Of a DNA stretch of 64,000 bases, positions 1 to 64,000 are shown piece by piece. A model generated the notes under the pieces. It was not told the origin of the DNA. It saw only the letters and a program-made list of their open reading frames with translations, and did no database searches. A program made the translations under genes and the position numbers. Position 1 is the stretch's first letter. Each line of letters starts with the position of its first letter. Source of the stretch: Planctomycetota bacterium (GTDB lineage Bacteria; Planctomycetota; UBA11346); assembly GCA_038231435.1 (NCBI GenBank), contig JBBRLJ010000018.1:32001-96000 (forward strand), written 5' to 3'.

Positions 1-796
1 AGACCTTCGCCCAGGTCTTGCCGGCGTCATCGGTGCGCCAAATGCCGACCTCCTTCTCCTTCTTGCTCTTCTTGTCGTACCTGGAGGAGCTCACCAGCCA
101 GGTCTTCTCGTCGACCAGCGCGACCTGGTCGGTGTAACCGGTCGCGGGAGGGAACTTGCCGTTCTTGGAGAAGAAGCTGCCGCCGTTGGTCGAAAACTGG
201 ATCTCGTGCTCCTTCTCGTGCGGACCCAGCACCAGCGTCTTGCGCTTGGGATCCGCGAGATCGACGGCGATGGAGTCCAGGCCCTCGACATTGCCGACGC
301 CCTTGAAGGTCTTGCCGCCGTCCGCGCTCGTGAACAGGCCAGGGGCGCCGACGCTGCTCGCCACCCACCAGGCGTTCGCATCCTTCGCATCGATCAGCAC
401 CTGGCTCGGATGGATCTTCGGATTCGCGATCGCGCCCAGCGCGGTCCAGCTCGAGCCCTTGTTCGTCGAAGCGTATAGGCCCTTGCCGCTGACCCCGACC
501 ACCACCACGTCCGCTCCTGGCACCACGGCCATCGCGGTCACGCCATCAGCGCCCCACGTGTTGCCGGCGAGATCGTTGGTCGCGTCGACCCAGGCGGCGC
601 GGGGTTTCGGCGCGTCAGCGGCCGGCGCCGCGGCGGTGGATGGCGCCTTCGCCGGATCCACCGGCGCGGGGGCGTCCTCGGCGAGGGCTATGCCGCCCAG
701 CGCGATGGCCTGGAGCAGCGCCACCATGGTGACGATCGTCTGGGGCATCCGCCCATGCATCCATGTGGTCACGCGTCGCTCCTCGAGATGGTTCAT
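1..796 (-). CDS. Secreted BNR/Asp-box beta-propeller protein (3' end runs off the window); paralog of 49453-51129
   Basis: Not in the ORF track because it is open-ended. Manual translation from ATG 796 gives a signal-like region, then AEDAPAP...WVDATNDLAGNTWGADGVTAMAVVPG...YASTNKGSSW, matching WVDATNDLANNKWGPGGVTLLAVVPG in 49453-51129. The exact start codon is uncertain. Confidence 0.85.
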   Translation of the reverse strand, partial: MNHLEERRVTTWMHGRMPQTIVTMVALLQAIALGGIALAEDAPAPVDPAKAPSTAAAPAADAPKPRAAWVDATNDLAGNTWGADGVTAMAVVPGADVVVVGVSGKGLYASTNKGSSWTALGAIANPKIHPSQVLIDAKDANAWWVASSVGAPGLFTSADGGKTFKGVGNVEGLDSIAVDLADPKRKTLVLGPHEKEHEIQFSTNGGSFFSKNGKFPPATGYTDQVALVDEKTWLVSSSRYDKKSKKEKEVGIWRTDDAGKTWAKV

Positions 797-993
797 GGCC
801 GCCGCGCCAGGCTAGGCGTCCACGCCAGGGTGGTGAAGCCGGCTGCGCAATTATGGACACTTGGAACGGCATTTCGAGACGGGAATGCCACCGCTTTCGG
901 GCTCTGTGCGCATGCCCGCACGCAGGAACGAGATCGCCAGGCTCTGGAACGCTGCGGGTTGGCGCGGCTCGCCCACGCCGCTAGCGTGCGCGG

Positions 994-2766
994 ATGCAGC
1001 TCGTCCTGGTCGAGAGCCCGGCGAAATGCCGCAAGATCGAGGGCTTCCTCGGGCCCGGCTACCGGGTGATGGCGTCCTTCGGCCACATCCGCGACCTGCC
1101 CGAGAAGGACCTCGGCGTGGCCTTCGCCGGTGGACGGGTGACGGCGCGCTACGTGCTCAACGACAAGGGTACCGACGTGGTCGCGCGCCTGAAGCAGGCC
1201 GCCGACCGCGCCGAGTCCGTCATCCTCGCGACCGACCCCGACCGCGAGGGCGAGGCGATCTCGTGGCATCTCGCCGAGGCGCTCGGCCCGCGACGCTACT
1301 TGCGCGCCACCTTCAATGCGATCACCAGGCAGGCGGTGCTGGCCGCGGTCGGCAGCCCGCGCGCGATCGACCTCAACCTGGTGAACGCCCAGCAGGCGAG
1401 GCGCATCCTCGACCGCATCGTCGGCTACGCCGTCAGTCCCACCTGCTCGAAAGGCACCGGCCGGAAGGACGCGCGCTCGGCCGGCCGCGTGCAGTCGGTG
1501 GCTCTGCGCATCGTCGTCGAACGCGAGCTCGAGATCGAATCGTTCAAGCCCGAGACCTACTGGATCCCGGTGGCGACGGTGCTCGCGGCCAGGAAACCGC
1601 CCGCGTTCAAGGCCTGGCTGGTCGAATGGAAAGGCGAGCCGCTCGAGCGCCGGCTCAAGGACGAGGGCATGGCCAGCAAGGTGGTGGAGTGGTGCCGCCG
1701 CCAGCCGTGGCGCCTGGTGCGCGCCGAGAAGAACCGCCAGCAGTCCAATCCTCCGCCGCCGTTCATCACTTCGACACTGCAGCAGGCCGCGTCGGTACGG
1801 CTGCACCTGTCGCCGCAGGAGACGATGAAGCTCGCCCAGTCGCTGTACGAGGACGGCCGCATCACCTACATGCGCACCGACTCCACCTCGGTCAGCCCGG
1901 AAGCGGTGGCGATGGCGCGCGCGCACATCGCCGCCGAGTTCCCGAAGCCGTACCTGCCGGGCACGGCGCCCTCGCACGGCGCCAGATCAGCCAACGCGCA
2001 GGAAGCCCACGAGGCGATCAGGCCCATCCATCTCGACGGCGGGCCCGGTGCGCTCGGCGAGGATCCCAAGGGTGGGCTCTATCGCCTGATCTGGGAACGA
2101 TTCGTGGCTTCGCAGATGTCCGCCGGCGTGGATCAGCTGTCGGTGGTCGACGTCGCCTGCGCGCCGGATGCCTTCGCGCATCCCACCAAGGGTCTGATCC
2201 ACACCGGCATCTTCCGCGCGCGCGGCAAGACCGTGGTCTTCGACGGCTGGCGCCGCCTCACCGAGGATGCCTCGCAGGAGAAGCCCGTGAAGGGCGCCGC
2301 TAAGGACGACGAGGACGTGGCGCTGGCGAAACTGCCAGACCTGCGCGGCGACGAGGCCGTCGAGCTCAAGGAACTCGGCATCAAGGACAAGACCACCAAG
2401 CCGCCGCCGCGCTATACCGAGGCGAGCCTGATCAAGGCGCTCGAGAAGAAGGGTGTCGGCCGGCCAAGCACCTACGCCTCGATCATGACCACCATCGGCT
2501 CGCGCGGCTACGTCGTCATCAAGCGCCGCATGCTGCACGCCACCGAGTTGGGCATCGTGCTCACCCGCTTCCTGATCGCGCGTTATTCCGGCAACTTCAT
2601 CGATCCGGATTTCACCAACCGCGTCGAGGCGGATCTCGACCGCATCGCCAACGGCGAGCTGGACTGGGAGCCGTTCATCGACCGCGCCGCGCGCGAGGTG
2701 GTGGCGCTCGCCAGGGCGGCCGGGCTGTGGTACGATCCGCTGAACGGGGCTGAGCGCCGCGGTTGA
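994..2766 (+). CDS. topA: Type IA DNA topoisomerase (catalytic core only, no C-terminal Zn-ribbon domains)
   Basis: TOPRIM LVESPAK, GHIRDLP, ATDPDREGEAI, SAGRVQS, catalytic ITYMRTDS, AQEAHEAIRP, GVGRPSTYA. Confidence 0.95.
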   Translation: MQLVLVESPAKCRKIEGFLGPGYRVMASFGHIRDLPEKDLGVAFAGGRVTARYVLNDKGTDVVARLKQAADRAESVILATDPDREGEAISWHLAEALGPRRYLRATFNAITRQAVLAAVGSPRAIDLNLVNAQQARRILDRIVGYAVSPTCSKGTGRKDARSAGRVQSVALRIVVERELEIESFKPETYWIPVATVLAARKPPAFKAWLVEWKGEPLERRLKDEGMASKVVEWCRRQPWRLVRAEKNRQQSNPPPPFITSTLQQAASVRLHLSPQETMKLAQSLYEDGRITYMRTDSTSVSPEAVAMARAHIAAEFPKPYLPGTAPSHGARSANAQEAHEAIRPIHLDGGPGALGEDPKGGLYRLIWERFVASQMSAGVDQLSVVDVACAPDAFAHPTKGLIHTGIFRARGKTVVFDGWRRLTEDASQEKPVKGAAKDDEDVALAKLPDLRGDEAVELKELGIKDKTTKPPPRYTEASLIKALEKKGVGRPSTYASIMTTIGSRGYVVIKRRMLHATELGIVLTRFLIARYSGNFIDPDFTNRVEADLDRIANGELDWEPFIDRAAREVVALARAAGLWYDPLNGAERRG

Positions 2767-2901
2767 TGGTTATTGGCTGTCGATGGTCGAGATGCCGGTG
2801 GGCGTTGGCCGAACGTATCGTAGCGATGCGTGATCGGGCCACGCTGCTCGCGAGGACCGTCAAATCTCCGCAGCCCTGCGAGAACCGACAACCGATATCC
2901 G

Positions 2902-2921
2902 TGAACCATGAACCATGAACC
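2902..2921. repeat. Short intergenic heptamer tandem repeat (TGAACCA) x~3
   Basis: tgaacca tgaacca tgaacc read directly. Confidence 0.7.
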
Positions 2922-2998
2922 GACCCACGGTTCACCACCCCGTCGAACCGGCGGTTCTGCCCCCTGGCGGATGCAGGATCCGCGCGAATGATCGGGAC

Positions 2999-3808
2999 AT
3001 GCTCGAGCTGGTGAACGTGAGCAAGAGCTTCTACGACCCCAAGCGCAAGGAGGTCAAGGCGGTCGACGGACTCAGCGCCACCGTCGACGGCGGCGTGCTC
3101 GCCCTGGTCGGCGCGAACGGCGCCGGCAAGAGCACGCTGCTGCGCATGGTGTCGACGCTGCTGATCCCGGACACTGGCCGCGTGCTGGTCGACGGCATCG
3201 ACACGCGCATCGACGCGCAGGCGGTGCGCGCGCGCCTTGGCTACCTCTCGACCACCACCCGGATGTATCCGCGTTTGACCGGCCGCGAGCTGCTCGCCTA
3301 TGCCGGCGGCTTCTTCGATCTCGAGGGCGCCGACCTCGCCGCGCGCATCGATGCGCAGTGCCAGGCGTTCAGTCTCGGTGAATTCATCGACCAGCGCATC
3401 GACACCATGTCCACTGGGCAAATGCAGCGGCTGAACCTCGCCCGCACCCTGCTCGCCGATCCCAAGCTGCTGATCCTCGATGAGCCGACGACCGGGCTCG
3501 ACGTGCTGGCGGCCTGGCAGCTGGTCGAATCGGTGCGTGCCGCGCGCAAGCCAGGTCGCCTGATCATCCTCGCCACGCACATCATGCCCGAGGTCGGCCA
3601 TACCGCCGATCGGCTGTGGGTGCTGCGCAAGGGCAAGCTGATCTTCGACGGCGCGCCGTCGGGGCTCGGCACCGGCGAAGCCTTCGAGGACGCCATCCAC
3701 GATCTGCTCACCGACGAGGAGCACCGCGTCTCGGTGAGCGAGCGCATCGACTCGCTGGCCCCTCCGCACGCCGCCGAACCGCCAGTGGGCGGCGGGAACC
3801 ACGCATGA
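2999..3808 (+). CDS. ABC transporter ATP-binding protein, NatA-like
   Basis: Walker A GANGAGKS, signature MSTGQ, Walker B LLILDEPTTGLD, H-loop ATH; ATGA overlap with the downstream permease. Confidence 0.9.
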   Translation: MLELVNVSKSFYDPKRKEVKAVDGLSATVDGGVLALVGANGAGKSTLLRMVSTLLIPDTGRVLVDGIDTRIDAQAVRARLGYLSTTTRMYPRLTGRELLAYAGGFFDLEGADLAARIDAQCQAFSLGEFIDQRIDTMSTGQMQRLNLARTLLADPKLLILDEPTTGLDVLAAWQLVESVRAARKPGRLIILATHIMPEVGHTADRLWVLRKGKLIFDGAPSGLGTGEAFEDAIHDLLTDEEHRVSVSERIDSLAPPHAAEPPVGGGNHA

Positions 3809-6135
3809 ACCGCCGTCACGTGCTGCACGTCTTCAAGAAGGACGGACTCGAGATCCTGCGCGATCGCCGCACCCTGTTCGTGAACATCGGCCTGCCGCTG
3901 CTGCTGTATCCGTTGTTCCTGCTCTTCGCGATCCAGATCCTGCAGCTGACCAAGACCCAGAAGGCCGAGACGCCAGCGGTGCTGCTGGTGGACACGCCGC
4001 CCGAGGTCGCGGAGGCCATCACCAAGGCCGCCGCCGACACCACCAAGACCGGCAAGAACACGAGCAAACCGTCTAGCGAGGTCGACAAGGATGCCGCTGC
4101 GCAGTCTTCCGGCCCAGCGACCATGGTCGATGAGACGCGGCCGGGCATCAAGCTCGCCGAGGCCAGCCAAGCACAGCAGGACGGCTTCCGCGAGGCCGCG
4201 CGCTCGGCGCTGCGGCTCGAGACCGAACGCGAAAAGTCCGAGCACGATGACGTCCCGCTCGCCCAGACCTCGCTCGAGGAGCGGCGGCGCCTACGCCAGG
4301 AGACGCTCGCGCACCTGCGCGCGTTGGGCCTGGTCGCCGTGGTGGTGCAGGTCCCGGGCGAGGACGGCCGTCCGCGCCTGGTGGTGCTGCAAGACGACGC
4401 CAGCCGGCGCAGCGACGACGCCGAAGATATACTGCGCCGCGCCCTGCGCGCGCGCCAGGACACCCTGGTGAAGAACCGCCTCGCCGAGGCCGGCCTGCCT
4501 GAGAACGCGCTCAAGCCGTTCGAGGTCGCGTATGCGCACATGGCGCCGCCGGTGGAATCGATCCGCACGCGCATCTCCGGCGTGCTGCCGGTGCTGCTGG
4601 TGCTGCTCGCGGTCAGCGGCGCGTTCTTCCCGGCGCTCGACCTGATCGCCGGCGAGCGCGAGCGCGGCACGCTCGAGAGCCTGCTGTCGTGGCCGGCGCG
4701 GCGGCGCGACGTGTTCACCGGCAAGCTGCTGGTGGCGTGCGCGGCGGCCGCCGCCTCGGTGATCCTCAACATCTGCTCGCTCGGCGCGACCATCGCCATC
4801 GGCGGCAGCCAGATCCACGTCGCCGGCGTCGACTTTGGCGGGCTGTTCTCGGTGGGCGGCGGGGCCCTGGCGATGTGCTTCATCGTGCTCATGCCGCTGA
4901 CCATCACCCTCGCGGCGGTGGCGCTGGCGGTGACCGGACTCGCCAACAGCTCGAAGGAGGCGCAGAACTACCTGACGCCGTACTTCCTCGCGGTGTTCGT
5001 CGCCGCGGTGCCGGCGCTGATCCCGGGCACGCGGCCGGGTTTCCTCCTCGATCTCATCCCGGTTACCGGGCCGCTGCTCGCATTGAAGGAGAGCCTGCAA
5101 TCCGAGCACATCCCGTGGGCGCACCTGCTGCTCTCCACCGGCGCCAGCCTGGCGCTCGCCGCGGTGGTGGTGGGCTGGTCGGCGCGCCTGCTCGAGGACG
5201 AGAAGTTCCGCTATCCCGGCCTGGTGCGCGCCGGCTGGGGGCGCTTCCGCGCCTGGGGCAAGGCCCCGAGCACGCCGGGCGGGCTCGAGGCGATGGCCGT
5301 CTACGCGGTCGCGGTCGCGGGCTTCACGCTCGGCGCCGGGCATTTCCAGGATTTCAACAGCTTCGCGCTGGTGGTGGTGCCGCTGCTGGCATTCACCCTG
5401 GTGCCCGCGCTCGCGCATTGCTGGCTCGGTGCGTACGATCCGCGCGAAACCCTGCGCCTGCGCGCGCCGGCTCCGCGCGCTTACGGCGGCGCCGCGCTGC
5501 TGGTCCCGTTCGCGGTCATGCTCAGCGTCGCGATCAGCATGCTGCAGGCCCCCTACTTCGCGAATCTGCATGACGGCGGCGCCGATGAGAAGATCCAGAA
5601 GATCGTCACCGCCGTCGACGCCCTGGGCGGATTGCCGCTGGTCATCCTCGGCATGGCGGTGCTGCCCGGCATCTGCGAGGAGCTGCTATGCCGGGGCACC
5701 CTGCTCTCGGGCCTCGAGCGCGGCATCGGCCGAACGGGTGCGGTGATCATCTCGGCGTTCCTGTTCGGCGCCCTGCACGCCGATCCGTCGCGCTTCCTGC
5801 CGCAGTTCGCGCTCGGCATGGTGCTGGCGATCCTGGTCATCCGCACGCGCTCGATCATCCCCTCGATGATCGTCCACGCCGGCCACAACGCGACGGTGCT
5901 GGTGATCGAGCTCAAGGGCAACGCGCTGGCCGCCAACCCCACCATCGGCGCCATCGGCGACTGGCTGACCAACCACCTCATCGTCACCATCCCCTGCCTG
6001 GTCGTGATCGGCGTCGCCGGCCTCGCCTGCGGCGTCATCCTCGCCGGCCGCAGCCTCCCGACCGCCGAAGTCCCCGCCGACCTCCAACCCCGCGCCCCCG
6101 GCACCTCCGCACCACTCCCGATCCAACGCATCTGA
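3805..6135 (+). CDS. NatB-like ABC permease fused to a CPBP/Abi-family intramembrane protease
   Basis: N-terminal LEILRDRRTL, IAGERERGTLESLL, KEAQNY; C-terminal CPBP motifs EELLCRG, FGALH, HAGHN; many TM segments. Confidence 0.9.
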   Translation: MNRRHVLHVFKKDGLEILRDRRTLFVNIGLPLLLYPLFLLFAIQILQLTKTQKAETPAVLLVDTPPEVAEAITKAAADTTKTGKNTSKPSSEVDKDAAAQSSGPATMVDETRPGIKLAEASQAQQDGFREAARSALRLETEREKSEHDDVPLAQTSLEERRRLRQETLAHLRALGLVAVVVQVPGEDGRPRLVVLQDDASRRSDDAEDILRRALRARQDTLVKNRLAEAGLPENALKPFEVAYAHMAPPVESIRTRISGVLPVLLVLLAVSGAFFPALDLIAGERERGTLESLLSWPARRRDVFTGKLLVACAAAAASVILNICSLGATIAIGGSQIHVAGVDFGGLFSVGGGALAMCFIVLMPLTITLAAVALAVTGLANSSKEAQNYLTPYFLAVFVAAVPALIPGTRPGFLLDLIPVTGPLLALKESLQSEHIPWAHLLLSTGASLALAAVVVGWSARLLEDEKFRYPGLVRAGWGRFRAWGKAPSTPGGLEAMAVYAVAVAGFTLGAGHFQDFNSFALVVVPLLAFTLVPALAHCWLGAYDPRETLRLRAPAPRAYGGAALLVPFAVMLSVAISMLQAPYFANLHDGGADEKIQKIVTAVDALGGLPLVILGMAVLPGICEELLCRGTLLSGLERGIGRTGAVIISAFLFGALHADPSRFLPQFALGMVLAILVIRTRSIIPSMIVHAGHNATVLVIELKGNALAANPTIGAIGDWLTNHLIVTIPCLVVIGVAGLACGVILAGRSLPTAEVPADLQPRAPGTSAPLPIQRI

Positions 6136-6138
6136 TCA

Positions 6139-6406
6139 GCCCCGCTCCGGCGCAGCCGGAGATGCGAGCGTAGCGAGCGAGCGCCGCAGGCGCACGGGGC
6201 CGTCGTACGCGCAGTGCGCCCGGGCGCGTCACCATAAAATTCCATCACGCGAAGGGGGCAGCGCCGACAGGCGCGTTGACGGGGGGTCGTTAGACCCCCC
6301 GTCTGAAGAAAGGCCCCGCTCCGGCGCAGCCGGAGATGCGAGCGCAGCGAGCGCGCGCCGCAGGCGCGCACGGGGCCGTGAAGCCTAGCAGCGCACGGGG
6401 CCGTGA
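6139..6406. repeat. Two ~65-bp palindromic REP-like direct repeats (6139-6203, 6313-6379) plus a partial third (6391-6406)
   Basis: Shared GCCCCGCTCCGGCGCAGCCGGAGATGCGAGCG...GCGCCGCAGGCGC...ACGGGGCCGT, lying between convergent genes. Confidence 0.85.
6278..6303. terminator. Perfect 11-bp hairpin between convergent genes
   Basis: GACGGGGGGTC-GTTA-GACCCCCCGTC; no clear U-tract. Confidence 0.45.
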
Positions 6407-6409
6407 CGT

Positions 6410-8221
6410 CTAGTCGTCGTCGGTGACCGCGACCAGCTTCACCCGGATGGTGCCGGTGCCGAGCGAGCCCCAGGTGTTGTGTGGCATGATCCACAGGTGG
6501 CCCTTGCCGGTGATGATGCCGGGGGCGATCTCGTCGCTCTCGCCAACTTTGCAGACCAGCGCCGCCTGGGCGAACTTGCCGCGGCCGTAATAGCCGAACC
6601 CCGAACTCATCCCGGATCCACCCCCGCCTCCGTTGGTCGAGCGCCTGGGCACCAGGCCCTTGTAGTTGGTCGAGAAGTCATCGGATCCGTCGTTGAACTT
6701 CCACTCGTCGGTCGGATGCGGGACGACGCGGATGCGCTGGCCGGGCACCAGCGCGATGTTGCCGTCGCTGCGGTCGATGCGCGCCTCGATGGTGAGCAGG
6801 GTGCCCTTGAGCTTGTCCCACTGCTTCGGGGTGATGTTCTCGAAATCGGTGATCACCGCCGGCAGCACCTTGTCGATGTCGTCCATGTTCTTCTCGACCA
6901 TCTGCTTGTTCACGCCGGCCAGCTTCGGCTGGGCCTGCGCATACCAGAACTGCGCGCGCGACCACATCGGGATCTTGTCGGCGGATGGCGCCTTCTTGCC
7001 GAGGTTGTACCAGGCATCGGCGGTCTGCTTCTGTTCAGCGACGTCCTTGGGAACGCTGATCTCCATCTCGGCTACGGCGTGCATGTCGGGGTCGGCGCCG
7101 AGGGACAGCATCGGCAGGCCGAGATCCCAGCGCGAGATGTTGAAGCAGAAGAATCTGCCAACGGCGGTGTTCGCGGCCTTGTCGGTGGGATCGTCCATCA
7201 GCTTGAGGATCAGCGTCGAGGTGGTCTTGCTCTTCATCGCAGTGAGCGTCGCGCGCTTGTGCGCGGTGACGTCGTAGCCCTGGAACGTCGAACCGGCCTT
7301 CTCGATGGACGAGAGCAGGGTTTCGTAATCCTCAGATTCCATCGCTAGGCGCGTACTCTCGTCGAGCATGACGTAGTAGAGCGCCGCATCATCCTTGCTG
7401 TTGGCGGCATCTGCCACCAGCTTCTTCGCGAACGCTCGCTTCTGCGAATCCTTCTTCTTCGCGTAGTCATCCTTGTAGGCCTTCTTGAGCACGCCGAGCG
7501 CCTTGTCTTGCGCGGCCTTGTCGGGCACCGCCATCGCCGTGCCCTCGATCACCGGCGGCGGCTGCATGAAGCGGCTCTTGCGCACCTGGTTCAGCTCGGC
7601 CTTCAGCTGCTCCTGCTCCTTTTTCCGCTCCTCGGAGACCTGCGTCATGTACGCGGTCTGCTCCTTGGCGAAGATGGCCGACGCCTTCTTGGCGGCATCG
7701 GTGTCGGGGAAGCGCTCGATGACCTCGCTGAAGCGCACCGCCACGAGCAGGTGCTTGTCGGCGTTCCCCTCCTGGAACTTGACCGCGCGATCGAAGTAGG
7801 CCGTCGCCTCCTCGACCGGGACTTCCTTGGTCATGACCATCTGCGCGCGCGCCAGGTCGCTCTCGGCGCTGCCGCCTTTCTTGGCGACGTAATCCTGGAG
7901 GTTGTCCAGGTTCATGCGCTTCTTGCACCAGAAGATGTTCGCCTGCATCTCGCACACCGCGTCGACGTCATTGACCTGCTCGTAGCCATGCATGGCGCTC
8001 GAGAAAGCGAGGGCGGCATCGACGCCACGGTGAGGGTCCGCATCCGCGTCGCGCATCGCCTGCATGCCTACCGCAGCCTGGGTGTCGGCGGCCTTGCGTA
8101 CCGCGGCGGCGTCTGCCGGCGCGTTCGTCGCGGCGGGTTCCGCGGCGGGCTTGAGCTTGGCATCCTCGCACCACAACGAGGCGGACAGGCTGAGAAGGAC
8201 GAGGCACGGGACCAGGCGCAT
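6410..8221 (-). CDS. Secreted alpha-helical hypothetical protein of a type common in planctomycetes
   Basis: GGAG RBS, signal peptide MRLVPCLVLLSLSASLWC; helical region DPTDKAANTAVGRFFCF...WDLGLPML...ADAWY; C-terminal beta-rich domain. Confidence 0.8.
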   Translation of the reverse strand: MRLVPCLVLLSLSASLWCEDAKLKPAAEPAATNAPADAAAVRKAADTQAAVGMQAMRDADADPHRGVDAALAFSSAMHGYEQVNDVDAVCEMQANIFWCKKRMNLDNLQDYVAKKGGSAESDLARAQMVMTKEVPVEEATAYFDRAVKFQEGNADKHLLVAVRFSEVIERFPDTDAAKKASAIFAKEQTAYMTQVSEERKKEQEQLKAELNQVRKSRFMQPPPVIEGTAMAVPDKAAQDKALGVLKKAYKDDYAKKKDSQKRAFAKKLVADAANSKDDAALYYVMLDESTRLAMESEDYETLLSSIEKAGSTFQGYDVTAHKRATLTAMKSKTTSTLILKLMDDPTDKAANTAVGRFFCFNISRWDLGLPMLSLGADPDMHAVAEMEISVPKDVAEQKQTADAWYNLGKKAPSADKIPMWSRAQFWYAQAQPKLAGVNKQMVEKNMDDIDKVLPAVITDFENITPKQWDKLKGTLLTIEARIDRSDGNIALVPGQRIRVVPHPTDEWKFNDGSDDFSTNYKGLVPRRSTNGGGGGSGMSSGFGYYGRGKFAQAALVCKVGESDEIAPGIITGKGHLWIMPHNTWGSLGTGTIRVKLVAVTDDD

Positions 8222-8599
8222 GGAGGCTCCGGAGGAAGACAGCGGGATGACGAACGGCGCATTGCTGACGATCCTGGTAGTATACCCCAGCGGATCGCTT
8301 TGAGGGTGAACGCCTGGAATCGTGGACACGTCCATAGACGGGTGGATCGCCCTCCGGGTTCCCCAGGCAGGCAGGATGGTTGATACCGCTGACAAGGGGC
8401 GGTGTTGTAACCGATTCACAACGGCTCAATTGCCGTTACGTCACTACTGGAGCTATCCCAACGCTTTGCCACGACATGCCGTGGATGGGAGTGCGATGTT
8501 TGACCTTGCATTCCACACTTCCTCCACATTCTGTGCGACCCCTTTTGCTGCATGCCACGTGAAACCGTGGCTTAACTCAGTTTAGGATTAGGAGCCCGA

Positions 8600-9217
8600 A
8601 TGGCCCGCTATACCGGTCCTCGCCTGCGCGTGATCCGCCGCATCGGCACCGAACTTCCCGGCTTCACCACGCGCACGCTGACGCGCCGCCCGTACCCCCC
8701 AGGCGCCGCCGCGGCCGCCCAGGGCAAGCGCATGAGCAAGACCAGCGAGTACGGTCTGCGCCTGCGCGAGAAACAGAAGCTGCGCTTCCACTACGGCCTC
8801 ACCGAGCGCGGCCTGCGCTTGGTGTTCGAGCGCGCGTACCGCCTGCCCGGCGATACCGGCCGCAACATGCTTGGACTGCTCGAGTCGCGCTTGGACAACC
8901 TGATCTGGCGCTCGGGCCTGACCCGCACCATCCCGGCCGCGCGCCAGCTGATTGGCCACGGCCACGTCAACCTCGGCAGCCGCCGCGCCTCCAGCCCAGC
9001 CCAGAGCGTGAAGCCCGGCCAGGTGTTCGCCGTGCGCGAAAAGGCCCGCAATCGCGAGGACCTGCGCGTCACCGTGAACGCCCCGATCCTCGAGCGCCCC
9101 CCGGGTCTCAAGGTCGATCTCGATACCCTGTCGGTGACCGTCGAGTCGCTGCCAGGTCCCGACCAGGTCCCCTTCCCGGTCGACATCCAGAAGGTCATCG
9201 AGTACTTCGCCAAGTAA
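8600..9217 (+). CDS. rpsD: 30S ribosomal protein S4, Cys-free form, stand-alone
   Basis: MARYTGP, SEYGLRLREKQK, LESRLDN, ARQLIGHGH, VIEYFAK; AGGAG RBS at 8590-8594. Confidence 0.97.
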   Translation: MARYTGPRLRVIRRIGTELPGFTTRTLTRRPYPPGAAAAAQGKRMSKTSEYGLRLREKQKLRFHYGLTERGLRLVFERAYRLPGDTGRNMLGLLESRLDNLIWRSGLTRTIPAARQLIGHGHVNLGSRRASSPAQSVKPGQVFAVREKARNREDLRVTVNAPILERPPGLKVDLDTLSVTVESLPGPDQVPFPVDIQKVIEYFAK

Positions 9218-9244
9218 GCCCAGCCCCCAGGCCCGGACTTCCTT

Positions 9245-9280
9245 CGACTACACCCGCCGAAACGGCGGGTGTAGTCGTTT
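9245..9280 (+). terminator. Intrinsic terminator after rpsD
   Basis: 15-bp perfect stem CGACTACACCCGCCG-AAA-CGGCGGGTGTAGTCG followed by TTT. Confidence 0.75.
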
Positions 9281-9312
9281 CCAGCCATCCCCCCCATCAT
9301 CCCCAGCAACCT

Positions 9313-9494
9313 GGGGCCCCATCGCCCCGCCGATGGGGCGGGCGCCGAGGGACGGTGGGCGGATATCATCGGCGCAGCCGATCCGCCCACGATCTCGCCG
9401 CCCGGCGGCGAGATCGAGTCCCGACAAAGCCCGTGGGGTAGGCCGCAAGGCCGTAGGGGCGAAGCCCCTGATACCAACAGGGGCGAAGCCCCTG
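9313..9494 (-). repeat. Structured REP-like element, copy A (inverted relative to the copies at 28856 and 29103)
   Basis: Reverse complement aligns over ~155 bp with 28856-29013 and 29103-29262; the terminal AGGGGCGAAGCCCCT hairpin is duplicated. Confidence 0.9.
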
Positions 9495-9583
9495 ACACCA
9501 AAGCCCCCTTCCGTGGAAGCTCCGCCGGCTAGGCACCGACCAGGAAGGTGTTCCTGGTATCCTAGTCTCATTGGAGACTTGAC

Positions 9584-9892
9584 ATGGATACGAGTCGAAA
9601 CCCGGATCAAGCCTCGGCGAGCGAAGAGCTGAAACTCGCTGCCAAGCACCTGTACGGCGCCGCCGACAGCACCTTCGAACGCATCGTCGGCAAGGACCTG
9701 CGGTCGCATATACGCAGCGCCGCTCGCCATATCTTCCAGGCGGGCGTGGCCGCGGTGGACGAGTCCGAGCGTCGCCTGCGTGAACGCCGCCGCGCCTTCG
9801 CCCAGAGAGCGCAGGATCGACCCCTCGAGCCGACCGCCGCGTCGGTCCCGGCGAGCGACATCGCCGGTGGCCACGTGCCGGAATGCCTCTGA
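9584..9892 (+). CDS. Small helical hypothetical protein (possibly phasin-like)
   Basis: GGAG RBS; amphipathic helical sequence; overlaps the start of the UbiB-family gene. Confidence 0.55.
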   Translation: MDTSRNPDQASASEELKLAAKHLYGAADSTFERIVGKDLRSHIRSAARHIFQAGVAAVDESERRLRERRRAFAQRAQDRPLEPTAASVPASDIAGGHVPECL

Positions 9893-11484
9893 GCCCAGCG
9901 CTTGCACCGACACCGGTGGCGATCGCCATCGTGCCCGAGCTACGCGCTCCGGCCCCACTCCCCACCTCGCTGGTGCGGCGCGGGGCTGAGGGCGTGTGGC
10001 TCATCGCGCGGCTCGCCATCGGGTATCTCGCGCTGATCGTCTGCGAACGCCTATGGATCCCGACGCGCCGTTGGCGCATCGCCATGGACGCGTGGGGAAG
10101 CAGATGCTTCACCGCGCACGTACGCAAGCACGGCGCCATGCTCATCAAGATCGGGCAGTTCGTCGCGAGCCGCCCCGATCTGTTCCCCCTCGCCTACATC
10201 GAATCGTGCGCGGCCCTGCGCGACCAGGCTCCGGCGCGGCCGTTCAACGTGGTCGCGGCCGTTCTCGATCTCACCTACGAGGGCCGCACCGCCGCGCACT
10301 TCTCGCGCATCGACGAGATCGCCATCGCCGCCGCCAGCTTCGGTCAGGTGCACCGCGCGTGGCTGACCGATGGGAGGATGGTCGCGATCAAGGTCCAGTA
10401 TCCCGGTCTCCAGCGACTGGTCGCCATCGATCTGTTGCTGACGCGCGCGACCATGCGCCTGCTCAGGATCCTGGTGCACGGCTTCCCGTTCCACGACCTG
10501 CTCGCCGAGCTCGAACGCGCGAGCGCCAGCGAACTCGACTACCTGCAGGAAGCGACCTCGGCCGACCGGCTGCGTCCTTGTCTCGAAAAGCACGGCCTGT
10601 CGGCGCCGACGATCGTCTGGGAGCACACGCGCGAGAAGGTCCTGGTGATGGAGTTCGCGCCGGGAGCGACCTTGGCGCGCACCGACCTCGAGGCCCTGGG
10701 CCACGACGAACGGCTGCGCGTCGCCAATGCCATCATCGATTGCTACCTGTCGATGCTGCTCGACGAAGGCTTCTATCACGCCGATCCGCATGCCGGCAAT
10801 TTCGTCTACGACGCCGGACGCATCTGGCTGATCGATTTCGGCATGACCGGCAGCATCACCAAGCGCGAGGCCGAACTCTACCGGCGCTTCATGATCAACG
10901 TCCAGGGCCAGGATACCGACGGCATGATCGATGTGATGATCCAGCTGGGATTCATCCTGCCCGAGGTGCACCGCGATCAGCTGCGCAAGGTCGCGCGCGA
11001 ACTCTACGCGAGCCTGAAGGATTTCGCGCCGCAAGCGCTCAAGGGTTCGCGCAGGCAGTACGAGATCGGCGCGAAGATCAACGAGATGCTGCGCCGATCG
11101 CAGGGCATCGTCTTCCCGCAACACACCATCATGATCTCGAGAGCCACCAGCCTGCTCGAGGGATTGTGCGTCGAGCTGGTTCCCGACACCAGCTTCCTGA
11201 ACCTGGTCCGGCCGCGCCTGCAGAAGATCATCACGCCGTGGTCGCAGGTGCGGCGCATGCTCGACGAAGCCCGCGAGATGTGGCATGCGCTGCGCATCCT
11301 GCCCGATCGCCTGGCGGCCCTGCACATGCCGCACGCAGGATGGATGGCGCATGCGACGGTAGCCGGCTGCGTGCTGCTGGCGTCGACCCAGCTGCAACCC
11401 GGAGTGCTCCGCGACATCGCCATCGTCTGCTCGAGCATCGCCGCGGTCGCGTCGCTGGTGCGGCATCGCCGCAGTGGCTTTTAG
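9883..11484 (+). CDS. UbiB/ABC1/AarF family atypical kinase
   Basis: IKIGQFVASRPDL, AAASFGQVH, VAIKVQYP, ELDYLQEA, HADPHAGN, IDFG; C-terminal TMs. Confidence 0.92.
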   Translation: MPLSPALAPTPVAIAIVPELRAPAPLPTSLVRRGAEGVWLIARLAIGYLALIVCERLWIPTRRWRIAMDAWGSRCFTAHVRKHGAMLIKIGQFVASRPDLFPLAYIESCAALRDQAPARPFNVVAAVLDLTYEGRTAAHFSRIDEIAIAAASFGQVHRAWLTDGRMVAIKVQYPGLQRLVAIDLLLTRATMRLLRILVHGFPFHDLLAELERASASELDYLQEATSADRLRPCLEKHGLSAPTIVWEHTREKVLVMEFAPGATLARTDLEALGHDERLRVANAIIDCYLSMLLDEGFYHADPHAGNFVYDAGRIWLIDFGMTGSITKREAELYRRFMINVQGQDTDGMIDVMIQLGFILPEVHRDQLRKVARELYASLKDFAPQALKGSRRQYEIGAKINEMLRRSQGIVFPQHTIMISRATSLLEGLCVELVPDTSFLNLVRPRLQKIITPWSQVRRMLDEAREMWHALRILPDRLAALHMPHAGWMAHATVAGCVLLASTQLQPGVLRDIAIVCSSIAAVASLVRHRRSGF

Positions 11485-11507
11485 TTGGGGGGCTACGGCC
11501 CCCCAAC
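11484..11507 (+). terminator. 10-bp hairpin with cUACGg tetraloop directly after the stop codon
   Basis: GTTGGGGGGC-TACG-GCCCCCCAAC between convergent genes. Confidence 0.5.
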
Positions 11508-11577
11508 ATCGGCCTCCGGCCTGCCCCCCAAAAGGCAGAGATCAGGCGGGTCTAGAGACGGGAGCTTCCTCGGATCC

Positions 11578-12291
11578 CTAGCGGAAGACGCGGTCGTCGG
11601 CGGAGGGCGGCGGGGGAGGACCCATCTCGGGGGCGGAGTCGGGCTTCTCGATCTTTTCGGGTTCGACGAGCGCGGCTGCGGCGTCGACCAGGAAATGTCC
11701 GGCGTGGGCGGCGCGCAGGCGTTCGAGGCTCGCCTTGGCTTCCTCGACCCTAGACAGATGCATCAGCGCCATGACCTCGTAGTAGCCGTAGCGCGCGGAT
11801 TGCGGCTTGGCCACCGAGACCACGTCGAACAGCCCCTGCCAGTCGCTGCCGTCGACCAGCTGCGCGAGCTTCGCGTCGCTGGTCGCGATGGCGCCCTGGT
11901 CGTCGGGAAGGAAGGGCCCAATGATGCCGAGCACGCCCTTCACGGTGCCGTCGACCGGATCGCCCTTCTTGCCGGCGATCGAGACGTGGTGGTCGGTGCG
12001 GCCGTGCACCCACACCGTCGATTCGAGCACGCCGTCCCCACCAGACTTGCGCTCTTCGATGCGCACCACGATCAGGTCAGATGACTTGCGCGTCAGCTGC
12101 GCGCCGATGTCCGGGGAATTCACCAGGTCGATGTCCTTCACGCCGCGCGCGTCGAGCTCCTTGGCGGCGTCGGCGCCGAGCACGACATGGACATGCTTGC
12201 CGCCGGCCTCGGCGAGGGTCTGGGCGATGCGCTCGGCCGCGGCCTTGTCCGGCCCGCTGAAGAGCACGAGGATCATCATCATTTCGACCAT
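11578..12291 (-). CDS. Hypothetical exported protein with a C-terminal TPR-like helix pair
   Basis: Hydrophobic N-terminus, GC3-biased coding pattern, YYEVMALMHLSRVEEAKASL. Confidence 0.7.
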   Translation of the reverse strand: MVEMMMILVLFSGPDKAAAERIAQTLAEAGGKHVHVVLGADAAKELDARGVKDIDLVNSPDIGAQLTRKSSDLIVVRIEERKSGGDGVLESTVWVHGRTDHHVSIAGKKGDPVDGTVKGVLGIIGPFLPDDQGAIATSDAKLAQLVDGSDWQGLFDVVSVAKPQSARYGYYEVMALMHLSRVEEAKASLERLRAAHAGHFLVDAAAALVEPEKIEKPDSAPEMGPPPPPSADDRVFR

Positions 12292-12379
12292 GCGCGGAGC
12301 ATAGCCGGTGCTGGTTTGCCCGGAAGCGCCGGCTTGCCGGACGCCGGGACATTTTCACCCTGCTTGCTAGTCTCCGCCC

Positions 12380-13174
12380 ATGCGCGTAGCGCGGCTCGCC
12401 TGGCTGATGTTCGTGACGGTGCTCAAGCGCCGCCTCGCCTACCGCGGGGACCTGCTGCTGCAGGGACTCGACGAGATCATGCGCGGTCTGGTCAATTTCA
12501 CGATGCTCCAGGTCTACCTGTCGAAATGCTCGGAGGTCGGTAGCTGGACCAAGCCGCAGCTGACCTTCATCCTGGGATTCAGCATGATCCCGACGGCGCT
12601 GTTCCACTGCGTGTGCGGCAACCTCTATTCGCTGTCGAGCACCTACATCATCCAGGGCAACCTCGATCGCGTGCTGCTGCGGCCGTACCCGGCCTTCCTG
12701 CAGATCTGCTTCGACCGCCTGGCGATCGAGGATCTCTCGGGCGTGGTGCTCGGCATCGCGGTGATGGCGTTGGCATTGCCGTACCTGCCGGATTTCCGCT
12801 ACGATCCGCTGCACCTCGCGCTGCTGGTCGCGCTGATGGCCTCGGCGTTCGTGCTGGTGGTGGCGGTGTTCATGGCCTTCGCCGCCACCGGCTTCTGGTT
12901 CGAGGATCGCGTCGGCATGGTTCCGCCGGTCTACAACCTGATGGAGCTCGGACGCTGGCCGAACCGCATCTACCACCCCGCGCTCCAGGCGCTGGTCAGC
13001 TTCGTGATCCCGTTCTCGTTCGTCGCCTTCTACCCGGCCGGGGTCTTCACGGGAAACAAGGAGGCGAGCTGGAATGCCGCCCTGGCGACCCCAGTGGTAG
13101 CGACACTGGCACTCGCGCTCGCGCTCTGCATGTGGCGAGCCGGCATCCGCCGCTACAATTCGACAGGCACCTAG
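12380..13174 (+). CDS. ABC-2 type permease (DUF990-like)
   Basis: LAYRGD, IIQGNLDRVLLRP, IPFSFVAFYPA, GIRRYNSTG; about 6 TMs. Confidence 0.88.
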   Translation: MRVARLAWLMFVTVLKRRLAYRGDLLLQGLDEIMRGLVNFTMLQVYLSKCSEVGSWTKPQLTFILGFSMIPTALFHCVCGNLYSLSSTYIIQGNLDRVLLRPYPAFLQICFDRLAIEDLSGVVLGIAVMALALPYLPDFRYDPLHLALLVALMASAFVLVVAVFMAFAATGFWFEDRVGMVPPVYNLMELGRWPNRIYHPALQALVSFVIPFSFVAFYPAGVFTGNKEASWNAALATPVVATLALALALCMWRAGIRRYNSTGT

Positions 13175-13287
13175 GGGTGTCGGCGTAACATTTGGCAGGG
13201 CAAGGGCATCGGTTTCCCGATGAACCGCCTGCCGGGTGCTTCGTTGATCTCTTCGTTCGTTGTCTCGGCGCAGCCGCAGGAGCACTC

Positions 13288-14829
13288 ATGGCCCGTCCCG
13301 CCCCCTCGTCCACTCCCTCGCGCCGCCGTTCCGGCGGAGGTGGCGGCTGGCTCTTCCTGTTCGTGGTGGTTGCCGCCGCGGCCGCGGTGTTCTTCTTCGC
13401 CGGCGACAAGGTGCGCGACGTCCTCGGCATCGCGCGCAAGCCCGCCAGCGAAGGCAACGAGCCCACCGCCCCGGCCTCGGTCGAGGGCAAGGTCGTCGAG
13501 CGCCTTCCGCACGAGGCGATGGGCACCAGCGCGGTCGCCACCAAGGCCCCCGAGCAGGCCAAGCCGGTCGAGGTCAAGCCGGTGGTCGACAAGCCGACGA
13601 TCGTGGCGTTCAAGGACCAGGCCAAGGCCGAAGGGCTGGTCGCCGAGGCCGAGAAATATTACAAGACCTTCAAGTGGCAGCAGGCCAAGAGCGCCGCCGA
13701 CCGCACCATCGGGCTGAGCGCCAAGCCGGGCACCCTCGCGCGCGCACGCGACATCTCGAGCGGCTCGAGCGAAATCGAGAACCTGTTCAAGAACCTCGAC
13801 GACAAGGATGAGCTGACCCGCAACTACGACACCTCGCCCAGCCTGGTGCAGATCGACTCTGCGACCGGCCCGATGCTGGTGGTCCCGGTGAGCGGAGACA
13901 ACAGCAAGGATCCGATCATCGTCGATCAGGATCCGGTCAACTACATCAAGACCATGAGCCGCGCCGGCAAGGTCAAGGCGCTGGTGAAGGGCAAGAAGGA
14001 CTTCATCTACGGCGAACTGCCCGACACCCTGACCGAGGTCACCCTCGTCGATCAGACCAAAGTGAAGCAGGAGAAGCAGGCTGATTTCACCCAGAAGCTC
14101 GCCGCGCTGCGCAACAGCTCGGCGGCGCGCGACGCGCTGGCGTGGTACGACGCCGCGAAGTTCGCCTACCGCAACCGCCTCGACGACCAGGTCACCGAGA
14201 TGCTCGACCAAGCGCTCGAGTTCGATCCGGAGCTGGTGAAGAGCGTGCGCGAGGACAAGGCCGCGCGGCTGTACGCCTCGATGATCTTCCACCTGAAGAA
14301 CAACAACAAGAAGCAGGCCGACACCTACATGGGGATGATCCATCGCAAGTACGCCGACACCGACCAGGGCAAGCAGGCGCAGCTGTATTACGACGGCAAG
14401 ACCCAAGAGCTGGTGGCGATGGCGATGGACGAGGACCGCAAGCGCAAAGAGGACGCCGACAAGCGCCGTCTCGCGCGCCTCGACAAGGCCAAGCAGGCCG
14501 GCGACAACACCAAGGTCGCTGCCATCGAGAAGGAATCGACCGAGGTGGAAGTGGTCGCCGACAACGACATTCCGGCGAATCCTGACGAATCTGCCGCGGA
14601 GAAGGCCTACCAGGAAGGCTATAAGGCGTACTCGAAAGCCGTCGACATGCCCGCCACCTCTGAACGCAATGTGGTGTACCGCCAAGCCGCCAAATCGTTC
14701 GGCGCCGCTGTGGCGATGTACAAGAAGCTCATCGAGAAGAATCCTGCCAACATGGAGAGCCTTCAGAACAAGATGGTCGAGGCGAACAAGCTCAAGTTCG
14801 GCGCGGACAAATACGTGACGGCTTTCTGA
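13288..14829 (+). CDS. Membrane-anchored helical/TPR-like hypothetical protein, paralog 1
   Basis: AGGAG RBS; single N-terminal TM; strong codon bias; shares motifs with 14989-16428. Confidence 0.85.
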   Translation: MARPAPSSTPSRRRSGGGGGWLFLFVVVAAAAAVFFFAGDKVRDVLGIARKPASEGNEPTAPASVEGKVVERLPHEAMGTSAVATKAPEQAKPVEVKPVVDKPTIVAFKDQAKAEGLVAEAEKYYKTFKWQQAKSAADRTIGLSAKPGTLARARDISSGSSEIENLFKNLDDKDELTRNYDTSPSLVQIDSATGPMLVVPVSGDNSKDPIIVDQDPVNYIKTMSRAGKVKALVKGKKDFIYGELPDTLTEVTLVDQTKVKQEKQADFTQKLAALRNSSAARDALAWYDAAKFAYRNRLDDQVTEMLDQALEFDPELVKSVREDKAARLYASMIFHLKNNNKKQADTYMGMIHRKYADTDQGKQAQLYYDGKTQELVAMAMDEDRKRKEDADKRRLARLDKAKQAGDNTKVAAIEKESTEVEVVADNDIPANPDESAAEKAYQEGYKAYSKAVDMPATSERNVVYRQAAKSFGAAVAMYKKLIEKNPANMESLQNKMVEANKLKFGADKYVTAF

Positions 14830-14988
14830 CGGGCTTTTAGTCGGGGTGCCTGTGGCCCCCGACGTCGGCCGGCCTTGCCCCCAGGAAGAAATTGCGTGGG
14901 CTTCGTTGCGGTCTGGTTGTTTGGTCGCTGATAGACCGCGGCACGAGGTAGTCGCGAGCGCGACGAGCGCGCGAATGGCGGTCCTACG

Positions 14989-16428
14989 ATGGAGACGAGC
15001 GGTATGAACCAACCACCGGCGGCGAAACGGCGGGGCACGGGGTGGCTCGTGCTCGGGATCGTGATGGTTGGGGTTGGGGTGATCGCGGTGGTGTCGAGCG
15101 GGCGGATGCGGGCGGCGATCGGGATCAGCGCGATGCCGGGGGATGCGGGGCGGGAGCCGGTCGGGGATGCGGCGCACGGCGATGCGGCGGTGGCGGCGCG
15201 TGGGCATGAGGTGGTGATGCCACCGTCGGCGGTGGTGCTCGCGCCCGCCACTTCGCCAGCGCGACCGGCGGAAATCCCGACGGGATCGCCGGCGATATCC
15301 GCGAAACGATCTGGAACGGATGAGAAGACCGATGAGAAGGAGGCCGGGCAGGTCCTGGAATCCGCCCAGAGGTCGCTCGCAACGTTGACGTGGTCGGAGG
15401 CCGGCGTGCTGGCGGGGCGCGCCGCGGCGCTCGCGGGCGACCCTGGGACCAAAGAACGGGCAATGGGCGTAATGGCGCTCGCACACCAGGCCGAGCTGGC
15501 GTTCGCGCGACTCAAAGAGCGCGATGAGCTCTCGCGCAATTGGGATACGCATCCGAGCCTGGTGCGCATCGGCGATGGAACCTCGGGGATGCTCGCCATT
15601 CCGCTGGCCGAGATCCAGCCATCCGGGCCCGAGCCGGCCGTCGCGCCCGGCGATCCGGTCGCGTTCATCGAAACCGCTCGCAAGCTCGGCCCGGTGCATG
15701 CCTTGGTCAAGGGCCGCAATGAGTACATCGTCACGGTGCTGCCTGACAGCATCGGCGATATCTCGCGCGTCGATGTCGCGGCGGCGATCGCACAGCGGCG
15801 CGCCGAACTCACCGCCAAGCTCGCCGACATCGGCGGGGGCGCGCAAGCCGGGGAAGCGCTGGCGTGGTACGCTGCGGCGCGTTTCGCGTTCCGCAATCGG
15901 GTCGACGATCTGGTCAGCGGGCCGCTTGCCAAGGCCTTCGCCTTGGATCGGAACCTGGTCGAGAGCGTACGCGATGACAAGTCGGCGCGGCTGTTCGCGG
16001 CCTTGGTGTTCCACGTCACCAATGGCAATCGTACCCAGGCGGCGGCATTCTACGGGCGGATCATTCCGGCTTATGCCGACACCGAGCATGGCAAGCAGGC
16101 CGAAGCGTACTGGAAGCGGCGCTCCCAGACGCCCGATACGCCCGCGGCTCCGACGCCCGCGGCCGGGCCGAAGGCCGCCGACGCGGGGCAAGGTCCCGAC
16201 GCCGAATTCGCGGCGGGGAGAGACGCCTACGCGAAGGCGCAGCAACTGCCGCTCACGGACGAACGCAACGCGCTCTATCGTGCGGCGATCGCGCATTTCG
16301 ACGTGGCGCTTGCCGGTTACAAAGCGATGCAGGCCAAGACGCCGACTGATGCCCAGCTCCAGGATCGCGTGACCGATACCCAGATGCTGCGCTTCGCGGC
16401 GATGAAGTATCTCACTGATTTCGAGTGA
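14989..16428 (+). CDS. Membrane-anchored helical/TPR-like hypothetical protein, paralog 2
   Basis: DELSRNWDTHPSLVRI vs DELTRNYDTSPSLVQI; ALAWYAAARFAFRNRVDD vs ALAWYDAAKFAYRNRLDD. Confidence 0.85.
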   Translation: METSGMNQPPAAKRRGTGWLVLGIVMVGVGVIAVVSSGRMRAAIGISAMPGDAGREPVGDAAHGDAAVAARGHEVVMPPSAVVLAPATSPARPAEIPTGSPAISAKRSGTDEKTDEKEAGQVLESAQRSLATLTWSEAGVLAGRAAALAGDPGTKERAMGVMALAHQAELAFARLKERDELSRNWDTHPSLVRIGDGTSGMLAIPLAEIQPSGPEPAVAPGDPVAFIETARKLGPVHALVKGRNEYIVTVLPDSIGDISRVDVAAAIAQRRAELTAKLADIGGGAQAGEALAWYAAARFAFRNRVDDLVSGPLAKAFALDRNLVESVRDDKSARLFAALVFHVTNGNRTQAAAFYGRIIPAYADTEHGKQAEAYWKRRSQTPDTPAAPTPAAGPKAADAGQGPDAEFAAGRDAYAKAQQLPLTDERNALYRAAIAHFDVALAGYKAMQAKTPTDAQLQDRVTDTQMLRFAAMKYLTDFE

Positions 16429-16841
16429 CCAGTACAGGAGGCCGACCAGGACTCCTGTTCCGACTCTTGGCTCGGCACGATGCTGGCATGCTCACGCTTC
16501 ACGTCCTAGCTGATCATGATCGGCGACTCCATCGCCTACGCTGAACGCGACCGGGAAGAAATGTGTTTGGCTTGGTCGTGTCGTATGGCGTCGCAGCTGA
16601 GCGATTGTCACACGCTGTGGTCGCGGGTTGCACGACGGATACCGTTGGGCGCGGCACGGACCGTGCCCCCCATCGATCAGGAACTCCTCAGCCGGTATGC
16701 GAATGCAGGGAAGCGGTCCGCACGCAGGAATCTTCCAGAGATCATCGGGATTTCAGCGCAATGAGCTGAGTCATTCACGTATTCAAGCTTGTCTTAGGCT
16801 CAAAGGTAGTTCGGGTACAAGAATCCCCAGGTGGGGCATAC

Positions 16842-19139
16842 ATGGCTACCGACGGAGGGCACGTGGCGGACGAGAAACCAACAGAGGCGGGCGAGGTGCG
16901 GCTGGAGCCATTGCGGCGATACCTCGCCCGCTGGTGCCGCGCAAACCGTGGCGTGTGCTGGATTATCGCCGCCGCACTCACCGTGCTCGCTGGGCTCATC
17001 CTGAAGTTGAGCTTCTACCCCGGTGAGCAGGCGAAGGGCTCAGCCAATTGGAATCTGCTTTACGAGGAGCACTTTGATGGACCACTCGACGATCGCTGGG
17101 TGGGAAGCACATCGAGTTGGGACAGTTCCAATGCAAAGCCGGATCTCGTCCGCGCCGACGATCCCAACTATTTCTCGCGCGTACGCGGGGCGATCACCTC
17201 CAGAGCACGGGTCGATGGATACCTCGATCTCGTCTACCAGCGGCATCTGATTGGGGATTTCCGCGTGGAATGGGAATATACGCCTCTTGCTCACACCACC
17301 AACCTCAACTGTTTCATCGACGGAGACAGCCGCAACAGCGGCTACACCATTCACGTCGGCGGTTTCGGCGACCCGCGACGCTGTGTGCTCACCAAAGGGC
17401 ACGACTACGAGAAGCTCGATGACAACGACGAACTCGGCGTGCTCACGGTCGGCCGCCGTTACCACTTCCTCATGCAGAAGGAAGGCCACACCATCAGCTT
17501 TGCCGTCGACGGACTGCACATTTTCGACTATGTCGACGCCGATATTCTAGATCTCCCCAACATCGGCTCGTTCGGTTTCGATTCGGTCGGTGAATCGCCC
17601 GTCCGCATCGAAGACGTGCGCATCTACCGCAAGCCGCTCGACCAGAAGATGTCGCCCATCGACTTTGGCGACAAACTGGTGCAGATGGGCCAGTACGACA
17701 ACGCCTTCGTCCAATTCTCGGAGATTTTCGAATCCTTCGGTGGAACGGAGCTCGCGCCCGAAGCGCTCTATCGCATGGCGCTGTGCTCACTGCGCATGAA
17801 GAACCAGAGGGCTCGAGGCCTCGCCCTTCTCGACCGCTTCCAACGCGAATTTCCTGAGCATCCGCTCCTGGTCTACTGCCTATATGACCGCTTCGCCTTG
17901 GCGCGCGCCGGGGGCGATACAGCGACGGTGGATCGGCTGTTAGGCGAGTTCAAGAAGTACCGCGGTCATCCGATCCTGAAGAAGGCGCTACTGGATCTCG
18001 CCAACCAGGAGGCGCAATCATTTCAAGAATTCCCCACGCTGCAGCTCGAAGACGAGGTCTATCCACCCGACGAGATCGCGCGCGTCATGGCCTCTTTCCA
18101 CAAGCTCAAGGACTGGTCGGTGGACTTCGGCATTCCGTTGATGCGCACGAAATTACAGGAACAGTTCCCTCCCATATTGAACTGGTTCGGTCGCGCCGAC
18201 CTCGCTGAAGAACTCTGTACCAAGGATTCCAGCGCCCTCGCGGGCGCCTTGTTCGAACAGGGAAAGTTCGAAGAATTGCTGCAGCGCTTCCCTTGGATGG
18301 TCGAATCTCGTGGCATGGCCCTGATCTATACCGGTCACGCCAAGCAGGTGGTGAACTCGCGAGAGTACTCCGAAGGCACGCGCTGGTTCGCGGCCTGCGT
18401 CCTCGGCCAGGCAGAGGAGTTGCTGCCGACATTCAGTGTGCGCCAGCGCATCGATGTGCTGTGGCGTCTCGGGCGCTCGGCCGAGGCGCTACCGTTCGCG
18501 GAGTCGTTTCCCAGACTGATGGTCGGACTCCTGCTCGATCTCAAGCGCGGCGACGAGGCCCTTACCTACCTGGACACCGAGTGGGTGAGACTCCAGATCA
18601 TGTATGATCAAGGTAAGTACGACGAGCTCCTCTCGACTAAAAATAATCGCCCCTTGGCCTATCGCTCTGCCTTCGCCGTGATCAGACAAGGCGAACCGGA
18701 ATGGGGACGAGCATTGCTCGAGCGCCTGCGTGGCCCGAGCGTATCCTATGGCGACGAGGAAGCGATATTCGGACGCTTCTACCTGCCGATGTTGCTCGAC
18801 AATGCCAATGGCGCCACGGTCGATAGGCGCGCCTGTCTGAAAGACCTGCTCGAACACGCACGCTACTCTGGCATGCAGCTGCCCTGGTATCGCGCTGCCC
18901 TGATCACTGGCCAGATCGACGAGGCCGCTTTCGCCAAGCAGCCCATCAAGATCTACGCGGAATGCCGACTGCTGATCGCGCGCGGCATCCGTCACGAACT
19001 CGACCACGAGTGGGCGCAGGCCGCTCACGACTACCGCGAGTGTCTGGCGCTCCCGTGGTATCGCTCCAATATTGGATCACTGACGAAGGATTACCTGACG
19101 TGGCGCAGTGAACGGCTCGAGAAAGATGCTGCGCGCTAG
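16842..19139 (+). CDS. Single-TM protein with a ConA/LamG-like beta-sandwich followed by TPRs
   Basis: TM GVCWIIAAALTVLAGLIL; YEEHFDG...GDFRVEWEY...VRIEDVRIY; TPR-like APEALYRMALCSL. Confidence 0.8.
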   Translation: MATDGGHVADEKPTEAGEVRLEPLRRYLARWCRANRGVCWIIAAALTVLAGLILKLSFYPGEQAKGSANWNLLYEEHFDGPLDDRWVGSTSSWDSSNAKPDLVRADDPNYFSRVRGAITSRARVDGYLDLVYQRHLIGDFRVEWEYTPLAHTTNLNCFIDGDSRNSGYTIHVGGFGDPRRCVLTKGHDYEKLDDNDELGVLTVGRRYHFLMQKEGHTISFAVDGLHIFDYVDADILDLPNIGSFGFDSVGESPVRIEDVRIYRKPLDQKMSPIDFGDKLVQMGQYDNAFVQFSEIFESFGGTELAPEALYRMALCSLRMKNQRARGLALLDRFQREFPEHPLLVYCLYDRFALARAGGDTATVDRLLGEFKKYRGHPILKKALLDLANQEAQSFQEFPTLQLEDEVYPPDEIARVMASFHKLKDWSVDFGIPLMRTKLQEQFPPILNWFGRADLAEELCTKDSSALAGALFEQGKFEELLQRFPWMVESRGMALIYTGHAKQVVNSREYSEGTRWFAACVLGQAEELLPTFSVRQRIDVLWRLGRSAEALPFAESFPRLMVGLLLDLKRGDEALTYLDTEWVRLQIMYDQGKYDELLSTKNNRPLAYRSAFAVIRQGEPEWGRALLERLRGPSVSYGDEEAIFGRFYLPMLLDNANGATVDRRACLKDLLEHARYSGMQLPWYRAALITGQIDEAAFAKQPIKIYAECRLLIARGIRHELDHEWAQAAHDYRECLALPWYRSNIGSLTKDYLTWRSERLEKDAAR

Positions 19140-19431
19140 CCTGGCGCATGTGCGGTCCCATTACAGATTGACGGTGCGTGGAATCGCATCGCCGAGCGCG
19201 CTTCGAACTGCGCATACGTGTGACACACGATGGGACTTGGCTTTGAAGCCTTAACCTAAATGGCGATTTCTGCCGCACGTGTCTTCACGTAGAGTTCCGT
19301 ACCCCGAGCGCAGCGTGCGCCCTTCCCCAGGTGAAGCTCCCTCCTCGAGTATTGTCCGGTCGCATCGACTTGGGAACGTCTGCTCAAGTAGCGCAAATAT
19401 CCTGTTCATCCGTAACCCGTCCGTACTAGGC

Positions 19432-20016
19432 ATGCGCATCACTACCTCTCCATCCGCTGCGAACCTCTCTGCCGCAGCGCCGCCAAGGATCAGCGCGCGC
19501 GGCTTCACGCTCATCGAGTTGCTGGTCGTCATCACCATCATCTGCATCCTCATGGGGCTGCTGGGATCGGCCATCGCCATGGTGCGGCAGCGGGTGTTCC
19601 GCTCGCAGGCTACAGGTCGGATCGCTCAGCTGCAGTGGGCCTTCGATAACTACGCCACCGAGGACCGGCGCCATCGCTATCCTCCGCAGACGGGAGCCGC
19701 AGATCTCTCTCTTCGCTACGACCCAAGCGGCGTCATGCCTGGAAACCTCAACGCCCTCACGGCGCTGGGCCATCAACTCGATCTGAGTGGCTTCGATCGC
19801 AGCGTTCCAGCGCCCTACCCGTTGCTCGATCCCTGGAGGCGACCGTATCAGTATCAAGTCGATAGCGATCTGATCTCATTCTCAACACCCCAACGGCCCC
19901 TTCCGCTCCTCGGCTGGAACGTTGCCGGAACCCGCCCTTGGGCATACCTGTGGTCGGTTGGACAGAAGGCGCGAACCGATGGCGTCGATTGGATCTACAC
20001 GAAGGACGCGAAATAG
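19432..20016 (+). CDS. Prepilin-type N-methylation protein (GspG-like 1)
   Basis: RG|FTLIELLVVITII; LDPWRRPYQY; LWSVG. Confidence 0.9.
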   Translation: MRITTSPSAANLSAAAPPRISARGFTLIELLVVITIICILMGLLGSAIAMVRQRVFRSQATGRIAQLQWAFDNYATEDRRHRYPPQTGAADLSLRYDPSGVMPGNLNALTALGHQLDLSGFDRSVPAPYPLLDPWRRPYQYQVDSDLISFSTPQRPLPLLGWNVAGTRPWAYLWSVGQKARTDGVDWIYTKDAK

Positions 20017-21243
20017 ATGATGAAGCCACGCGGTGGATTCACCCTCATCGAGATGCTGGTGGTGATCACGATCATCGCCATCCTGTCCGGAATGCTCTCG
20101 GTCCTGGTCGGCATCGCCCAACGCAAGGCCAGGCAGACCAATACCAGGGCGATCCTGATGAAGGTCGACCAAGCCATCCGCTTGTTCCGTAATGAGACGG
20201 GAACCTATCCGTTCCAGACCGATCTCTCGAACGCCGATGCCGATCCATCGCAGTGGACCAACAACCTCGGATTCAGGCTGGCTTGGAAACCGATAGATGC
20301 CGCCGCCCGCACCGCCTACAGGTCGGATCTCCAGGCAGATCTGACGGACATCCACAAGAAATTCTTCTTCAAGAACGGGAAGAACGTGCCGCCGGTCGGT
20401 GACTCGAGCGAAGGAACGCACGCCTTCCGGTTCGGTGATTACTACTTCTCCCCCTCTGACCCGAATTTCAAAACCAACCTCCTGTTGGGAGAGGGGAGCC
20501 TGTCGCTCACCGACGACAAGTTCACCACTCCAGACGATCAGGCCTGCAACTACATGATTCCGGGGTGGAGCTCCGCCGGCTCTGGCTCGGCCTTGGTACT
20601 GACACGCATGGCGGACGAGATCAGTGCTCTTCGCTACCTTTCGGGGCAACTCCCAGTCGAAGCCCCGAAGGGATTCGATCCCACCATACCCGCCGACAAG
20701 GCGCTGCGCCCAAATCTCGACGCCCGCTATTCAATCCTCCATTTTTCCGGCTCCATCCCATATACCTCCTACCACTACGTGCCTTACAACAAGGCGGGCT
20801 GGTACGCCGATGACTCTCGTGGTCCGGTGCTCACCGCCGCGGCTGCCAGGGCCAAAGGTTGGCGGTGCGAATACTTGGCCGATACCCTGCGGCGGCAGGT
20901 ATCCATCGGCAGCCCGGGTGAGATCGATCCCACCGGCACCACCATACTGGATTCCTATGGGCGTCCGTTGGTCTACGTCTGCACGTTCACGCCTGGCGCC
21001 CGGGGCTTCTCGTATGGATTGGGCGGTGGCGTCGGCGACGAGGCCAATTACGGCATGACCCCTGTCTCTCGCCTCGCCACGAGCGATTTGTCCTCGGACA
21101 TCCGTACCACTGCCGCCCCGACCTATGCCATGGAATTCGAGCTGTGGAGCGCTGGCCCAGATGGGCGGTTCTCCTCCATACGATCGGATGTGGCGAATCA
21201 CGACAATATATCGCTGCTGCCGTATAATAAGGATCTGAGATGA
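20017..21243 (+). CDS. Prepilin-type protein (GspG-like 2, large insertion)
   Basis: GG|FTLIEMLVVITII; GTYP; LDSYGRPLVY; FELWSAGPDG. Confidence 0.9.
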   Translation: MMKPRGGFTLIEMLVVITIIAILSGMLSVLVGIAQRKARQTNTRAILMKVDQAIRLFRNETGTYPFQTDLSNADADPSQWTNNLGFRLAWKPIDAAARTAYRSDLQADLTDIHKKFFFKNGKNVPPVGDSSEGTHAFRFGDYYFSPSDPNFKTNLLLGEGSLSLTDDKFTTPDDQACNYMIPGWSSAGSGSALVLTRMADEISALRYLSGQLPVEAPKGFDPTIPADKALRPNLDARYSILHFSGSIPYTSYHYVPYNKAGWYADDSRGPVLTAAAARAKGWRCEYLADTLRRQVSIGSPGEIDPTGTTILDSYGRPLVYVCTFTPGARGFSYGLGGGVGDEANYGMTPVSRLATSDLSSDIRTTAAPTYAMEFELWSAGPDGRFSSIRSDVANHDNISLLPYNKDLR

Positions 21244-22679
21244 TCCTGGTCGAGCGCCGCGGCGGCTTCACGTTGATGGAGTTGCTGGTCGTCGTCGCCA
21301 TCATCTCCATTTTGATGGGGATGTTGACCTACAATTTCGCCAAACCGGAAGTGCGTCGCACGTCAGTGAAGCTTGCCGCTGAAGAGCTGGCAGCGACCTT
21401 TCGCAAGGCGCGGGCCCTGGCGATGGAGCGCAAGACCGTCCATGCCGTGGTCTTCCATATCCAAAACAAGCCGGGCAGCAGCGGCATCGTTCTGAACAAC
21501 CGTTCGGGCGGCCATTGGTACCGCATCCTCGGACCAGGAACCTCCGACACCAACGATCGCTCGCAGACCGCCGACGATCTGCCACCGATCGCCAACGGCG
21601 GATACGGGTATAAGCCGCATAACGTCATGGAGACTTCCGAACTCATCAACCGGGCCTGGGTCGATGACCCGCACATCCTGCTTGCGGGCAAGGTGCGCTT
21701 CCTGGCCCTCACCGACATGGATTACGGTGACAGCTCGGGCGTCAATTGGGCGTATCGCGGAATCTCGACCACCGACTACTTCCCGCGTCCCTGGTTCGGA
21801 TGGTACGATACGACGTCGAAGCGGCTGTATCCTTGGGGCGGCTACGATCCCGCGATCGCAGGCAGCGGTTTCTACTATTGGGGCGTCAATCGGGTCGATG
21901 GCGCCATAACCACCGCCACCCGGGATCCCCAACCCATCGGCAGCCGGAATCCTGTCGCCCGCACGCTCGATCACTGGTCTGTCGGTCAGGGCAACAACTG
22001 GTACGACAACATGCTCGCTCCGAGCGCTCCGGCATCGGACACCCTGTACGAGGCCGATTCCCCACGTCCGGTAATCAACGCCTTCTGGCGGGACTGCAGC
22101 CTGATCTTCCTGAGTACGGGTGAGGTGCGCTGGGGCAATTGGCTGCCGGCACGCAAGTGCTCTTTCCTCATGGATGGTATCACCACCGTCGCCACCGGAT
22201 CACTGCCGATGAAGCGCGGGATCAGCGACCGCCAGAACGGCCAGACGGAAGCCTATGCAGGCTACGTGAGTCAGCACACTGTAGCCGAGGCAGGAAACTT
22301 CGATCAGGATTCCGGTGGCTGGTTCATCACGCTCGCCCCTGATTCCGTCGATGACAAAGATACCTTCCCCAGCGCGGAAGATGCCTTGGCCTCCATCTCG
22401 CCGATGTACCGAGTCTTCGTCTCGCGATTGGGCGAGGTCAAGGTGATCGCGGTCTCGAAGACTCCAAAGCTCAATGGTCTCACCGCATTTCCACCCACCG
22501 AAGCATGGTGGAGAAACGCCACCAACATGCAGCAATACTTCCCCGCGGATCGCCTGCTCGATGGGACGATCATCGACACGTCGTGGTGCAATGAAGGCCT
22601 GGGGATCCTGCAGGGCAAGCCGATCACCGATTTCGTCACCCCAACCATGCTTCGCGAACGCCAGGTGTGGATGAAATGA
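21240..22679 (+). CDS. Prepilin-type protein (GspH/FimT-like)
   Basis: GG|FTLMELLVV; AAEELAATFRKARALA...HAVVF; ATGA overlap. Confidence 0.88.
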   Translation: MILVERRGGFTLMELLVVVAIISILMGMLTYNFAKPEVRRTSVKLAAEELAATFRKARALAMERKTVHAVVFHIQNKPGSSGIVLNNRSGGHWYRILGPGTSDTNDRSQTADDLPPIANGGYGYKPHNVMETSELINRAWVDDPHILLAGKVRFLALTDMDYGDSSGVNWAYRGISTTDYFPRPWFGWYDTTSKRLYPWGGYDPAIAGSGFYYWGVNRVDGAITTATRDPQPIGSRNPVARTLDHWSVGQGNNWYDNMLAPSAPASDTLYEADSPRPVINAFWRDCSLIFLSTGEVRWGNWLPARKCSFLMDGITTVATGSLPMKRGISDRQNGQTEAYAGYVSQHTVAEAGNFDQDSGGWFITLAPDSVDDKDTFPSAEDALASISPMYRVFVSRLGEVKVIAVSKTPKLNGLTAFPPTEAWWRNATNMQQYFPADRLLDGTIIDTSWCNEGLGILQGKPITDFVTPTMLRERQVWMK

Positions 22680-23269
22680 TGAACAACCATGGTCGTTCGG
22701 CATTCACACTGATCGAGATCCTGGCCTGCTTGCTGCTGTTCAGCATGGGGTTGATGGCCGTGATCGGCGTCTTCCTCTACGGCCTCAAATCAGCGGCTGC
22801 AGCGCAGGCAGATGCGACCGCCTGGGCCACCGCGCTCTCGGTGGTCAAAGATCCCCTGCCGCTCGGCGTGGTCGCGGATCCGGTCACCGGCCAACTCACG
22901 CCGTGGACCTGGACATCTAGTGGCGCCACCTGGACCGCCGACGACGGCTCCGGGCAACCAGCATGGGTGTACACGTCGTGGCCCATCGATACTCCCGGCA
23001 GCATCACCGTGGTCGACATGGCCGATCCGAAAAGCAATTCCCCTACGGCCTTCCCCTCCGTGGCTACTCCCGCGGTTGGCTGCGCTCGCGGGTGGCTCAA
23101 TGGCTATTACGTGGAACGGCGTGAGCAGTCGCTCAGCAGCGACCGTCTCAGCGACAACATGCGCCTGGTCGAGGTCCGCGTCGATGTCTACTGGGCCGGG
23201 TATGGGTTCGGGGACGGCAAGCCCCTGGCCAGCACCGTCGACCGCGTGGTGCGGAGCGGCGGACCATGA
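22676..23269 (+). CDS. Prepilin-type protein (GspI/PilV-like)
   Basis: SA|FTLIEILACL...GLMAVIGVF; C-terminal VEVRVDVYW; ATGA overlap. Confidence 0.88.
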   Translation: MMNNHGRSAFTLIEILACLLLFSMGLMAVIGVFLYGLKSAAAAQADATAWATALSVVKDPLPLGVVADPVTGQLTPWTWTSSGATWTADDGSGQPAWVYTSWPIDTPGSITVVDMADPKSNSPTAFPSVATPAVGCARGWLNGYYVERREQSLSSDRLSDNMRLVEVRVDVYWAGYGFGDGKPLASTVDRVVRSGGP

Positions 23270-24243
23270 GACGTTTCCGCAATCAATCCGCCGCATTGAC
23301 CCTGCTCGAATTGATCGTTTCGATCACTTTGGGCATGATCCTGATCGCCCTCGCGTGGACGACGTTCGCAAAATCGAAGGCCGCCGCCGCGCGCACCTCG
23401 ATGCGCGTCGATCTGCATACCTCGGCCGCGGTCTATCGTGAGCTTTTGCAGCGAGATTTCGCCAACCTGTCGCCAGCGACCGCCTTCTTCGCGCGCAGTA
23501 CTCCCCAGGTCCTCACGGGCGCAGATAAGATAGACACCGTCGAAGTGGTCTTCATGCGTACGACCGCGCCACTGCGCACCCAGTTCGCAGAGGACGTCAC
23601 CGAACAGTTCATGGCTGACTACCACTGGGTCCGTTGGCGCTTCAAGCGCACATGGCGACAGGTCGGGCCAACATGGAAGGTCGTCGACTACACCCTCTAT
23701 CGTTCGCGTAGTACTCCGACCCGCAGGTGGAGAGCCGTGGGGTCCATCGTCGGGCCGAATTTCAGCGTTTGGGACAATGGTTCCCAGTCGCTCAAGCCTG
23801 CCCCCGACGAAACGCTCGCCTATCTCAACATGCCCCGGCCACTGCGCGATGCATCCGCCGGCATTCCTTCGCTCGATTGCAATAAGTACAACACGCCGAT
23901 CGCTTCGATACCGTTCGGAGGTGCGCTGAAGGGCGACATCGGGGACCTGACCGATCTCGATAACAATGAATTGGTGAGCAGCACCCGGGTCCGGGATTTC
24001 GCGATCGGCTGGGTCGATGCTGGTGGCGCACTCACCACCATCACTAGCGCGGTTGCCGCGGATGTTCGCATCGACGGCTTGCACATGGACGTGGTCGGCC
24101 CTACCGGCAACGCTTACCTCACCCAGCTCAAGAACCAGGTGCGGGTGATACGCATCGCCATGAACCTCGCGGACGGCGGAGTCTCGCAGGACTTCTCCTT
24201 CTCGATCGCCACGCCCGGATTTCCTCCGCAGTTTCGGCCATGA
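23266..24243 (+). CDS. Prepilin-type protein (GspJ/PilW-like)
   Basis: AA|LTLLELIVSI; LLQRDFAN; RVIRIAMNL; ATGA overlap. Confidence 0.85.
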   Translation: MRRFRNQSAALTLLELIVSITLGMILIALAWTTFAKSKAAAARTSMRVDLHTSAAVYRELLQRDFANLSPATAFFARSTPQVLTGADKIDTVEVVFMRTTAPLRTQFAEDVTEQFMADYHWVRWRFKRTWRQVGPTWKVVDYTLYRSRSTPTRRWRAVGSIVGPNFSVWDNGSQSLKPAPDETLAYLNMPRPLRDASAGIPSLDCNKYNTPIASIPFGGALKGDIGDLTDLDNNELVSSTRVRDFAIGWVDAGGALTTITSAVAADVRIDGLHMDVVGPTGNAYLTQLKNQVRVIRIAMNLADGGVSQDFSFSIATPGFPPQFRP

Positions 24244-27200
24244 ACCTCTTCACCTCCCGCCGCCGCGCCACCGCGCCACCACGTGCACTCGAGGTTCCTA
24301 TGCATCAGGCCGCTCCATGCACGAGGCGGGGCTCGATCATCATGCTGCTGCTCATGAGCGTCATCATGATCATGCTCGTGATCGCATTCTCGTTCTTGCG
24401 CTCGATGCAGATGTCGCGCGGCGCCACCCTGGTTCAACGCAAAGACGACCTGGCCCGCCTGGCCGCCGAAATGGGCATGCAGCACGCCGCCTCGGTCTGC
24501 CTCCATGCATACGCCATGAGCAATGAAGTTCGCGACGACATGACCGTACCTGCGGTGAGCCGATTCGATGCTCCTGACAGCAACGTCTTCAAGCTGATGT
24601 CCAGCCGTCTCTCGTCAGCGGATATCAGCAATCATCCGCCACAGCCCTATGACATGTCTCCAGAACTCCCCTTCCAGAACATGTTCGACTCGGGAGCCCT
24701 AGCAGGCCCGCGTACCGTCGGCTACACCTGGGGTGTCATCAACAAGTCCGGCTACTCACGCCTCACTGAAGCCAACCGCTTCTCGTACGACGCGACCAGG
24801 CCCAGTTCGCTGTATGATCCCGCGAGCTACGATCTCTACGATCCGGCCGCTCCCAATCCCGCCGTCGTGAAGACCGCATTTCCGCCGGTCGATCCGTTCG
24901 TGCGCGGCGCAGCTCTCATCAAGCGGCATCCTAGCGACAATCCGCTATTGCTTGATGCCGACTTCCGACCGGTGATCGACGCCCGCGATGCCCGTTATCG
25001 CCTACGCTACGCCGTGGACATCCAAGACATGTCCGCCGCACTGTGGCTGAATACCGACATGCCATGGCTGACCGCCGTCCAGAAGGCCCAGGCCCGCACG
25101 GCCTATAAGGAGTGTTTCTATGCGGTCGGGACGCAGTTGCGCTTCGACTACAATCCTGCCGATACGTTCGAGAACATCCTCCTCGGCCATGGGGCCGCCG
25201 CCAACGCCCGGTTCGTGAATGGCCAGGCGAGGGAGTGGCCTGAACGGGGCGGCGGCCCGATGTGGTATCGCGGTCCTAATCAGTGGAACCAGTCTCAGCG
25301 CATCAACCATTGTGTCTTCGGCAGCCCCTTCATGAACTGGAATGACCCGCCCTCCAAGGGGTGGATCGGCAGCGCGATCCCGTCGTTCAACGACCTGGGC
25401 TTCGCCCTGCAGGACGATTCCCAGAACTGGCATGAGATGGGCGAGGTCAAGGACAACGAACCGCGCGTGCGAGGCGACAAGGTCGCTCAATTCGCCGGGA
25501 CCCCGTTCGGGCGACCCGACGGCGCTGCGACCGATCATCCCTGGGCGTTGAATGCGTTGATCATCGCCCCGCGCGTTCTCGAGGCCATGGTTGCGGCATA
25601 CATGCCGCCGGTGGTCCGCTCAGTAGCTGTCACCACGGAATGGTGCACCCCCTACTGCAAGACGGTGGACGCTTTCGGCAACGTCAACACCAGTTACAGA
25701 GGATCGCCGATCGCGGGGGTGGCCAACCCGACCGCGTGGAGCATCCCGATCAAAGCCAACCTGACTATTCCCGGATCGGGGCCGGATCTCTTCACCAACG
25801 CGTTCACGCCGTTGGGGCAGACGCCCTTCCCGTACGCGACCCCGCCGATGCGCGATTACTGGACGACGCCTGTAGGCCCGGCAGCGGCGCCAAGCACCTG
25901 GCGATGCGACCACACTCCCGTCTCCGATACCCGCACCAACGCTCAGCGATATCCCGGTACGCGCTTTTTCTCGGTCCTCGCCACCGAACCCATGGGCCAG
26001 TGCCTGACCCGTTGGCGTGGCAAGAATCCTGATGGAACACCCTACGACAGCATCGCTCTGGCATGCCTGCCACGCCAAACCGACAGCGATCCTGCTTCGT
26101 CGAATCCCCCGGCCCCGCCGTGGGCCCTCGGCACGGCCTATGCCGTCGACGACCGCGTAAGCTACCTCGGCGAGATCTACGTCTGCAACTCGACGGTGGA
26201 CGTCGCTGCCGCGGCCAATCCCGGCAATGGACCTGGCGGCGCTACGACTCGCTTCGTGCTCGAAGCCCCGATATCGGTCTTCCCTCCGGCTCCCGGAGGC
26301 GACCACCTCGGGCGGCACATCATCTTCTACAAGCCCGACTACGTGGACCCCAATCCAGGCAATAGCATCCTCGCGGTGAAAAATACGGTCTACAAATATC
26401 TCTCCGTCGCCAATTTTAATAGCATCAATGCCCCCAACTGGTGGCTCTACCCCGGCGACAACATCAACAACTCTTCCGAATTCATGCCGGGAGGGCCGTT
26501 CAGTCCCGGCATCAGCGGCGCCGGCACCGACGGGTTCGTGTCAGCGTACAAGGGCTCTTCATGGACCGTCTATTCGCCGCCAGTCCCAGTGATCGTCAAT
26601 GGCGAGGTCTATCCCTGCCCCGACTGGGGCAATCCGAGCCCGCCGGCAACGCCGGCTGCACTGCTCGCAACCCAGGTGACGGCGGCTCAGACCCCCCCAC
26701 CCGCTCGCGGCCCGCTCGGTGTGGTGAACCCTGAGGGATGGCAGATCAGCCGCGCTGCGGGATCGTGGGGTTCCCCCGCCAAGAGCACCGTTCCGAACTC
26801 CTATTACAACCGGCTATCGCTCGCCTTCTGGCACGCCGTCTTCGTCGCCCAGGCAGCGAATATGTCCTGGGCTGATCGGCAAGACTGCCGCTCACAGGCG
26901 TTCGCGCCCGGGAGTGCCAACGTTGGGGATTTCGGCGTCTACTACGCGACAAATCCCGATCAATTCGACTTCACATCCTATAAGCGCAAAGGTCCTGCTT
27001 CGTGGTCGCCGGCAGCAGCCGACTTCGACAGCGTCGAGCAGATCGATCGGCAGTTCGTTGCCAACATGGGCGAGAGCTTCACCCAGCCAGGACACGTCAC
27101 CCCGACCCAGGCCTCCGCCTCGCGTCCGCCCCGTTACTTGGGCAAGCAGACCTACACGCCGAAGTTCAGCACCAACTGGTGCGGAGGCCGCGACGGGAAT

Positions 27201-27923
27201 TCGTACTGCTATACCAACTACAACAATATGCGGGTCGCCGAATATTGCGTGACCAACAACATCCGCACCTTGCTCGATCCCCTCGACACCAGGCCGGGCG
27301 GGGCGCTGACCGCGTTCAGCACCGATCCGCAGCTGCCGCCACCCCACAATATCTGGCTGCTGGATGAGTGGAATGCCGAGGCCGAGGCCGGATACATTCC
27401 GGGCGTGAACGTCGGCGCCCAGCCGACCACGGTGGCGCGTGCACGCGCGAAGATGATGGAGCGCGTATTGAATGACTGGCGTCTCAGCTTCCTCGGCTCC
27501 AGCAAGGCCTATGCGGCCTCCTTCCTTCCCAAGGATTTCGATGGCGACGGCAAGGTGTTCTGCAGCGGCTACCTGACTCCCAATGCCGCCGATCCGGACT
27601 GTGGCCTGACCTGCTGGAAATCAGCGGATGCCAGTGGCAACGGACCCGGCAAGGCGGCGGGTGACCTGACCATCTATTCGGTCACCGGCTGCCTCACCAT
27701 CACTCGCAGCCATCAATTCAAGATCCATGTCCGCGGCGAGCTTTATGACAACTTCCTCGATCGCGCGGTCAGCGAGCAGTACCTCGAATCGGCCGTGATG
27801 ATCGACCCCGATGACAATATCACTCGAGGCGCGTTGCCCAGCGGCCTCGCCGATTCGGTGCTCATCATGCAGCGGCCGATCCATAGTTATTATCGCGGAT
27901 TCTTGAATCGGGCATACCCGTGA
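24240..27923 (+). CDS. Large GspK/PilX-like protein, probable pilus-tip adhesin (alternative start 24300)
   Basis: RRG|SIIMLLLMSVI lacking Glu5; ARLAAEMGMQHA; C-terminal RSHQFKIHVRGE; CBM5/12-like motif at 26121-26186. Confidence 0.85.
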   Translation: MNLFTSRRRATAPPRALEVPMHQAAPCTRRGSIIMLLLMSVIMIMLVIAFSFLRSMQMSRGATLVQRKDDLARLAAEMGMQHAASVCLHAYAMSNEVRDDMTVPAVSRFDAPDSNVFKLMSSRLSSADISNHPPQPYDMSPELPFQNMFDSGALAGPRTVGYTWGVINKSGYSRLTEANRFSYDATRPSSLYDPASYDLYDPAAPNPAVVKTAFPPVDPFVRGAALIKRHPSDNPLLLDADFRPVIDARDARYRLRYAVDIQDMSAALWLNTDMPWLTAVQKAQARTAYKECFYAVGTQLRFDYNPADTFENILLGHGAAANARFVNGQAREWPERGGGPMWYRGPNQWNQSQRINHCVFGSPFMNWNDPPSKGWIGSAIPSFNDLGFALQDDSQNWHEMGEVKDNEPRVRGDKVAQFAGTPFGRPDGAATDHPWALNALIIAPRVLEAMVAAYMPPVVRSVAVTTEWCTPYCKTVDAFGNVNTSYRGSPIAGVANPTAWSIPIKANLTIPGSGPDLFTNAFTPLGQTPFPYATPPMRDYWTTPVGPAAAPSTWRCDHTPVSDTRTNAQRYPGTRFFSVLATEPMGQCLTRWRGKNPDGTPYDSIALACLPRQTDSDPASSNPPAPPWALGTAYAVDDRVSYLGEIYVCNSTVDVAAAANPGNGPGGATTRFVLEAPISVFPPAPGGDHLGRHIIFYKPDYVDPNPGNSILAVKNTVYKYLSVANFNSINAPNWWLYPGDNINNSSEFMPGGPFSPGISGAGTDGFVSAYKGSSWTVYSPPVPVIVNGEVYPCPDWGNPSPPATPAALLATQVTAAQTPPPARGPLGVVNPEGWQISRAAGSWGSPAKSTVPNSYYNRLSLAFWHAVFVAQAANMSWADRQDCRSQAFAPGSANVGDFGVYYATNPDQFDFTSYKRKGPASWSPAAADFDSVEQIDRQFVANMGESFTQPGHVTPTQASASRPPRYLGKQTYTPKFSTNWCGGRDGNSYCYTNYNNMRVAEYCVTNNIRTLLDPLDTRPGGALTAFSTDPQLPPPHNIWLLDEWNAEAEAGYIPGVNVGAQPTTVARARAKMMERVLNDWRLSFLGSSKAYAASFLPKDFDGDGKVFCSGYLTPNAADPDCGLTCWKSADASGNGPGKAAGDLTIYSVTGCLTITRSHQFKIHVRGELYDNFLDRAVSEQYLESAVMIDPDDNITRGALPSGLADSVLIMQRPIHSYYRGFLNRAYP

Positions 27924-27990
27924 ATGTGTTGCCTGCGGGATCCGCGAGTCTCTCTCGCATATTCTAAATCCCGACGTGCGGGCGCGCCCA

Positions 27991-28014
27991 CCTGCCTGCC
28001 TGCCTGCCTGCCTG
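27991..28014. repeat. (CCTG)6 microsatellite
   Basis: Read directly; intergenic. Confidence 0.95.
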
Positions 28015-28186
28015 AGGGCGTTTGCGCCCAGGCGATCTCCCCCGCACACGGAATCGCGGTTTGACAGCCGGCGGGTTCGATGCTCGCACGATTCGCAGCG
28101 TGGGACGGGAATGCTTCGGATGCGAAGTTGAGGACCTGCGGGTCGAGCACCCCTTGCCCGGGCAGCTGGCGCGCCACCATGCGCGC

Positions 28187-28843
28187 ATGCTCATCGCCCC
28201 GACTTCCAAGCTGCTCATGATCGGCGATTCCATCACCGACTGCGAACGTGCCCGCCCGGTCGGCGAAGGCCTGTTCGGAGCGATCGGCAAGGGCTATGTC
28301 GCCCAGGTCGATGCCCTGCTCGGTTCTACCTATCCGGCCCACCAGATCCGCGTGGTCAACATGGGCTGCAGCGGCAACACCGTGCGCGATCTCAAGGCGC
28401 GCTGGCAGACCGACGTGCTCGATCAGAAGCCCGACTGGCTGTCGATCATGATCGGCATCAACGACGTCTGGCGCCAGTTCGACCTGCCGCGGCAGACTGA
28501 GATCCACGTCGGTTTGGAGGAATACGAACGCACCCTCGACGAATTGGTTGCCAGGACCAAGCTGATCCTGAAGGGTCTGGTGCTGATGACGCCCTTCTTC
28601 ATCGAATCCCAGCCCAACGACGCGATGCGCGCACGCATGGATCAGTACTCGGCCGCGGTCAAGAGAGTCGCAGCCAAGCACCAGACGTTGTTCGTCGACA
28701 CGCAGGCCGCCTACGGCCGCGTGCTCGCGCACACCCATTCCGCCGCCCTGGCCTGGGACCGCGTTCACCCGAACCACATCGGCCACATGGTGATGGCGCG
28801 CGCGTTCCTCGACGCCGTGGGTTATGCTTGGACCGGGAAGTAG
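28187..28843 (+). CDS. SGNH/GDSL hydrolase
   Basis: IGDSIT, NMGCSGN, IGINDVW, DRVHP. Confidence 0.93.
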   Translation: MLIAPTSKLLMIGDSITDCERARPVGEGLFGAIGKGYVAQVDALLGSTYPAHQIRVVNMGCSGNTVRDLKARWQTDVLDQKPDWLSIMIGINDVWRQFDLPRQTEIHVGLEEYERTLDELVARTKLILKGLVLMTPFFIESQPNDAMRARMDQYSAAVKRVAAKHQTLFVDTQAAYGRVLAHTHSAALAWDRVHPNHIGHMVMARAFLDAVGYAWTGK

Positions 28844-28855
28844 CTTTTATTTTTC

Positions 28856-29353
28856 AGGGGCTTCGCCCCTACGGCCCTGACGGGCCTACCCCACGGGCTT
28901 TGTCGGGGCTCGATTTCTCCGCTGCGCTGCGAAATCGTTGGCGGATGGGCTTCGCCCATTGTATCCGCCGACCGCCCCTCGGCGCCCGCCCCATCGCGGA
29001 GCGATGGGGCCCCCGTCCAAGATGGCGGCACAGCCGCCACCGGCCGCCGAGTCCTGGTTTGCGTGAACAATGGGCGCAGCCCATCACGCAAACTTTTATC
29101 AAAGGGGCTCCGCCCCTACGGCCCTGACGGGCCTACCCCACGGGCTTTGTCGTGGCTCGTTTTGTCCAGCGGAGCTGGCCAAAACGTGGGCGGATCGGCT
29201 CCGCCGATCATATCCGCCCACCGCCACTCGGCGCCCGCCCCATCGCGCAGCGATGGGGCCCGGGGGCGAAGCCCCATCAAAACCGTGGCAACGCCACCGG
29301 CCGCCGAGTCCTGGTTTGCGTGAACAATGGGCGCAGCCCATCACGCAAACTTT
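28856..29353 (+). repeat. Tandem pair of ~250-bp structured REP-like elements, copies B (28856-29096) and C (29103-29353)
   Basis: Shared AGGGGCT(T/C)CGCCCCTACGGCCCTGACGGGCCTACCCCACGGGCTTTGTCG head and an identical ~62-bp tail (29035-29096 and 29292-29353). Confidence 0.95.
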
Positions 29354-29377
29354 CTGGCCGCCCGGCGGACAGAAAGA

Positions 29378-29471
29378 AGGACGACAAAGGCCGTGGGGGA
29401 CCGGGGGCTAAGCCCCCGCACAAAAAGTAGGACGACAAAGGCCGCGGGGGCTCGGGGGCAAAGCCCCCGCA
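29378..29471 (-). repeat. Two ~43-bp minimal REP units, inverted relative to copies B/C
   Basis: AGGACGACAAAGGCCG(T/C)GGGGG..CGGGGGC(T/A)AAGCCCCCGCA at 29378 and 29429; resembles CGACAAAGCCCGTGGGG...AGGGGCGAAGCCCCT of copy A. Confidence 0.85.
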
Positions 29472-29475
29472 ACAA

Positions 29476-30387
29476 CTAAGCGATATTGGCTACCTGCTCC
29501 TTCATCTGCTCGATCGCGTACTTCGCCTCGAGCACCAACGCCGTCAGTCCCGCATCGTTGGCCTTCGCCCCGACGGTGTTCACCTCGCGGCCGCATTCCT
29601 GGAGCAGGAATTCGAGCTTGCGGCCGAGGAGCTCGTCGCGCGAGGCGATCAGGGTGTCGAGCGCCTCGAGGTGCGCGGCGAGGCGCACCAGCTCCTCGCT
29701 GACATCGATGCGCTCGGCGTGCAGCGCGAGCTCGCGCACCAGGTGCTCGGGGGTGACCGCCGCTTGGCCTTGCAGGACCTCGCGCAGCCGAGTGGCGAGC
29801 GAATCGCGGTACGCGGCGGTGCGACCGGAGGCGGCCGCGCGCATGCCAGAGTGCAGGTGCCGGAGCTCGCGCGCATGCGCCGCAATATCGCGCGCCAGCG
29901 CCGCGCCCTCGCGCGCGCGCATGCCGCGCAATCCTTCGAGGGCCTGTGCCAGCGCCACGCGCAGCAGCGGTTCGACCGTTTCGCCGGCACCTTGTCGTGG
30001 GGGGGGGGGGGGGGGGCGCGCCCCCCCCCCCGGGCCGGCCGCCCGCGCCCCCCGGGGCGCCGCCGCCACCACTTCGAGCGCGGGCACCGGAGCGCCCAGG
30101 GATTTCGCCCGCGCTGCGAGCTCGCGCCAGGCATGCTCCAATTCATCCAAGCGACCGGGATCGGCGGAGAGAGCGCGCACCGGCAGCCACGACACCTGCG
30201 CGTTGATCGAGCCGCGCGCGACCGCCGCCTTCAGCTCCTGGCGCACCGTCTCCTCGAGCGCGAGATCGTGGAGGTCGGAGCGCAGATGGATCGCGAGCGA
30301 GCGGTTGTTCACCGCCGATATCTGCACCGTCGCCGTCCCCCGCGCGTCCGAGGCCGACCCCTGTCCGAATCCAGTCATCGAGATCAT
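29476..30387 (-). CDS. yicC: YicC/YloC family endoribonuclease
   Basis: MISMTGFG, SAVNNRSL, DVSEELVRL, GRKLEFLLQE, REVNTVGAK, EQMKEQVANI. Confidence 0.93.
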   Translation of the reverse strand: MISMTGFGQGSASDARGTATVQISAVNNRSLAIHLRSDLHDLALEETVRQELKAAVARGSINAQVSWLPVRALSADPGRLDELEHAWRELAARAKSLGAPVPALEVVAAAPRGARAAGPGGGARPPPPPPRQGAGETVEPLLRVALAQALEGLRGMRAREGAALARDIAAHARELRHLHSGMRAAASGRTAAYRDSLATRLREVLQGQAAVTPEHLVRELALHAERIDVSEELVRLAAHLEALDTLIASRDELLGRKLEFLLQECGREVNTVGAKANDAGLTALVLEAKYAIEQMKEQVANIA

Positions 30388-30583
30388 GCGCGGAGTATGG
30401 GCCATGTCCCGGAACCGGAAGAGATCCACAGCACGCATTCGAGCAGGTGCCGCTCCGGCTACTTTAGGCAGCCTGACCTTGCCTCCTCGGGGGCGGCACG
30501 GAGTGCGATGTCGGGGGGTGCGAAGCGATCTCGGATGCCCATTGGGGCATCCGCCGGCCGAAGGCCGTAGACCCAATGAAAAG

Positions 30584-31780
30584 TCACCCGTCCGTGGTAG
30601 AGCCGTGACCATGGCCGAAAACGCGCGTCTGGCTGCGCCTGCCGATGTCCAGATCCTGGACGAGCAGGTCGGCCATGCGCGCGATCGCCCCGCCAGAGCC
30701 CAGTCGGGCGCGCAACAGGCCCAGTCCGCTCAGGCATTCGGCGCGATCCGGCCCCTTCCACAGCCGCTCGATGTGCGCGACCAGGCGCGGCACGGTGAGC
30801 TGGTCCTGGAGCACCTCGGGGCAGACACGCTTGCCGAGCACCAAGTTGGGCAGCCCGACGTGGTCGGTGCGGATGACTTGGCGGGCGATCGCGGCGGTGA
30901 CGCGGTCCATGCGGTAGGCGATGACGTGGGGCAGGCCGATGACCCCGGCCTCGAGGGTCGCGGTGCCGGACGCTATGACGCCCAGGTGCGCGCGCGCGCA
31001 CAGCTCGCGGTAGCGGCCCTCGACGAGCGGAAAATGCGAGGCGCGGCGGTACAGATCCATCGGCAGGTCGGGGACCTTGGCGATCGCCACCGTCATCGGC
31101 CCGAGCCGGCGCATCGCGGACTCGGCAGCCTGGTGGTAGATGGGCAGCAGCTTGGCCACCTCGCGCTCGCGGCTGCCAGGCGCGAGCAGCAGCAGCTTGC
31201 GCTGCGGATCGATCCCCAGCTCGCGCTCGATGCTCGACGTGTCCGGACGCTCGGGAATCAGGTCGAGGAGCGGATGGCCGACGAAATCAGCCGCGCAGCC
31301 GAAGCGCGAGAAGAGCGGCGGCTCGAACGGAAAGAAGCACAGCAGGCGGTCCACCGAATGCGCGACCGATTTGGCGCGCCGCGGCTTCCACGCCCACACC
31401 TGCGGCGCAACCACATGGCAGAAGCGCGTGCCAGAGGCGCGCAGATCCGCCAGTCGACGCGCCAAGCGCAGGTTGAACCCGGGATAATCGACGGTGATGA
31501 CCAGCTTGGGCTTGCGCGCCCGCACCACCGCGGCCATGCGCAGGCCCAGGCGGATGAACTGCGGCAACCTGGCGAGGACCGGGAACAGGCCCATCACCGC
31601 CAGGCCCTCGATATCCTGCTCGATCTCGGCTCCGGCCTTCGCCAGCTCGGGCCCACCCATGGCCGCGCACACCAACTCGGCCTGGCGGCGCTTGAGTTCG
31701 GCGACGATGGCGCCGCCGTAGGCGTCACCGGACGGCTCACCGGCGAGCACGAAGACATCGCTGGTGGGGGTCAGACCCAT
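30584..31780 (-). CDS. lpxB: Lipid-A-disaccharide synthase
   Basis: AGEPSGD, VDYPGFN, PQVWAW, FVGHPL, PGSR, SGTATLE, VGLPN. Confidence 0.96.
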   Translation of the reverse strand: MGLTPTSDVFVLAGEPSGDAYGGAIVAELKRRQAELVCAAMGGPELAKAGAEIEQDIEGLAVMGLFPVLARLPQFIRLGLRMAAVVRARKPKLVITVDYPGFNLRLARRLADLRASGTRFCHVVAPQVWAWKPRRAKSVAHSVDRLLCFFPFEPPLFSRFGCAADFVGHPLLDLIPERPDTSSIERELGIDPQRKLLLLAPGSREREVAKLLPIYHQAAESAMRRLGPMTVAIAKVPDLPMDLYRRASHFPLVEGRYRELCARAHLGVIASGTATLEAGVIGLPHVIAYRMDRVTAAIARQVIRTDHVGLPNLVLGKRVCPEVLQDQLTVPRLVAHIERLWKGPDRAECLSGLGLLRARLGSGGAIARMADLLVQDLDIGRRSQTRVFGHGHGSTTDG

Positions 31781-31961
31781 GGCCCGACATGCTGGTCCAC
31801 AGACCCTCGGCTACCAGGGAGAACCGACCGCGGACGAGCCCCGGGACGGCCAGGGGGTAAACGCGTACATCACACCGTAGTGACTGGCGCGACAGGGCTT
31901 CTGCGATAGCCGCCTTGCTTTGGCCGAGCTCGGACCAAGCTCAGCGGCCGAGGAGGGACGC

Positions 31962-34472
31962 ATGCCCAAGCTGGTATGCCAGTCCGGACCGAACGCCGGT
32001 CACGAATACGCCCTGACCAAGGATGTGACCATCCTCGGCCGGCAGTCGAGCTGCGACGTCCAGATCAACGACACCATGTCGAGCCGGGCGCACTGCCAGA
32101 TCCGGCGCGACGGCAAGCTCTACAGCCTGGTCGACCTCGGCTCGCGCAACGGCGTCCTGCTCAACGGCAAGAAGTCCAGCGAGCGCCAGCTCGCGTTCGG
32201 CGACAAGATCCGCGTCGGCCAGGTCGAATACGTGTTCGTCAAGGAGGCCGGCGACGTCGAGCTCAAGGATCTGCTCTCGAAGTACGAGATCCTCGAGAAG
32301 ATCGGCGAAGGTGGCATGGGCATCGTCTACAAGGCGAACCAGCGCTCGATGGCGCGGGTGGTGGCCTTGAAGATCCTGTCGCCGAAATATTCGAGCAAGA
32401 TCAAGTTCGTCGAGCAGTTCACGCGCGAGGCGCGCGCCGCTGGCTCGCTCAACCATCCCAATGTCATCCAGGTGCACGACGTCGGCACCGAGAATGACAT
32501 CCACTACTTCTCGATGGAGTTCGTCGACGGCCCCACCTGCATGCAGGTGCTCAGGCAGCAGGGGCCGTTCCCGGTGAACGACGCCCTTGAGATCATCCGC
32601 CAGACCGCCAAGGCGCTCGAATACGCGCACGCCCATCGCCTGATCCACCAGGACATCAAGCCCGACAACATCATGGTCGGGCCCAACAACATCGTGAAGC
32701 TCGCCGACCTGGGTATCAGCAAGACCTTCGACGAGGTCGAAGCCGACGACACCCCGAAGAAGGTGATGGGTACCCCGCACTACATGGCGCCCGAAGCCGC
32801 CCTCGGCAAGAAGGTCGACCAGAAGGTCGACATCTACAGCCTCGGCGCCACCGCCTACCACCTGCTCTGCGGCAAGACCCCCTTCTCGGGTTCCAGCCCG
32901 ACCGAGGTGCTCAAGCACCACGTCATGGACCCCCTGCCACCGATCACCGAGCAGAACGCCGACGTCCCCAACAACGTTGTGGCGATGATCGAGCGCATGA
33001 TGGCCAAGAAGCCCGAGGAGCGCTACCAGAGCGCTACCGAGGTCATCGACGAGATCCGCAAGATCGCCGGCAGCGAGAGCACCAGCGGCAACGGCACCGA
33101 GCGCGTCGGCGGCAGCGAGACCATGATCCTGCGCCGCTACGCCAAGGGTGGAGTCACCGGCGCGAGCATCCCGACGCCCGCTTCCGGAACCACCGGCAGC
33201 CGTACCCCGGGCGGCGACACCATGACGCCCGAGGGATCCGACGCGGTCCCTGGCGACGCGCGGCTGCGCATGCTCAACCGGGTGATGGTCGGCACCATCG
33301 CGGTGTTCGTGCTCATCGGCGTGGTAGTCGTCGCGCGCAGCCTGCTCGCCGCTCCGCCGGTCGACACGCACCCAACGGTGACCAATCCCAAGGATCCCGC
33401 GGTCGGCACGGGAGGCGCTACGACCAGCGCCGCCGCCACTGCCGGGACCACCAGCGCCGGAGCGACCACCGGCGCATCCGTCGAGAATCCGCCGGATGAT
33501 TCGCAGGAGCGCAAGGATAAGGCCGCGGCCGCGCTCGGCGCGCTCGAGACCCAGTTGGCGAAGGACGGCGACAAGGCCGACACCAACACGCTCAGCCAGG
33601 CGCTCGAGAAGATCACCGACGACAACCTCGATCCCGACAATCTCGAACGCGCCAAGGCGCTGCGCGACAAGATCGAGCAGGCGATCCAGCGCAAGCGCAG
33701 CCGTCAGGTGCAGGCAGCGTTCACGGCGCTCTCGATAGACGCCCAGAAGCTCTCCGACGAGCACGACTACGACAATGCCCTCAAGCGCCTGGACGCGTTC
33801 AACGAACGCAAGGATCCGGTGGTGAAGGCGAATTTCGACAAGCTGCGCGCATCGATCGATCAGGCCAAGGGCGCGTACCTCGCCGAGCTCCAGCAGAAGA
33901 TCAAGCAGGCTTCCGACAGCAAGGACGCCGCCCGCCTGAAGACCATGCGCGACTCGCTGCCGCCGGCGCTGCTCGGCTCTTCGTATGAGCAGGACATCGT
34001 CAAGGCGCTCAAGGGCCTCGATGACGAGAAGCAGAAGGAGTTCCAGGGCGTCTGCGCCGCCGCGGCCAAGGACTTCTCGTTGTGGCACTTCGCGGACTTC
34101 GAGACCCGCTTCAAGAACAACCGTCCGGCCATGGGCGCCTCGGCGGCCGGTACGCAAATGGACCAGTACCGCGACGCCGAGACCAAGCTCACGGCGCTGG
34201 TCGCGGCGCTGGGCGTGAAACTGCGCACGGCGCGCTCGGTCCGCTACCATGGCGTGCTGCTCGGTTCCCCCGACCCCGATCTGATCGATGCCGATCTGGA
34301 CCACGGCCTGATCATCCTCCCTTCGACTGGTGGTCGCGGCGAGCTCACCTGGCACCTACTCTCAAACGATGAACTGATAGCGATCAGCGCGCTGGTGCTG
34401 GGCAAGGACGCCGACGGATACAAGCCGGCGATCGCCACGCTGGGCGCCGCCAAGACCGCCGCGGGCAAGTGA
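31962..34472 (+). CDS. FHA-domain Ser/Thr protein kinase with TM and extracytoplasmic helical domain
   Basis: FHA GRQ..SRAH..DLGSRNG; GEGGMGIVY, VALK, HQDIKPDN, DLG, GTPHYMAPE; TM VMVGTIAVFVLIGVVVV; AGGAGG RBS. Confidence 0.95.
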   Translation: MPKLVCQSGPNAGHEYALTKDVTILGRQSSCDVQINDTMSSRAHCQIRRDGKLYSLVDLGSRNGVLLNGKKSSERQLAFGDKIRVGQVEYVFVKEAGDVELKDLLSKYEILEKIGEGGMGIVYKANQRSMARVVALKILSPKYSSKIKFVEQFTREARAAGSLNHPNVIQVHDVGTENDIHYFSMEFVDGPTCMQVLRQQGPFPVNDALEIIRQTAKALEYAHAHRLIHQDIKPDNIMVGPNNIVKLADLGISKTFDEVEADDTPKKVMGTPHYMAPEAALGKKVDQKVDIYSLGATAYHLLCGKTPFSGSSPTEVLKHHVMDPLPPITEQNADVPNNVVAMIERMMAKKPEERYQSATEVIDEIRKIAGSESTSGNGTERVGGSETMILRRYAKGGVTGASIPTPASGTTGSRTPGGDTMTPEGSDAVPGDARLRMLNRVMVGTIAVFVLIGVVVVARSLLAAPPVDTHPTVTNPKDPAVGTGGATTSAAATAGTTSAGATTGASVENPPDDSQERKDKAAAALGALETQLAKDGDKADTNTLSQALEKITDDNLDPDNLERAKALRDKIEQAIQRKRSRQVQAAFTALSIDAQKLSDEHDYDNALKRLDAFNERKDPVVKANFDKLRASIDQAKGAYLAELQQKIKQASDSKDAARLKTMRDSLPPALLGSSYEQDIVKALKGLDDEKQKEFQGVCAAAAKDFSLWHFADFETRFKNNRPAMGASAAGTQMDQYRDAETKLTALVAALGVKLRTARSVRYHGVLLGSPDPDLIDADLDHGLIILPSTGGRGELTWHLLSNDELIAISALVLGKDADGYKPAIATLGAAKTAAGK

Positions 34473-34527
34473 TCCAGATCGGCTGCCCGCTCGATCCCGC
34501 GGGGCCCGACGCGGCGTGGCGCGGCTG

Positions 34528-35715
34528 ATGGCCGGAGACGAGCACAAGTACAAGGGCGTCAAGGGCCACAATCAGCGCCAGGGCATGGGCCGGCTGCGCC
34601 GCGCCAATACCCAGGACAAGGCAAGGGTCGGCGGCCTGGAGCGCCATGACGAAGACGAGGAGCTGTTCGACAAGCTCGGAAGTCGATCGGCCTCGTCGCA
34701 TGGCGGCGAGACCCTGCTCGCGAGATTCAACCGCGTCGCGCGCTCGCCGGCATCGGCTCCGGGTAGGCCCGGAGAAGTCGCCGGTTTCGCCGGCGGGCAG
34801 GCGCTGGTGCGACTCGAGGACGGGCGCGAGATGCTGTGCTCGCTGCGCCAGGCGCTGAAGAAGCAGATCGCCGGGGTCAAGAATCCGCTCTGTGTGGGAG
34901 ACCGCATCCGCTGGGAGCCCGACGGCGAGCGTGGGGTGATCGTGGGCATCGATCCACGCCGCAACCAGCTCGAGCGCGCCGACAGCCACAACCGCTCGCT
35001 CATCCATGTCTTCGCGGCCAACATCGACTGCCTGGCGGTGGTCGCATCGCTCAAGGACCCCGACCTCAAATACGGACTGATCGACCGCTACCTGGTCATC
35101 GCCGCCGCCAATGGCATCCCGGCCGCGGTGGTCCTGAACAAGGCCGACCTGACGGATCCGGCGCAGCCGCTCGCGCTCTACCGGTCGCTGGGATACGAGA
35201 CCTTCGCCACCGCCGCAGCCAGGCGCGATGGCGGCGCCGCTGCCCAGGGATGCGCGGCGGCGCAAGGCGATGCCGGGACCGACAGCGAGCTCACCCGCCT
35301 GCGCGCGCACCTGCGCGGCAAGGCCTGCCTGTTCGCGGGACAGAGCGGCGTCGGCAAGTCGTCGTTGGTCAATGCGCTCTACCCCGATCTCAGCGCCCGC
35401 GTGGGCGTCGTCGCAGACGCGGGGCACGGACGCCACACCACCACCAGCGCACGTAGCTACGTGCTGGCCGACGGCGCCCGCCTGATCGACACACCGGGCA
35501 TCCGCGAATGCGCGGTGACCGGTCTCGCGCCGATGGACGTGGCCCTGCTGTGTCCGGACATCGCCGCGCGCCACCGCCTATGCCGCTTCCAGGACTGCAG
35601 CCACCTGCACGAACCCGACTGCGCGGTACGCGCGGCGGTGGATTCAGGGGCGATCGCCGCGTCACGCTACGACAGCTACCGCACGATCGTGACCGAGGAC
35701 CTCGCCACCAGCTGA
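34528..35715 (+). CDS. rsgA: Ribosome small subunit-dependent GTPase A
   Basis: Circularly permuted NKAD, GQSGVGKSS, GRHTTT, DTPG; Zn site CRFQDCSHLHEPDC. Confidence 0.95.
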   Translation: MAGDEHKYKGVKGHNQRQGMGRLRRANTQDKARVGGLERHDEDEELFDKLGSRSASSHGGETLLARFNRVARSPASAPGRPGEVAGFAGGQALVRLEDGREMLCSLRQALKKQIAGVKNPLCVGDRIRWEPDGERGVIVGIDPRRNQLERADSHNRSLIHVFAANIDCLAVVASLKDPDLKYGLIDRYLVIAAANGIPAAVVLNKADLTDPAQPLALYRSLGYETFATAAARRDGGAAAQGCAAAQGDAGTDSELTRLRAHLRGKACLFAGQSGVGKSSLVNALYPDLSARVGVVADAGHGRHTTTSARSYVLADGARLIDTPGIRECAVTGLAPMDVALLCPDIAARHRLCRFQDCSHLHEPDCAVRAAVDSGAIAASRYDSYRTIVTEDLATS

Positions 35716-35775
35716 GGCGCGCCCGTCACAGAGCATCACCGGTCCACCTCAGAACACTCTCCCTTGAGGCTCGCC

Positions 35776-38202
35776 ATGCGACACGCCATCGGACCGCTCC
35801 TCGCCTTCGTTTCCGCCTTCGCGATCGCTGGGCTCTCCGCGAATGCAAGTGCGAGCGACAGCGCTGGGAACAGCCCGGCGCTGGGGCTGCCGAGTTCCAC
35901 GATCGGCGACGGGCAGGGCGTGAATATCCACTTCACCAATCCCAGGCCCGGCGAGCTCGAGCAGCTCGCCGCCGGCGGCTTCCGCTGGGTGCGCATGGAT
36001 TTCTCGTGGAGCGACACCGAGAAGCGCAAGGGCGTCTACGATTTCTCGGCCTACGATCGCCTGACCGCCGCGCTCGCCGCCCAGCGCCTGCGCCCGTACC
36101 TGATCCTCGACTACCAGAATGCCCTCTACGACGAAGGTCTGTCTCCGCGCAGCGAGGCTGGACGCGCCGCGTTCTGCGCCTGGACAGCCGCCGCGCTCGA
36201 TCATTTCCGCGGCAAGGGCGCGGTCTGGGAGATTTACAACGAGCCCAACATCGGCTTCTGGAAACCCAAGCCCGACGTCGACGCCTACGCCAAGCTCGCG
36301 GTAGCGGTTGGCAAGACCATCCGCTCGGTTGCGCCCGATGAGCTCTACGTGGGTCCGGCGACTTCAGAGGTTGACCTCCATTTCCTCGATGCCTGCTTCA
36401 AGGCCGGTTGTCTGGAATACTGGGACGCCGTGAGCGTGCATCCCTATCGCCACCAGGCCCCTGAGACAGCCGCGGCGGAGTATCGCGCGACGCGCACGCT
36501 CATCGCCCGCTACGCGCCCAAGGATGCAGCCGGAATCCCGAGGGCCGTGCCCATTCTCGCCGGCGAATGGGGATACAGCTCAGGCGGCTGGGGCGACGGC
36601 TACGACGAGGCGCGCCAAGCGCTCTTCCTGCCGCGTGCCTGGCTGACCAATCTCGCCAACGACATCCCACTGTCGATCTGGTACGACTGGCACGACGACG
36701 GCACCGAGCCCACGGAGGGCGAGCACCACTTCGGCACGGTGCGACATGAGTACCGCGCGGGTCAAGCCGAGGTCTTCGAGCCCAAGCCCGCATTCCGTTC
36801 GGCGCGGACGTTCGCTACCCAGTTGCGGGGATTGGCGTTCCGCAAGCGTCTCGTGACATCCGACCCAACTGACCAGGTCCTGCTGTTCGCCGATGGCGAC
36901 GCGCTGCGGGACGAGCTGCGGATTGTGGCGTGGACGCTCTCGGCCAAGCCCCATCCGACCGTCATCCCCGCCAGCTCCGGCGCCTTCCGCGCCGTCGACC
37001 ACCTCGGGATCGACCGGACGGTCCAGGATGCCGACGCCGCCGGGCTGACCCTGGTCCTGGATGATGCCCCGCTCTACCTCAGACCCGTCGCTCCCAACGA
37101 TCTGCTGCGCGTGGCCGCGGCGATCGAGCGCCTGCCGTTGGAATACCGTGCGCATGCGCCGTCACGGCTCTCGCCTCATTTGCGCGTCGCCAATCCCCTG
37201 GACCGGGAATTCGCCGCCACCGCGCGCCTCGACGGCATCGACGCCACCGTGACCGTGGCCGCGGGCGCCCAGGGCGAGCTCACGCTCGCCAGGGACGTGA
37301 GCGAACGCCGCGACGCGATGCTGACGGTCTCCTGGAGCATCGCGGGGATCGGCACATGGAGCGAGGAGAGCGCGGTGGTGGTCGACGATCCGCTCGCTCT
37401 CGAGATGCTGCCGGCAGTGAGGCGTGGAAGCGAATCGGTGCTGCCGATGCGTCTGCTCAATCCCGCTGGGGAGGCATTCAGCGGCAGCGTCTCGCTGGTC
37501 GGCTCGGATGGGATTCTCAGTTCGGGCAGCGCCCTGTTCACCTTCGCTGCTGGCGAGACCGCCAAGACCGTGGCCCTGCCGCTCGCCGCGACGCCGGGCG
37601 CGACCTTCCGGGTCGGCGTCGAGGTGCGTGAGGGCGAGTCGCGCGTGCTGTCCGTTCCCGTCCACCGCTTCGCGAGCTTCGATGACTTCTCGCGCTACGA
37701 CGCTGCGTCGCTTCCCGCGGCATATGCGGTGAAGGCCGATGGCGATCCCAAGGTCGGCTCGCGGCTCGGCCTGGCGCCCGCACTCGTCAACGATGCGCTG
37801 GTCACGGGCGGCGCGCTGGCCATCGACTACCGCTTCGAGCCAGGCTGGAAGTTCCTGCGCCTGGTGCGCACGACCGACGGAGCCGCGCATCCGGAGCCGG
37901 AGGAGGAACCCAGCGCGCTCGGCATGTGGGTGCGCGGCGACGGCAGCGGTAACATCGCGCGCATGCGCTACATCGACGCGACCGGCCAGACCTTCCAGCC
38001 GTCGGCCCCGCCGATGGATTGGAAGGATTGGCGCTTCCTGACCTTCCCGCTCGATGGCAGCGGCGGGCATTGGGGCGGGGCGAACGATGGCGTGATCCAC
38101 CACCCGCTGCGCATCGACACACTGTTCCTGCTCGACCATGCGGTCATGGGCGAGCCTACCCAGGGCACGATCACGATCGCGGAGCCGATCCTGATCTTTT
38201 GA
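35776..38202 (+). CDS. Secreted clan-A glycoside hydrolase (GH5/GH39-like) with Ig-like and C-terminal CBM-like domains
   Basis: Signal peptide; WVRMDFSW, WEIYNEPN (acid/base), SVHPY, GEWG (nucleophile). Confidence 0.85.
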   Translation: MRHAIGPLLAFVSAFAIAGLSANASASDSAGNSPALGLPSSTIGDGQGVNIHFTNPRPGELEQLAAGGFRWVRMDFSWSDTEKRKGVYDFSAYDRLTAALAAQRLRPYLILDYQNALYDEGLSPRSEAGRAAFCAWTAAALDHFRGKGAVWEIYNEPNIGFWKPKPDVDAYAKLAVAVGKTIRSVAPDELYVGPATSEVDLHFLDACFKAGCLEYWDAVSVHPYRHQAPETAAAEYRATRTLIARYAPKDAAGIPRAVPILAGEWGYSSGGWGDGYDEARQALFLPRAWLTNLANDIPLSIWYDWHDDGTEPTEGEHHFGTVRHEYRAGQAEVFEPKPAFRSARTFATQLRGLAFRKRLVTSDPTDQVLLFADGDALRDELRIVAWTLSAKPHPTVIPASSGAFRAVDHLGIDRTVQDADAAGLTLVLDDAPLYLRPVAPNDLLRVAAAIERLPLEYRAHAPSRLSPHLRVANPLDREFAATARLDGIDATVTVAAGAQGELTLARDVSERRDAMLTVSWSIAGIGTWSEESAVVVDDPLALEMLPAVRRGSESVLPMRLLNPAGEAFSGSVSLVGSDGILSSGSALFTFAAGETAKTVALPLAATPGATFRVGVEVREGESRVLSVPVHRFASFDDFSRYDAASLPAAYAVKADGDPKVGSRLGLAPALVNDALVTGGALAIDYRFEPGWKFLRLVRTTDGAAHPEPEEEPSALGMWVRGDGSGNIARMRYIDATGQTFQPSAPPMDWKDWRFLTFPLDGSGGHWGGANDGVIHHPLRIDTLFLLDHAVMGEPTQGTITIAEPILIF

Positions 38203-38257
38203 TCGCGGTCTGCTCTTGAGCACCTCGAGCTAGATAGGGATCACCCGGAAACAGTGA

Positions 38258-41200
38258 TCAACCGACGAAGCGCCGGCGCGAAAGGGCCGCGAATCCGCCC
38301 ATCGCCAGCAGCAACACGATGCCCGCCGCGCCCGAGCCCACGCCACAGCCGTTGCCGCTCGCGGCCTGGTGGTTCAGGCCACCCGGAGGCAGTGGAGGAC
38401 CGCCAGCGGCGAACTGCCGGCGATGCGACGCCGACTTCACCGGCGTCTCGCCGTGGTACAGCCGGCTCTGGTGCGACGCAGCGAAGCCGTTGAGGTTGCC
38501 GAGGCTCAATGTCGGGAAACGCACGATGTGCAGGTCGCTCGCCAGGTTGTCGCGAATCCAGTAGCCTTTGCCGGCATCGAACGAGGTGACCGAGGCGTAC
38601 GCGCCCGCGAGCGGATCCCACAGGAACGCGCTGACGCCGATCGCGGCGTCGCGCTCGGTGGATACCAGCTCGGCGTTGGTGGTCGAATCGAAGACCCGCA
38701 GGTCGTTCCAGGCATGAGTGTCGAAGGTGGTGGTGCCGTCGCCGAGCGAAGGGATCGAGATGAAATTCCAACCCGGGTGCAGGGTGACCTCGAAGAACAT
38801 CGGCAGCGGCACGCCGTCGAAATCGAGCCCGAAGTCGACACGGCTGGCCAGGAAGATCGCCTCGCCCGGTGTCAGGCCGCCGCTGGGGAGATTCGGCAGG
38901 CGCACGTAACCTTGCGACGTCGCGTCCCAGACATACGCCGAGGCCTGTTCATCGGAGTACGTGCCCGCGGTGGCGAGCAGATTGGCTAGACCGGTCGGGG
39001 TGTTCGCGCCGATGGCGCTGTAGGAAGTCACCTCGGCCGTGCTCCCCGGCAGAATCGGCGGCACGACCACGATAGGCGCGAGATCGGCGGCGGTGACCGT
39101 GTAGTCGGTCGTCGAAGCTCCATCGCCGACGGTGACGGTGTAGGTGCCCGGCTTCAGGGCGCACACAACCGCCTTCTGGGTCGGATCATTGTCGAGATCG
39201 CCGTCTGCATCGGTGAGCGCCAAGTCGGTGGTGAAGAAAGTGAACGAACCCTCGGGAGCGGGAGTCGCATAGATGAAGGTGGGAGCGCCGTTGGTACCGA
39301 GCACTGGCAGACCGTCGTGCAGATCGAACTCGATGACCTGGCCGATCGAGACGGCGATCGAGGTGCCCACCGGCGAACCCGCGACCAGCGCATCGACGAC
39401 CAACGGCTCGTGATCGACGATGGTGCCATCGAAAGTCGCGCGAGAGGAGTCCACCGCCACCGAGCCGCCGGAAAGCAGCGCGAGCGTGAAGGTCTCGTCG
39501 ATCGGCTCGAACACGCCATCGTCGGCCGGATTGACCGTGACGTAGCCAATGCTCGCGCCGCCCGGAACATTCACCGAGATGGAGCTGAGGCTGAAATCAT
39601 CCCCGAGATCGAGCACGGTCTCGCCGCCGCTGTTGGTCGCGCTGCCAGCGGTGATGCCCAGCAACACGCTCAGGCCGCCGGCCGGGGCTGGCGGCGACAC
39701 CTGGAACGCAACCTTCATCGGCAGGCCTTCATAGAAGATCCCCGTCGGCGCGACCCAGCCCACGGTGGCCGCGGTATCGTTGTCGGTGATGGTAACGGAC
39801 AGCGGCGTGATCGGAATGCCATTGAAGACCGGATCGGCGCTGGTCGCGGTGAAGGTCAGGGATCCGGAATGTGTGCCTTGGGGCAGGGAGTCATCCACCG
39901 CCATCACCGTCACGGCCTGCGGCGTCGACCAGTTCGCAGACGTGAACACCAGCGAGGGCGATGACACGTTCAGGAAAGCGTCCGGCGCCAGGGCTACGGT
40001 GACGTCCATGCTCGGCGCAGTCGACAGCGCGACCGTGATGGTGTCGACAGGGCCACCTTCGCCGACATCGGTCGTGCCTCCGGACTCGACGACGGTCACC
40101 TGGGCAATGGCGATGTTCACGGTGATGGTGTTCGAGTAATCCATGCCATCGAAGACATAGACATCGAAGGAATCCGAGGTGATCGAGGTCTCGATCGGTA
40201 GGAAGGATCGTCGCAGGGACGGTGCGGCGAATCCCGGACTGTCGGTCCCCTCTCCGATGATGACGAACGGAGAGTAGGAATAGGTGAAGAACCCAGTGGC
40301 ATCGTCGACGGAAACGGTGCCGTAGGTCGGCCCGCTGACCACATTGAAGGTGCGAGAAGGCCCATCGACATCAGCGACCGCCAGCAGCCCGGTTCCGTCC
40401 TGCGAGGACGAGCCGCTCACAGTGATGCTGCCTGGCGTCAGCACCCCGACGTCGCCGATGGGTGAGGGCGAACCGGTATACGTACCGGTGAAACCGCTTG
40501 CGCTATCGATGGCGAGCGGTCCCGCGAGCTCGTCGAGGTGCCAGACCGAAACCAGGTTGGGATCCGGTGTCGCCTGCGAAGCGGAAGCGAAGCCCATGAT
40601 CTGTGGTCCGGTGAGCGCAACGTTCCAGAGCCGGACCTCATCGATGATGTAGGAGCAGCTCGAGGTCGCCGAGCCTATCTCGAACGGCAGTCCCGCGTCG
40701 ATCGGAGGCGGCAGCGCGCTGCTGCCCACCAGATTGCCATCGATATACACTTCCGTGACGCTGGCCGTCTGGACCACCGCCAGGTGCAGCCACCTGCCGA
40801 CCGGGATCGTGGTGAACTCGACGTAGAACGCGCCGTTCGACCACCACTCGACCGATTTGTTGCCGCTGCCATCGTCGGAGATCCTCAGCAGATAGCCGGC
40901 TGTCGATGCATCGCCCGAGCCGGCGACCAGCATGCTCTCGTCGTCGAGCGGGGTCAGGAACTTCACCCACGCCTCGATGGTCATGGAAGCGGGCGTCAGG
41001 GCCGCCTGATGCGGCACAGTCACGTGATCGCCCGGAGCGAACGACAGCGCTCCGCCTGCGCCGAGCGTGGGAGAAGCATCGACGCCGACCGTCTCGATGC
41101 CGTCGACCACCGAAGCGTCGGTACCGTCGAAGACCTGGAAGGTGAACGTTTCGACTCCCGTGAACCCAGGCAGGGGCGTGTAGGTGAAATCGCCCGTCGC

Positions 41201-42430
41201 CGCATTGTCGAGCGTCACCGAACCGAGCGTCGGCTGGGTGACGAGCGAATAGGTGAGAGCATCGCCTTCGAAATCGCTGGCAGTCAACGAACCCGAGACG
41301 GATTGATCGTGCAAGGTCGAGATGACGCCATCGACCGCGATGGGCGGAGCGTTCACCTCGGAGACCAGGCTGAGACTGACAAAGGACGAAAAATCCCTCG
41401 TCAGGCGCAAGGGGCCGAACGAATGATTGGGAAAGGAGGCGAAATCCCCGGCGACGGACGCGTAGTCCATCACCGTGAAGCTGTCGCCAGCCGACAGCGA
41501 GCCCAGCAGGGCCACGTCGAGCACGCCGTCGAGGGACACCGCGGAGCCCACGCTGAGTCGGTCGAAATTCGCCACATCAGTCAATTCGATGGACAGCGTT
41601 CCCGAGGGCCCCTGTTGGAAGGCACCAGTCACGCTGAGGGTGCCGATCCCCGACACGCCCGGCGCGACTGTTCCTTGGTTGATCACATCGCCGTCGATGA
41701 TTCCCTCGCCGATGAGCGAGCCGCTGGAGATGGTCAGCTGCGGACACGACAGGGAGCAAGAGTTGTCCACCTCGATGATGCCCGTGTCATGCGTCACATT
41801 CTCTAGGAATGCCAGGGTCCCCGATTGCACCGTGATGGCGCCCTGGTCGTTGAATGCGCAACTGATCCAGGCCGAGCCCGCACCGGTCGATTTCAGCAGC
41901 GTACCGGTGGGCTCGTTGTTGATGAAGCCGAAGGAATTTCCCGGATCGAGGATCTGGATGTCCGATTGGAGATCGATGGTGCCGTTGTTCCATAGGTTCG
42001 CATCATCCTCGACGATGGCGGTTGGAGCGGCGAGCACGACCGTGCCGTCGTTGAGCAGGCCGCATCCAGGTCCGCTGAGGATCATGGTGCCGCCGACAAA
42101 CGAGAGCACGCCATTCGGGTAGACGTAGGTGTTGAGCGACACCAGCAGGATGTTGTCCACCACGGCCAGGGTCTGGACGCCGGTGCCGCCTCCGACGTTC
42201 ATATTCGCGACCACGGTTCCGCCCGAGAGCGTGACGGTGTAGGTTCCGGACGCATCGATGAAGACGTTGTCTCCTGAAGCCGGGACGGCGCTCAGATCCC
42301 AATTCGCGGCGACGTTCCAGCTGCCGCCCGAGGCATTGATCCAGTGCAGATCCTGGGCGAAGCCGCAGGTCGGCATCAGCATCATCACGAATGCCGCGAG
42401 AGCGGCGCGGCGGATCAGCGCGCAAAGCAT
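38258..42430 (-). CDS. Giant surface protein (beta-helix-like N-terminus, cadherin-like/Big, LamG, Calx-beta-like) with a Cys-containing C-terminal sorting signal
   Basis: Signal peptide; WNVAANW..VP; NAPPIAVDG..GDFTYTP; WLHLAV..IDEVRLW; SGNGCGVGSG-TM-RRR. Confidence 0.88.
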   Translation of the reverse strand: MLCALIRRAALAAFVMMLMPTCGFAQDLHWINASGGSWNVAANWDLSAVPASGDNVFIDASGTYTVTLSGGTVVANMNVGGGTGVQTLAVVDNILLVSLNTYVYPNGVLSFVGGTMILSGPGCGLLNDGTVVLAAPTAIVEDDANLWNNGTIDLQSDIQILDPGNSFGFINNEPTGTLLKSTGAGSAWISCAFNDQGAITVQSGTLAFLENVTHDTGIIEVDNSCSLSCPQLTISSGSLIGEGIIDGDVINQGTVAPGVSGIGTLSVTGAFQQGPSGTLSIELTDVANFDRLSVGSAVSLDGVLDVALLGSLSAGDSFTVMDYASVAGDFASFPNHSFGPLRLTRDFSSFVSLSLVSEVNAPPIAVDGVISTLHDQSVSGSLTASDFEGDALTYSLVTQPTLGSVTLDNAATGDFTYTPLPGFTGVETFTFQVFDGTDASVVDGIETVGVDASPTLGAGGALSFAPGDHVTVPHQAALTPASMTIEAWVKFLTPLDDESMLVAGSGDASTAGYLLRISDDGSGNKSVEWWSNGAFYVEFTTIPVGRWLHLAVVQTASVTEVYIDGNLVGSSALPPPIDAGLPFEIGSATSSCSYIIDEVRLWNVALTGPQIMGFASASQATPDPNLVSVWHLDELAGPLAIDSASGFTGTYTGSPSPIGDVGVLTPGSITVSGSSSQDGTGLLAVADVDGPSRTFNVVSGPTYGTVSVDDATGFFTYSYSPFVIIGEGTDSPGFAAPSLRRSFLPIETSITSDSFDVYVFDGMDYSNTITVNIAIAQVTVVESGGTTDVGEGGPVDTITVALSTAPSMDVTVALAPDAFLNVSSPSLVFTSANWSTPQAVTVMAVDDSLPQGTHSGSLTFTATSADPVFNGIPITPLSVTITDNDTAATVGWVAPTGIFYEGLPMKVAFQVSPPAPAGGLSVLLGITAGSATNSGGETVLDLGDDFSLSSISVNVPGGASIGYVTVNPADDGVFEPIDETFTLALLSGGSVAVDSSRATFDGTIVDHEPLVVDALVAGSPVGTSIAVSIGQVIEFDLHDGLPVLGTNGAPTFIYATPAPEGSFTFFTTDLALTDADGDLDNDPTQKAVVCALKPGTYTVTVGDGASTTDYTVTAADLAPIVVVPPILPGSTAEVTSYSAIGANTPTGLANLLATAGTYSDEQASAYVWDATSQGYVRLPNLPSGGLTPGEAIFLASRVDFGLDFDGVPLPMFFEVTLHPGWNFISIPSLGDGTTTFDTHAWNDLRVFDSTTNAELVSTERDAAIGVSAFLWDPLAGAYASVTSFDAGKGYWIRDNLASDLHIVRFPTLSLGNLNGFAASHQSRLYHGETPVKSASHRRQFAAGGPPLPPGGLNHQAASGNGCGVGSGAAGIVLLLAMGGFAALSRRRFVG

Positions 42431-42463
42431 GGAAGGTCCTTGGTAACCGTGGCGAAGTCCATG

Positions 42464-42519
42464 CAGCCTAGGGTACCTGGCGAGCGAGCAGCCGAAAAGG
42501 CGGCGATTGGTGCAACAAG
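42464..42519 (-). promoter_or_regulatory. Conserved promoter block upstream of surface protein 1
   Basis: Gapless alignment with 46259-46314; -10-like TAGGCT. Confidence 0.6.
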
Positions 42520-42700
42520 GTCATGCCCAGGCCCGGAACCACCTGGAACGTTTCGTCCGGAGCCGGAACGGGAACAGGGACGGCACGGAGTCGGATCGAG
42601 CGCGGCGGTGCCTACCTAGTGCCGCGACTTCTCTACACAGCCACTTCGGCTGCCAAGGAATGGAGAATACTGCCGATTCACGCTACACCTACCGACGAAC

Positions 42701-45700
42701 TCAACCGTCCAAGCGCCGACGTGACAGCGCCGCGAAGCCGGCCATGGCAAGCAGCAGCACGACGCCCGCCGCACCAGAGCCCACGCCGCAGCCGTTGCCG
42801 CTCGCGGCGTGCTGGTGCAGTCCGCCCGGAGGCAGCGGCGGGCCGCCAGCGGCGAACTGCCGGCGGTGAGCGGAGGTCTTCACCGGAGTCTCGCCGTGGT
42901 AGAGCCGGCTCTGATGCGATGCGGCGAAACCGTTGAGAGTGCCGAGGCTGAGCGTGGGGAAGCGCACGATGTGCAGATCGCTCGCCAGGTTGTCGCGGAT
43001 CCAGTAGCCCTTGCCGGCGTCGAACGAAGTGACCGAGGCATACGCGCCCGCGAGCGGATTCCACAGGAAGGCGTTGATCCCGATCGCCGCATCGCGCTCG
43101 GTCGACACCAACTCGGCGTTGGTAGTCGAATCGAAGACCCGCAGGTCGTTCCAGGCATGGGTGTCGAAGGTGGTGGCGCCATCACCCAGGGACGGGATGG
43201 TGATGAAGTTCCAGCCCGGATGCAGCGAGACCTCGAAGAACATCGGCAGCGGCACGCCGTCGAAATCCAATGCGAAATCCACGCGGCTGGCCAGGAATAC
43301 CGCCTCGCCCGGCGTCAGGCCGCCGCTGGGTTGGCTCGGCAGGCGGACGTAGCCCTGCGACGACGCGTCCCACACGTACGCCGACGCCTGGGTGTCCGAA
43401 TACGATCCCGCGACGCCGAGCAGGTTCGCGAGGCCCGCGGGAGTGTTCGCGCCGATGGCGCTGTACGCGGTGTTTTCCTCGGTGCTGCCCGGCAGCACCG
43501 GCGGCGTGACCACGATGGGCGAGAGATCGGACGCGGTGACGGTGTAGTCGGTGGTGCCCAGGCCATCGCCGACGGTGAAGGTGTAGACGCCGGGTCTGAG
43601 CGCGCACACCACCGCCTTCTGCACGGGATCGCTGTCGCCGTCGGGAGTGGGGATATCGCCATCTGCGCGCACCAGATCGGTGGTGAAGAACGTGAAGGTT
43701 CCCGACGGGGCCGACGTCGAGTAGACGAAGGTCGGAGCGCCATTGGAACCAAGCACCGGCACGCCGTCGTGCAGGTCGAACTCGATGACCTGACCGATCG
43801 ACACCGAGATCGAGGTGCCGGTCGGGGAGCCCCCGACCAGAGCGGTCAGCGACAGCGGCTCGTGGTCGACGATCAGTCCCGTGAACGTCCTGCGCGCGAG
43901 GTCGACATCGACGCCTGGCCCGGCAATGAGATCGATGGTGAAATCCTCGTCGGACGGTTCGAGAACGGCATCGTCGATGGGAGTGACCACCACCGTGACA
44001 CTCGTGGCGCCCGCAGGGACGGAGACCGGGTTGGCGCTCAGGGTGAAGTCGGCGGGATCGGTCGCGATGCCGCCGGTGATGTTCAGGGAGATGTCCAGAC
44101 CGCCCACTGGCGCGGGTGCCGAGAGCTGGATCGCGATCGGCATGGCCAGGCCTTCATAGAAATCAGCGGAGGGTTTCGTCCATCCGACGGTGACGTTCGG
44201 CAGGGCGATGCCCAACTGCACGGTCACGACGGCCGGATACGAGACATCGGTTCCATCGGAGACCTCATAGGTAAATGCGTCCGTGCCACTCTGCCCAGGA
44301 TTCACGATGTAGGTGTACGCGCCGGTGGACTGGTCATCGATCGTCACCGTGCCTTTCGTGGGAGGTGTCAGCACGGTGAAGGCGTGGGTTGGGCCATCGA
44401 TGTCGTAGACGCCGAGGAATCCGTGACCCGGGCTGCCGAGGTCGGCGTTGATGGCCGCGTTCGGGGACAGGACTCCCATGTCTCCGGTCTGGACTGGCGC
44501 ACCGATGATGGTGCCATCGAAGCCGTTGGCAGATTCGATGGCGACGCCAGCGCTGATCTGGTCCAGGTGCCAGACCGCCACCAGATCGGTCGCCGGCACG
44601 GCGAGGCTGGGTAGCATGGCCTCCGTAGGGTCCACCGAGGTCGTGGAGCGCGAGTCCAAATCGCTGGGATCGAGGACCACCCGCCAAACCCGCACTTCGT
44701 CCATCAGGAAGGAGTTGTCGGATAATGCCGACGATCCGAACGTGAATGGCTGCAGCGCATCCACCAGCGGACCCACGGTTCCAGTGGCGATAGCAACGTC
44801 GTCGATATAAATGATGGCATCGGTACCGGTCTGCGTGACCGCCAAGTGGATCCAGCGTCCGAGTGGCAGGGTCTGGTATTGACTGATGCTCGATCCGCCA
44901 GCGGTCCAGCTGATCCGTTGACCATCGGAATTATCGATGTCCAACTCGTAACCATCAGATCCCGTGGTTGAGCTTGCGACCACCCAGGTGGTCGAGGAGC
45001 CAGGATAATCGAGCAGCTTCACCCACGCCTCGAGCGTGATGTCCGGAGGAGTGAGCGCTGCCTGATGGGAAACGGAGACGCTGTCCCCTGGAGTGAAGGC
45101 GAGCGAGGTTCCATTCGCGGCAACCGGGATGGAATTGACCGCCACGACGGTCACACCCATGGATCCCGCGACATAGTACGCGGAGAACGTGTAGCCGGGA
45201 TCGAGGAAACTGATCACCGAGGAGAAGCTGCCCGTGCTCGAACCAAAAAATACGGCTCCGACGGAATCACCCACATTGGGCAGATATCCGGTTGCCGACG
45301 CGTACAGCGAGCCCGCCAGAGTCGCAGTCCCGGCGACCTGCAGGTAGCTCGGGGTGTAGAGATCGCCCACCTCGATCACCAGGATGCCCAATGGATCCTG
45401 CTGGTAGTTTCCGCTCACGATCAGGCCGAACGCGGCATCCGGGACGATGGTGCCGAGATTGACGAGGTCGCTCTGCACGTAGCCATGACCGACCAACACG
45501 GCGCCGCTGCCGATAGTCAATGGCGACGGGCAAGAGACCGTGGAGCCCCCGAGCAGATCCACCTGGCCGGTGACAGTCTGCGGGTTGGAGAATCCCAGGG
45601 TACCGGCATCGACCAGGATCACGGCGATCGATCCCGATTGGGACACGCTGGGGACGATGGTCGCCGTGCCCGTTCCGCTGAGCTTCTCGATGGTGCTGGC

Positions 45701-46222
45701 GTTGACGATGCTGCCGGTCGCGGACGGGTCGGCGATCGAGAAATCACCGTCGATGGTCAGATTCCCGTTGTTCGTCAAGATCGCGTTGTTGGCAATATTC
45801 AGTCCGCCGTCCGTCTGCAGGACGATGAGCCCGCCATTGCCCAGGGTCACGCCGGCGCCATTAAGGATCAGGATACCACCCAGCGAGATGATCGCCTGCG
45901 CGCCGAACTGGATGGCGCTCGCGCCGCTAGGAGTCAGGCTTCCACCGCTCGCGATGGTCAATACCGGAAATGCGAGGCTGCCATCCCCGACGACCAGGTC
46001 AGTCACCGCCCGGACGTCGGACACCGTGACGGTGTAACTTCCAGAGGCGTCGATGATCGCGCGATCGGTCGAGGTCGGCACCACCGCGGGCGTCCAGTTC
46101 GCCGCGACGTTCCAGTTTCCGTCCGCACCGGTCGCCCAATGCACATCCTGCGCGAAGCCGCACATCGGTACCAACGCCAACACCATCACGATCGCGGTTC
46201 GACGCAGGGACGCGGAGAGCAT
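42701..46222 (-). CDS. Giant surface protein paralog 2 with the same C-terminal sorting signal
   Basis: Same architecture with fewer Ig-like units; C-terminal region nearly identical to paralog 1. Confidence 0.88.
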   Translation of the reverse strand: MLSASLRRTAIVMVLALVPMCGFAQDVHWATGADGNWNVAANWTPAVVPTSTDRAIIDASGSYTVTVSDVRAVTDLVVGDGSLAFPVLTIASGGSLTPSGASAIQFGAQAIISLGGILILNGAGVTLGNGGLIVLQTDGGLNIANNAILTNNGNLTIDGDFSIADPSATGSIVNASTIEKLSGTGTATIVPSVSQSGSIAVILVDAGTLGFSNPQTVTGQVDLLGGSTVSCPSPLTIGSGAVLVGHGYVQSDLVNLGTIVPDAAFGLIVSGNYQQDPLGILVIEVGDLYTPSYLQVAGTATLAGSLYASATGYLPNVGDSVGAVFFGSSTGSFSSVISFLDPGYTFSAYYVAGSMGVTVVAVNSIPVAANGTSLAFTPGDSVSVSHQAALTPPDITLEAWVKLLDYPGSSTTWVVASSTTGSDGYELDIDNSDGQRISWTAGGSSISQYQTLPLGRWIHLAVTQTGTDAIIYIDDVAIATGTVGPLVDALQPFTFGSSALSDNSFLMDEVRVWRVVLDPSDLDSRSTTSVDPTEAMLPSLAVPATDLVAVWHLDQISAGVAIESANGFDGTIIGAPVQTGDMGVLSPNAAINADLGSPGHGFLGVYDIDGPTHAFTVLTPPTKGTVTIDDQSTGAYTYIVNPGQSGTDAFTYEVSDGTDVSYPAVVTVQLGIALPNVTVGWTKPSADFYEGLAMPIAIQLSAPAPVGGLDISLNITGGIATDPADFTLSANPVSVPAGATSVTVVVTPIDDAVLEPSDEDFTIDLIAGPGVDVDLARRTFTGLIVDHEPLSLTALVGGSPTGTSISVSIGQVIEFDLHDGVPVLGSNGAPTFVYSTSAPSGTFTFFTTDLVRADGDIPTPDGDSDPVQKAVVCALRPGVYTFTVGDGLGTTDYTVTASDLSPIVVTPPVLPGSTEENTAYSAIGANTPAGLANLLGVAGSYSDTQASAYVWDASSQGYVRLPSQPSGGLTPGEAVFLASRVDFALDFDGVPLPMFFEVSLHPGWNFITIPSLGDGATTFDTHAWNDLRVFDSTTNAELVSTERDAAIGINAFLWNPLAGAYASVTSFDAGKGYWIRDNLASDLHIVRFPTLSLGTLNGFAASHQSRLYHGETPVKTSAHRRQFAAGGPPLPPGGLHQHAASGNGCGVGSGAAGVVLLLAMAGFAALSRRRLDG

Positions 46223-46258
46223 ATGGAATCCTTCGTGCCGTTGAGATCGGCGTCTGGT

Positions 46259-46314
46259 CAGTCTAGGGAGTCGATGGTTGAAGCAGCGGAGAAGGCCTGG
46301 ATCGTTTCAACAAG
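46259..46314 (-). promoter_or_regulatory. Conserved promoter block upstream of surface protein 2
   Basis: Gapless alignment with 42464-42519; -10-like TAGACT. Confidence 0.6.
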
Positions 46315-46394
46315 ACCAGAGTCCCGCCGCATCGTCAGAACCGTCTGGCTCAGCCCGCCAGTCAGAGTCGGGAATGGCTGGCGTAGCTGCGCGG

Positions 46395-47345
46395 TCAGGG
46401 CGGCGACGGCGGAGGCGACAACGGATTGGGTCCGCTGAACGCCTGGTTGATCACCTGGTTCGTCACCTCGTTCGAGACGTCCTTCTCGATTTCCGAACTA
46501 ATCTGGGCATTGATGTCGTTGCCGGCGTTGCTGAGGTCGACGTCGTGATCGCCGATCTGCGGTCCGCCCTCGACGCCGCTGCCGGCGCTGTTGCCGTTCA
46601 CGCCGCCGTCGGCGGTGCTGTTCTCGGCGGCGCTGGTGTCCCATGAGGAATCGGGAGCCGGGGTGTCACCCTGCGACTGCAGCGACGAATGCTCGCTGGC
46701 CGACGAGGTCTGGATCTGCGGACGACCGAGCAGGTTGTGCACCGGGCCGAGACCCGAGGCATCGGCGGTCAGGCCCTGGCGGGAGTTCATCTCGACTCCT
46801 TCCGATCCCGAGAGCGCGGCGATCGCCTCGGCGACCTCCTTGCGCACGTTGACCAGGATCTTGCCGTGGACCAGGGCGACATAGTCGGTGTCGGCCTTGA
46901 CGCGCTCGACCACCAGCAGCGTGCCGGTGACCTTCACGTCGATGATCTTGCCGAGTACGTGGACGTCCGTGTAAGCGCCCTTGTCGGCGATGTCGGCTTC
47001 GAGCTGTCCGGATACCAGGTGCGCGACAAGACTGGTGCCGGTGCCATCGGTCTTCTCGTCGATGAACATCTCGGCCTTGGGCGAGAGGTAGAGCGAGCAG
47101 CGCGGCGCCTTCGCCAGCACCACGCGTACCGCGCGATCCCCCGCAGTCATGTGCGTGCCGCTGGGGATCTCGCCGCCCAGGGTCGCTGAGGCGTCGCCGA
47201 TCTTCCCGGCTCCGGCCTTCCAGGTCGCGAGCACGTCGGCTCGTTCCGCGCCCTGCGCGCCCTCTGCAATCTCCGCAGCGAAGGCGGTCGGAGCATAGGC
47301 GCCGATGGAGATGGAGATCGCAGCGGCGAGGATGACGGCACGCAT
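46395..47345 (-). CDS. Secreted FecR-domain protein
   Basis: Signal peptide; LYLSPKAEM..HLVSGQL..VKVTGT..VALVHGKI FecR-type strand pattern; low-complexity tail ending PPSPP. Confidence 0.75.
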   Translation of the reverse strand: MRAVILAAAISISIGAYAPTAFAAEIAEGAQGAERADVLATWKAGAGKIGDASATLGGEIPSGTHMTAGDRAVRVVLAKAPRCSLYLSPKAEMFIDEKTDGTGTSLVAHLVSGQLEADIADKGAYTDVHVLGKIIDVKVTGTLLVVERVKADTDYVALVHGKILVNVRKEVAEAIAALSGSEGVEMNSRQGLTADASGLGPVHNLLGRPQIQTSSASEHSSLQSQGDTPAPDSSWDTSAAENSTADGGVNGNSAGSGVEGGPQIGDHDVDLSNAGNDINAQISSEIEKDVSNEVTNQVINQAFSGPNPLSPPPSPP

Positions 47346-47353
47346 GGTTGCTC

Positions 47354-48403
47354 CTACCAGATGACGCTGAGCCGACCGCCTGCCTGGAGGCGGTCGTAGG
47401 TGTCGCGAGAGATGTTGGCGTTACGGATGGTGTAGCCGACGAACGCGCCGACCGAGGCGTTCTCGCACATCCATACGTCGCCGGTGACGGCGTAGGTGGT
47501 GATCGCCTGGCGCTCGCGCTCGAGGCCGATCGAGCCACGATCGTAGCGGCGCAGCTCGAGGCCGACGCGCGCGGACAGGTCGATGGTCCCGGCGACGGGG
47601 CGCGTGCCTCCGTGCAGACGGTAGAAGCCGCCGAGGCTTCCGCCCAGGCCCGTATAGGAGTCGATCGCGGCGTTGGCCACGAAGCGCACCAAGCGCAGCG
47701 AGAACTCGGCGCGGCGGCGCACGTTGCGGTCTTCGAGCATGTACCAGTGCCGGTATGCCACCTCGCCCTCGATGCCCGAGCTGTCGCTGTTTCCCTTGTA
47801 GCGCAACACCTGAGCGCCGGCAGATATGATCGAGACGTTGCGCCCCCAGGTGTCGGCGGCATAGAGGTTCTCGCTGCCGGCGGAGGCAGCGTATTTGCTG
47901 TCGAGCCAGAAGGCGTTGAAGCCGGTGGCCGAACCCACGATCACGCCATGCACGTCGAGCTGATCGTTCAGGCCACCGCCGACGCGGATCAGATTGGCTT
48001 GTGTCACGTCGGGATAGTCGCTGACGTCGCCATCGAGGCTGACGCTCATCTTGAAGCGCTGCGTGCGCACCACCGCGGCGGTCGCGCGCGCGCCAGCGGT
48101 GAGCGCCAGGCCAGACGAACCGGTGCTCGACGGGCTCTCGCTCGGCTGCAGCAAGATGTTGCTGTCGTAGCCGGCGCCGATCGAACCCGACACGGTCAGG
48201 AACTTCTGGCCTGGCGCCGGAGCCCGCCCCGCTGGCGCGTTGGCCGGCGTGGCCACGTGGGCCGAGGCGTCCTGCGCGGGGAGCTGGGCCGGGGCTTGCG
48301 CCGGAGCGGCGGCCGCATCGGCGGGGAGAGCGCCCGGTTGGTCCTCCGCGAAGATCGAGGAGGAACCGGCGGCTAGACAGAGCAAGGCGAGACACGAACG
48401 CAT
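47354..48403 (-). CDS. Outer-membrane beta-barrel protein
   Basis: Signal peptide; first strand GAGYDSNI; alternating amphipathic strands; C-terminal LQAGGRLSVIW ending in an aromatic residue. Confidence 0.8.
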   Translation of the reverse strand: MRSCLALLCLAAGSSSIFAEDQPGALPADAAAAPAQAPAQLPAQDASAHVATPANAPAGRAPAPGQKFLTVSGSIGAGYDSNILLQPSESPSSTGSSGLALTAGARATAAVVRTQRFKMSVSLDGDVSDYPDVTQANLIRVGGGLNDQLDVHGVIVGSATGFNAFWLDSKYAASAGSENLYAADTWGRNVSIISAGAQVLRYKGNSDSSGIEGEVAYRHWYMLEDRNVRRRAEFSLRLVRFVANAAIDSYTGLGGSLGGFYRLHGGTRPVAGTIDLSARVGLELRRYDRGSIGLERERQAITTYAVTGDVWMCENASVGAFVGYTIRNANISRDTYDRLQAGGRLSVIW

Positions 48404-48587
48404 CTGGACTCCGGGTAGGCCCGGGAGTGGTGTCTCCCGGAGCGCTAAAATCAGGGCTCTCGTATACCGTGGGCGGCCCCCCTGCGCAACGCATGCTGGA
48501 CGCAACGACTGGAACGACGACCCGCGCCGTCGCACCATCCAGTTCACACCAGCCAGGCAGGCGCTACCCTGGGCCGCGGAGGTGGAA

Positions 48588-49136
48588 GTGACCCGCTGCA
48601 TGGTCCTGAACGCCAGTTTCGAGTACCTCAACATCGAGGATAGCTGGTTCGACTCGCTGATGCTGGTGCTCGAGGGGAAGGCCACTCCAATCGAGCATTA
48701 TCCCGAGGTCGTGCGCAGCCAGCACTGCACCTTCCAGCTTCCGGCCGTGGTGGTCATGCGCTACCAGGTGCTGGTCAAGAAGCGCACCAGGCTGTTCCAG
48801 ATGCCGACCAAGAAGGCGGTATTCATCCGCGATAATTTCGAGTGCCAGTACTGCGGCACGCGCTTGACCATGGGGGCCGGAACGCGCGATCACGTGGTGC
48901 CGCGGGCGCTGAAGGGGCCGGACTCGCTGACCAACGTCGTGGCGTCGTGCAAGCCCTGCAACGGCCGCAAGGCCGACCGCACGCCCGAGCAGGCGGGCAT
49001 GGTGCTGCGCAACAAGCCGCGCCCCCTCACCGACGAGGAAAAGATCCGCTGCGTGCTGAAAACCTGCCGCTCGAAGGAGCGCCAGGCCTGGCTGAGCTGC
49101 CTCAAGCGCCTCGGCATCACCCTGTGGTCGAACTGA
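48588..49136 (+). CDS. HNH endonuclease (McrA/HNH_5-like)
   Basis: GGAGGT RBS with GTG start; VLNASFE, PAVVVM, RDNFECQYCG, TRDHVVP, NVVASCKPCNGRK. Confidence 0.92.
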   Translation: MTRCMVLNASFEYLNIEDSWFDSLMLVLEGKATPIEHYPEVVRSQHCTFQLPAVVVMRYQVLVKKRTRLFQMPTKKAVFIRDNFECQYCGTRLTMGAGTRDHVVPRALKGPDSLTNVVASCKPCNGRKADRTPEQAGMVLRNKPRPLTDEEKIRCVLKTCRSKERQAWLSCLKRLGITLWSN

Positions 49137-49189
49137 CCGGTTACCGCCCGCGGTACACCGCGCGAATCGGTCCACCGCCGCTGCTGCCG

Positions 49190-49227
49190 CGGTAGGCAGC
49201 ACGGTGGGCAGCACGGTGGGCAGCACG
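49190..49227. repeat. 12-bp tandem repeat x3 (CGGTGGGCAGCA)
   Basis: Read directly; the first unit can pair with upstream TGCTGCC. Confidence 0.8.
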
Positions 49228-49452
49228 ATCGCCATCACCATACGCATGGTGCCGCCACCCCGACTGGCCAGCGGTTGACCGGCACGCATCAGACCTAGGG
49301 TCTTCCCCGCCAAATCGGCACAAGCCTGTCCGGCAGTGGCCATCCCGCCGCGTCCCAGCATGCCTCACCCGATCGTCCCCCGCTTCGCCCATCGACCTCC
49401 CCGGATACACAGATGGACACCGATGGACAGCTGCACGAATGAACGGAACGCC

Positions 49453-51129
49453 ATGAACCCGATCCTCCGCCCCGTGCTCGCGCTGCTGCTCGTGCTCCCG
49501 ATCGCCCCGACGTTCGCCGAGGACGCCACCGCTCCCGCTCCGGCCGACGCCAGCAAGGCTCCGGCCGATGCAACCAAGCCCGACGCGGCCAAGCCCGCCG
49601 ATCCGGTCGCGGCCGAGCCACCGAAGCCCAAGCCGCAGTGGGTGGATGCGACCAACGACCTCGCCAACAACAAATGGGGCCCCGGCGGCGTGACCCTGCT
49701 CGCCGTGGTCCCCGGAACCGATCAGATCATCGCCGGCGTCAGCGAGAAATGGCTCTGGACCTCTGCGAACGGCGGCACCAGCTGGGCCGAACTCGGCACC
49801 GTCGGCAACGCCAAGAACCGGCCGAGCTCGATCCTCTTCGATCCCAAGGCTCCCGACGCCTTCTGGGTGACCAGCAGCGCAGGCGCGCCCGGCGCATTCG
49901 CCACCACCGACGGGGGCAAGACCTTCAAGCCCGTGCCCAACATCGAGGCGGCGGATTCGATCAGCATCGACTTCACCGACCCGAAGCACAAGACCGTGAT
50001 CGTCGGTCCGCACGAGAAGGAGCACGACGTCGAGGTCTCGACCAACGGCGGCACCTTCTTCAGCAAGGCCTCCAAATTCCCGAACACCACCGGCTACACG
50101 GGACAGGTGCTGGTGCTCGACGACAAGACCTGGCTCGCCAGCGCGGCGGGCTTCGACAAGAAGCAGAAGAAGGAGAAAGAGGTCGGCATCTGGCGGACTG
50201 ACGATGCCGGCAAGACCTGGACCAAGGTCTACAACAATGGCGGTACGGCTCCGGCATTCGTCGCCTCCAACGGCGCCCTCTACTGGGAGTTAGGCGAGAA
50301 CGAGGGCCTGCTGCGCAGCAACAACCGCGGCAAGAGCTGGAACAGCCTGGGCGCGGCGGTGAAACACAGCCCGATGGAATTGCCGAAGCGTTGGCTCGCG
50401 GCGATCGGCGACCAGCAGCTGGTGATCAGCACCGACGGCGGCGATTCCTGGGACGCGGTCGGCGAGAAGCTCACATTCCAGCCGGCAGGCGCGGTGTTCT
50501 GCGAGAAGCGCCACTGCTTCTTCGCCTGGCAATCGACCTCTGCCTACCAGAAGGAGGCGGTGATGCGCCTCGACGTCCCCGAGAACCTCGACGAGCTGGT
50601 GAATCCCACCGTCGCGCGCGACCTCGTCGCCTGGGACGGCGACGACAAGAAGATCATCAACTGCTGGTTCAACAAGGAGATCGCAACCTTCGGCGCCCAG
50701 TCTTCCGTGGCGCACCAGGGTTCGACCGCGCTGCTCTGGCACGTCGCCGCCAAGACCTTCTTCTCGAACTGCGGCGCCTTCTGGTGCACCTACCCGGTGA
50801 AGGCGACCGACGGTCTGGACGCGAGCTCAGAGGCGAACCTGGTGTTCTCGTTCAAGATGGACGGCGCGTCGAAGCCGACCTCACTGCGGCCGTACCTCTG
50901 CAGCATCGGTGAGGGCGGCATCAAGGTCGTCGGCAAGCAAGTCGAGCTGCTCACTTATTGCCCCAAGGCCTTCGATGGACAGTGGCACGACGTGGTCATC
51001 CCGCTCGCCGCTTTCGCCGCCGAAAAATTCACCCTCAAACAGCTCTGCGAGCTCAGCTTCGACGCCAACAACAAGGCCAACGAGTTCGCCTTCGACATGT
51101 ACGTCGACAGCATCGGCTTCAGCAAGTAG
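49453..51129 (+). CDS. Secreted BNR/Asp-box beta-propeller protein with a C-terminal CBM-like domain
   Basis: Signal peptide; repeated SxNGGxSW / TDGGKTF / TDDAGKTW / STDGGDSW; C-terminal WHDVVIPL..YVDSIGF. Confidence 0.88.
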   Translation: MNPILRPVLALLLVLPIAPTFAEDATAPAPADASKAPADATKPDAAKPADPVAAEPPKPKPQWVDATNDLANNKWGPGGVTLLAVVPGTDQIIAGVSEKWLWTSANGGTSWAELGTVGNAKNRPSSILFDPKAPDAFWVTSSAGAPGAFATTDGGKTFKPVPNIEAADSISIDFTDPKHKTVIVGPHEKEHDVEVSTNGGTFFSKASKFPNTTGYTGQVLVLDDKTWLASAAGFDKKQKKEKEVGIWRTDDAGKTWTKVYNNGGTAPAFVASNGALYWELGENEGLLRSNNRGKSWNSLGAAVKHSPMELPKRWLAAIGDQQLVISTDGGDSWDAVGEKLTFQPAGAVFCEKRHCFFAWQSTSAYQKEAVMRLDVPENLDELVNPTVARDLVAWDGDDKKIINCWFNKEIATFGAQSSVAHQGSTALLWHVAAKTFFSNCGAFWCTYPVKATDGLDASSEANLVFSFKMDGASKPTSLRPYLCSIGEGGIKVVGKQVELLTYCPKAFDGQWHDVVIPLAAFAAEKFTLKQLCELSFDANNKANEFAFDMYVDSIGFSK

Positions 51130-51178
51130 CGCTGCTTCCGTCCATTGCACTCGAGGTTCCCCGCCCTCGAACGGCGCT

Positions 51179-52306
51179 TCACATCCAGGCGCGCGAATCC
51201 GGGACCTCCAGCCAGGCGCTGGCGGCGACCGCCTGCTGGCTGACCAGACCGGGCAGCGTCATATCCATCGCCGCGTCGATGCCGAGCCGGCACGGCGATT
51301 CGCCGCGTACCGCGCGCACGAAATCCCACAGCTCGAAGAAATCACCGCCGCCATGGCCGGCTTTCAGCGCCGCGGCGGGCGCCTCGCGCCACCAACTCGG
51401 CACGAAACGTTCCTTGAGCTCGGGGATCCTCGAGAAGTCGCCGAGGTCTCGCCAGCTCGCGGCCTGCGTGCCCGGCAGACGCTTGAGCCAGATCTTGTCG
51501 ATGTCCCCCGGACCGCCGCGCGAGGATTCGAAGCAGCCGTCGGTGCCCTGGAGCTGATAGTTACCGCACGCGTGCGGTCGGTCGGAAACCATGTCGACGC
51601 GGATGACGATCATCCGCCCCTGCACGGTCCGGCACATCATCGAGGCGGTGTCCTGGGCGTACGGCTCGCCACGCGGGTCTCGGTAATGCGAGCCGGAGTT
51701 CGCGCAGGCGACGCTCGCCACGCGGTCGCCGGGCATCCACTGCAGGATGGGGCCGAGGCTGTGGGTCCCATAGGTGATGCCGGGCACGCCGGTCTGGCAG
51801 CGCCGCCGCCACGGGGTCTGCTCGTTGAGCTCCTTGAGCTCGTGGATGTATTCGGCAGCGGCATAGAACACCTCGCCGAACAGCCCCTGCCGCACCAACT
51901 CCGAGACGATGGCGTTCGCGTGCATATAGATGTAATTCTCGGCCATCATGTACACGCGCTTCGAGCGCCTGACCGCCGACACCAGACGGCGGCACTCGTC
52001 GAGCGACACCGCGGCGGTCACTTCGGAGATCACGTGACGCCCGCTGTCGAGCGCCGCGATCGACTGCTCGGCATGCAACGGCATCGGCGTGCCGATGAAC
52101 ACCGCGTCGATGTCCGATTTCGCCAGCATCTCGCGGTAGTCCACGTACTTCTCGGGCGCCGCGAAGCGCTGCCGCGCCTCCTCGAGCGCTGCTTCGCGGC
52201 TGTCGCACACCGCCACGACGTCGATGGCGCCGGTGGCGGAGATGATGTCGCGGAAATGGCCGCCGCGGCCAGCGGCTCCGACGACTCCCAGCTTGATGCG
52301 CTTCAT
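51179..52306 (-). CDS. Gfo/Idh/MocA family oxidoreductase
   Basis: LGVVGAAGRG, TPMPLHA, HVISEV, MMAENY, YGTHSLG, GHGGGD. Confidence 0.93.
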   Translation of the reverse strand: MKRIKLGVVGAAGRGGHFRDIISATGAIDVVAVCDSREAALEEARQRFAAPEKYVDYREMLAKSDIDAVFIGTPMPLHAEQSIAALDSGRHVISEVTAAVSLDECRRLVSAVRRSKRVYMMAENYIYMHANAIVSELVRQGLFGEVFYAAAEYIHELKELNEQTPWRRRCQTGVPGITYGTHSLGPILQWMPGDRVASVACANSGSHYRDPRGEPYAQDTASMMCRTVQGRMIVIRVDMVSDRPHACGNYQLQGTDGCFESSRGGPGDIDKIWLKRLPGTQAASWRDLGDFSRIPELKERFVPSWWREAPAAALKAGHGGGDFFELWDFVRAVRGESPCRLGIDAAMDMTLPGLVSQQAVAASAWLEVPDSRAWM

Positions 52307-53883
52307 GTCGCCGCCTCCGAGGTGTGCATGGGATTGTCCAAGGATCGGCTAGGCGCCGGTCCCGACGCGAGATCAGACGACCGTCCGGCCGCGCGATACG
52401 ATCCACCAACGGCTGCACCTGCGGAGCCGCCAGCGAACGCCACGCACGCCGCAAACGTCGCCGAGGTGAGCGCTTCCAGGGTCCCGGCGGCGAACGGCGT
52501 CTGCCAGACCTGATAGAGGTCCTCTGCGTAGAGCTCACGCGGCGGAAGGTATCCGCAGCTGCCGTTGGCATGGTTGAGGACGACGACCGCGCTCCCGAGT
52601 ACCGCCGTGCTCATGGCGTCGCGGAGCGTACGCTGGAAGACCGAGTAGGCCTCGTTCATCTGACCCACCAGAAAAGCGCCGCCGATCCGCCACAGCCACA
52701 CCTCGATGCGGGCCTGGTCGCCGTCGCCGACGATGCGCCGCACGCGCAGGGCGCGCGTCAGCCGCTCGACCGTCACGGCTTGCCCGGGGGCGGCCAGGGC
52801 GAGGGCGAGCCGGGCGCGCAGCGTGGCGGCGTCTTCCATGGGCTTGAGCGCGACATCGACCAAGAGCACGCGCGCCTCGATGGTGTCATCGACTGGCGCC
52901 TCGGCCTCGGTCCAGATGCCGAGCGGCGCGCCGCTCTCGAGCGTGCCGGCGAAGCGCAGCGTACGACCCGACGGCAGCATGCCCGCGAGCGTCGACAGCG
53001 CCGCGTGCCCGAGTTGGCGGCCATTGGCGTCGGCAATCTCGGATTCGGCAGCGTATTGCCGACGGGGCGCGAGATCGCCCGAGGCGCCTTGAAGGAACAT
53101 CGCGATGACGCCATCGCTGTCTGGCTCTTGACCAGGTACGCGACCGGCCGAGCCGGCTAGCGCCTGCTCGATGGTGTCCCGCATCGCGCCGACGAAATCC
53201 GGCGAGATGGCGCGGTTGGCCCAGCCGAGCGAGGTCGGGTGGCAGGCGTAGTTCACCAGTACAGCGCGTACGGCGCCGTCGGCTCCGCACACCCGTCCGA
53301 CCAGCACGGTGTCGTCGGCGCTCGACTCGGGATCCAGGCCGGTGATGAAGCGGGCGCCGGCCGGGTCGCGTTGATCGCGCTGGCAGGCCAAGGTGCACGA
53401 GCCCCGCCCCCAATCCAGGCGGCCTTCACGCTCGGTTGCCAGGGCTCGCGCCGCCGCTCCAGCCACCACGTCGCGCACGTGGTCGAGGTACGGGGCGATC
53501 AGCTCGCCGCCAGGCCTGCCGGAATCCTCGCGGCAGATCGATGGAGCCGAATGCGTATGGCTCAGATGCACGATCACGCGTTCGGGGCCGAGGCCGAGCC
53601 GGGCCGCCAGCGTAGCTCGCACATGGAGCTCGTCTTCGCGCGTGCGCCACCAGCCGAGATCGAGGCTCGCCAGCACCAACGGCTGCCCATCGCCACTTGC
53701 GCGCACGGTCATCACCGACGCGATAAGCGGGCGATGGATCGACGCGGCGAGATCCGCTTCCGCCGCGCCCCAGTTGCGTGCATAGATGCCCGCTGGCGGC
53801 GTGATGTCCGCGCGTGCCACGCCGATCAGGCCGCCGAATCCGGCGTGCGCGATGTCTCCAGGGCGCTCCCGCGGGCCGCTCAT
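52303..53883 (-). CDS. Neutral/alkaline ceramidase-like hydrolase of unknown substrate
   Basis: DITPP, SHTHSAP, NYACHPT, ISPDFVG, FLQGASGD, GYLP. Confidence 0.82.
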   Translation of the reverse strand: MSGPRERPGDIAHAGFGGLIGVARADITPPAGIYARNWGAAEADLAASIHRPLIASVMTVRASGDGQPLVLASLDLGWWRTREDELHVRATLAARLGLGPERVIVHLSHTHSAPSICREDSGRPGGELIAPYLDHVRDVVAGAAARALATEREGRLDWGRGSCTLACQRDQRDPAGARFITGLDPESSADDTVLVGRVCGADGAVRAVLVNYACHPTSLGWANRAISPDFVGAMRDTIEQALAGSAGRVPGQEPDSDGVIAMFLQGASGDLAPRRQYAAESEIADANGRQLGHAALSTLAGMLPSGRTLRFAGTLESGAPLGIWTEAEAPVDDTIEARVLLVDVALKPMEDAATLRARLALALAAPGQAVTVERLTRALRVRRIVGDGDQARIEVWLWRIGGAFLVGQMNEAYSVFQRTLRDAMSTAVLGSAVVVLNHANGSCGYLPPRELYAEDLYQVWQTPFAAGTLEALTSATFAACVAFAGGSAGAAVGGSYRAAGRSSDLASGPAPSRSLDNPMHTSEAAT

Positions 53884-54671
53884 GTCGAGGTCGCCGGCAA
53901 GCGCAGGGACAGCCCGCCATCCATCAGCACCACGCTGCCGGTGATGTGCGCGAGCTCCGGATCGCACAGTCTCGCCACCTCGCGCGCGACCTCTCCAGCG
54001 CCGATGAGCGCGCCGACGGGCACGCGCGCCACGCAGGCCGCGCGCAGGGCCGGGTCGGCCTGGAACATCCTGCCGCTGAGACCAGCGTCGACGTAACCCG
54101 GCGCGACCTCGTTGACCAGGATGCCGTGGGCCGCGAGCCGCGACGCGAACAGCTTCATCAGCATGCGCGCGCCGGCCTTGGCGGCGCAATACGCGCCGAT
54201 TGCCGGATCCGGAACGTCGGCGGCCCAGCTGCCGACGAATACGATCCTCCCGGGGATGCGAGCCGCGACCATGCGCCTCGCACCGGCCTGCGCGAGATGG
54301 AACGCTCCGTCGAGAACCACGGCGAGATCTCGCCGCCAGTCTCCTGCTCCGAGTTCGAGCAGATCGCGGGGGGTCACCACCGCCGCGTTGACCACCACCG
54401 CCCTGGGCACACCGAGGTCGCGCTCGACGGCCGCGATCCAGGCGCCGACCGCGGCGGCATCGGTGACGTCGACGCGCTGGTAGCTCGCGCGACGGCCGGC
54501 GGCGCGGACACGGGCGAAGATAGAGGCCAGGATCCGGCCCCCATCCTCGTCGGAGACGAGATCGCCGATCGCGATGTCCATCCCTCGCGCGGCGAGTTCG
54601 CTGGCGATGGCGCGGCCGATGTCACCGACGCCGCCGCTGATCACCGCCACACCGCCTGCAGCACCGCTCAT
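53880..54671 (-). CDS. Short-chain dehydrogenase/reductase
   Basis: SGGVGDIG, VVNAA, YCAAK, NEVAPG, DGG. Confidence 0.92.
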   Translation of the reverse strand: MSGAAGGVAVISGGVGDIGRAIASELAARGMDIAIGDLVSDEDGGRILASIFARVRAAGRRASYQRVDVTDAAAVGAWIAAVERDLGVPRAVVVNAAVVTPRDLLELGAGDWRRDLAVVLDGAFHLAQAGARRMVAARIPGRIVFVGSWAADVPDPAIGAYCAAKAGARMLMKLFASRLAAHGILVNEVAPGYVDAGLSGRMFQADPALRAACVARVPVGALIGAGEVAREVARLCDPELAHITGSVVLMDGGLSLRLPATST

Positions 54672-55672
54672 GCGCGGCTCGCCGCACGGGTCAGGACGGC
54701 AGGGTCGGCGGCCACCGATGACGGAAGCGGCCGCGACAAGCCCGCCACGATCGCCATCAGGCCCTCGAACAGGCGGTCGACCTCGACGATGGTCTCGGGG
54801 TCGAGTGCATAGCCGACCGGCCCGCGTACCCGCGCATGGCTGAATACCCCCTGCCTGACCAGCAGGTGCTTTTCGACCGCAAGGAAGGCGTCCAGGCTGT
54901 TCTCGTGCGCGAGCACCGCGCAGAGCGCGGGATGGATCGCATCGACGACGGTTCGATCGCCGTCCTCGAGCGCGCGCCACAGGCGCGACACCGCGACGAT
55001 CAGGTCGGCGCCCGGCATGGTGCCGGCGATGCCGCGGCGATGGCTGTCGACCAGGCTGACGCCGCCCGTGCCCTCGAAGATCGCGGCCGCGCCGCCGGTG
55101 GCGTCGCGCAGCAGCGACAGGCGTTGGCCGATCGGCGCCGCCTCGGGCTTGAACATCACCCGCTCGCCGTACTCCTGGAACAGCGACGCCTGCAGAGCGA
55201 TCGACAGCGGCTTGCCAACGTAGCCGCTGGCGTCCTGCACCACCACGGGCAGCTCGACCGCGTCGAGGATGCGTCGGTAGTAGCCGGCGATCTCGGCCTC
55301 GCCGACCGCCACCGCGAGCGGCGGGATGGCCATCAACGCGCTGGCGCCGCACCCGGCTGCGTGGCGCGCCGCGTCAGCGGCGGCGAACGAGCTCTCGGCG
55401 CCCACGCTGATGACCACCGCGCCGCGCCCGGCCACCAGCGCGCACGCGCTCTCGGCCAAGGCGCGACGCTCGTCGCCCGTCAGGCGCAGGACTTCGGAGA
55501 CCATCGCCATGACCACCCCGTCGGCACCGTGGGCGAAGAGCCAATCGATCTCGCGCGCGAGCCCGCCCAGGTCGATGCGTTCATCTGCGCCGAACGGTGT
55601 CTGGAACACCGGCAGCAGGCCAGCGAGGCGCGGCTTGGCGATCGCGGCGGACGATTGGTCGTTGAGACTCAT
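54668..55672 (-). CDS. DHDPS/NAL-family aldolase or dehydratase
   Basis: PVFQTPF, MVSE, LMAIPP, VVVQDA, FKPEA (Schiff-base Lys), GTMPG. Confidence 0.9.
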   Translation of the reverse strand: MSLNDQSSAAIAKPRLAGLLPVFQTPFGADERIDLGGLAREIDWLFAHGADGVVMAMVSEVLRLTGDERRALAESACALVAGRGAVVISVGAESSFAAADAARHAAGCGASALMAIPPLAVAVGEAEIAGYYRRILDAVELPVVVQDASGYVGKPLSIALQASLFQEYGERVMFKPEAAPIGQRLSLLRDATGGAAAIFEGTGGVSLVDSHRRGIAGTMPGADLIVAVSRLWRALEDGDRTVVDAIHPALCAVLAHENSLDAFLAVEKHLLVRQGVFSHARVRGPVGYALDPETIVEVDRLFEGLMAIVAGLSRPLPSSVAADPAVLTRAASRA

Positions 55673-55718
55673 GGCGTGATGATATTTGACATTGTGTACA
55701 AGGTCAAATGATATCGGC
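55673..55718. promoter_or_regulatory. Overlapping divergent promoters with a central palindromic GntR operator
   Basis: ATTTGAC-ATTGTGTACAAG-GTCAAAT; minus strand TTGACC-N17-TATCAT-N6-ATG; plus strand TTGACA at 55686. Confidence 0.8.
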
Positions 55719-56615
55719 GTGCCCACCGCATCCCTGAGCGTCGTTCCCGGATCCCGCCAGACGCTGGAACAGCGCATCCACCAGGATCTGGTGCACCGCA
55801 TCCGCTCCGGGAATCCCGGGTCGCTGACCCTCGAGGACCTGGGCAGCCGCTACCAGTCCAGCACCCGTCCGGTACGCGCGGCGCTGGCCCGACTGGTCGA
55901 GGACGGCCTGCTGGTGAAGCTCGCCAACCGCCGTCTGGAGGTCGCGCCAGGCACGCGGCCCACGCGTGGGTGGCGCTCAGCGCCTCCCGCGCCGCCCCGC
56001 GACCATGGCGAGGTGATCGCGGCCGACCTGGTCAAGGCCAGCCTGCGCGGCGAGGAGTTGTTCCTGCGCGAGGAGCCAACCGCCGCTCGCTACGGCATTG
56101 GCCGCACCGTGCTCAGGCGCCTTTTCCTGGAGCTCGCCGGCAAGGGCCTGCTCGAGCACGTGGCGCGCCGCGGCTGGCGCGTGCGGCCGTTCCGGCAGGC
56201 CGATCTCGACGCCTTCCTAGAAGTGCGCGAGGTGCTCGAGCTGAAGGCCCTGGATCTGGCCAAGGATCGGCTCGAACGCACGCAGCTGGAGAGCATGCTC
56301 GCTGGCAATGCGATCGACAGGCACGCCGGCGGCGAACGCGTGCGCCTCGACAACCGTATCCACGGCTACCTCATCGAGCGCTCCGGAAATCCCTACCTGC
56401 GCGACTTCTTCGCGCGCCAGGGCGCCTATTTCGCGCTGTTCTTCGACTGGGAAGCCGGCGACCGCGGCGCCGCGCGAGAGGCCTGCCACCAGCACCGCGC
56501 GCTGTTGCGCGCGCTGATCGCCCGGGATTGGCCTGCGGCCAGGGCGCGCCTGACCGAGCACATCCGCCACACCCACCCGGTGCTCAGGACCTCCTCGCCT
56601 GGCGGCGTGTCATGA
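55719..56615 (+). CDS. GntR/FadR regulator with two wHTH domains and an FCD domain
   Basis: SSTRPVRAALARLVEDGLL; GIGRTVLRRLFLELAGKGLL..RRGWRV; VREVLE..DNRIH..SGN..QH..HI. Confidence 0.9.
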   Translation: MPTASLSVVPGSRQTLEQRIHQDLVHRIRSGNPGSLTLEDLGSRYQSSTRPVRAALARLVEDGLLVKLANRRLEVAPGTRPTRGWRSAPPAPPRDHGEVIAADLVKASLRGEELFLREEPTAARYGIGRTVLRRLFLELAGKGLLEHVARRGWRVRPFRQADLDAFLEVREVLELKALDLAKDRLERTQLESMLAGNAIDRHAGGERVRLDNRIHGYLIERSGNPYLRDFFARQGAYFALFFDWEAGDRGAAREACHQHRALLRALIARDWPAARARLTEHIRHTHPVLRTSSPGGVS

Positions 56616-57187
56616 TGCGCCAGCTGCTGATGCGGCGGCCGCACCTCGGTGATCTGCCGCAGCTACCCGATCCACCTCCCGGATATGCCCTGCGTGATTT
56701 CCGCAAGGACTCCGCCGATGACCATGCGTTGATCGCCCGGCTGCTCGCGTCAGCTTTCGCTGATCCGTCGTGGAGCGCGGCCAGGGCGCGCGAGGCGTTC
56801 GTGCTCGACGGCACCGTGCGCCGCACGGTGCTGGCCGTCCATTCCGGGATGCCTGCCGGAATCCATGGCCGACGAGATGGCGACACCGCCGTCGCCACCG
56901 CCTCGGCGCGGCTCATGCCGGAAGCGTTCCCCGGCTCGGGCTACATCCACTGGGTCGCGACCGATCCCGCGCATGGCGGCAAGCGCCTGGGTTGGCTGGT
57001 ATCGCTGGCAGTGCTGCACGGCTTCGCGGCGCTCGGCTGCACGGATGCAGTGCTCGAGACGGACGACCATCGCCTGCCGGCACTGAAGACCTACCTCGCG
57101 CTCGGCTTCGAACCGTGGATCAGGGACGAGTCGCATCCCGCGCGCTGGGACGCGATCCGGGCGAGACTGTCCGACGTCCGCTCCTGA
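56612..57187 (+). CDS. GNAT family N-acetyltransferase
   Basis: IHWVATDPAHGGKRLG, LETDDHRLPALKTYLALGF; ATGA overlap with the GntR gene. Confidence 0.88.
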   Translation: MMRQLLMRRPHLGDLPQLPDPPPGYALRDFRKDSADDHALIARLLASAFADPSWSAARAREAFVLDGTVRRTVLAVHSGMPAGIHGRRDGDTAVATASARLMPEAFPGSGYIHWVATDPAHGGKRLGWLVSLAVLHGFAALGCTDAVLETDDHRLPALKTYLALGFEPWIRDESHPARWDAIRARLSDVRS

Positions 57188-57197
57188 GCCGGCGGAT

Positions 57198-57647
57198 TCA
57201 CCCCTTGGCGGGCAGTGCCACCAAGATCGCGCCGGTGGCGATCAGCGCGACGCCGATGCCGACCTGCCAGGTGATCTTCTCGCCCAGGAACAGCGCGGCG
57301 AGGACCACCACCAGCACCACGCTGAGCTTGTCGATGGGCGCGACGCGCGAGGCGTCGCCGAGCTGCAGCGCACGGTAATAGCACAGCCAGGACAGGCCGG
57401 TGGCGATGCCAGAGAGCACCAGGAACACCACCGAGCGTAGTGGAAGACCCTCGCCCTCGGGCCTGATCCACTCCTTGCGCGCCGTGACGATGGCGCCGAC
57501 CAGCGCGAGGATCACCACCGTGCGGATGAAGGTGGCGAGATCGGAGTTCAGCTTGCTGACGCCGATCTTGCCGAAGAGCGCGGTGAGCGCGGCGAACACC
57601 GCCGAGGCCAGAGCCCAAGCCTGCCAGTTCTGGAAGATCGCGCTCAT
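57198..57647 (-). CDS. EamA/DMT family small transporter
   Basis: FAALTALFGKIG, LSWLCYYRALQLG, VAPIDKLS, FLGE. Confidence 0.92.
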   Translation of the reverse strand: MSAIFQNWQAWALASAVFAALTALFGKIGVSKLNSDLATFIRTVVILALVGAIVTARKEWIRPEGEGLPLRSVVFLVLSGIATGLSWLCYYRALQLGDASRVAPIDKLSVVLVVVLAALFLGEKITWQVGIGVALIATGAILVALPAKG

Positions 57648-57784
57648 GGTGGCCTCCGCGCCAACACCGCATCGGCCGATGCGTGCTGGCGCGGCCATCC
57701 TCGGGCGCGCCCCGCCGGGTCAATCGCGCCCGGCCCCGATCGCGCGTGCCTCGATCTCGCCCGGCTTATGCCAGATGCGTCCGA

Positions 57785-60142
57785 TCAGGACCGCGGATCC
57801 GCCTCCACCACATGGGCGCCAGCTCCGAGCTCGATGAGGTAGCGGTCCCCCTCGCGTGTCGACGCGACCGGCTTGCCGTCGACGAGGATCGACGGCGTGC
57901 GCCGATCGACCGCCGGCAGCAGCACCCGGGCCGGACGCGGGGCGGTCAACTCGAGCCGCAGGCGCTCGTGGCTGCGCTGCCAACGCACCTGGACGACGCC
58001 GTGCGGCGTGGGCACCGTGCCCGCGGCCCAGTCGAGATCCGCGAGGATCGGAGCCACCAAGATTCGTTCGAAGCCGGCTTCGAGCGGGCGCACGCCGAGC
58101 AGGCGCGCTGGCATGGTGTAGGTCGGACCGGCCGACCAGCCGTGGCACGCGCTCAGGCCGCGGTCGAAGTGCTTGTGGCGCGGCCAGTCGAGCGAGAAGT
58201 ACTCCCAGAAGGTGGTCGCGCCGCGGCGGATCATCTCGCCCCAGTAGCGACGCATCAGCTCCACCGCCGCGGTCTCGGCGCCGTAATCGAGCATGCCCTC
58301 GATGACGAAGAAGGCGTTGAAGCCGGTATCCATCGCCGCCACTCCCGCGCCGACCAGGCGGTCCGCCGCTTCGCGACCGAGACCGCGCTCAGGCACCCCA
58401 GACCATAGCGCGTAGCCGGTGTCGTTCTGGCCGTAGCGGTGCGATGCGTCGCGGTTGGATGGTCCGGCCAGGCCGGTGACCGGATCGATAAGCGTCTCGC
58501 GCAGCGCCTTGGCCATCGCGTCCGCGGTCTTGGCCCAACGTCCGGCCTCGGCGGCATGTCCCTTGCGCTTGGCCAGGTCGGCGCCGCGCGCCATCAACAC
58601 TTGGAACGGGAAGGCTTCCCAGGCGCTGAAGCTGACCTGGGGCTGGGTCTTCCACGTGTCGAAATCCCCGCCCTTGGCTGGAGAGCCGACGAGCGACACC
58701 GAGTTCTTCTCGGCCTGCTCGACTGTCCAGTCGCACAGCCTGACGAAATTCGGCCACAGCTCCTCGAGGAATGAGCGGTCGCCGGTGAACCACCAGTGGT
58801 CGATGAAGGCGAGCCCGAAATGCGCCGACCACGCCGGGTAGAAGCCGTGGCAGCCACGGTACGGGCCGTACGGCGGCAGCGCGCCCTCAGCGTATTGCAG
58901 CGCGAACATCTGGCGCAGGGTCTTGCGATTCAGGCGCGGATCGCCGAAGGCGTACATCGAGATGCGATTCTCGGGATACACGTCGCCGCCATAGGTGGTG
59001 CGCTCGCGCCACGGGCAGTCGACGAAATGATCGAGCATGCTCAGGCGCATGGTGTGCGCGCCCACCTTCCAGATGTCGGTGAGCATGTCGTCAGAGCAGC
59101 TGAAGGCGCCGACGTGCTCGACCGGATAGGTGTTCATCTCCACCGACACCGAATCGATCTCGATGCGCTCGGGAACCTCGGGGAACACCAACTTCAAATA
59201 GCGAAAAGTGCGGCGGTTGAATGCCTGCAGCACCTGAGCGCCGCCCTTGAGCACGAAGCGGTCGACGCGCACCAGGTTGAGGCCCTCGCCGTAGAGCACG
59301 TCGACGACGCCGCCCGCGCTCTTGGCGATACGGATCTCGGGATAGCCGGTGACCAGCTCGTTGAAGTCGAGCAGGATCGAGGGCGAGAAGTCGGCGTGCG
59401 TCTTCTTCACCTCGGTGAACTTCTCGCCATACGACGGCCCCTGCACCAGACGCTGCTCGTGGTAGACCTCCCAGTCGTCGCGCCAGGCGTAGGTGACGCT
59501 GGCGCTCTCCCACGTGGCGCTGACCGGCCGGCGCAGCTCGCCGCCGAGCCAGGGGATTTCGCGTTCAACCAGGCGGGTCCACGGCTCGACCGGCGGCTTG
59601 CCGATCACCAGCGGCGCGCTCCAGGAGCGGTCGTCGAAGCCGGCTTCCATCCAGCCGGGGATCTCCTTCCGCGTATCGATGTACTCCTTGTAGTCGGCGT
59701 AGAGCGTGCAGTTGATCGGCGCGGCCTGGTCCCACTCGGGGGCATGCAGCACCTTCCAGCCAGCATCGCTCACCAGCAGCGGCGCCTTGGCGCCATCGGC
59801 ATGGACCTGCACGAGCAGGCCGCCGCGGCCCCAGTTCTGGCCGATGATGCCTTGGGGCGCGTCCGAATACGAGTACGCGATCACGGCGATCGCGTTCTTG
59901 CCGGGTCGCAGGAACGGCGCGATGTCGTGGACGTCGTAGTAGTAGCGCGATGGATCGGTCGGATTCGGTCCCCGGCCGACGATGCGGCCGTTGACGAACA
60001 GCCGGTAGAGACTGCTCGCGGTGATGTTCACCGCCACCGCGGCGGGGACGCGTTCGAGCGTGAACTCGCGCCGCGCGAAGAGATAGAAGTTGTCGGTGCG
60101 CGGGGTCGGCGGGTGCCAGATCCACGATGCGGTCCAATCCAT
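57785..60142 (-). CDS. GH78 alpha-L-rhamnosidase-like protein
   Basis: ASWIW, YRLFVNG, FVDCPWRER, GATTFWE, SACHGWSAGP, GTVPTPHG. Confidence 0.92.
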   Translation of the reverse strand: MDWTASWIWHPPTPRTDNFYLFARREFTLERVPAAVAVNITASSLYRLFVNGRIVGRGPNPTDPSRYYYDVHDIAPFLRPGKNAIAVIAYSYSDAPQGIIGQNWGRGGLLVQVHADGAKAPLLVSDAGWKVLHAPEWDQAAPINCTLYADYKEYIDTRKEIPGWMEAGFDDRSWSAPLVIGKPPVEPWTRLVEREIPWLGGELRRPVSATWESASVTYAWRDDWEVYHEQRLVQGPSYGEKFTEVKKTHADFSPSILLDFNELVTGYPEIRIAKSAGGVVDVLYGEGLNLVRVDRFVLKGGAQVLQAFNRRTFRYLKLVFPEVPERIEIDSVSVEMNTYPVEHVGAFSCSDDMLTDIWKVGAHTMRLSMLDHFVDCPWRERTTYGGDVYPENRISMYAFGDPRLNRKTLRQMFALQYAEGALPPYGPYRGCHGFYPAWSAHFGLAFIDHWWFTGDRSFLEELWPNFVRLCDWTVEQAEKNSVSLVGSPAKGGDFDTWKTQPQVSFSAWEAFPFQVLMARGADLAKRKGHAAEAGRWAKTADAMAKALRETLIDPVTGLAGPSNRDASHRYGQNDTGYALWSGVPERGLGREAADRLVGAGVAAMDTGFNAFFVIEGMLDYGAETAAVELMRRYWGEMIRRGATTFWEYFSLDWPRHKHFDRGLSACHGWSAGPTYTMPARLLGVRPLEAGFERILVAPILADLDWAAGTVPTPHGVVQVRWQRSHERLRLELTAPRPARVLLPAVDRRTPSILVDGKPVASTREGDRYLIELGAGAHVVEADPRS

Positions 60143-60171
60143 GATGCCTCCGGATATGCCTGGGAACCACG

Positions 60172-61500
60172 TCAGCGTGACGACGACGAAGCTCGGGCTT
60201 GGATGAACGGGATGGTCAACGGGCCCATCGGCAGCACCGCGACCGGCAGCTTCCCATCGGTCCAGCGCGCGGCGCAGGCCGCGAGCGACGCGTTGATGTC
60301 CTCGCCATGCTCGGTGCGCGTCAGGGCACGGTCGGCCGGGGCCAGCGTCGAATGCAGCACGATGCGCGCCTGTTCAAGACATTGGAGGAGCGTCTGCACC
60401 TGCCACTGGTCGTGGCGCGTGCGGCTCGCCGCCTTGATCGCCTGGTGCAGCTCAGGAGAACCGCGCGGATCCGCGAGGATCTTGCCGAACTCGCCCTCGG
60501 GCGGCAGGCCGACGCGGCATTCGCTCGCCACCAGGATGGTGCCGCCGCGCTCGACGATGCGCGCCGCCGCGGAGATGCCCTTGACCGTCTGGTAGAAATT
60601 CTGATCGAGCGGATAGCCGCTGTTGGTGGTGACCACCACCGGGAAACGGCGCGCGACCGGCGTCAGGGCCTCTTCGATCGCCTGATGGCAGCCAGCGTCG
60701 TGCGCGGCGCGGCACTCGCCGGCGAAGACCCCGGTGATGCGCTTGCCCAGGTTCAGCGTGACGTTGACGATGAAATCCGGCGGGCACAACGCGAGCATCT
60801 CGCGCGTCAGCGCCTGCAGCGGATTGGCGGCGATGTCGCCCCAGGTGGTGCCGGGGTGGGCGATCAGCGCAGCGCGATGGAAGTGCTGGATCGAGGCGAG
60901 CCCGGCGACACCCGGCATCACCGCCTTCGAACCACCCGAGAAGCCGGCATAGAAGTGCGGCTCGATGAAGCCGGTGGCGATCTTCACGTCGGCCTCTACC
61001 CACAGGCGGTTGAACCACGCCTCGCCGCCGCAGCGCGACGCGCCGACCCGCACCAAGCCGGCCGAATCGTTGCAGTCGTGGTTGACCACGCGGAAGCGCG
61101 CCGCCGAAGCGCCGAGCTTGCGCTCGATCTCGTGTGCGGTGGATCCACGGTGGGTGCCGGTGCCGACCAGCACCGTCACCATCGCATCGGCTACGCCGAG
61201 CCGCTCCACGACCCACGGCACCAGCAGGTGGTCGGGCACCGGTCGGGTGTGGTCGGCGATGACGATCACCACCGAACGCACCGGCCTGCCCAGCGATAGC
61301 GTCCTCGCGGCGATCAGCGCGCCCAGCGCCGGCGCGTCGCCGAACGGCGCGTCGACCGCGCGCGCGAACGCCGATTCGGGATCCGCCAGGGCTGGCGGAT
61401 CCTTGGGCATGATCACCGTCGCGTCGATCCGCGACTCGTCGATCGCCAGATCGATGCCGTGTTCTCCGTACGCGAGCTTGACCATGCGCGGCATCTTCAC
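60172..61500 (-). CDS. larA: Nickel-pincer-dependent lactate racemase family protein
   Basis: DHTRP, GTGTHR, EPHFYAGFSGGSK, QHFH, GYPLDQNFYQTVKG, DQWQ. Confidence 0.9.
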   Translation of the reverse strand: MKMPRMVKLAYGEHGIDLAIDESRIDATVIMPKDPPALADPESAFARAVDAPFGDAPALGALIAARTLSLGRPVRSVVIVIADHTRPVPDHLLVPWVVERLGVADAMVTVLVGTGTHRGSTAHEIERKLGASAARFRVVNHDCNDSAGLVRVGASRCGGEAWFNRLWVEADVKIATGFIEPHFYAGFSGGSKAVMPGVAGLASIQHFHRAALIAHPGTTWGDIAANPLQALTREMLALCPPDFIVNVTLNLGKRITGVFAGECRAAHDAGCHQAIEEALTPVARRFPVVVTTNSGYPLDQNFYQTVKGISAAARIVERGGTILVASECRVGLPPEGEFGKILADPRGSPELHQAIKAASRTRHDQWQVQTLLQCLEQARIVLHSTLAPADRALTRTEHGEDINASLAACAARWTDGKLPVAVLPMGPLTIPFIQARASSSSR

Positions 61501-61612
61501 CTTTTCGCTGCCCGCCGGGCGGACCAGGACCAGCCCCGATGTCCGCGGAAGGTACGCGGATCATCGAGGCATGTAAGCACGGAGCGGCATCGCCGCTCCG
61601 TCGACGGCGCGT

Positions 61613-63814
61613 TCAGCGCAGGAAGGCCTCGTGCAGACCGCCATCGATGGCGATGACCTGGCCGGTCGACTTGGACAGGCGGTTCGAGAGCAGCAGGAAG
61701 ATGCCCTCGGCCTGGTCCGCCGGGGTGATCGCCTTCTTCAGGAGCGTGCGGTCGGCGTAGAAGTTCGCGAGCTTGTCGCGCAGCTCCTCGGTCGATTCGC
61801 TCTCGCTGTAGGCGATCTTGTACTTCGCCAGCGAGCTGATCACGCGGTCGCGCGGGAACATCGCGCTGCCCTGCACCACCGTCGCGGGGGCGACGGCGTT
61901 CACCCGCACCAGCGGCGCCAGCTCGACGGCGAGCTCGCGCACCAGGTGGTTGGCGGCGGCCTTCGATGTGTCGTAGGCCAAAGAGCCCTTCTTCGCCACG
62001 GCGGCGTTGACGCTGGTGCACAGCACGATGTTCGCGGGCAGGCCCTGCTCCTTGAACAGCCTGCCGGCCTCGTCGCCGACGATGTAGCCGCCGGTGACGT
62101 TGATCGCGAAGGTCAGGGCCCACTTGTCGTCCGGGATTCGCCCGGCGGTATCGGGTGCGACGAAGATGCCGGCTGTGACCACCACCGCGTCGACGCCGCC
62201 GTACGCGAAGATCGAATCCTCGAGCATCGCGCGGACCTTGTCGCGGTTGGTGATGTCGGCGGCGAGGCCGATCGCCGGACCGCAGCCCGAGAGGCCGGTG
62301 CCCGCGACGCCGATGCCGACGCCGTGGATGTCGGTGATCTCCTTGGCGGTGGCGCCCGAGAGGTCCTCCTTCATGTCGACGCAGATCACCTGCGCGCCTT
62401 CCTTGACCAGACGGTGGGCCACTTCCTTGCCGATGCCGGAGCCGGCGCCGATCACCGCGATGACCTGGCGCGACAGCTCCTTCTCGGGCGGCATGCGCTT
62501 GAGCTTGGCTTCCTCGAGCAGCCAGTACTCGATGTCGAAGGCCTCCTGCTGGGCGATGGCGACGTACTCGTCCATGGCCTCGGCGCCGCGCATCACCTCG
62601 ACCGCACAGTTGTAGAACTCGGCGGTGACGCGCGATTCGGACTTGTCCTTGCCGAAGGCGATCATGCCGCAGCCCGGGATCAGGATCACCGACGGGCTGG
62701 CGTCGCGCATCGCCGGCGAATTGGCGCGCTTGCAGCGCTCGTAGTACGCGGCGTAGTCCTTGCGATACTGCTCGATGCCCTTCGCGAGCTTGGCCTTGAG
62801 CGCGGCGGCGTCCTCCTTCTGCGGATTCCAGTCGACGTAGAGCGGCTTGATCTTGGTGCGCAGGAAGTGGTCCGGGCACGAGGTGCCGAGCTCGGCGAGG
62901 CGCGCGGCGTCGACCGAGTTGACGAAGCGCAGCATGGTCTCGTCGTCCTGCACGGTCGCGATCAGGCGCTTCTTCTGCGATACCTGTCCGCGCAGCCACG
63001 GCAGGATGGCCACGAACGCCGCTTTCCTCTTCGCCTGATCCAGTGATTGCACCTTCTGGCCGCCGAAGGTCTTGTCGCCCTTGTCGGACTTGGCGATGTA
63101 GTCGTCAGCCTTCTTGATGATGTCGATGGTCAGCTCGTAGCAGGACTTGTCCTCATCGGTCCAGTTGATCACCCCATGGCCGCCCATGATGATGCCCTTG
63201 GCCTTGGGATGCTGCTTGCAGACCTCCTGCATTTTCAGGCCGAGATCGAATCCGGGACGCTGCCACGGGACCCACACCAGCTCGTCGCCATAGACCTTCC
63301 TGGTCAGCTCCTTCGAGTTCTTGGCGGCGGCGATGGCGATCACCGAGTTCGGGTGCATGTGGTCGACCTGCTTGTGCGGCACGTACGAGTGCAGCGGCGT
63401 GTCGATCGAGGTGGCGCGCGGATTGAGGTTGAAGGTGCAGTGGGGATACATGCCCACCATCAGGTCCTCGGTGTCGGTCTTGGGGCCCGGGTTGGGCAGC
63501 GCTGCGTAGGTCTTCTGCAAACCGATCAGCCGATCCTGGTAGAGCGACGAGAAGTTCTCCTTCTTCGAAGTGCGCAGGTCGCCGCCCGAACCCTTGACCC
63601 ACATCACCTCGACCATCTGGCCGGTGAGCGGATCCTTCTCCATGATCTTGCCCGAGGTGTTGCCGCCGCCGGTGTTGGTCACGCGCTGGTCCGAACCGAG
63701 CAGGTTCGAACGGTAGATCAGCTTGCCGACGGCGTCGAGCTTCGCGGCCACGGCATCGTCCCAGGCAGGGTACGGCTTGGCGGCGGACGAAGCTGAGGTC
63801 TTGGGAGCGGTCAT
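61613..63814 (-). CDS. Bifunctional rhamnulose-1-phosphate aldolase / lactaldehyde dehydrogenase (RhaEW type)
   Basis: GGGNTS, KGSGGDL, SIDTPLH, DHMH, GTSCPDHFLRTK, EYWLLEEAKL, then an SDR domain with GAGSGIG and YDTSK. Confidence 0.95.
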   Translation of the reverse strand: MTAPKTSASSAAKPYPAWDDAVAAKLDAVGKLIYRSNLLGSDQRVTNTGGGNTSGKIMEKDPLTGQMVEVMWVKGSGGDLRTSKKENFSSLYQDRLIGLQKTYAALPNPGPKTDTEDLMVGMYPHCTFNLNPRATSIDTPLHSYVPHKQVDHMHPNSVIAIAAAKNSKELTRKVYGDELVWVPWQRPGFDLGLKMQEVCKQHPKAKGIIMGGHGVINWTDEDKSCYELTIDIIKKADDYIAKSDKGDKTFGGQKVQSLDQAKRKAAFVAILPWLRGQVSQKKRLIATVQDDETMLRFVNSVDAARLAELGTSCPDHFLRTKIKPLYVDWNPQKEDAAALKAKLAKGIEQYRKDYAAYYERCKRANSPAMRDASPSVILIPGCGMIAFGKDKSESRVTAEFYNCAVEVMRGAEAMDEYVAIAQQEAFDIEYWLLEEAKLKRMPPEKELSRQVIAVIGAGSGIGKEVAHRLVKEGAQVICVDMKEDLSGATAKEITDIHGVGIGVAGTGLSGCGPAIGLAADITNRDKVRAMLEDSIFAYGGVDAVVVTAGIFVAPDTAGRIPDDKWALTFAINVTGGYIVGDEAGRLFKEQGLPANIVLCTSVNAAVAKKGSLAYDTSKAAANHLVRELAVELAPLVRVNAVAPATVVQGSAMFPRDRVISSLAKYKIAYSESESTEELRDKLANFYADRTLLKKAITPADQAEGIFLLLSNRLSKSTGQVIAIDGGLHEAFLR

Positions 63815-63834
63815 GGGTTCCTCGGGGTCAAAGT

Positions 63835-63865
63835 TCAGGGTGTCAGGGTGTCAGGGTGTCAGGGT
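63835..63865. repeat. Octamer tandem repeat (TCAGGGTG) x~4 overlapping the stop codon of the upstream gene
   Basis: Read directly. Confidence 0.9.
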
Positions 63866-64000
63866 AAGGATTGGAAACGCTGGTAGGCGGCCTGCCACGC
63901 GAGGGCGTCCTTGGCGACGTAGGTCGTCACCGGGAAGGAGGCGCGCACCACGCGGCGCAGGGCGGCGAGATCCTTCAGGCGGCCCATGGCGATGGCCTGG
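63859..64000 (-). CDS. rhaB: Rhamnulokinase C-terminus (partial)
   Basis: Manual translation QAIAMGRLKDLAALRRVVRASFPVTTYVAKDALAWQAAYQRFQSLP*, typical of RhaB ends; lies upstream of the RhaEW gene. Confidence 0.75.
   Translation of the reverse strand, partial: QAIAMGRLKDLAALRRVVRASFPVTTYVAKDALAWQAAYQRFQSLP

Follow-up and report, generated by a model that had tools for sequence, protein, structure and literature searches.

The 64-kb stretch of DNA analysed here (the window) carries copies of a structured element which keeps its fold while its sequence changes, and it raises the question of what such an element is. An initial annotation of three copies, A, B and C, offered two answers: an undescribed ncRNA family, or a non-autonomous mobile element which folds as single-stranded DNA and is moved by an HUH transposase in trans. 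The stems it quoted (closing stems, arm 1, arm-2 tips and the flanking hairpin) are all present where it placed them, and the three copies are real. The window nevertheless holds more than these, with five covariance-model hits, and the apparent extension of copy B actually belongs to a second subfamily, of which it is an inverted and truncated copy. The features are:

8600..9217, plus strand: rpsD, which copy A's tail faces
About 9245-9277: separate hairpin after rpsD
9313..9480, minus strand: copy A, subfamily S1, 104 bits with the covariance model; CT/T-rich leader 9470-9480, H1 9455-9469, H2 9441-9452, three-way-junction core 9338-9434, long terminal hairpin 9317-9338
9479..9504, minus strand: extra stacked head (H1 and leader), directly upstream of copy A's leader
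28154..28843, plus strand: SGNH/GDSL hydrolase gene, its stop codon adjoining copy B's leader
28844..29015, plus strand: copy B, S1, 106.9 bits with the covariance model; leader 28844-28855, H1 28856-28870, H2 28873-28886, core 28893-28989, then the long terminal hairpin
29016..29097, minus strand: truncated, inverted S2 copy, 27.8 bits, interrupted by copy C; contains terminal hairpin, closing stems and arm 2
29093..29263, plus strand: copy C, S1, 105.6 bits with the covariance model; leader, H1 29103-29117, H2, core 29140-29238, long terminal hairpin
29263..29428, minus strand: full S2 copy without H2, 87.4 bits with the covariance model; leader 29418-29428, H1 29403-29417, core 29297-29394, short terminal hairpin
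29263-29285, minus strand: second leader and H1 of the full S2 copy, past its short terminal hairpin
29429..29478, minus strand: truncated S2 head, whose leader takes in the yicC stop codon (29476-29478)
29476..30312, minus strand: yicC

Copy B, 13 nt past a stop codon, and the yicC-side copy agree with the earlier statement that all copies lie just downstream of gene 3' ends. Copies A and C do not, the former being antisense to rpsD with its head toward the start of the next gene and the latter located within the cluster itself. Stacked heads such as that of copy A were seen repeatedly across the source genome. Of 29 orthologous loci retrieved from other genomes, none has a copy after the yicC stop; the idea that the element alters YicC's last residue was rejected, since the orthologues end likewise. 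In four DNA runs of a single study, the contigs were deeply covered over the repeats, with no joint spanning the cluster, and therefore show no empty allele.

The copies belong to a family with hundreds of members. The source genome has 337 hits, 242 of them full, at 198 loci, and there was no overlap with a called gene at any of 178 loci. Elements are about 130-170 nt long, with five core helices, and fall into two subfamilies (S1 and S2) which have in common the three-way junction, the head hairpin and a T-rich leader, ~10 nt long and opening with CT. Arrays consist of tandem near-identical units, neighbours being 95.5% alike versus 79% for random copy pairs, with the head end fixed and the tail end variable; contigs end inside a copy in 83 of 216 cases. 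The family was found only within one uncultured family of the Planctomycetota. Copies and flanks at three loci bearing a Burkholderiales title (L084, L094, L101) match source-genome loci by eye, and these were taken as misbinned, with L084 kept as one row of alignment A2. The proposed Rfam scan gave no match at the gathering score, four hits within the cluster being at chance level, and the main texts of open papers yielded no description of the family. Among viruses and plasmids, two strict sequence patterns gave no matches, none of the 80 matches tested out of 120 to a loose pattern scored with the covariance model, and BLAST against plasmids and phages found none.

The fold itself is well supported. 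Copy B folded as RNA reached z = -4.4 and the opposite strand folded as DNA z = -4.8, with 0/200 shuffles as good in either case; over six DNA folds, z ranged from -3.7 to -6.2. Across 49 aligned copies, 95.8% of cells pair, a level attained by none of 500 shuffles and to be compared with 38-47% in slid-alignment controls. Base pairs vary on both sides at 23 of 33 positions, with 222 two-sided changes versus 4 one-sided. Covariation, fold relative to shuffles and conserved loop types together support the earlier claim of selection or constraint on structure; the compensatory pairs could partly stem from hairpin-templated mutation rather than selection.

Which nucleic acid does the folding is indicated by wobbles and loops. 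The assertion that G.T wobbles favour the B/C strand fails family-wide: pairing in the stems is strictly Watson-Crick, and G.T (49) and A.C (50) are equally rare among 5,287 paired cells, the exception being one invariant T.G pair in the internal loop, which suits the B/C (sense) strand. The arm-2 loop is GNA in 163/174, and the 327 head-type hairpins include 229 with a GNA and 70 with an ANA loop. H2 tetraloops are GNNA in 40 of 41 (38 GNYA, 2 the RNA-type GNRA), and arm 1 reads GNA-GC-GNA-GC-GNA in 52 of the 54 copies of that class. The GNA loop of the long terminal hairpin, by contrast, falls on the strand opposite to that of the remaining GNA loops. GCGNAGC and GCGNNAGC are reported as stable in DNA and much less so in RNA (PMC13037366), and GNNA as a stable DNA tetraloop family (PMC10085684). 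Judged from sequence, the working form looks like the strand opposite B/C, folded as single-stranded DNA. Wobble balance, covariation and DNA-type loops thus support the mobile-DNA alternative of the initial annotation, while its ncRNA alternative is not supported, given the lack of wobble asymmetry, the DNA-type loops, the absence of an Rfam hit at the gathering score and the patchiness of orthologous sites. We place the probability that the family is a mobile, single-stranded-DNA-folding repeat at roughly 0.8. Strong covariation can arise from a DNA fold, and its readable signs, namely no G.U excess and GNA/GNYA loops, matter for ncRNA discovery screens.

Copies come and go between orthologous sites. 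A comparison of filled and empty sites in relatives, also proposed at the outset, found that all five filled genes with recovered orthologue ends are empty in two same-genus genomes. At one tRNA, the loci L544 and L415 of related strains differ by a truncated unit and the loss of the encoded CCA, while L544 and L563 differ in the number of array units between identical flanks. No target duplication above chance was seen at 20 isolated full copies of the source genome; ISAs1-type ends, considered by eye, were dropped because of this lack of duplications. Replication-strand bias was inconsistent, at 100:98 with one threshold and 40:57 (p = 0.02) with another.

The head end meets the 3' edge of a functional RNA, be it a stop codon, a tRNA discriminator or CCA, or a terminator U-tract. 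Among first copies in non-coding DNA, the head lies within 20 nt of a stop in 130/180, where 5-6% would be expected from T-richness, and 165 heads are oriented toward a stop versus 36 (of 201) toward a gene start. An adjoining head was found at 4 of 57 tRNA/tmRNA genes. Matches to a tRNA arm plus head numbered 16, in 9 of 48 genomes (control 0); in 15 the junction is no more than about 2 nt from the discriminator or CCA, the remaining one perhaps not being a tRNA, and CCA is kept in only 5. Heads also join at terminator U-tracts, and stops, tRNA ends and terminators have similar per-site hit rates. In separately fetched metagenome loci, 36 of 61 heads stand at a stop or tRNA end. The boundary dinucleotide is CT in 117 cases, GT in 19 and AT in 18 against an even background (32, 2 and 5, respectively, in the metagenome loci); CT frequently comes right after a stop or tRNA end and is therefore element-borne. 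By eye, many junctions have 1-4 nt of microhomology and not a clean cut, and truncated upstream copies meet the next leader in the same manner. Residual spacers were no shorter than normal, hence this weak test gave no sign of creeping deletion, and spacer length combined with terminator retention did not separate targeted insertion from such deletion.

The enzyme responsible was sought in several ways. The linked RAYT/IS200 TnpA or reverse transcriptase that had been suggested as a search target did not appear among 75 Y1 and 30 reverse transcriptase loci: in these incomplete genomes none of the 75 Y1_Tnp loci is bracketed by the element, and the 30 reverse transcriptase loci, all outside the source genome, hold no copy. 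A copy or head lies close to three of the Y1 loci (L249, L255 and L037), the Y1 gene of L255 having repeats of its own, and RAYT-linked repeats in the same genomes also have GNA loops. A dead Y1 orthologue is devoid of catalytic residues and has no high-score match in the element-rich genera g2, g3 and g5. RVT_1 was not found in four of the seven richest genomes (79-88% complete), the source genome included. The source genome also yielded no Y2_Tnp, for which the positive control was likewise silent, and no DUF3800 gene; TnpB was found in none of five element-rich genomes, and 122 metagenome loci gave no Y1, reverse transcriptase or IS66 match. None of 25 IS66 loci holds a copy. Tyrosine recombinases of any type numbered seven, and no integron attC inverse-core word was visible in the head by eye. 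An HUH transposase acting in trans thus stays conjectural, with no Y1 locus bracketed and an IS66 DDE transposase the only enzyme tied to any form, namely a derived form in relatives.

In that derived form, IS66 inverted repeats enclose the same core, and 8-bp duplications are present; IS66 elements end in GTAA and make 8-bp duplications. Among 13 copies with both 12-bp repeats, the target duplication matches at 8/8 positions in six and 7/8 in two, and further cases were seen. One relative, G012, has an IS66 element (L173) with the same repeat at both ends, 255 matches to the repeat versus 2 control matches, and a 35-nt mini-element (L189) with H1 as its middle. In some relatives, the core is mobilised by an IS66 transposase in the manner of an ordinary MITE. 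IS66-led copies lie at stops in 6/32 cases and other copies at stops or tRNAs in 31/44 (L084, L094, L101 and the duplicate L086 left out); IS66-led copies being mostly away from stops, placement follows the transposition route.

As to mechanism, we tentatively favour, at somewhat less than even odds, a REP/REPIN-like non-autonomous single-stranded DNA element of unusual architecture and targeting. An enzyme of single-strand type (HUH or rolling-circle) would act in trans, recognise the fold and treat the head as a transposon end, with a hairpin, a ~9 nt spacer and a terminal AG on the folded strand. The head would be joined to host DNA with no host motif required, and a circular or concatemeric intermediate would give rise to arrays and ragged tails. 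The boundary position may reflect DNA that is single-stranded where nascent RNA leaves the ribosome or a folded tRNA (an R-loop edge), or repeated head-end joining may creep upstream to the last base that cannot be lost.

The placement data also invite an account with no dedicated transposase, in which copying of the element takes place at RNA 3' ends and the product recombines into the gene concerned. Either a host polymerase would use 1-4 nt of pairing to extend an R-loop RNA end onto a circular single-stranded template, or a reverse transcriptase would jump from the element's 5' end onto a host RNA 3' end. The precision of the tRNA junctions, the element-borne CT, the similar rates at three kinds of site, the microhomology joins of truncated copies, the L544-L415 difference and the failure to find a cognate transposase all fit; yet RVT_1 was not found in four of the seven richest genomes and none of the 30 reverse transcriptase loci has a copy, the rarity of CCA indicates that mature tRNA is not the usual primer, and about a fifth of heads point toward gene starts. 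We know of no precedent for an element copied in at host RNA 3' ends, and consider this account unlikely. A bolder wording of it carries the same low odds: a minimal single-stranded DNA parasite without its own enzyme, which would find host RNA 3' ends (terminating mRNA, processed tRNA, terminators) and enter the chromosome at those points through RNA-primed synthesis on a folded circular template. If true, it would imply translation- and processing-coupled insertion, and the crowding of REPs behind stop codons might have the same explanation. That the whole family is instead an IS66-derived MITE, with head and leader a decayed IS66 repeat and the repeat-less copies degenerate or locally amplified, draws on the repeats and duplications in relatives, the ends of L173, the abundance of the repeat and the mini-element in G012, and the coincidence of the leader boundary with the repeat's outer end. 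It is rather improbable, given that the source genome has a single near match to the repeat, away from any copy, and no duplications at its isolated full copies; that repeat-bound forms occur in three or more places among repeat-less ones in a poorly resolved tree and mostly miss stops; that no IS66 turned up in either of the element-rich genomes G006 and G020; and that a double-strand DDE route would not select DNA mini-hairpins.

Position could also reflect host benefit and not an insertion route, were the element a structured RNA such as a 3'-UTR stabiliser, terminator or ribosome-stalling signal. Heads are mostly sense, the cluster has 5 terminator-like sites versus 0.6 in shuffles, the invariant T.G pair is on the sense strand, and E. 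coli REPs are reported to act so on mRNA (bioRxiv 2024.07.17.603846). Against this stand the lack of a G.U excess, loops of neither RNA type (UUCG for the sense strand, GNRA for the opposite one), a T-tract which lies before the head hairpin, sites that vary between genomes, the lack of an Rfam match and an IS66-moved core without enrichment at stops; we judge an RNA identity quite improbable, while the element may also have secondary effects on mRNA. The account we credit least holds that the covariation is mostly a mutational by-product of template switching, folded-DNA repair or homogenising recombination in a selfish element whose fold matters little. One-sided intermediates are indeed nearly absent, closing-stem mismatches like two-allele hybrids recur (6 GA, 5 TC), and the arrays of L544 and L563 differ in units between identical flanks. 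Templated correction nonetheless does not explain covariation across the three-way junction between pairs 90 nt apart, nor the conservation of unpaired features (internal loop, junction bases, bulge, and loop-edge G and A, the middle bases being free).

Returning to the favoured reading, its nearest known counterparts can be ranged by what they share with the family. The Rfam DUF3800-II RNA motif matched the minus strand only weakly, in the region of H1-H2 and the linker (16.8 bits, E = 2.3). This match is taken as chance; it falls far under the 43.2-bit gathering score, and a search of the genome found no DUF3800 gene. IS66 MITEs resemble the derived form in relatives, which has 12-bp terminal repeats in common with autonomous IS66 and 8-bp duplications, but copies in the window and source genome have neither, are polar (fixed head, ragged tail) and occur in arrays. 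IS200/IS605 right ends, IS91 and Helitron ends have a hairpin ~10 nt from the fixed end of the folded strand, make no duplication, vary at the far end and give tandem products by read-through. The family is alike in all these respects, yet in these incomplete assemblies no linked TnpA, TnpB or Y2 was found (the Y2 control being silent), and its far end showed no conserved target word. The repeats bcr1, ERIC and YPAL are long, structured and branched, with compensatory changes, lie after genes and have no known mobiliser; compared by description only, our family is similar in size, fold, compensatory changes and location, but differs in having no TA duplication and in its DNA mini-hairpin loops on one strand.

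The closest likeness is to REP/REPIN/BIME and RAYT systems, whose repeats are also high-copy, intergenic, structured, lineage-restricted and often right after stop codons, half of E. coli REPs lying within 15 nt of a gene (bioRxiv 2024.07.17.603846). Tail-to-tail heterodimers, tandem arrays, lack of target duplication and CT at the junction are further common traits, and S1 in the source genome has GTAG at the foot of two hairpins on the folded strand. In contrast, the element is a multi-helix three-way junction of 130-170 nt and not a single hairpin of 20-40 bp, the size range given for REPs (PMC3733652); no RAYT is bracketed by it; and it also adjoins tRNA ends and terminators with ~2-nt precision. 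S2 is without GTAG, which is replaced in several relatives too, and the enriched boundary CT is, by sequence reading, on the strand opposite GTAG. TnpA-REP is reported to act on folded single-stranded DNA and to cut at CT (PMC8266576), but with CT opposite the GTAG strand and S2 lacking GTAG, the known TnpA-REP guide rule does not fit. REP dissemination has been called poorly understood (PMC8266576), and this family makes the question of REP-like spread and crowding behind stop codons testable, because it has a sharp end, three kinds of RNA boundary and an IS66-carried core as a built-in control.

The three copies first noticed are present in the sequence, as is every stem quoted for them in the initial annotation, but the window has more copies than these three.

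9313-9480, minus strand: copy A, subfamily S1
28844-29015, plus strand: copy B, subfamily S1
29093-29263, plus strand: copy C, subfamily S1
6139-6400: a second repeat, rich in hairpins and with loops of GNA type, in two copies, with 21 BLAST hits across the genome

The gap from the stop of an SGNH hydrolase gene (28843) to the convergent yicC stop (29476) consists wholly of element sequence, namely B and C with a truncated inverted copy between them, then an inverted full copy of the second subfamily (S2) and a fragment of the head, the end bearing a T-rich leader and hairpin H1. In another genome, G002, both genes have their stops at the same codons, and the gap contains an unrelated family of tandem inverted repeats (locus L048). 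An Rfam check of the window gave no match at gathering score.

Profile searches of the source assembly (5.2 Mb, 87.6% complete) returned 337 non-overlapping matches, 242 of them full, at 198 loci and amounting to 0.77% of the sequence. These divide into 206 of S1, to which A, B and C belong, and 131 of S2; S2 has no second hairpin (H2), and all its variable stems differ. By BLAST, 14 of 24 genomes of the same family carry the element and none of 16 others does; of 48 genomes of the family, an exact-pattern search picked out 30, a few by chance matches; and a covariance model, under strict filters and with 27 candidates scored per genome, was positive in 4 of 6 same-family genomes and in 0 of 144 from other families of the phylum. 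Named records carrying the element are mostly Planctomycetota MAGs.

Read along the strand of B, a copy opens with the leader, H1, H2 (in S1 alone) and a linker rich in C. Closing stem P0, a conserved internal loop and stem P1 follow and lead to a three-way junction, from which arm 1 and arm 2, the latter bulged, branch off; a terminal hairpin is optional. The claim that base changes preserve this fold is well supported: 95.8% of 1,613 cells are paired across 49 copies drawn from many genomes, and two-sided changes outnumber one-sided ones by 222 to 4. None of 500 shuffles reached this pairing and covariation, related rows being non-independent, while slid structures paired 38-47%, a control biased in favour of the tested structure, which was drawn from the same sequences.

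An RNA fold is expected to favour G.U on its own strand. The impression that wobbles favour the B/C strand did not survive a count over 189 distinct cores parsed from the 242 full copies, where 5,287 stem cells comprised 5,037 Watson-Crick pairs, 49 G.T, 50 A.C and 151 other mismatches. On the strand opposite B, GNA closes arm 2 in 163 of 174 cases and forms 41 of 55 H2 triloops, and GNNA accounts for 40 of 41 H2 tetraloops (38 GNYA, only 2 GNRA). Among 327 head-type hairpins, 318 of them intergenic, 229 have GNA and 70 ANA loops, classed by loop on either strand. For one arm-1 class, 52 of 54 copies show three GNA triplets whose middle bases vary freely, a pattern that fits the stacked sheared G.A pairs known from DNA. 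According to PMC13037366, only GNA among 64 triloops makes the mini-hairpin structure, the RNA counterpart melts far lower, and SSB binds such DNA mini-hairpins poorly; GNNA is described as a stable DNA tetraloop family in PMC10085684. A one-strand reading is opposed by the long terminal hairpin, whose GNA lies on the B strand, and by an invariant T.G pair that suits the same strand. Folding energies barely separate the strands. Copy B itself folds better than chance, at z = -4.4 as RNA, and its complement at z = -4.8 as DNA.

Of the heads that face outward, 201 in all, 165 point to a stop codon, 151 of them within 20 nt, and 36 to a start. A stricter count leaves out 7 heads called within ORFs and 5 at contig edges; of the 180 non-coding first heads in it, 130 are in sense and no more than 20 nt from a stop, where a leader-composition model predicts 5-6%. 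Gene calls came from a codon model made for this analysis. The remainder includes four heads 10-13 nt behind tRNA genes (4 of 57 tRNA/tmRNA genes) and, by eye, about five after terminator T-tracts; in this genome a scan finds only 50 terminators at 2,101 gene ends. A tRNA-arm-plus-head pattern matched 16 times in 9 of 48 genomes (control 0), with the junction, by reading, within about 2 nt of the discriminator or CCA in 15 of 16 and CCA retained in five. A separate set of 122 metagenome loci gave 61 scorable heads, 36 of them positioned at a stop or tRNA end. A 23-gene tRNA array in genome G006 has four copies behind two of its genes (L413), and on contig C34 of the source genome (L462, near 7600) a head follows a non-coding stretch, SRP RNA-like by eye with no Rfam match, 515 nt from the nearest stop.

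Empty and filled sites could be compared, as the initial annotation envisaged: same-genus genomes are empty at each of the five filled genes with recovered orthologue ends. The empty orthologues mostly end in TGA after GC-rich codons; among the filled alleles, the last codons are rich in T or A in four of five and the stop is TAG or TAA in all five, and AhcY has the same protein end in both states. We infer that the leader arrives with the element and can overwrite the last one or two host codons.

The leader starts about 10 nt before H1 at a fixed end, with 55-65% T against 15-18% after ordinary stops, and precedes tandem copies as well. C is the commonest non-T base ahead of its first T, with 117 cases to 19 for G and 18 for A, against an even background. 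The opposite, tail end is ragged: there are forms of 133 nt, terminal hairpins of two kinds, truncated copies and copies that run on into a second leader and H1. Adjacent units of a tandem are 95.5% alike (79% for random pairs), their leaders share only 5.4 of 10 bases (4.2 at random), and an array in one relative has 16 units. Direct repeats flanking 20 isolated full copies in the source genome did not rise above chance.

The best-supported reading is a non-autonomous element folding as a single strand opposite B/C. The original alternative of a non-autonomous element that folds as single-stranded DNA is supported; the HUH enzyme proposed to move it was not found, and none of 75 loci with the HUH transposase domain Y1 is bracketed by the element. 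The Y1 genes of the source genome are an intact long-type one, whose flanking repeats are of another kind, a fragment and a dead orthologue. TnpB (five rich genomes), DUF3800 and Y2 (source genome) gave no match, the Y2 control being likewise silent. Since 83 of 216 contig ends fall within copies, a parent element could be unassembled.

The intact Y1 gene (L001, contig C28) has a tyrosine integrase and two tRNA genes as neighbours, and its short inverted flanking repeats are unrelated to the element. A second gene was also inspected:

1498-2334 of locus L460 (source genome, contig C25), plus strand: single-copy Y1/RAYT-like gene with host-like codon use; orthologues at L464-L490

Its neighbours look, from sequence, like lpxA and queG. 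None of the aligned orthologues, which come from many genera, keeps the HUH motif or the catalytic tyrosine, and the gene is apparently a domesticated dead transposase. In genome G009 (L255), a divergent third element variant lies upstream of a RAYT-like gene with its own, different palindromic repeats. Four-helix-bundle genes (TIGR02436), at least seven of them, occur at L461 and on source contigs C34, C50, C13, C25, C28 and C62; a structured repeat common to them lies upstream, and inverted relics of similar genes lie downstream.

Beyond the sequence pattern, we infer every step of the mechanism. On the strand opposite B/C, the head runs as a hairpin, about nine A-rich bases and a terminal AG. 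The 3' ends of rolling-circle and IS200/IS605-type elements share this layout, and their junction there calls for no host motif. The arrays and ragged tails would follow from an intermediate that is circular or arises by read-through. Targeting of R-loop edges would bring the head to RNA boundaries, and creeping deletion stopped by selection might do the same; both fit, and tests of residual spacer length and terminator retention do not tell them apart. The main rival, copying primed by host RNA ends, matches both the precision at tRNA ends and the junction microhomologies, but no linked reverse transcriptase was found: RVT_1 was not detected in 4 of the 7 richest genomes, and no reverse transcriptase locus contains a copy. 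We know of no precedent for such copying.

Several relatives offer a natural control for placement, their S1 core being flanked by 12-bp inverted repeats. Of 13 such copies, six have a perfect 8-bp target duplication and two match at 7 of 8. An IS66 element of genome G012 (L173) bears the same repeat at both ends, and other MITEs there have that repeat with unrelated interiors. That genome holds several MITE families and 35-nt mini-elements with the IS66-type repeat, and the IS66 elements at L173 and L133, which share it, carry an accessory gene matching Pfam DruA. Repeat-led copies lie at stops in 6 of 32 cases, whereas repeat-less ones lie at stops or tRNAs in 31 of 44 (p < 0.0001), kin being non-independent and seven left-repeat-only copies having been moved into the repeat-led group (unmoved, 4 of 25 against 33 of 51, also p < 0.0001). 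Boundary position is therefore tied to the route of movement and not to the core, unless the IS66 forms are too young for sorting by selection.

Compared with known systems, copies in the source genome do not qualify as IS66 MITEs, whereas the derived form in relatives does. The element departs from REP/RAYT systems in size, cognate RAYT and the strand of CT; bioRxiv 2024.07.17.603846 places half of the REPs of E. coli within 15 nt of a gene. A literature search, its scope ending short of subscription papers and supplements, found no account of the family. The element works similarly to REPs, REPINs and BIMEs as portrayed in PMC3733652 and PMC8266576, and we regard the family, not previously described within the literature searched, as a variant of the REP/REPIN/BIME-like kind.
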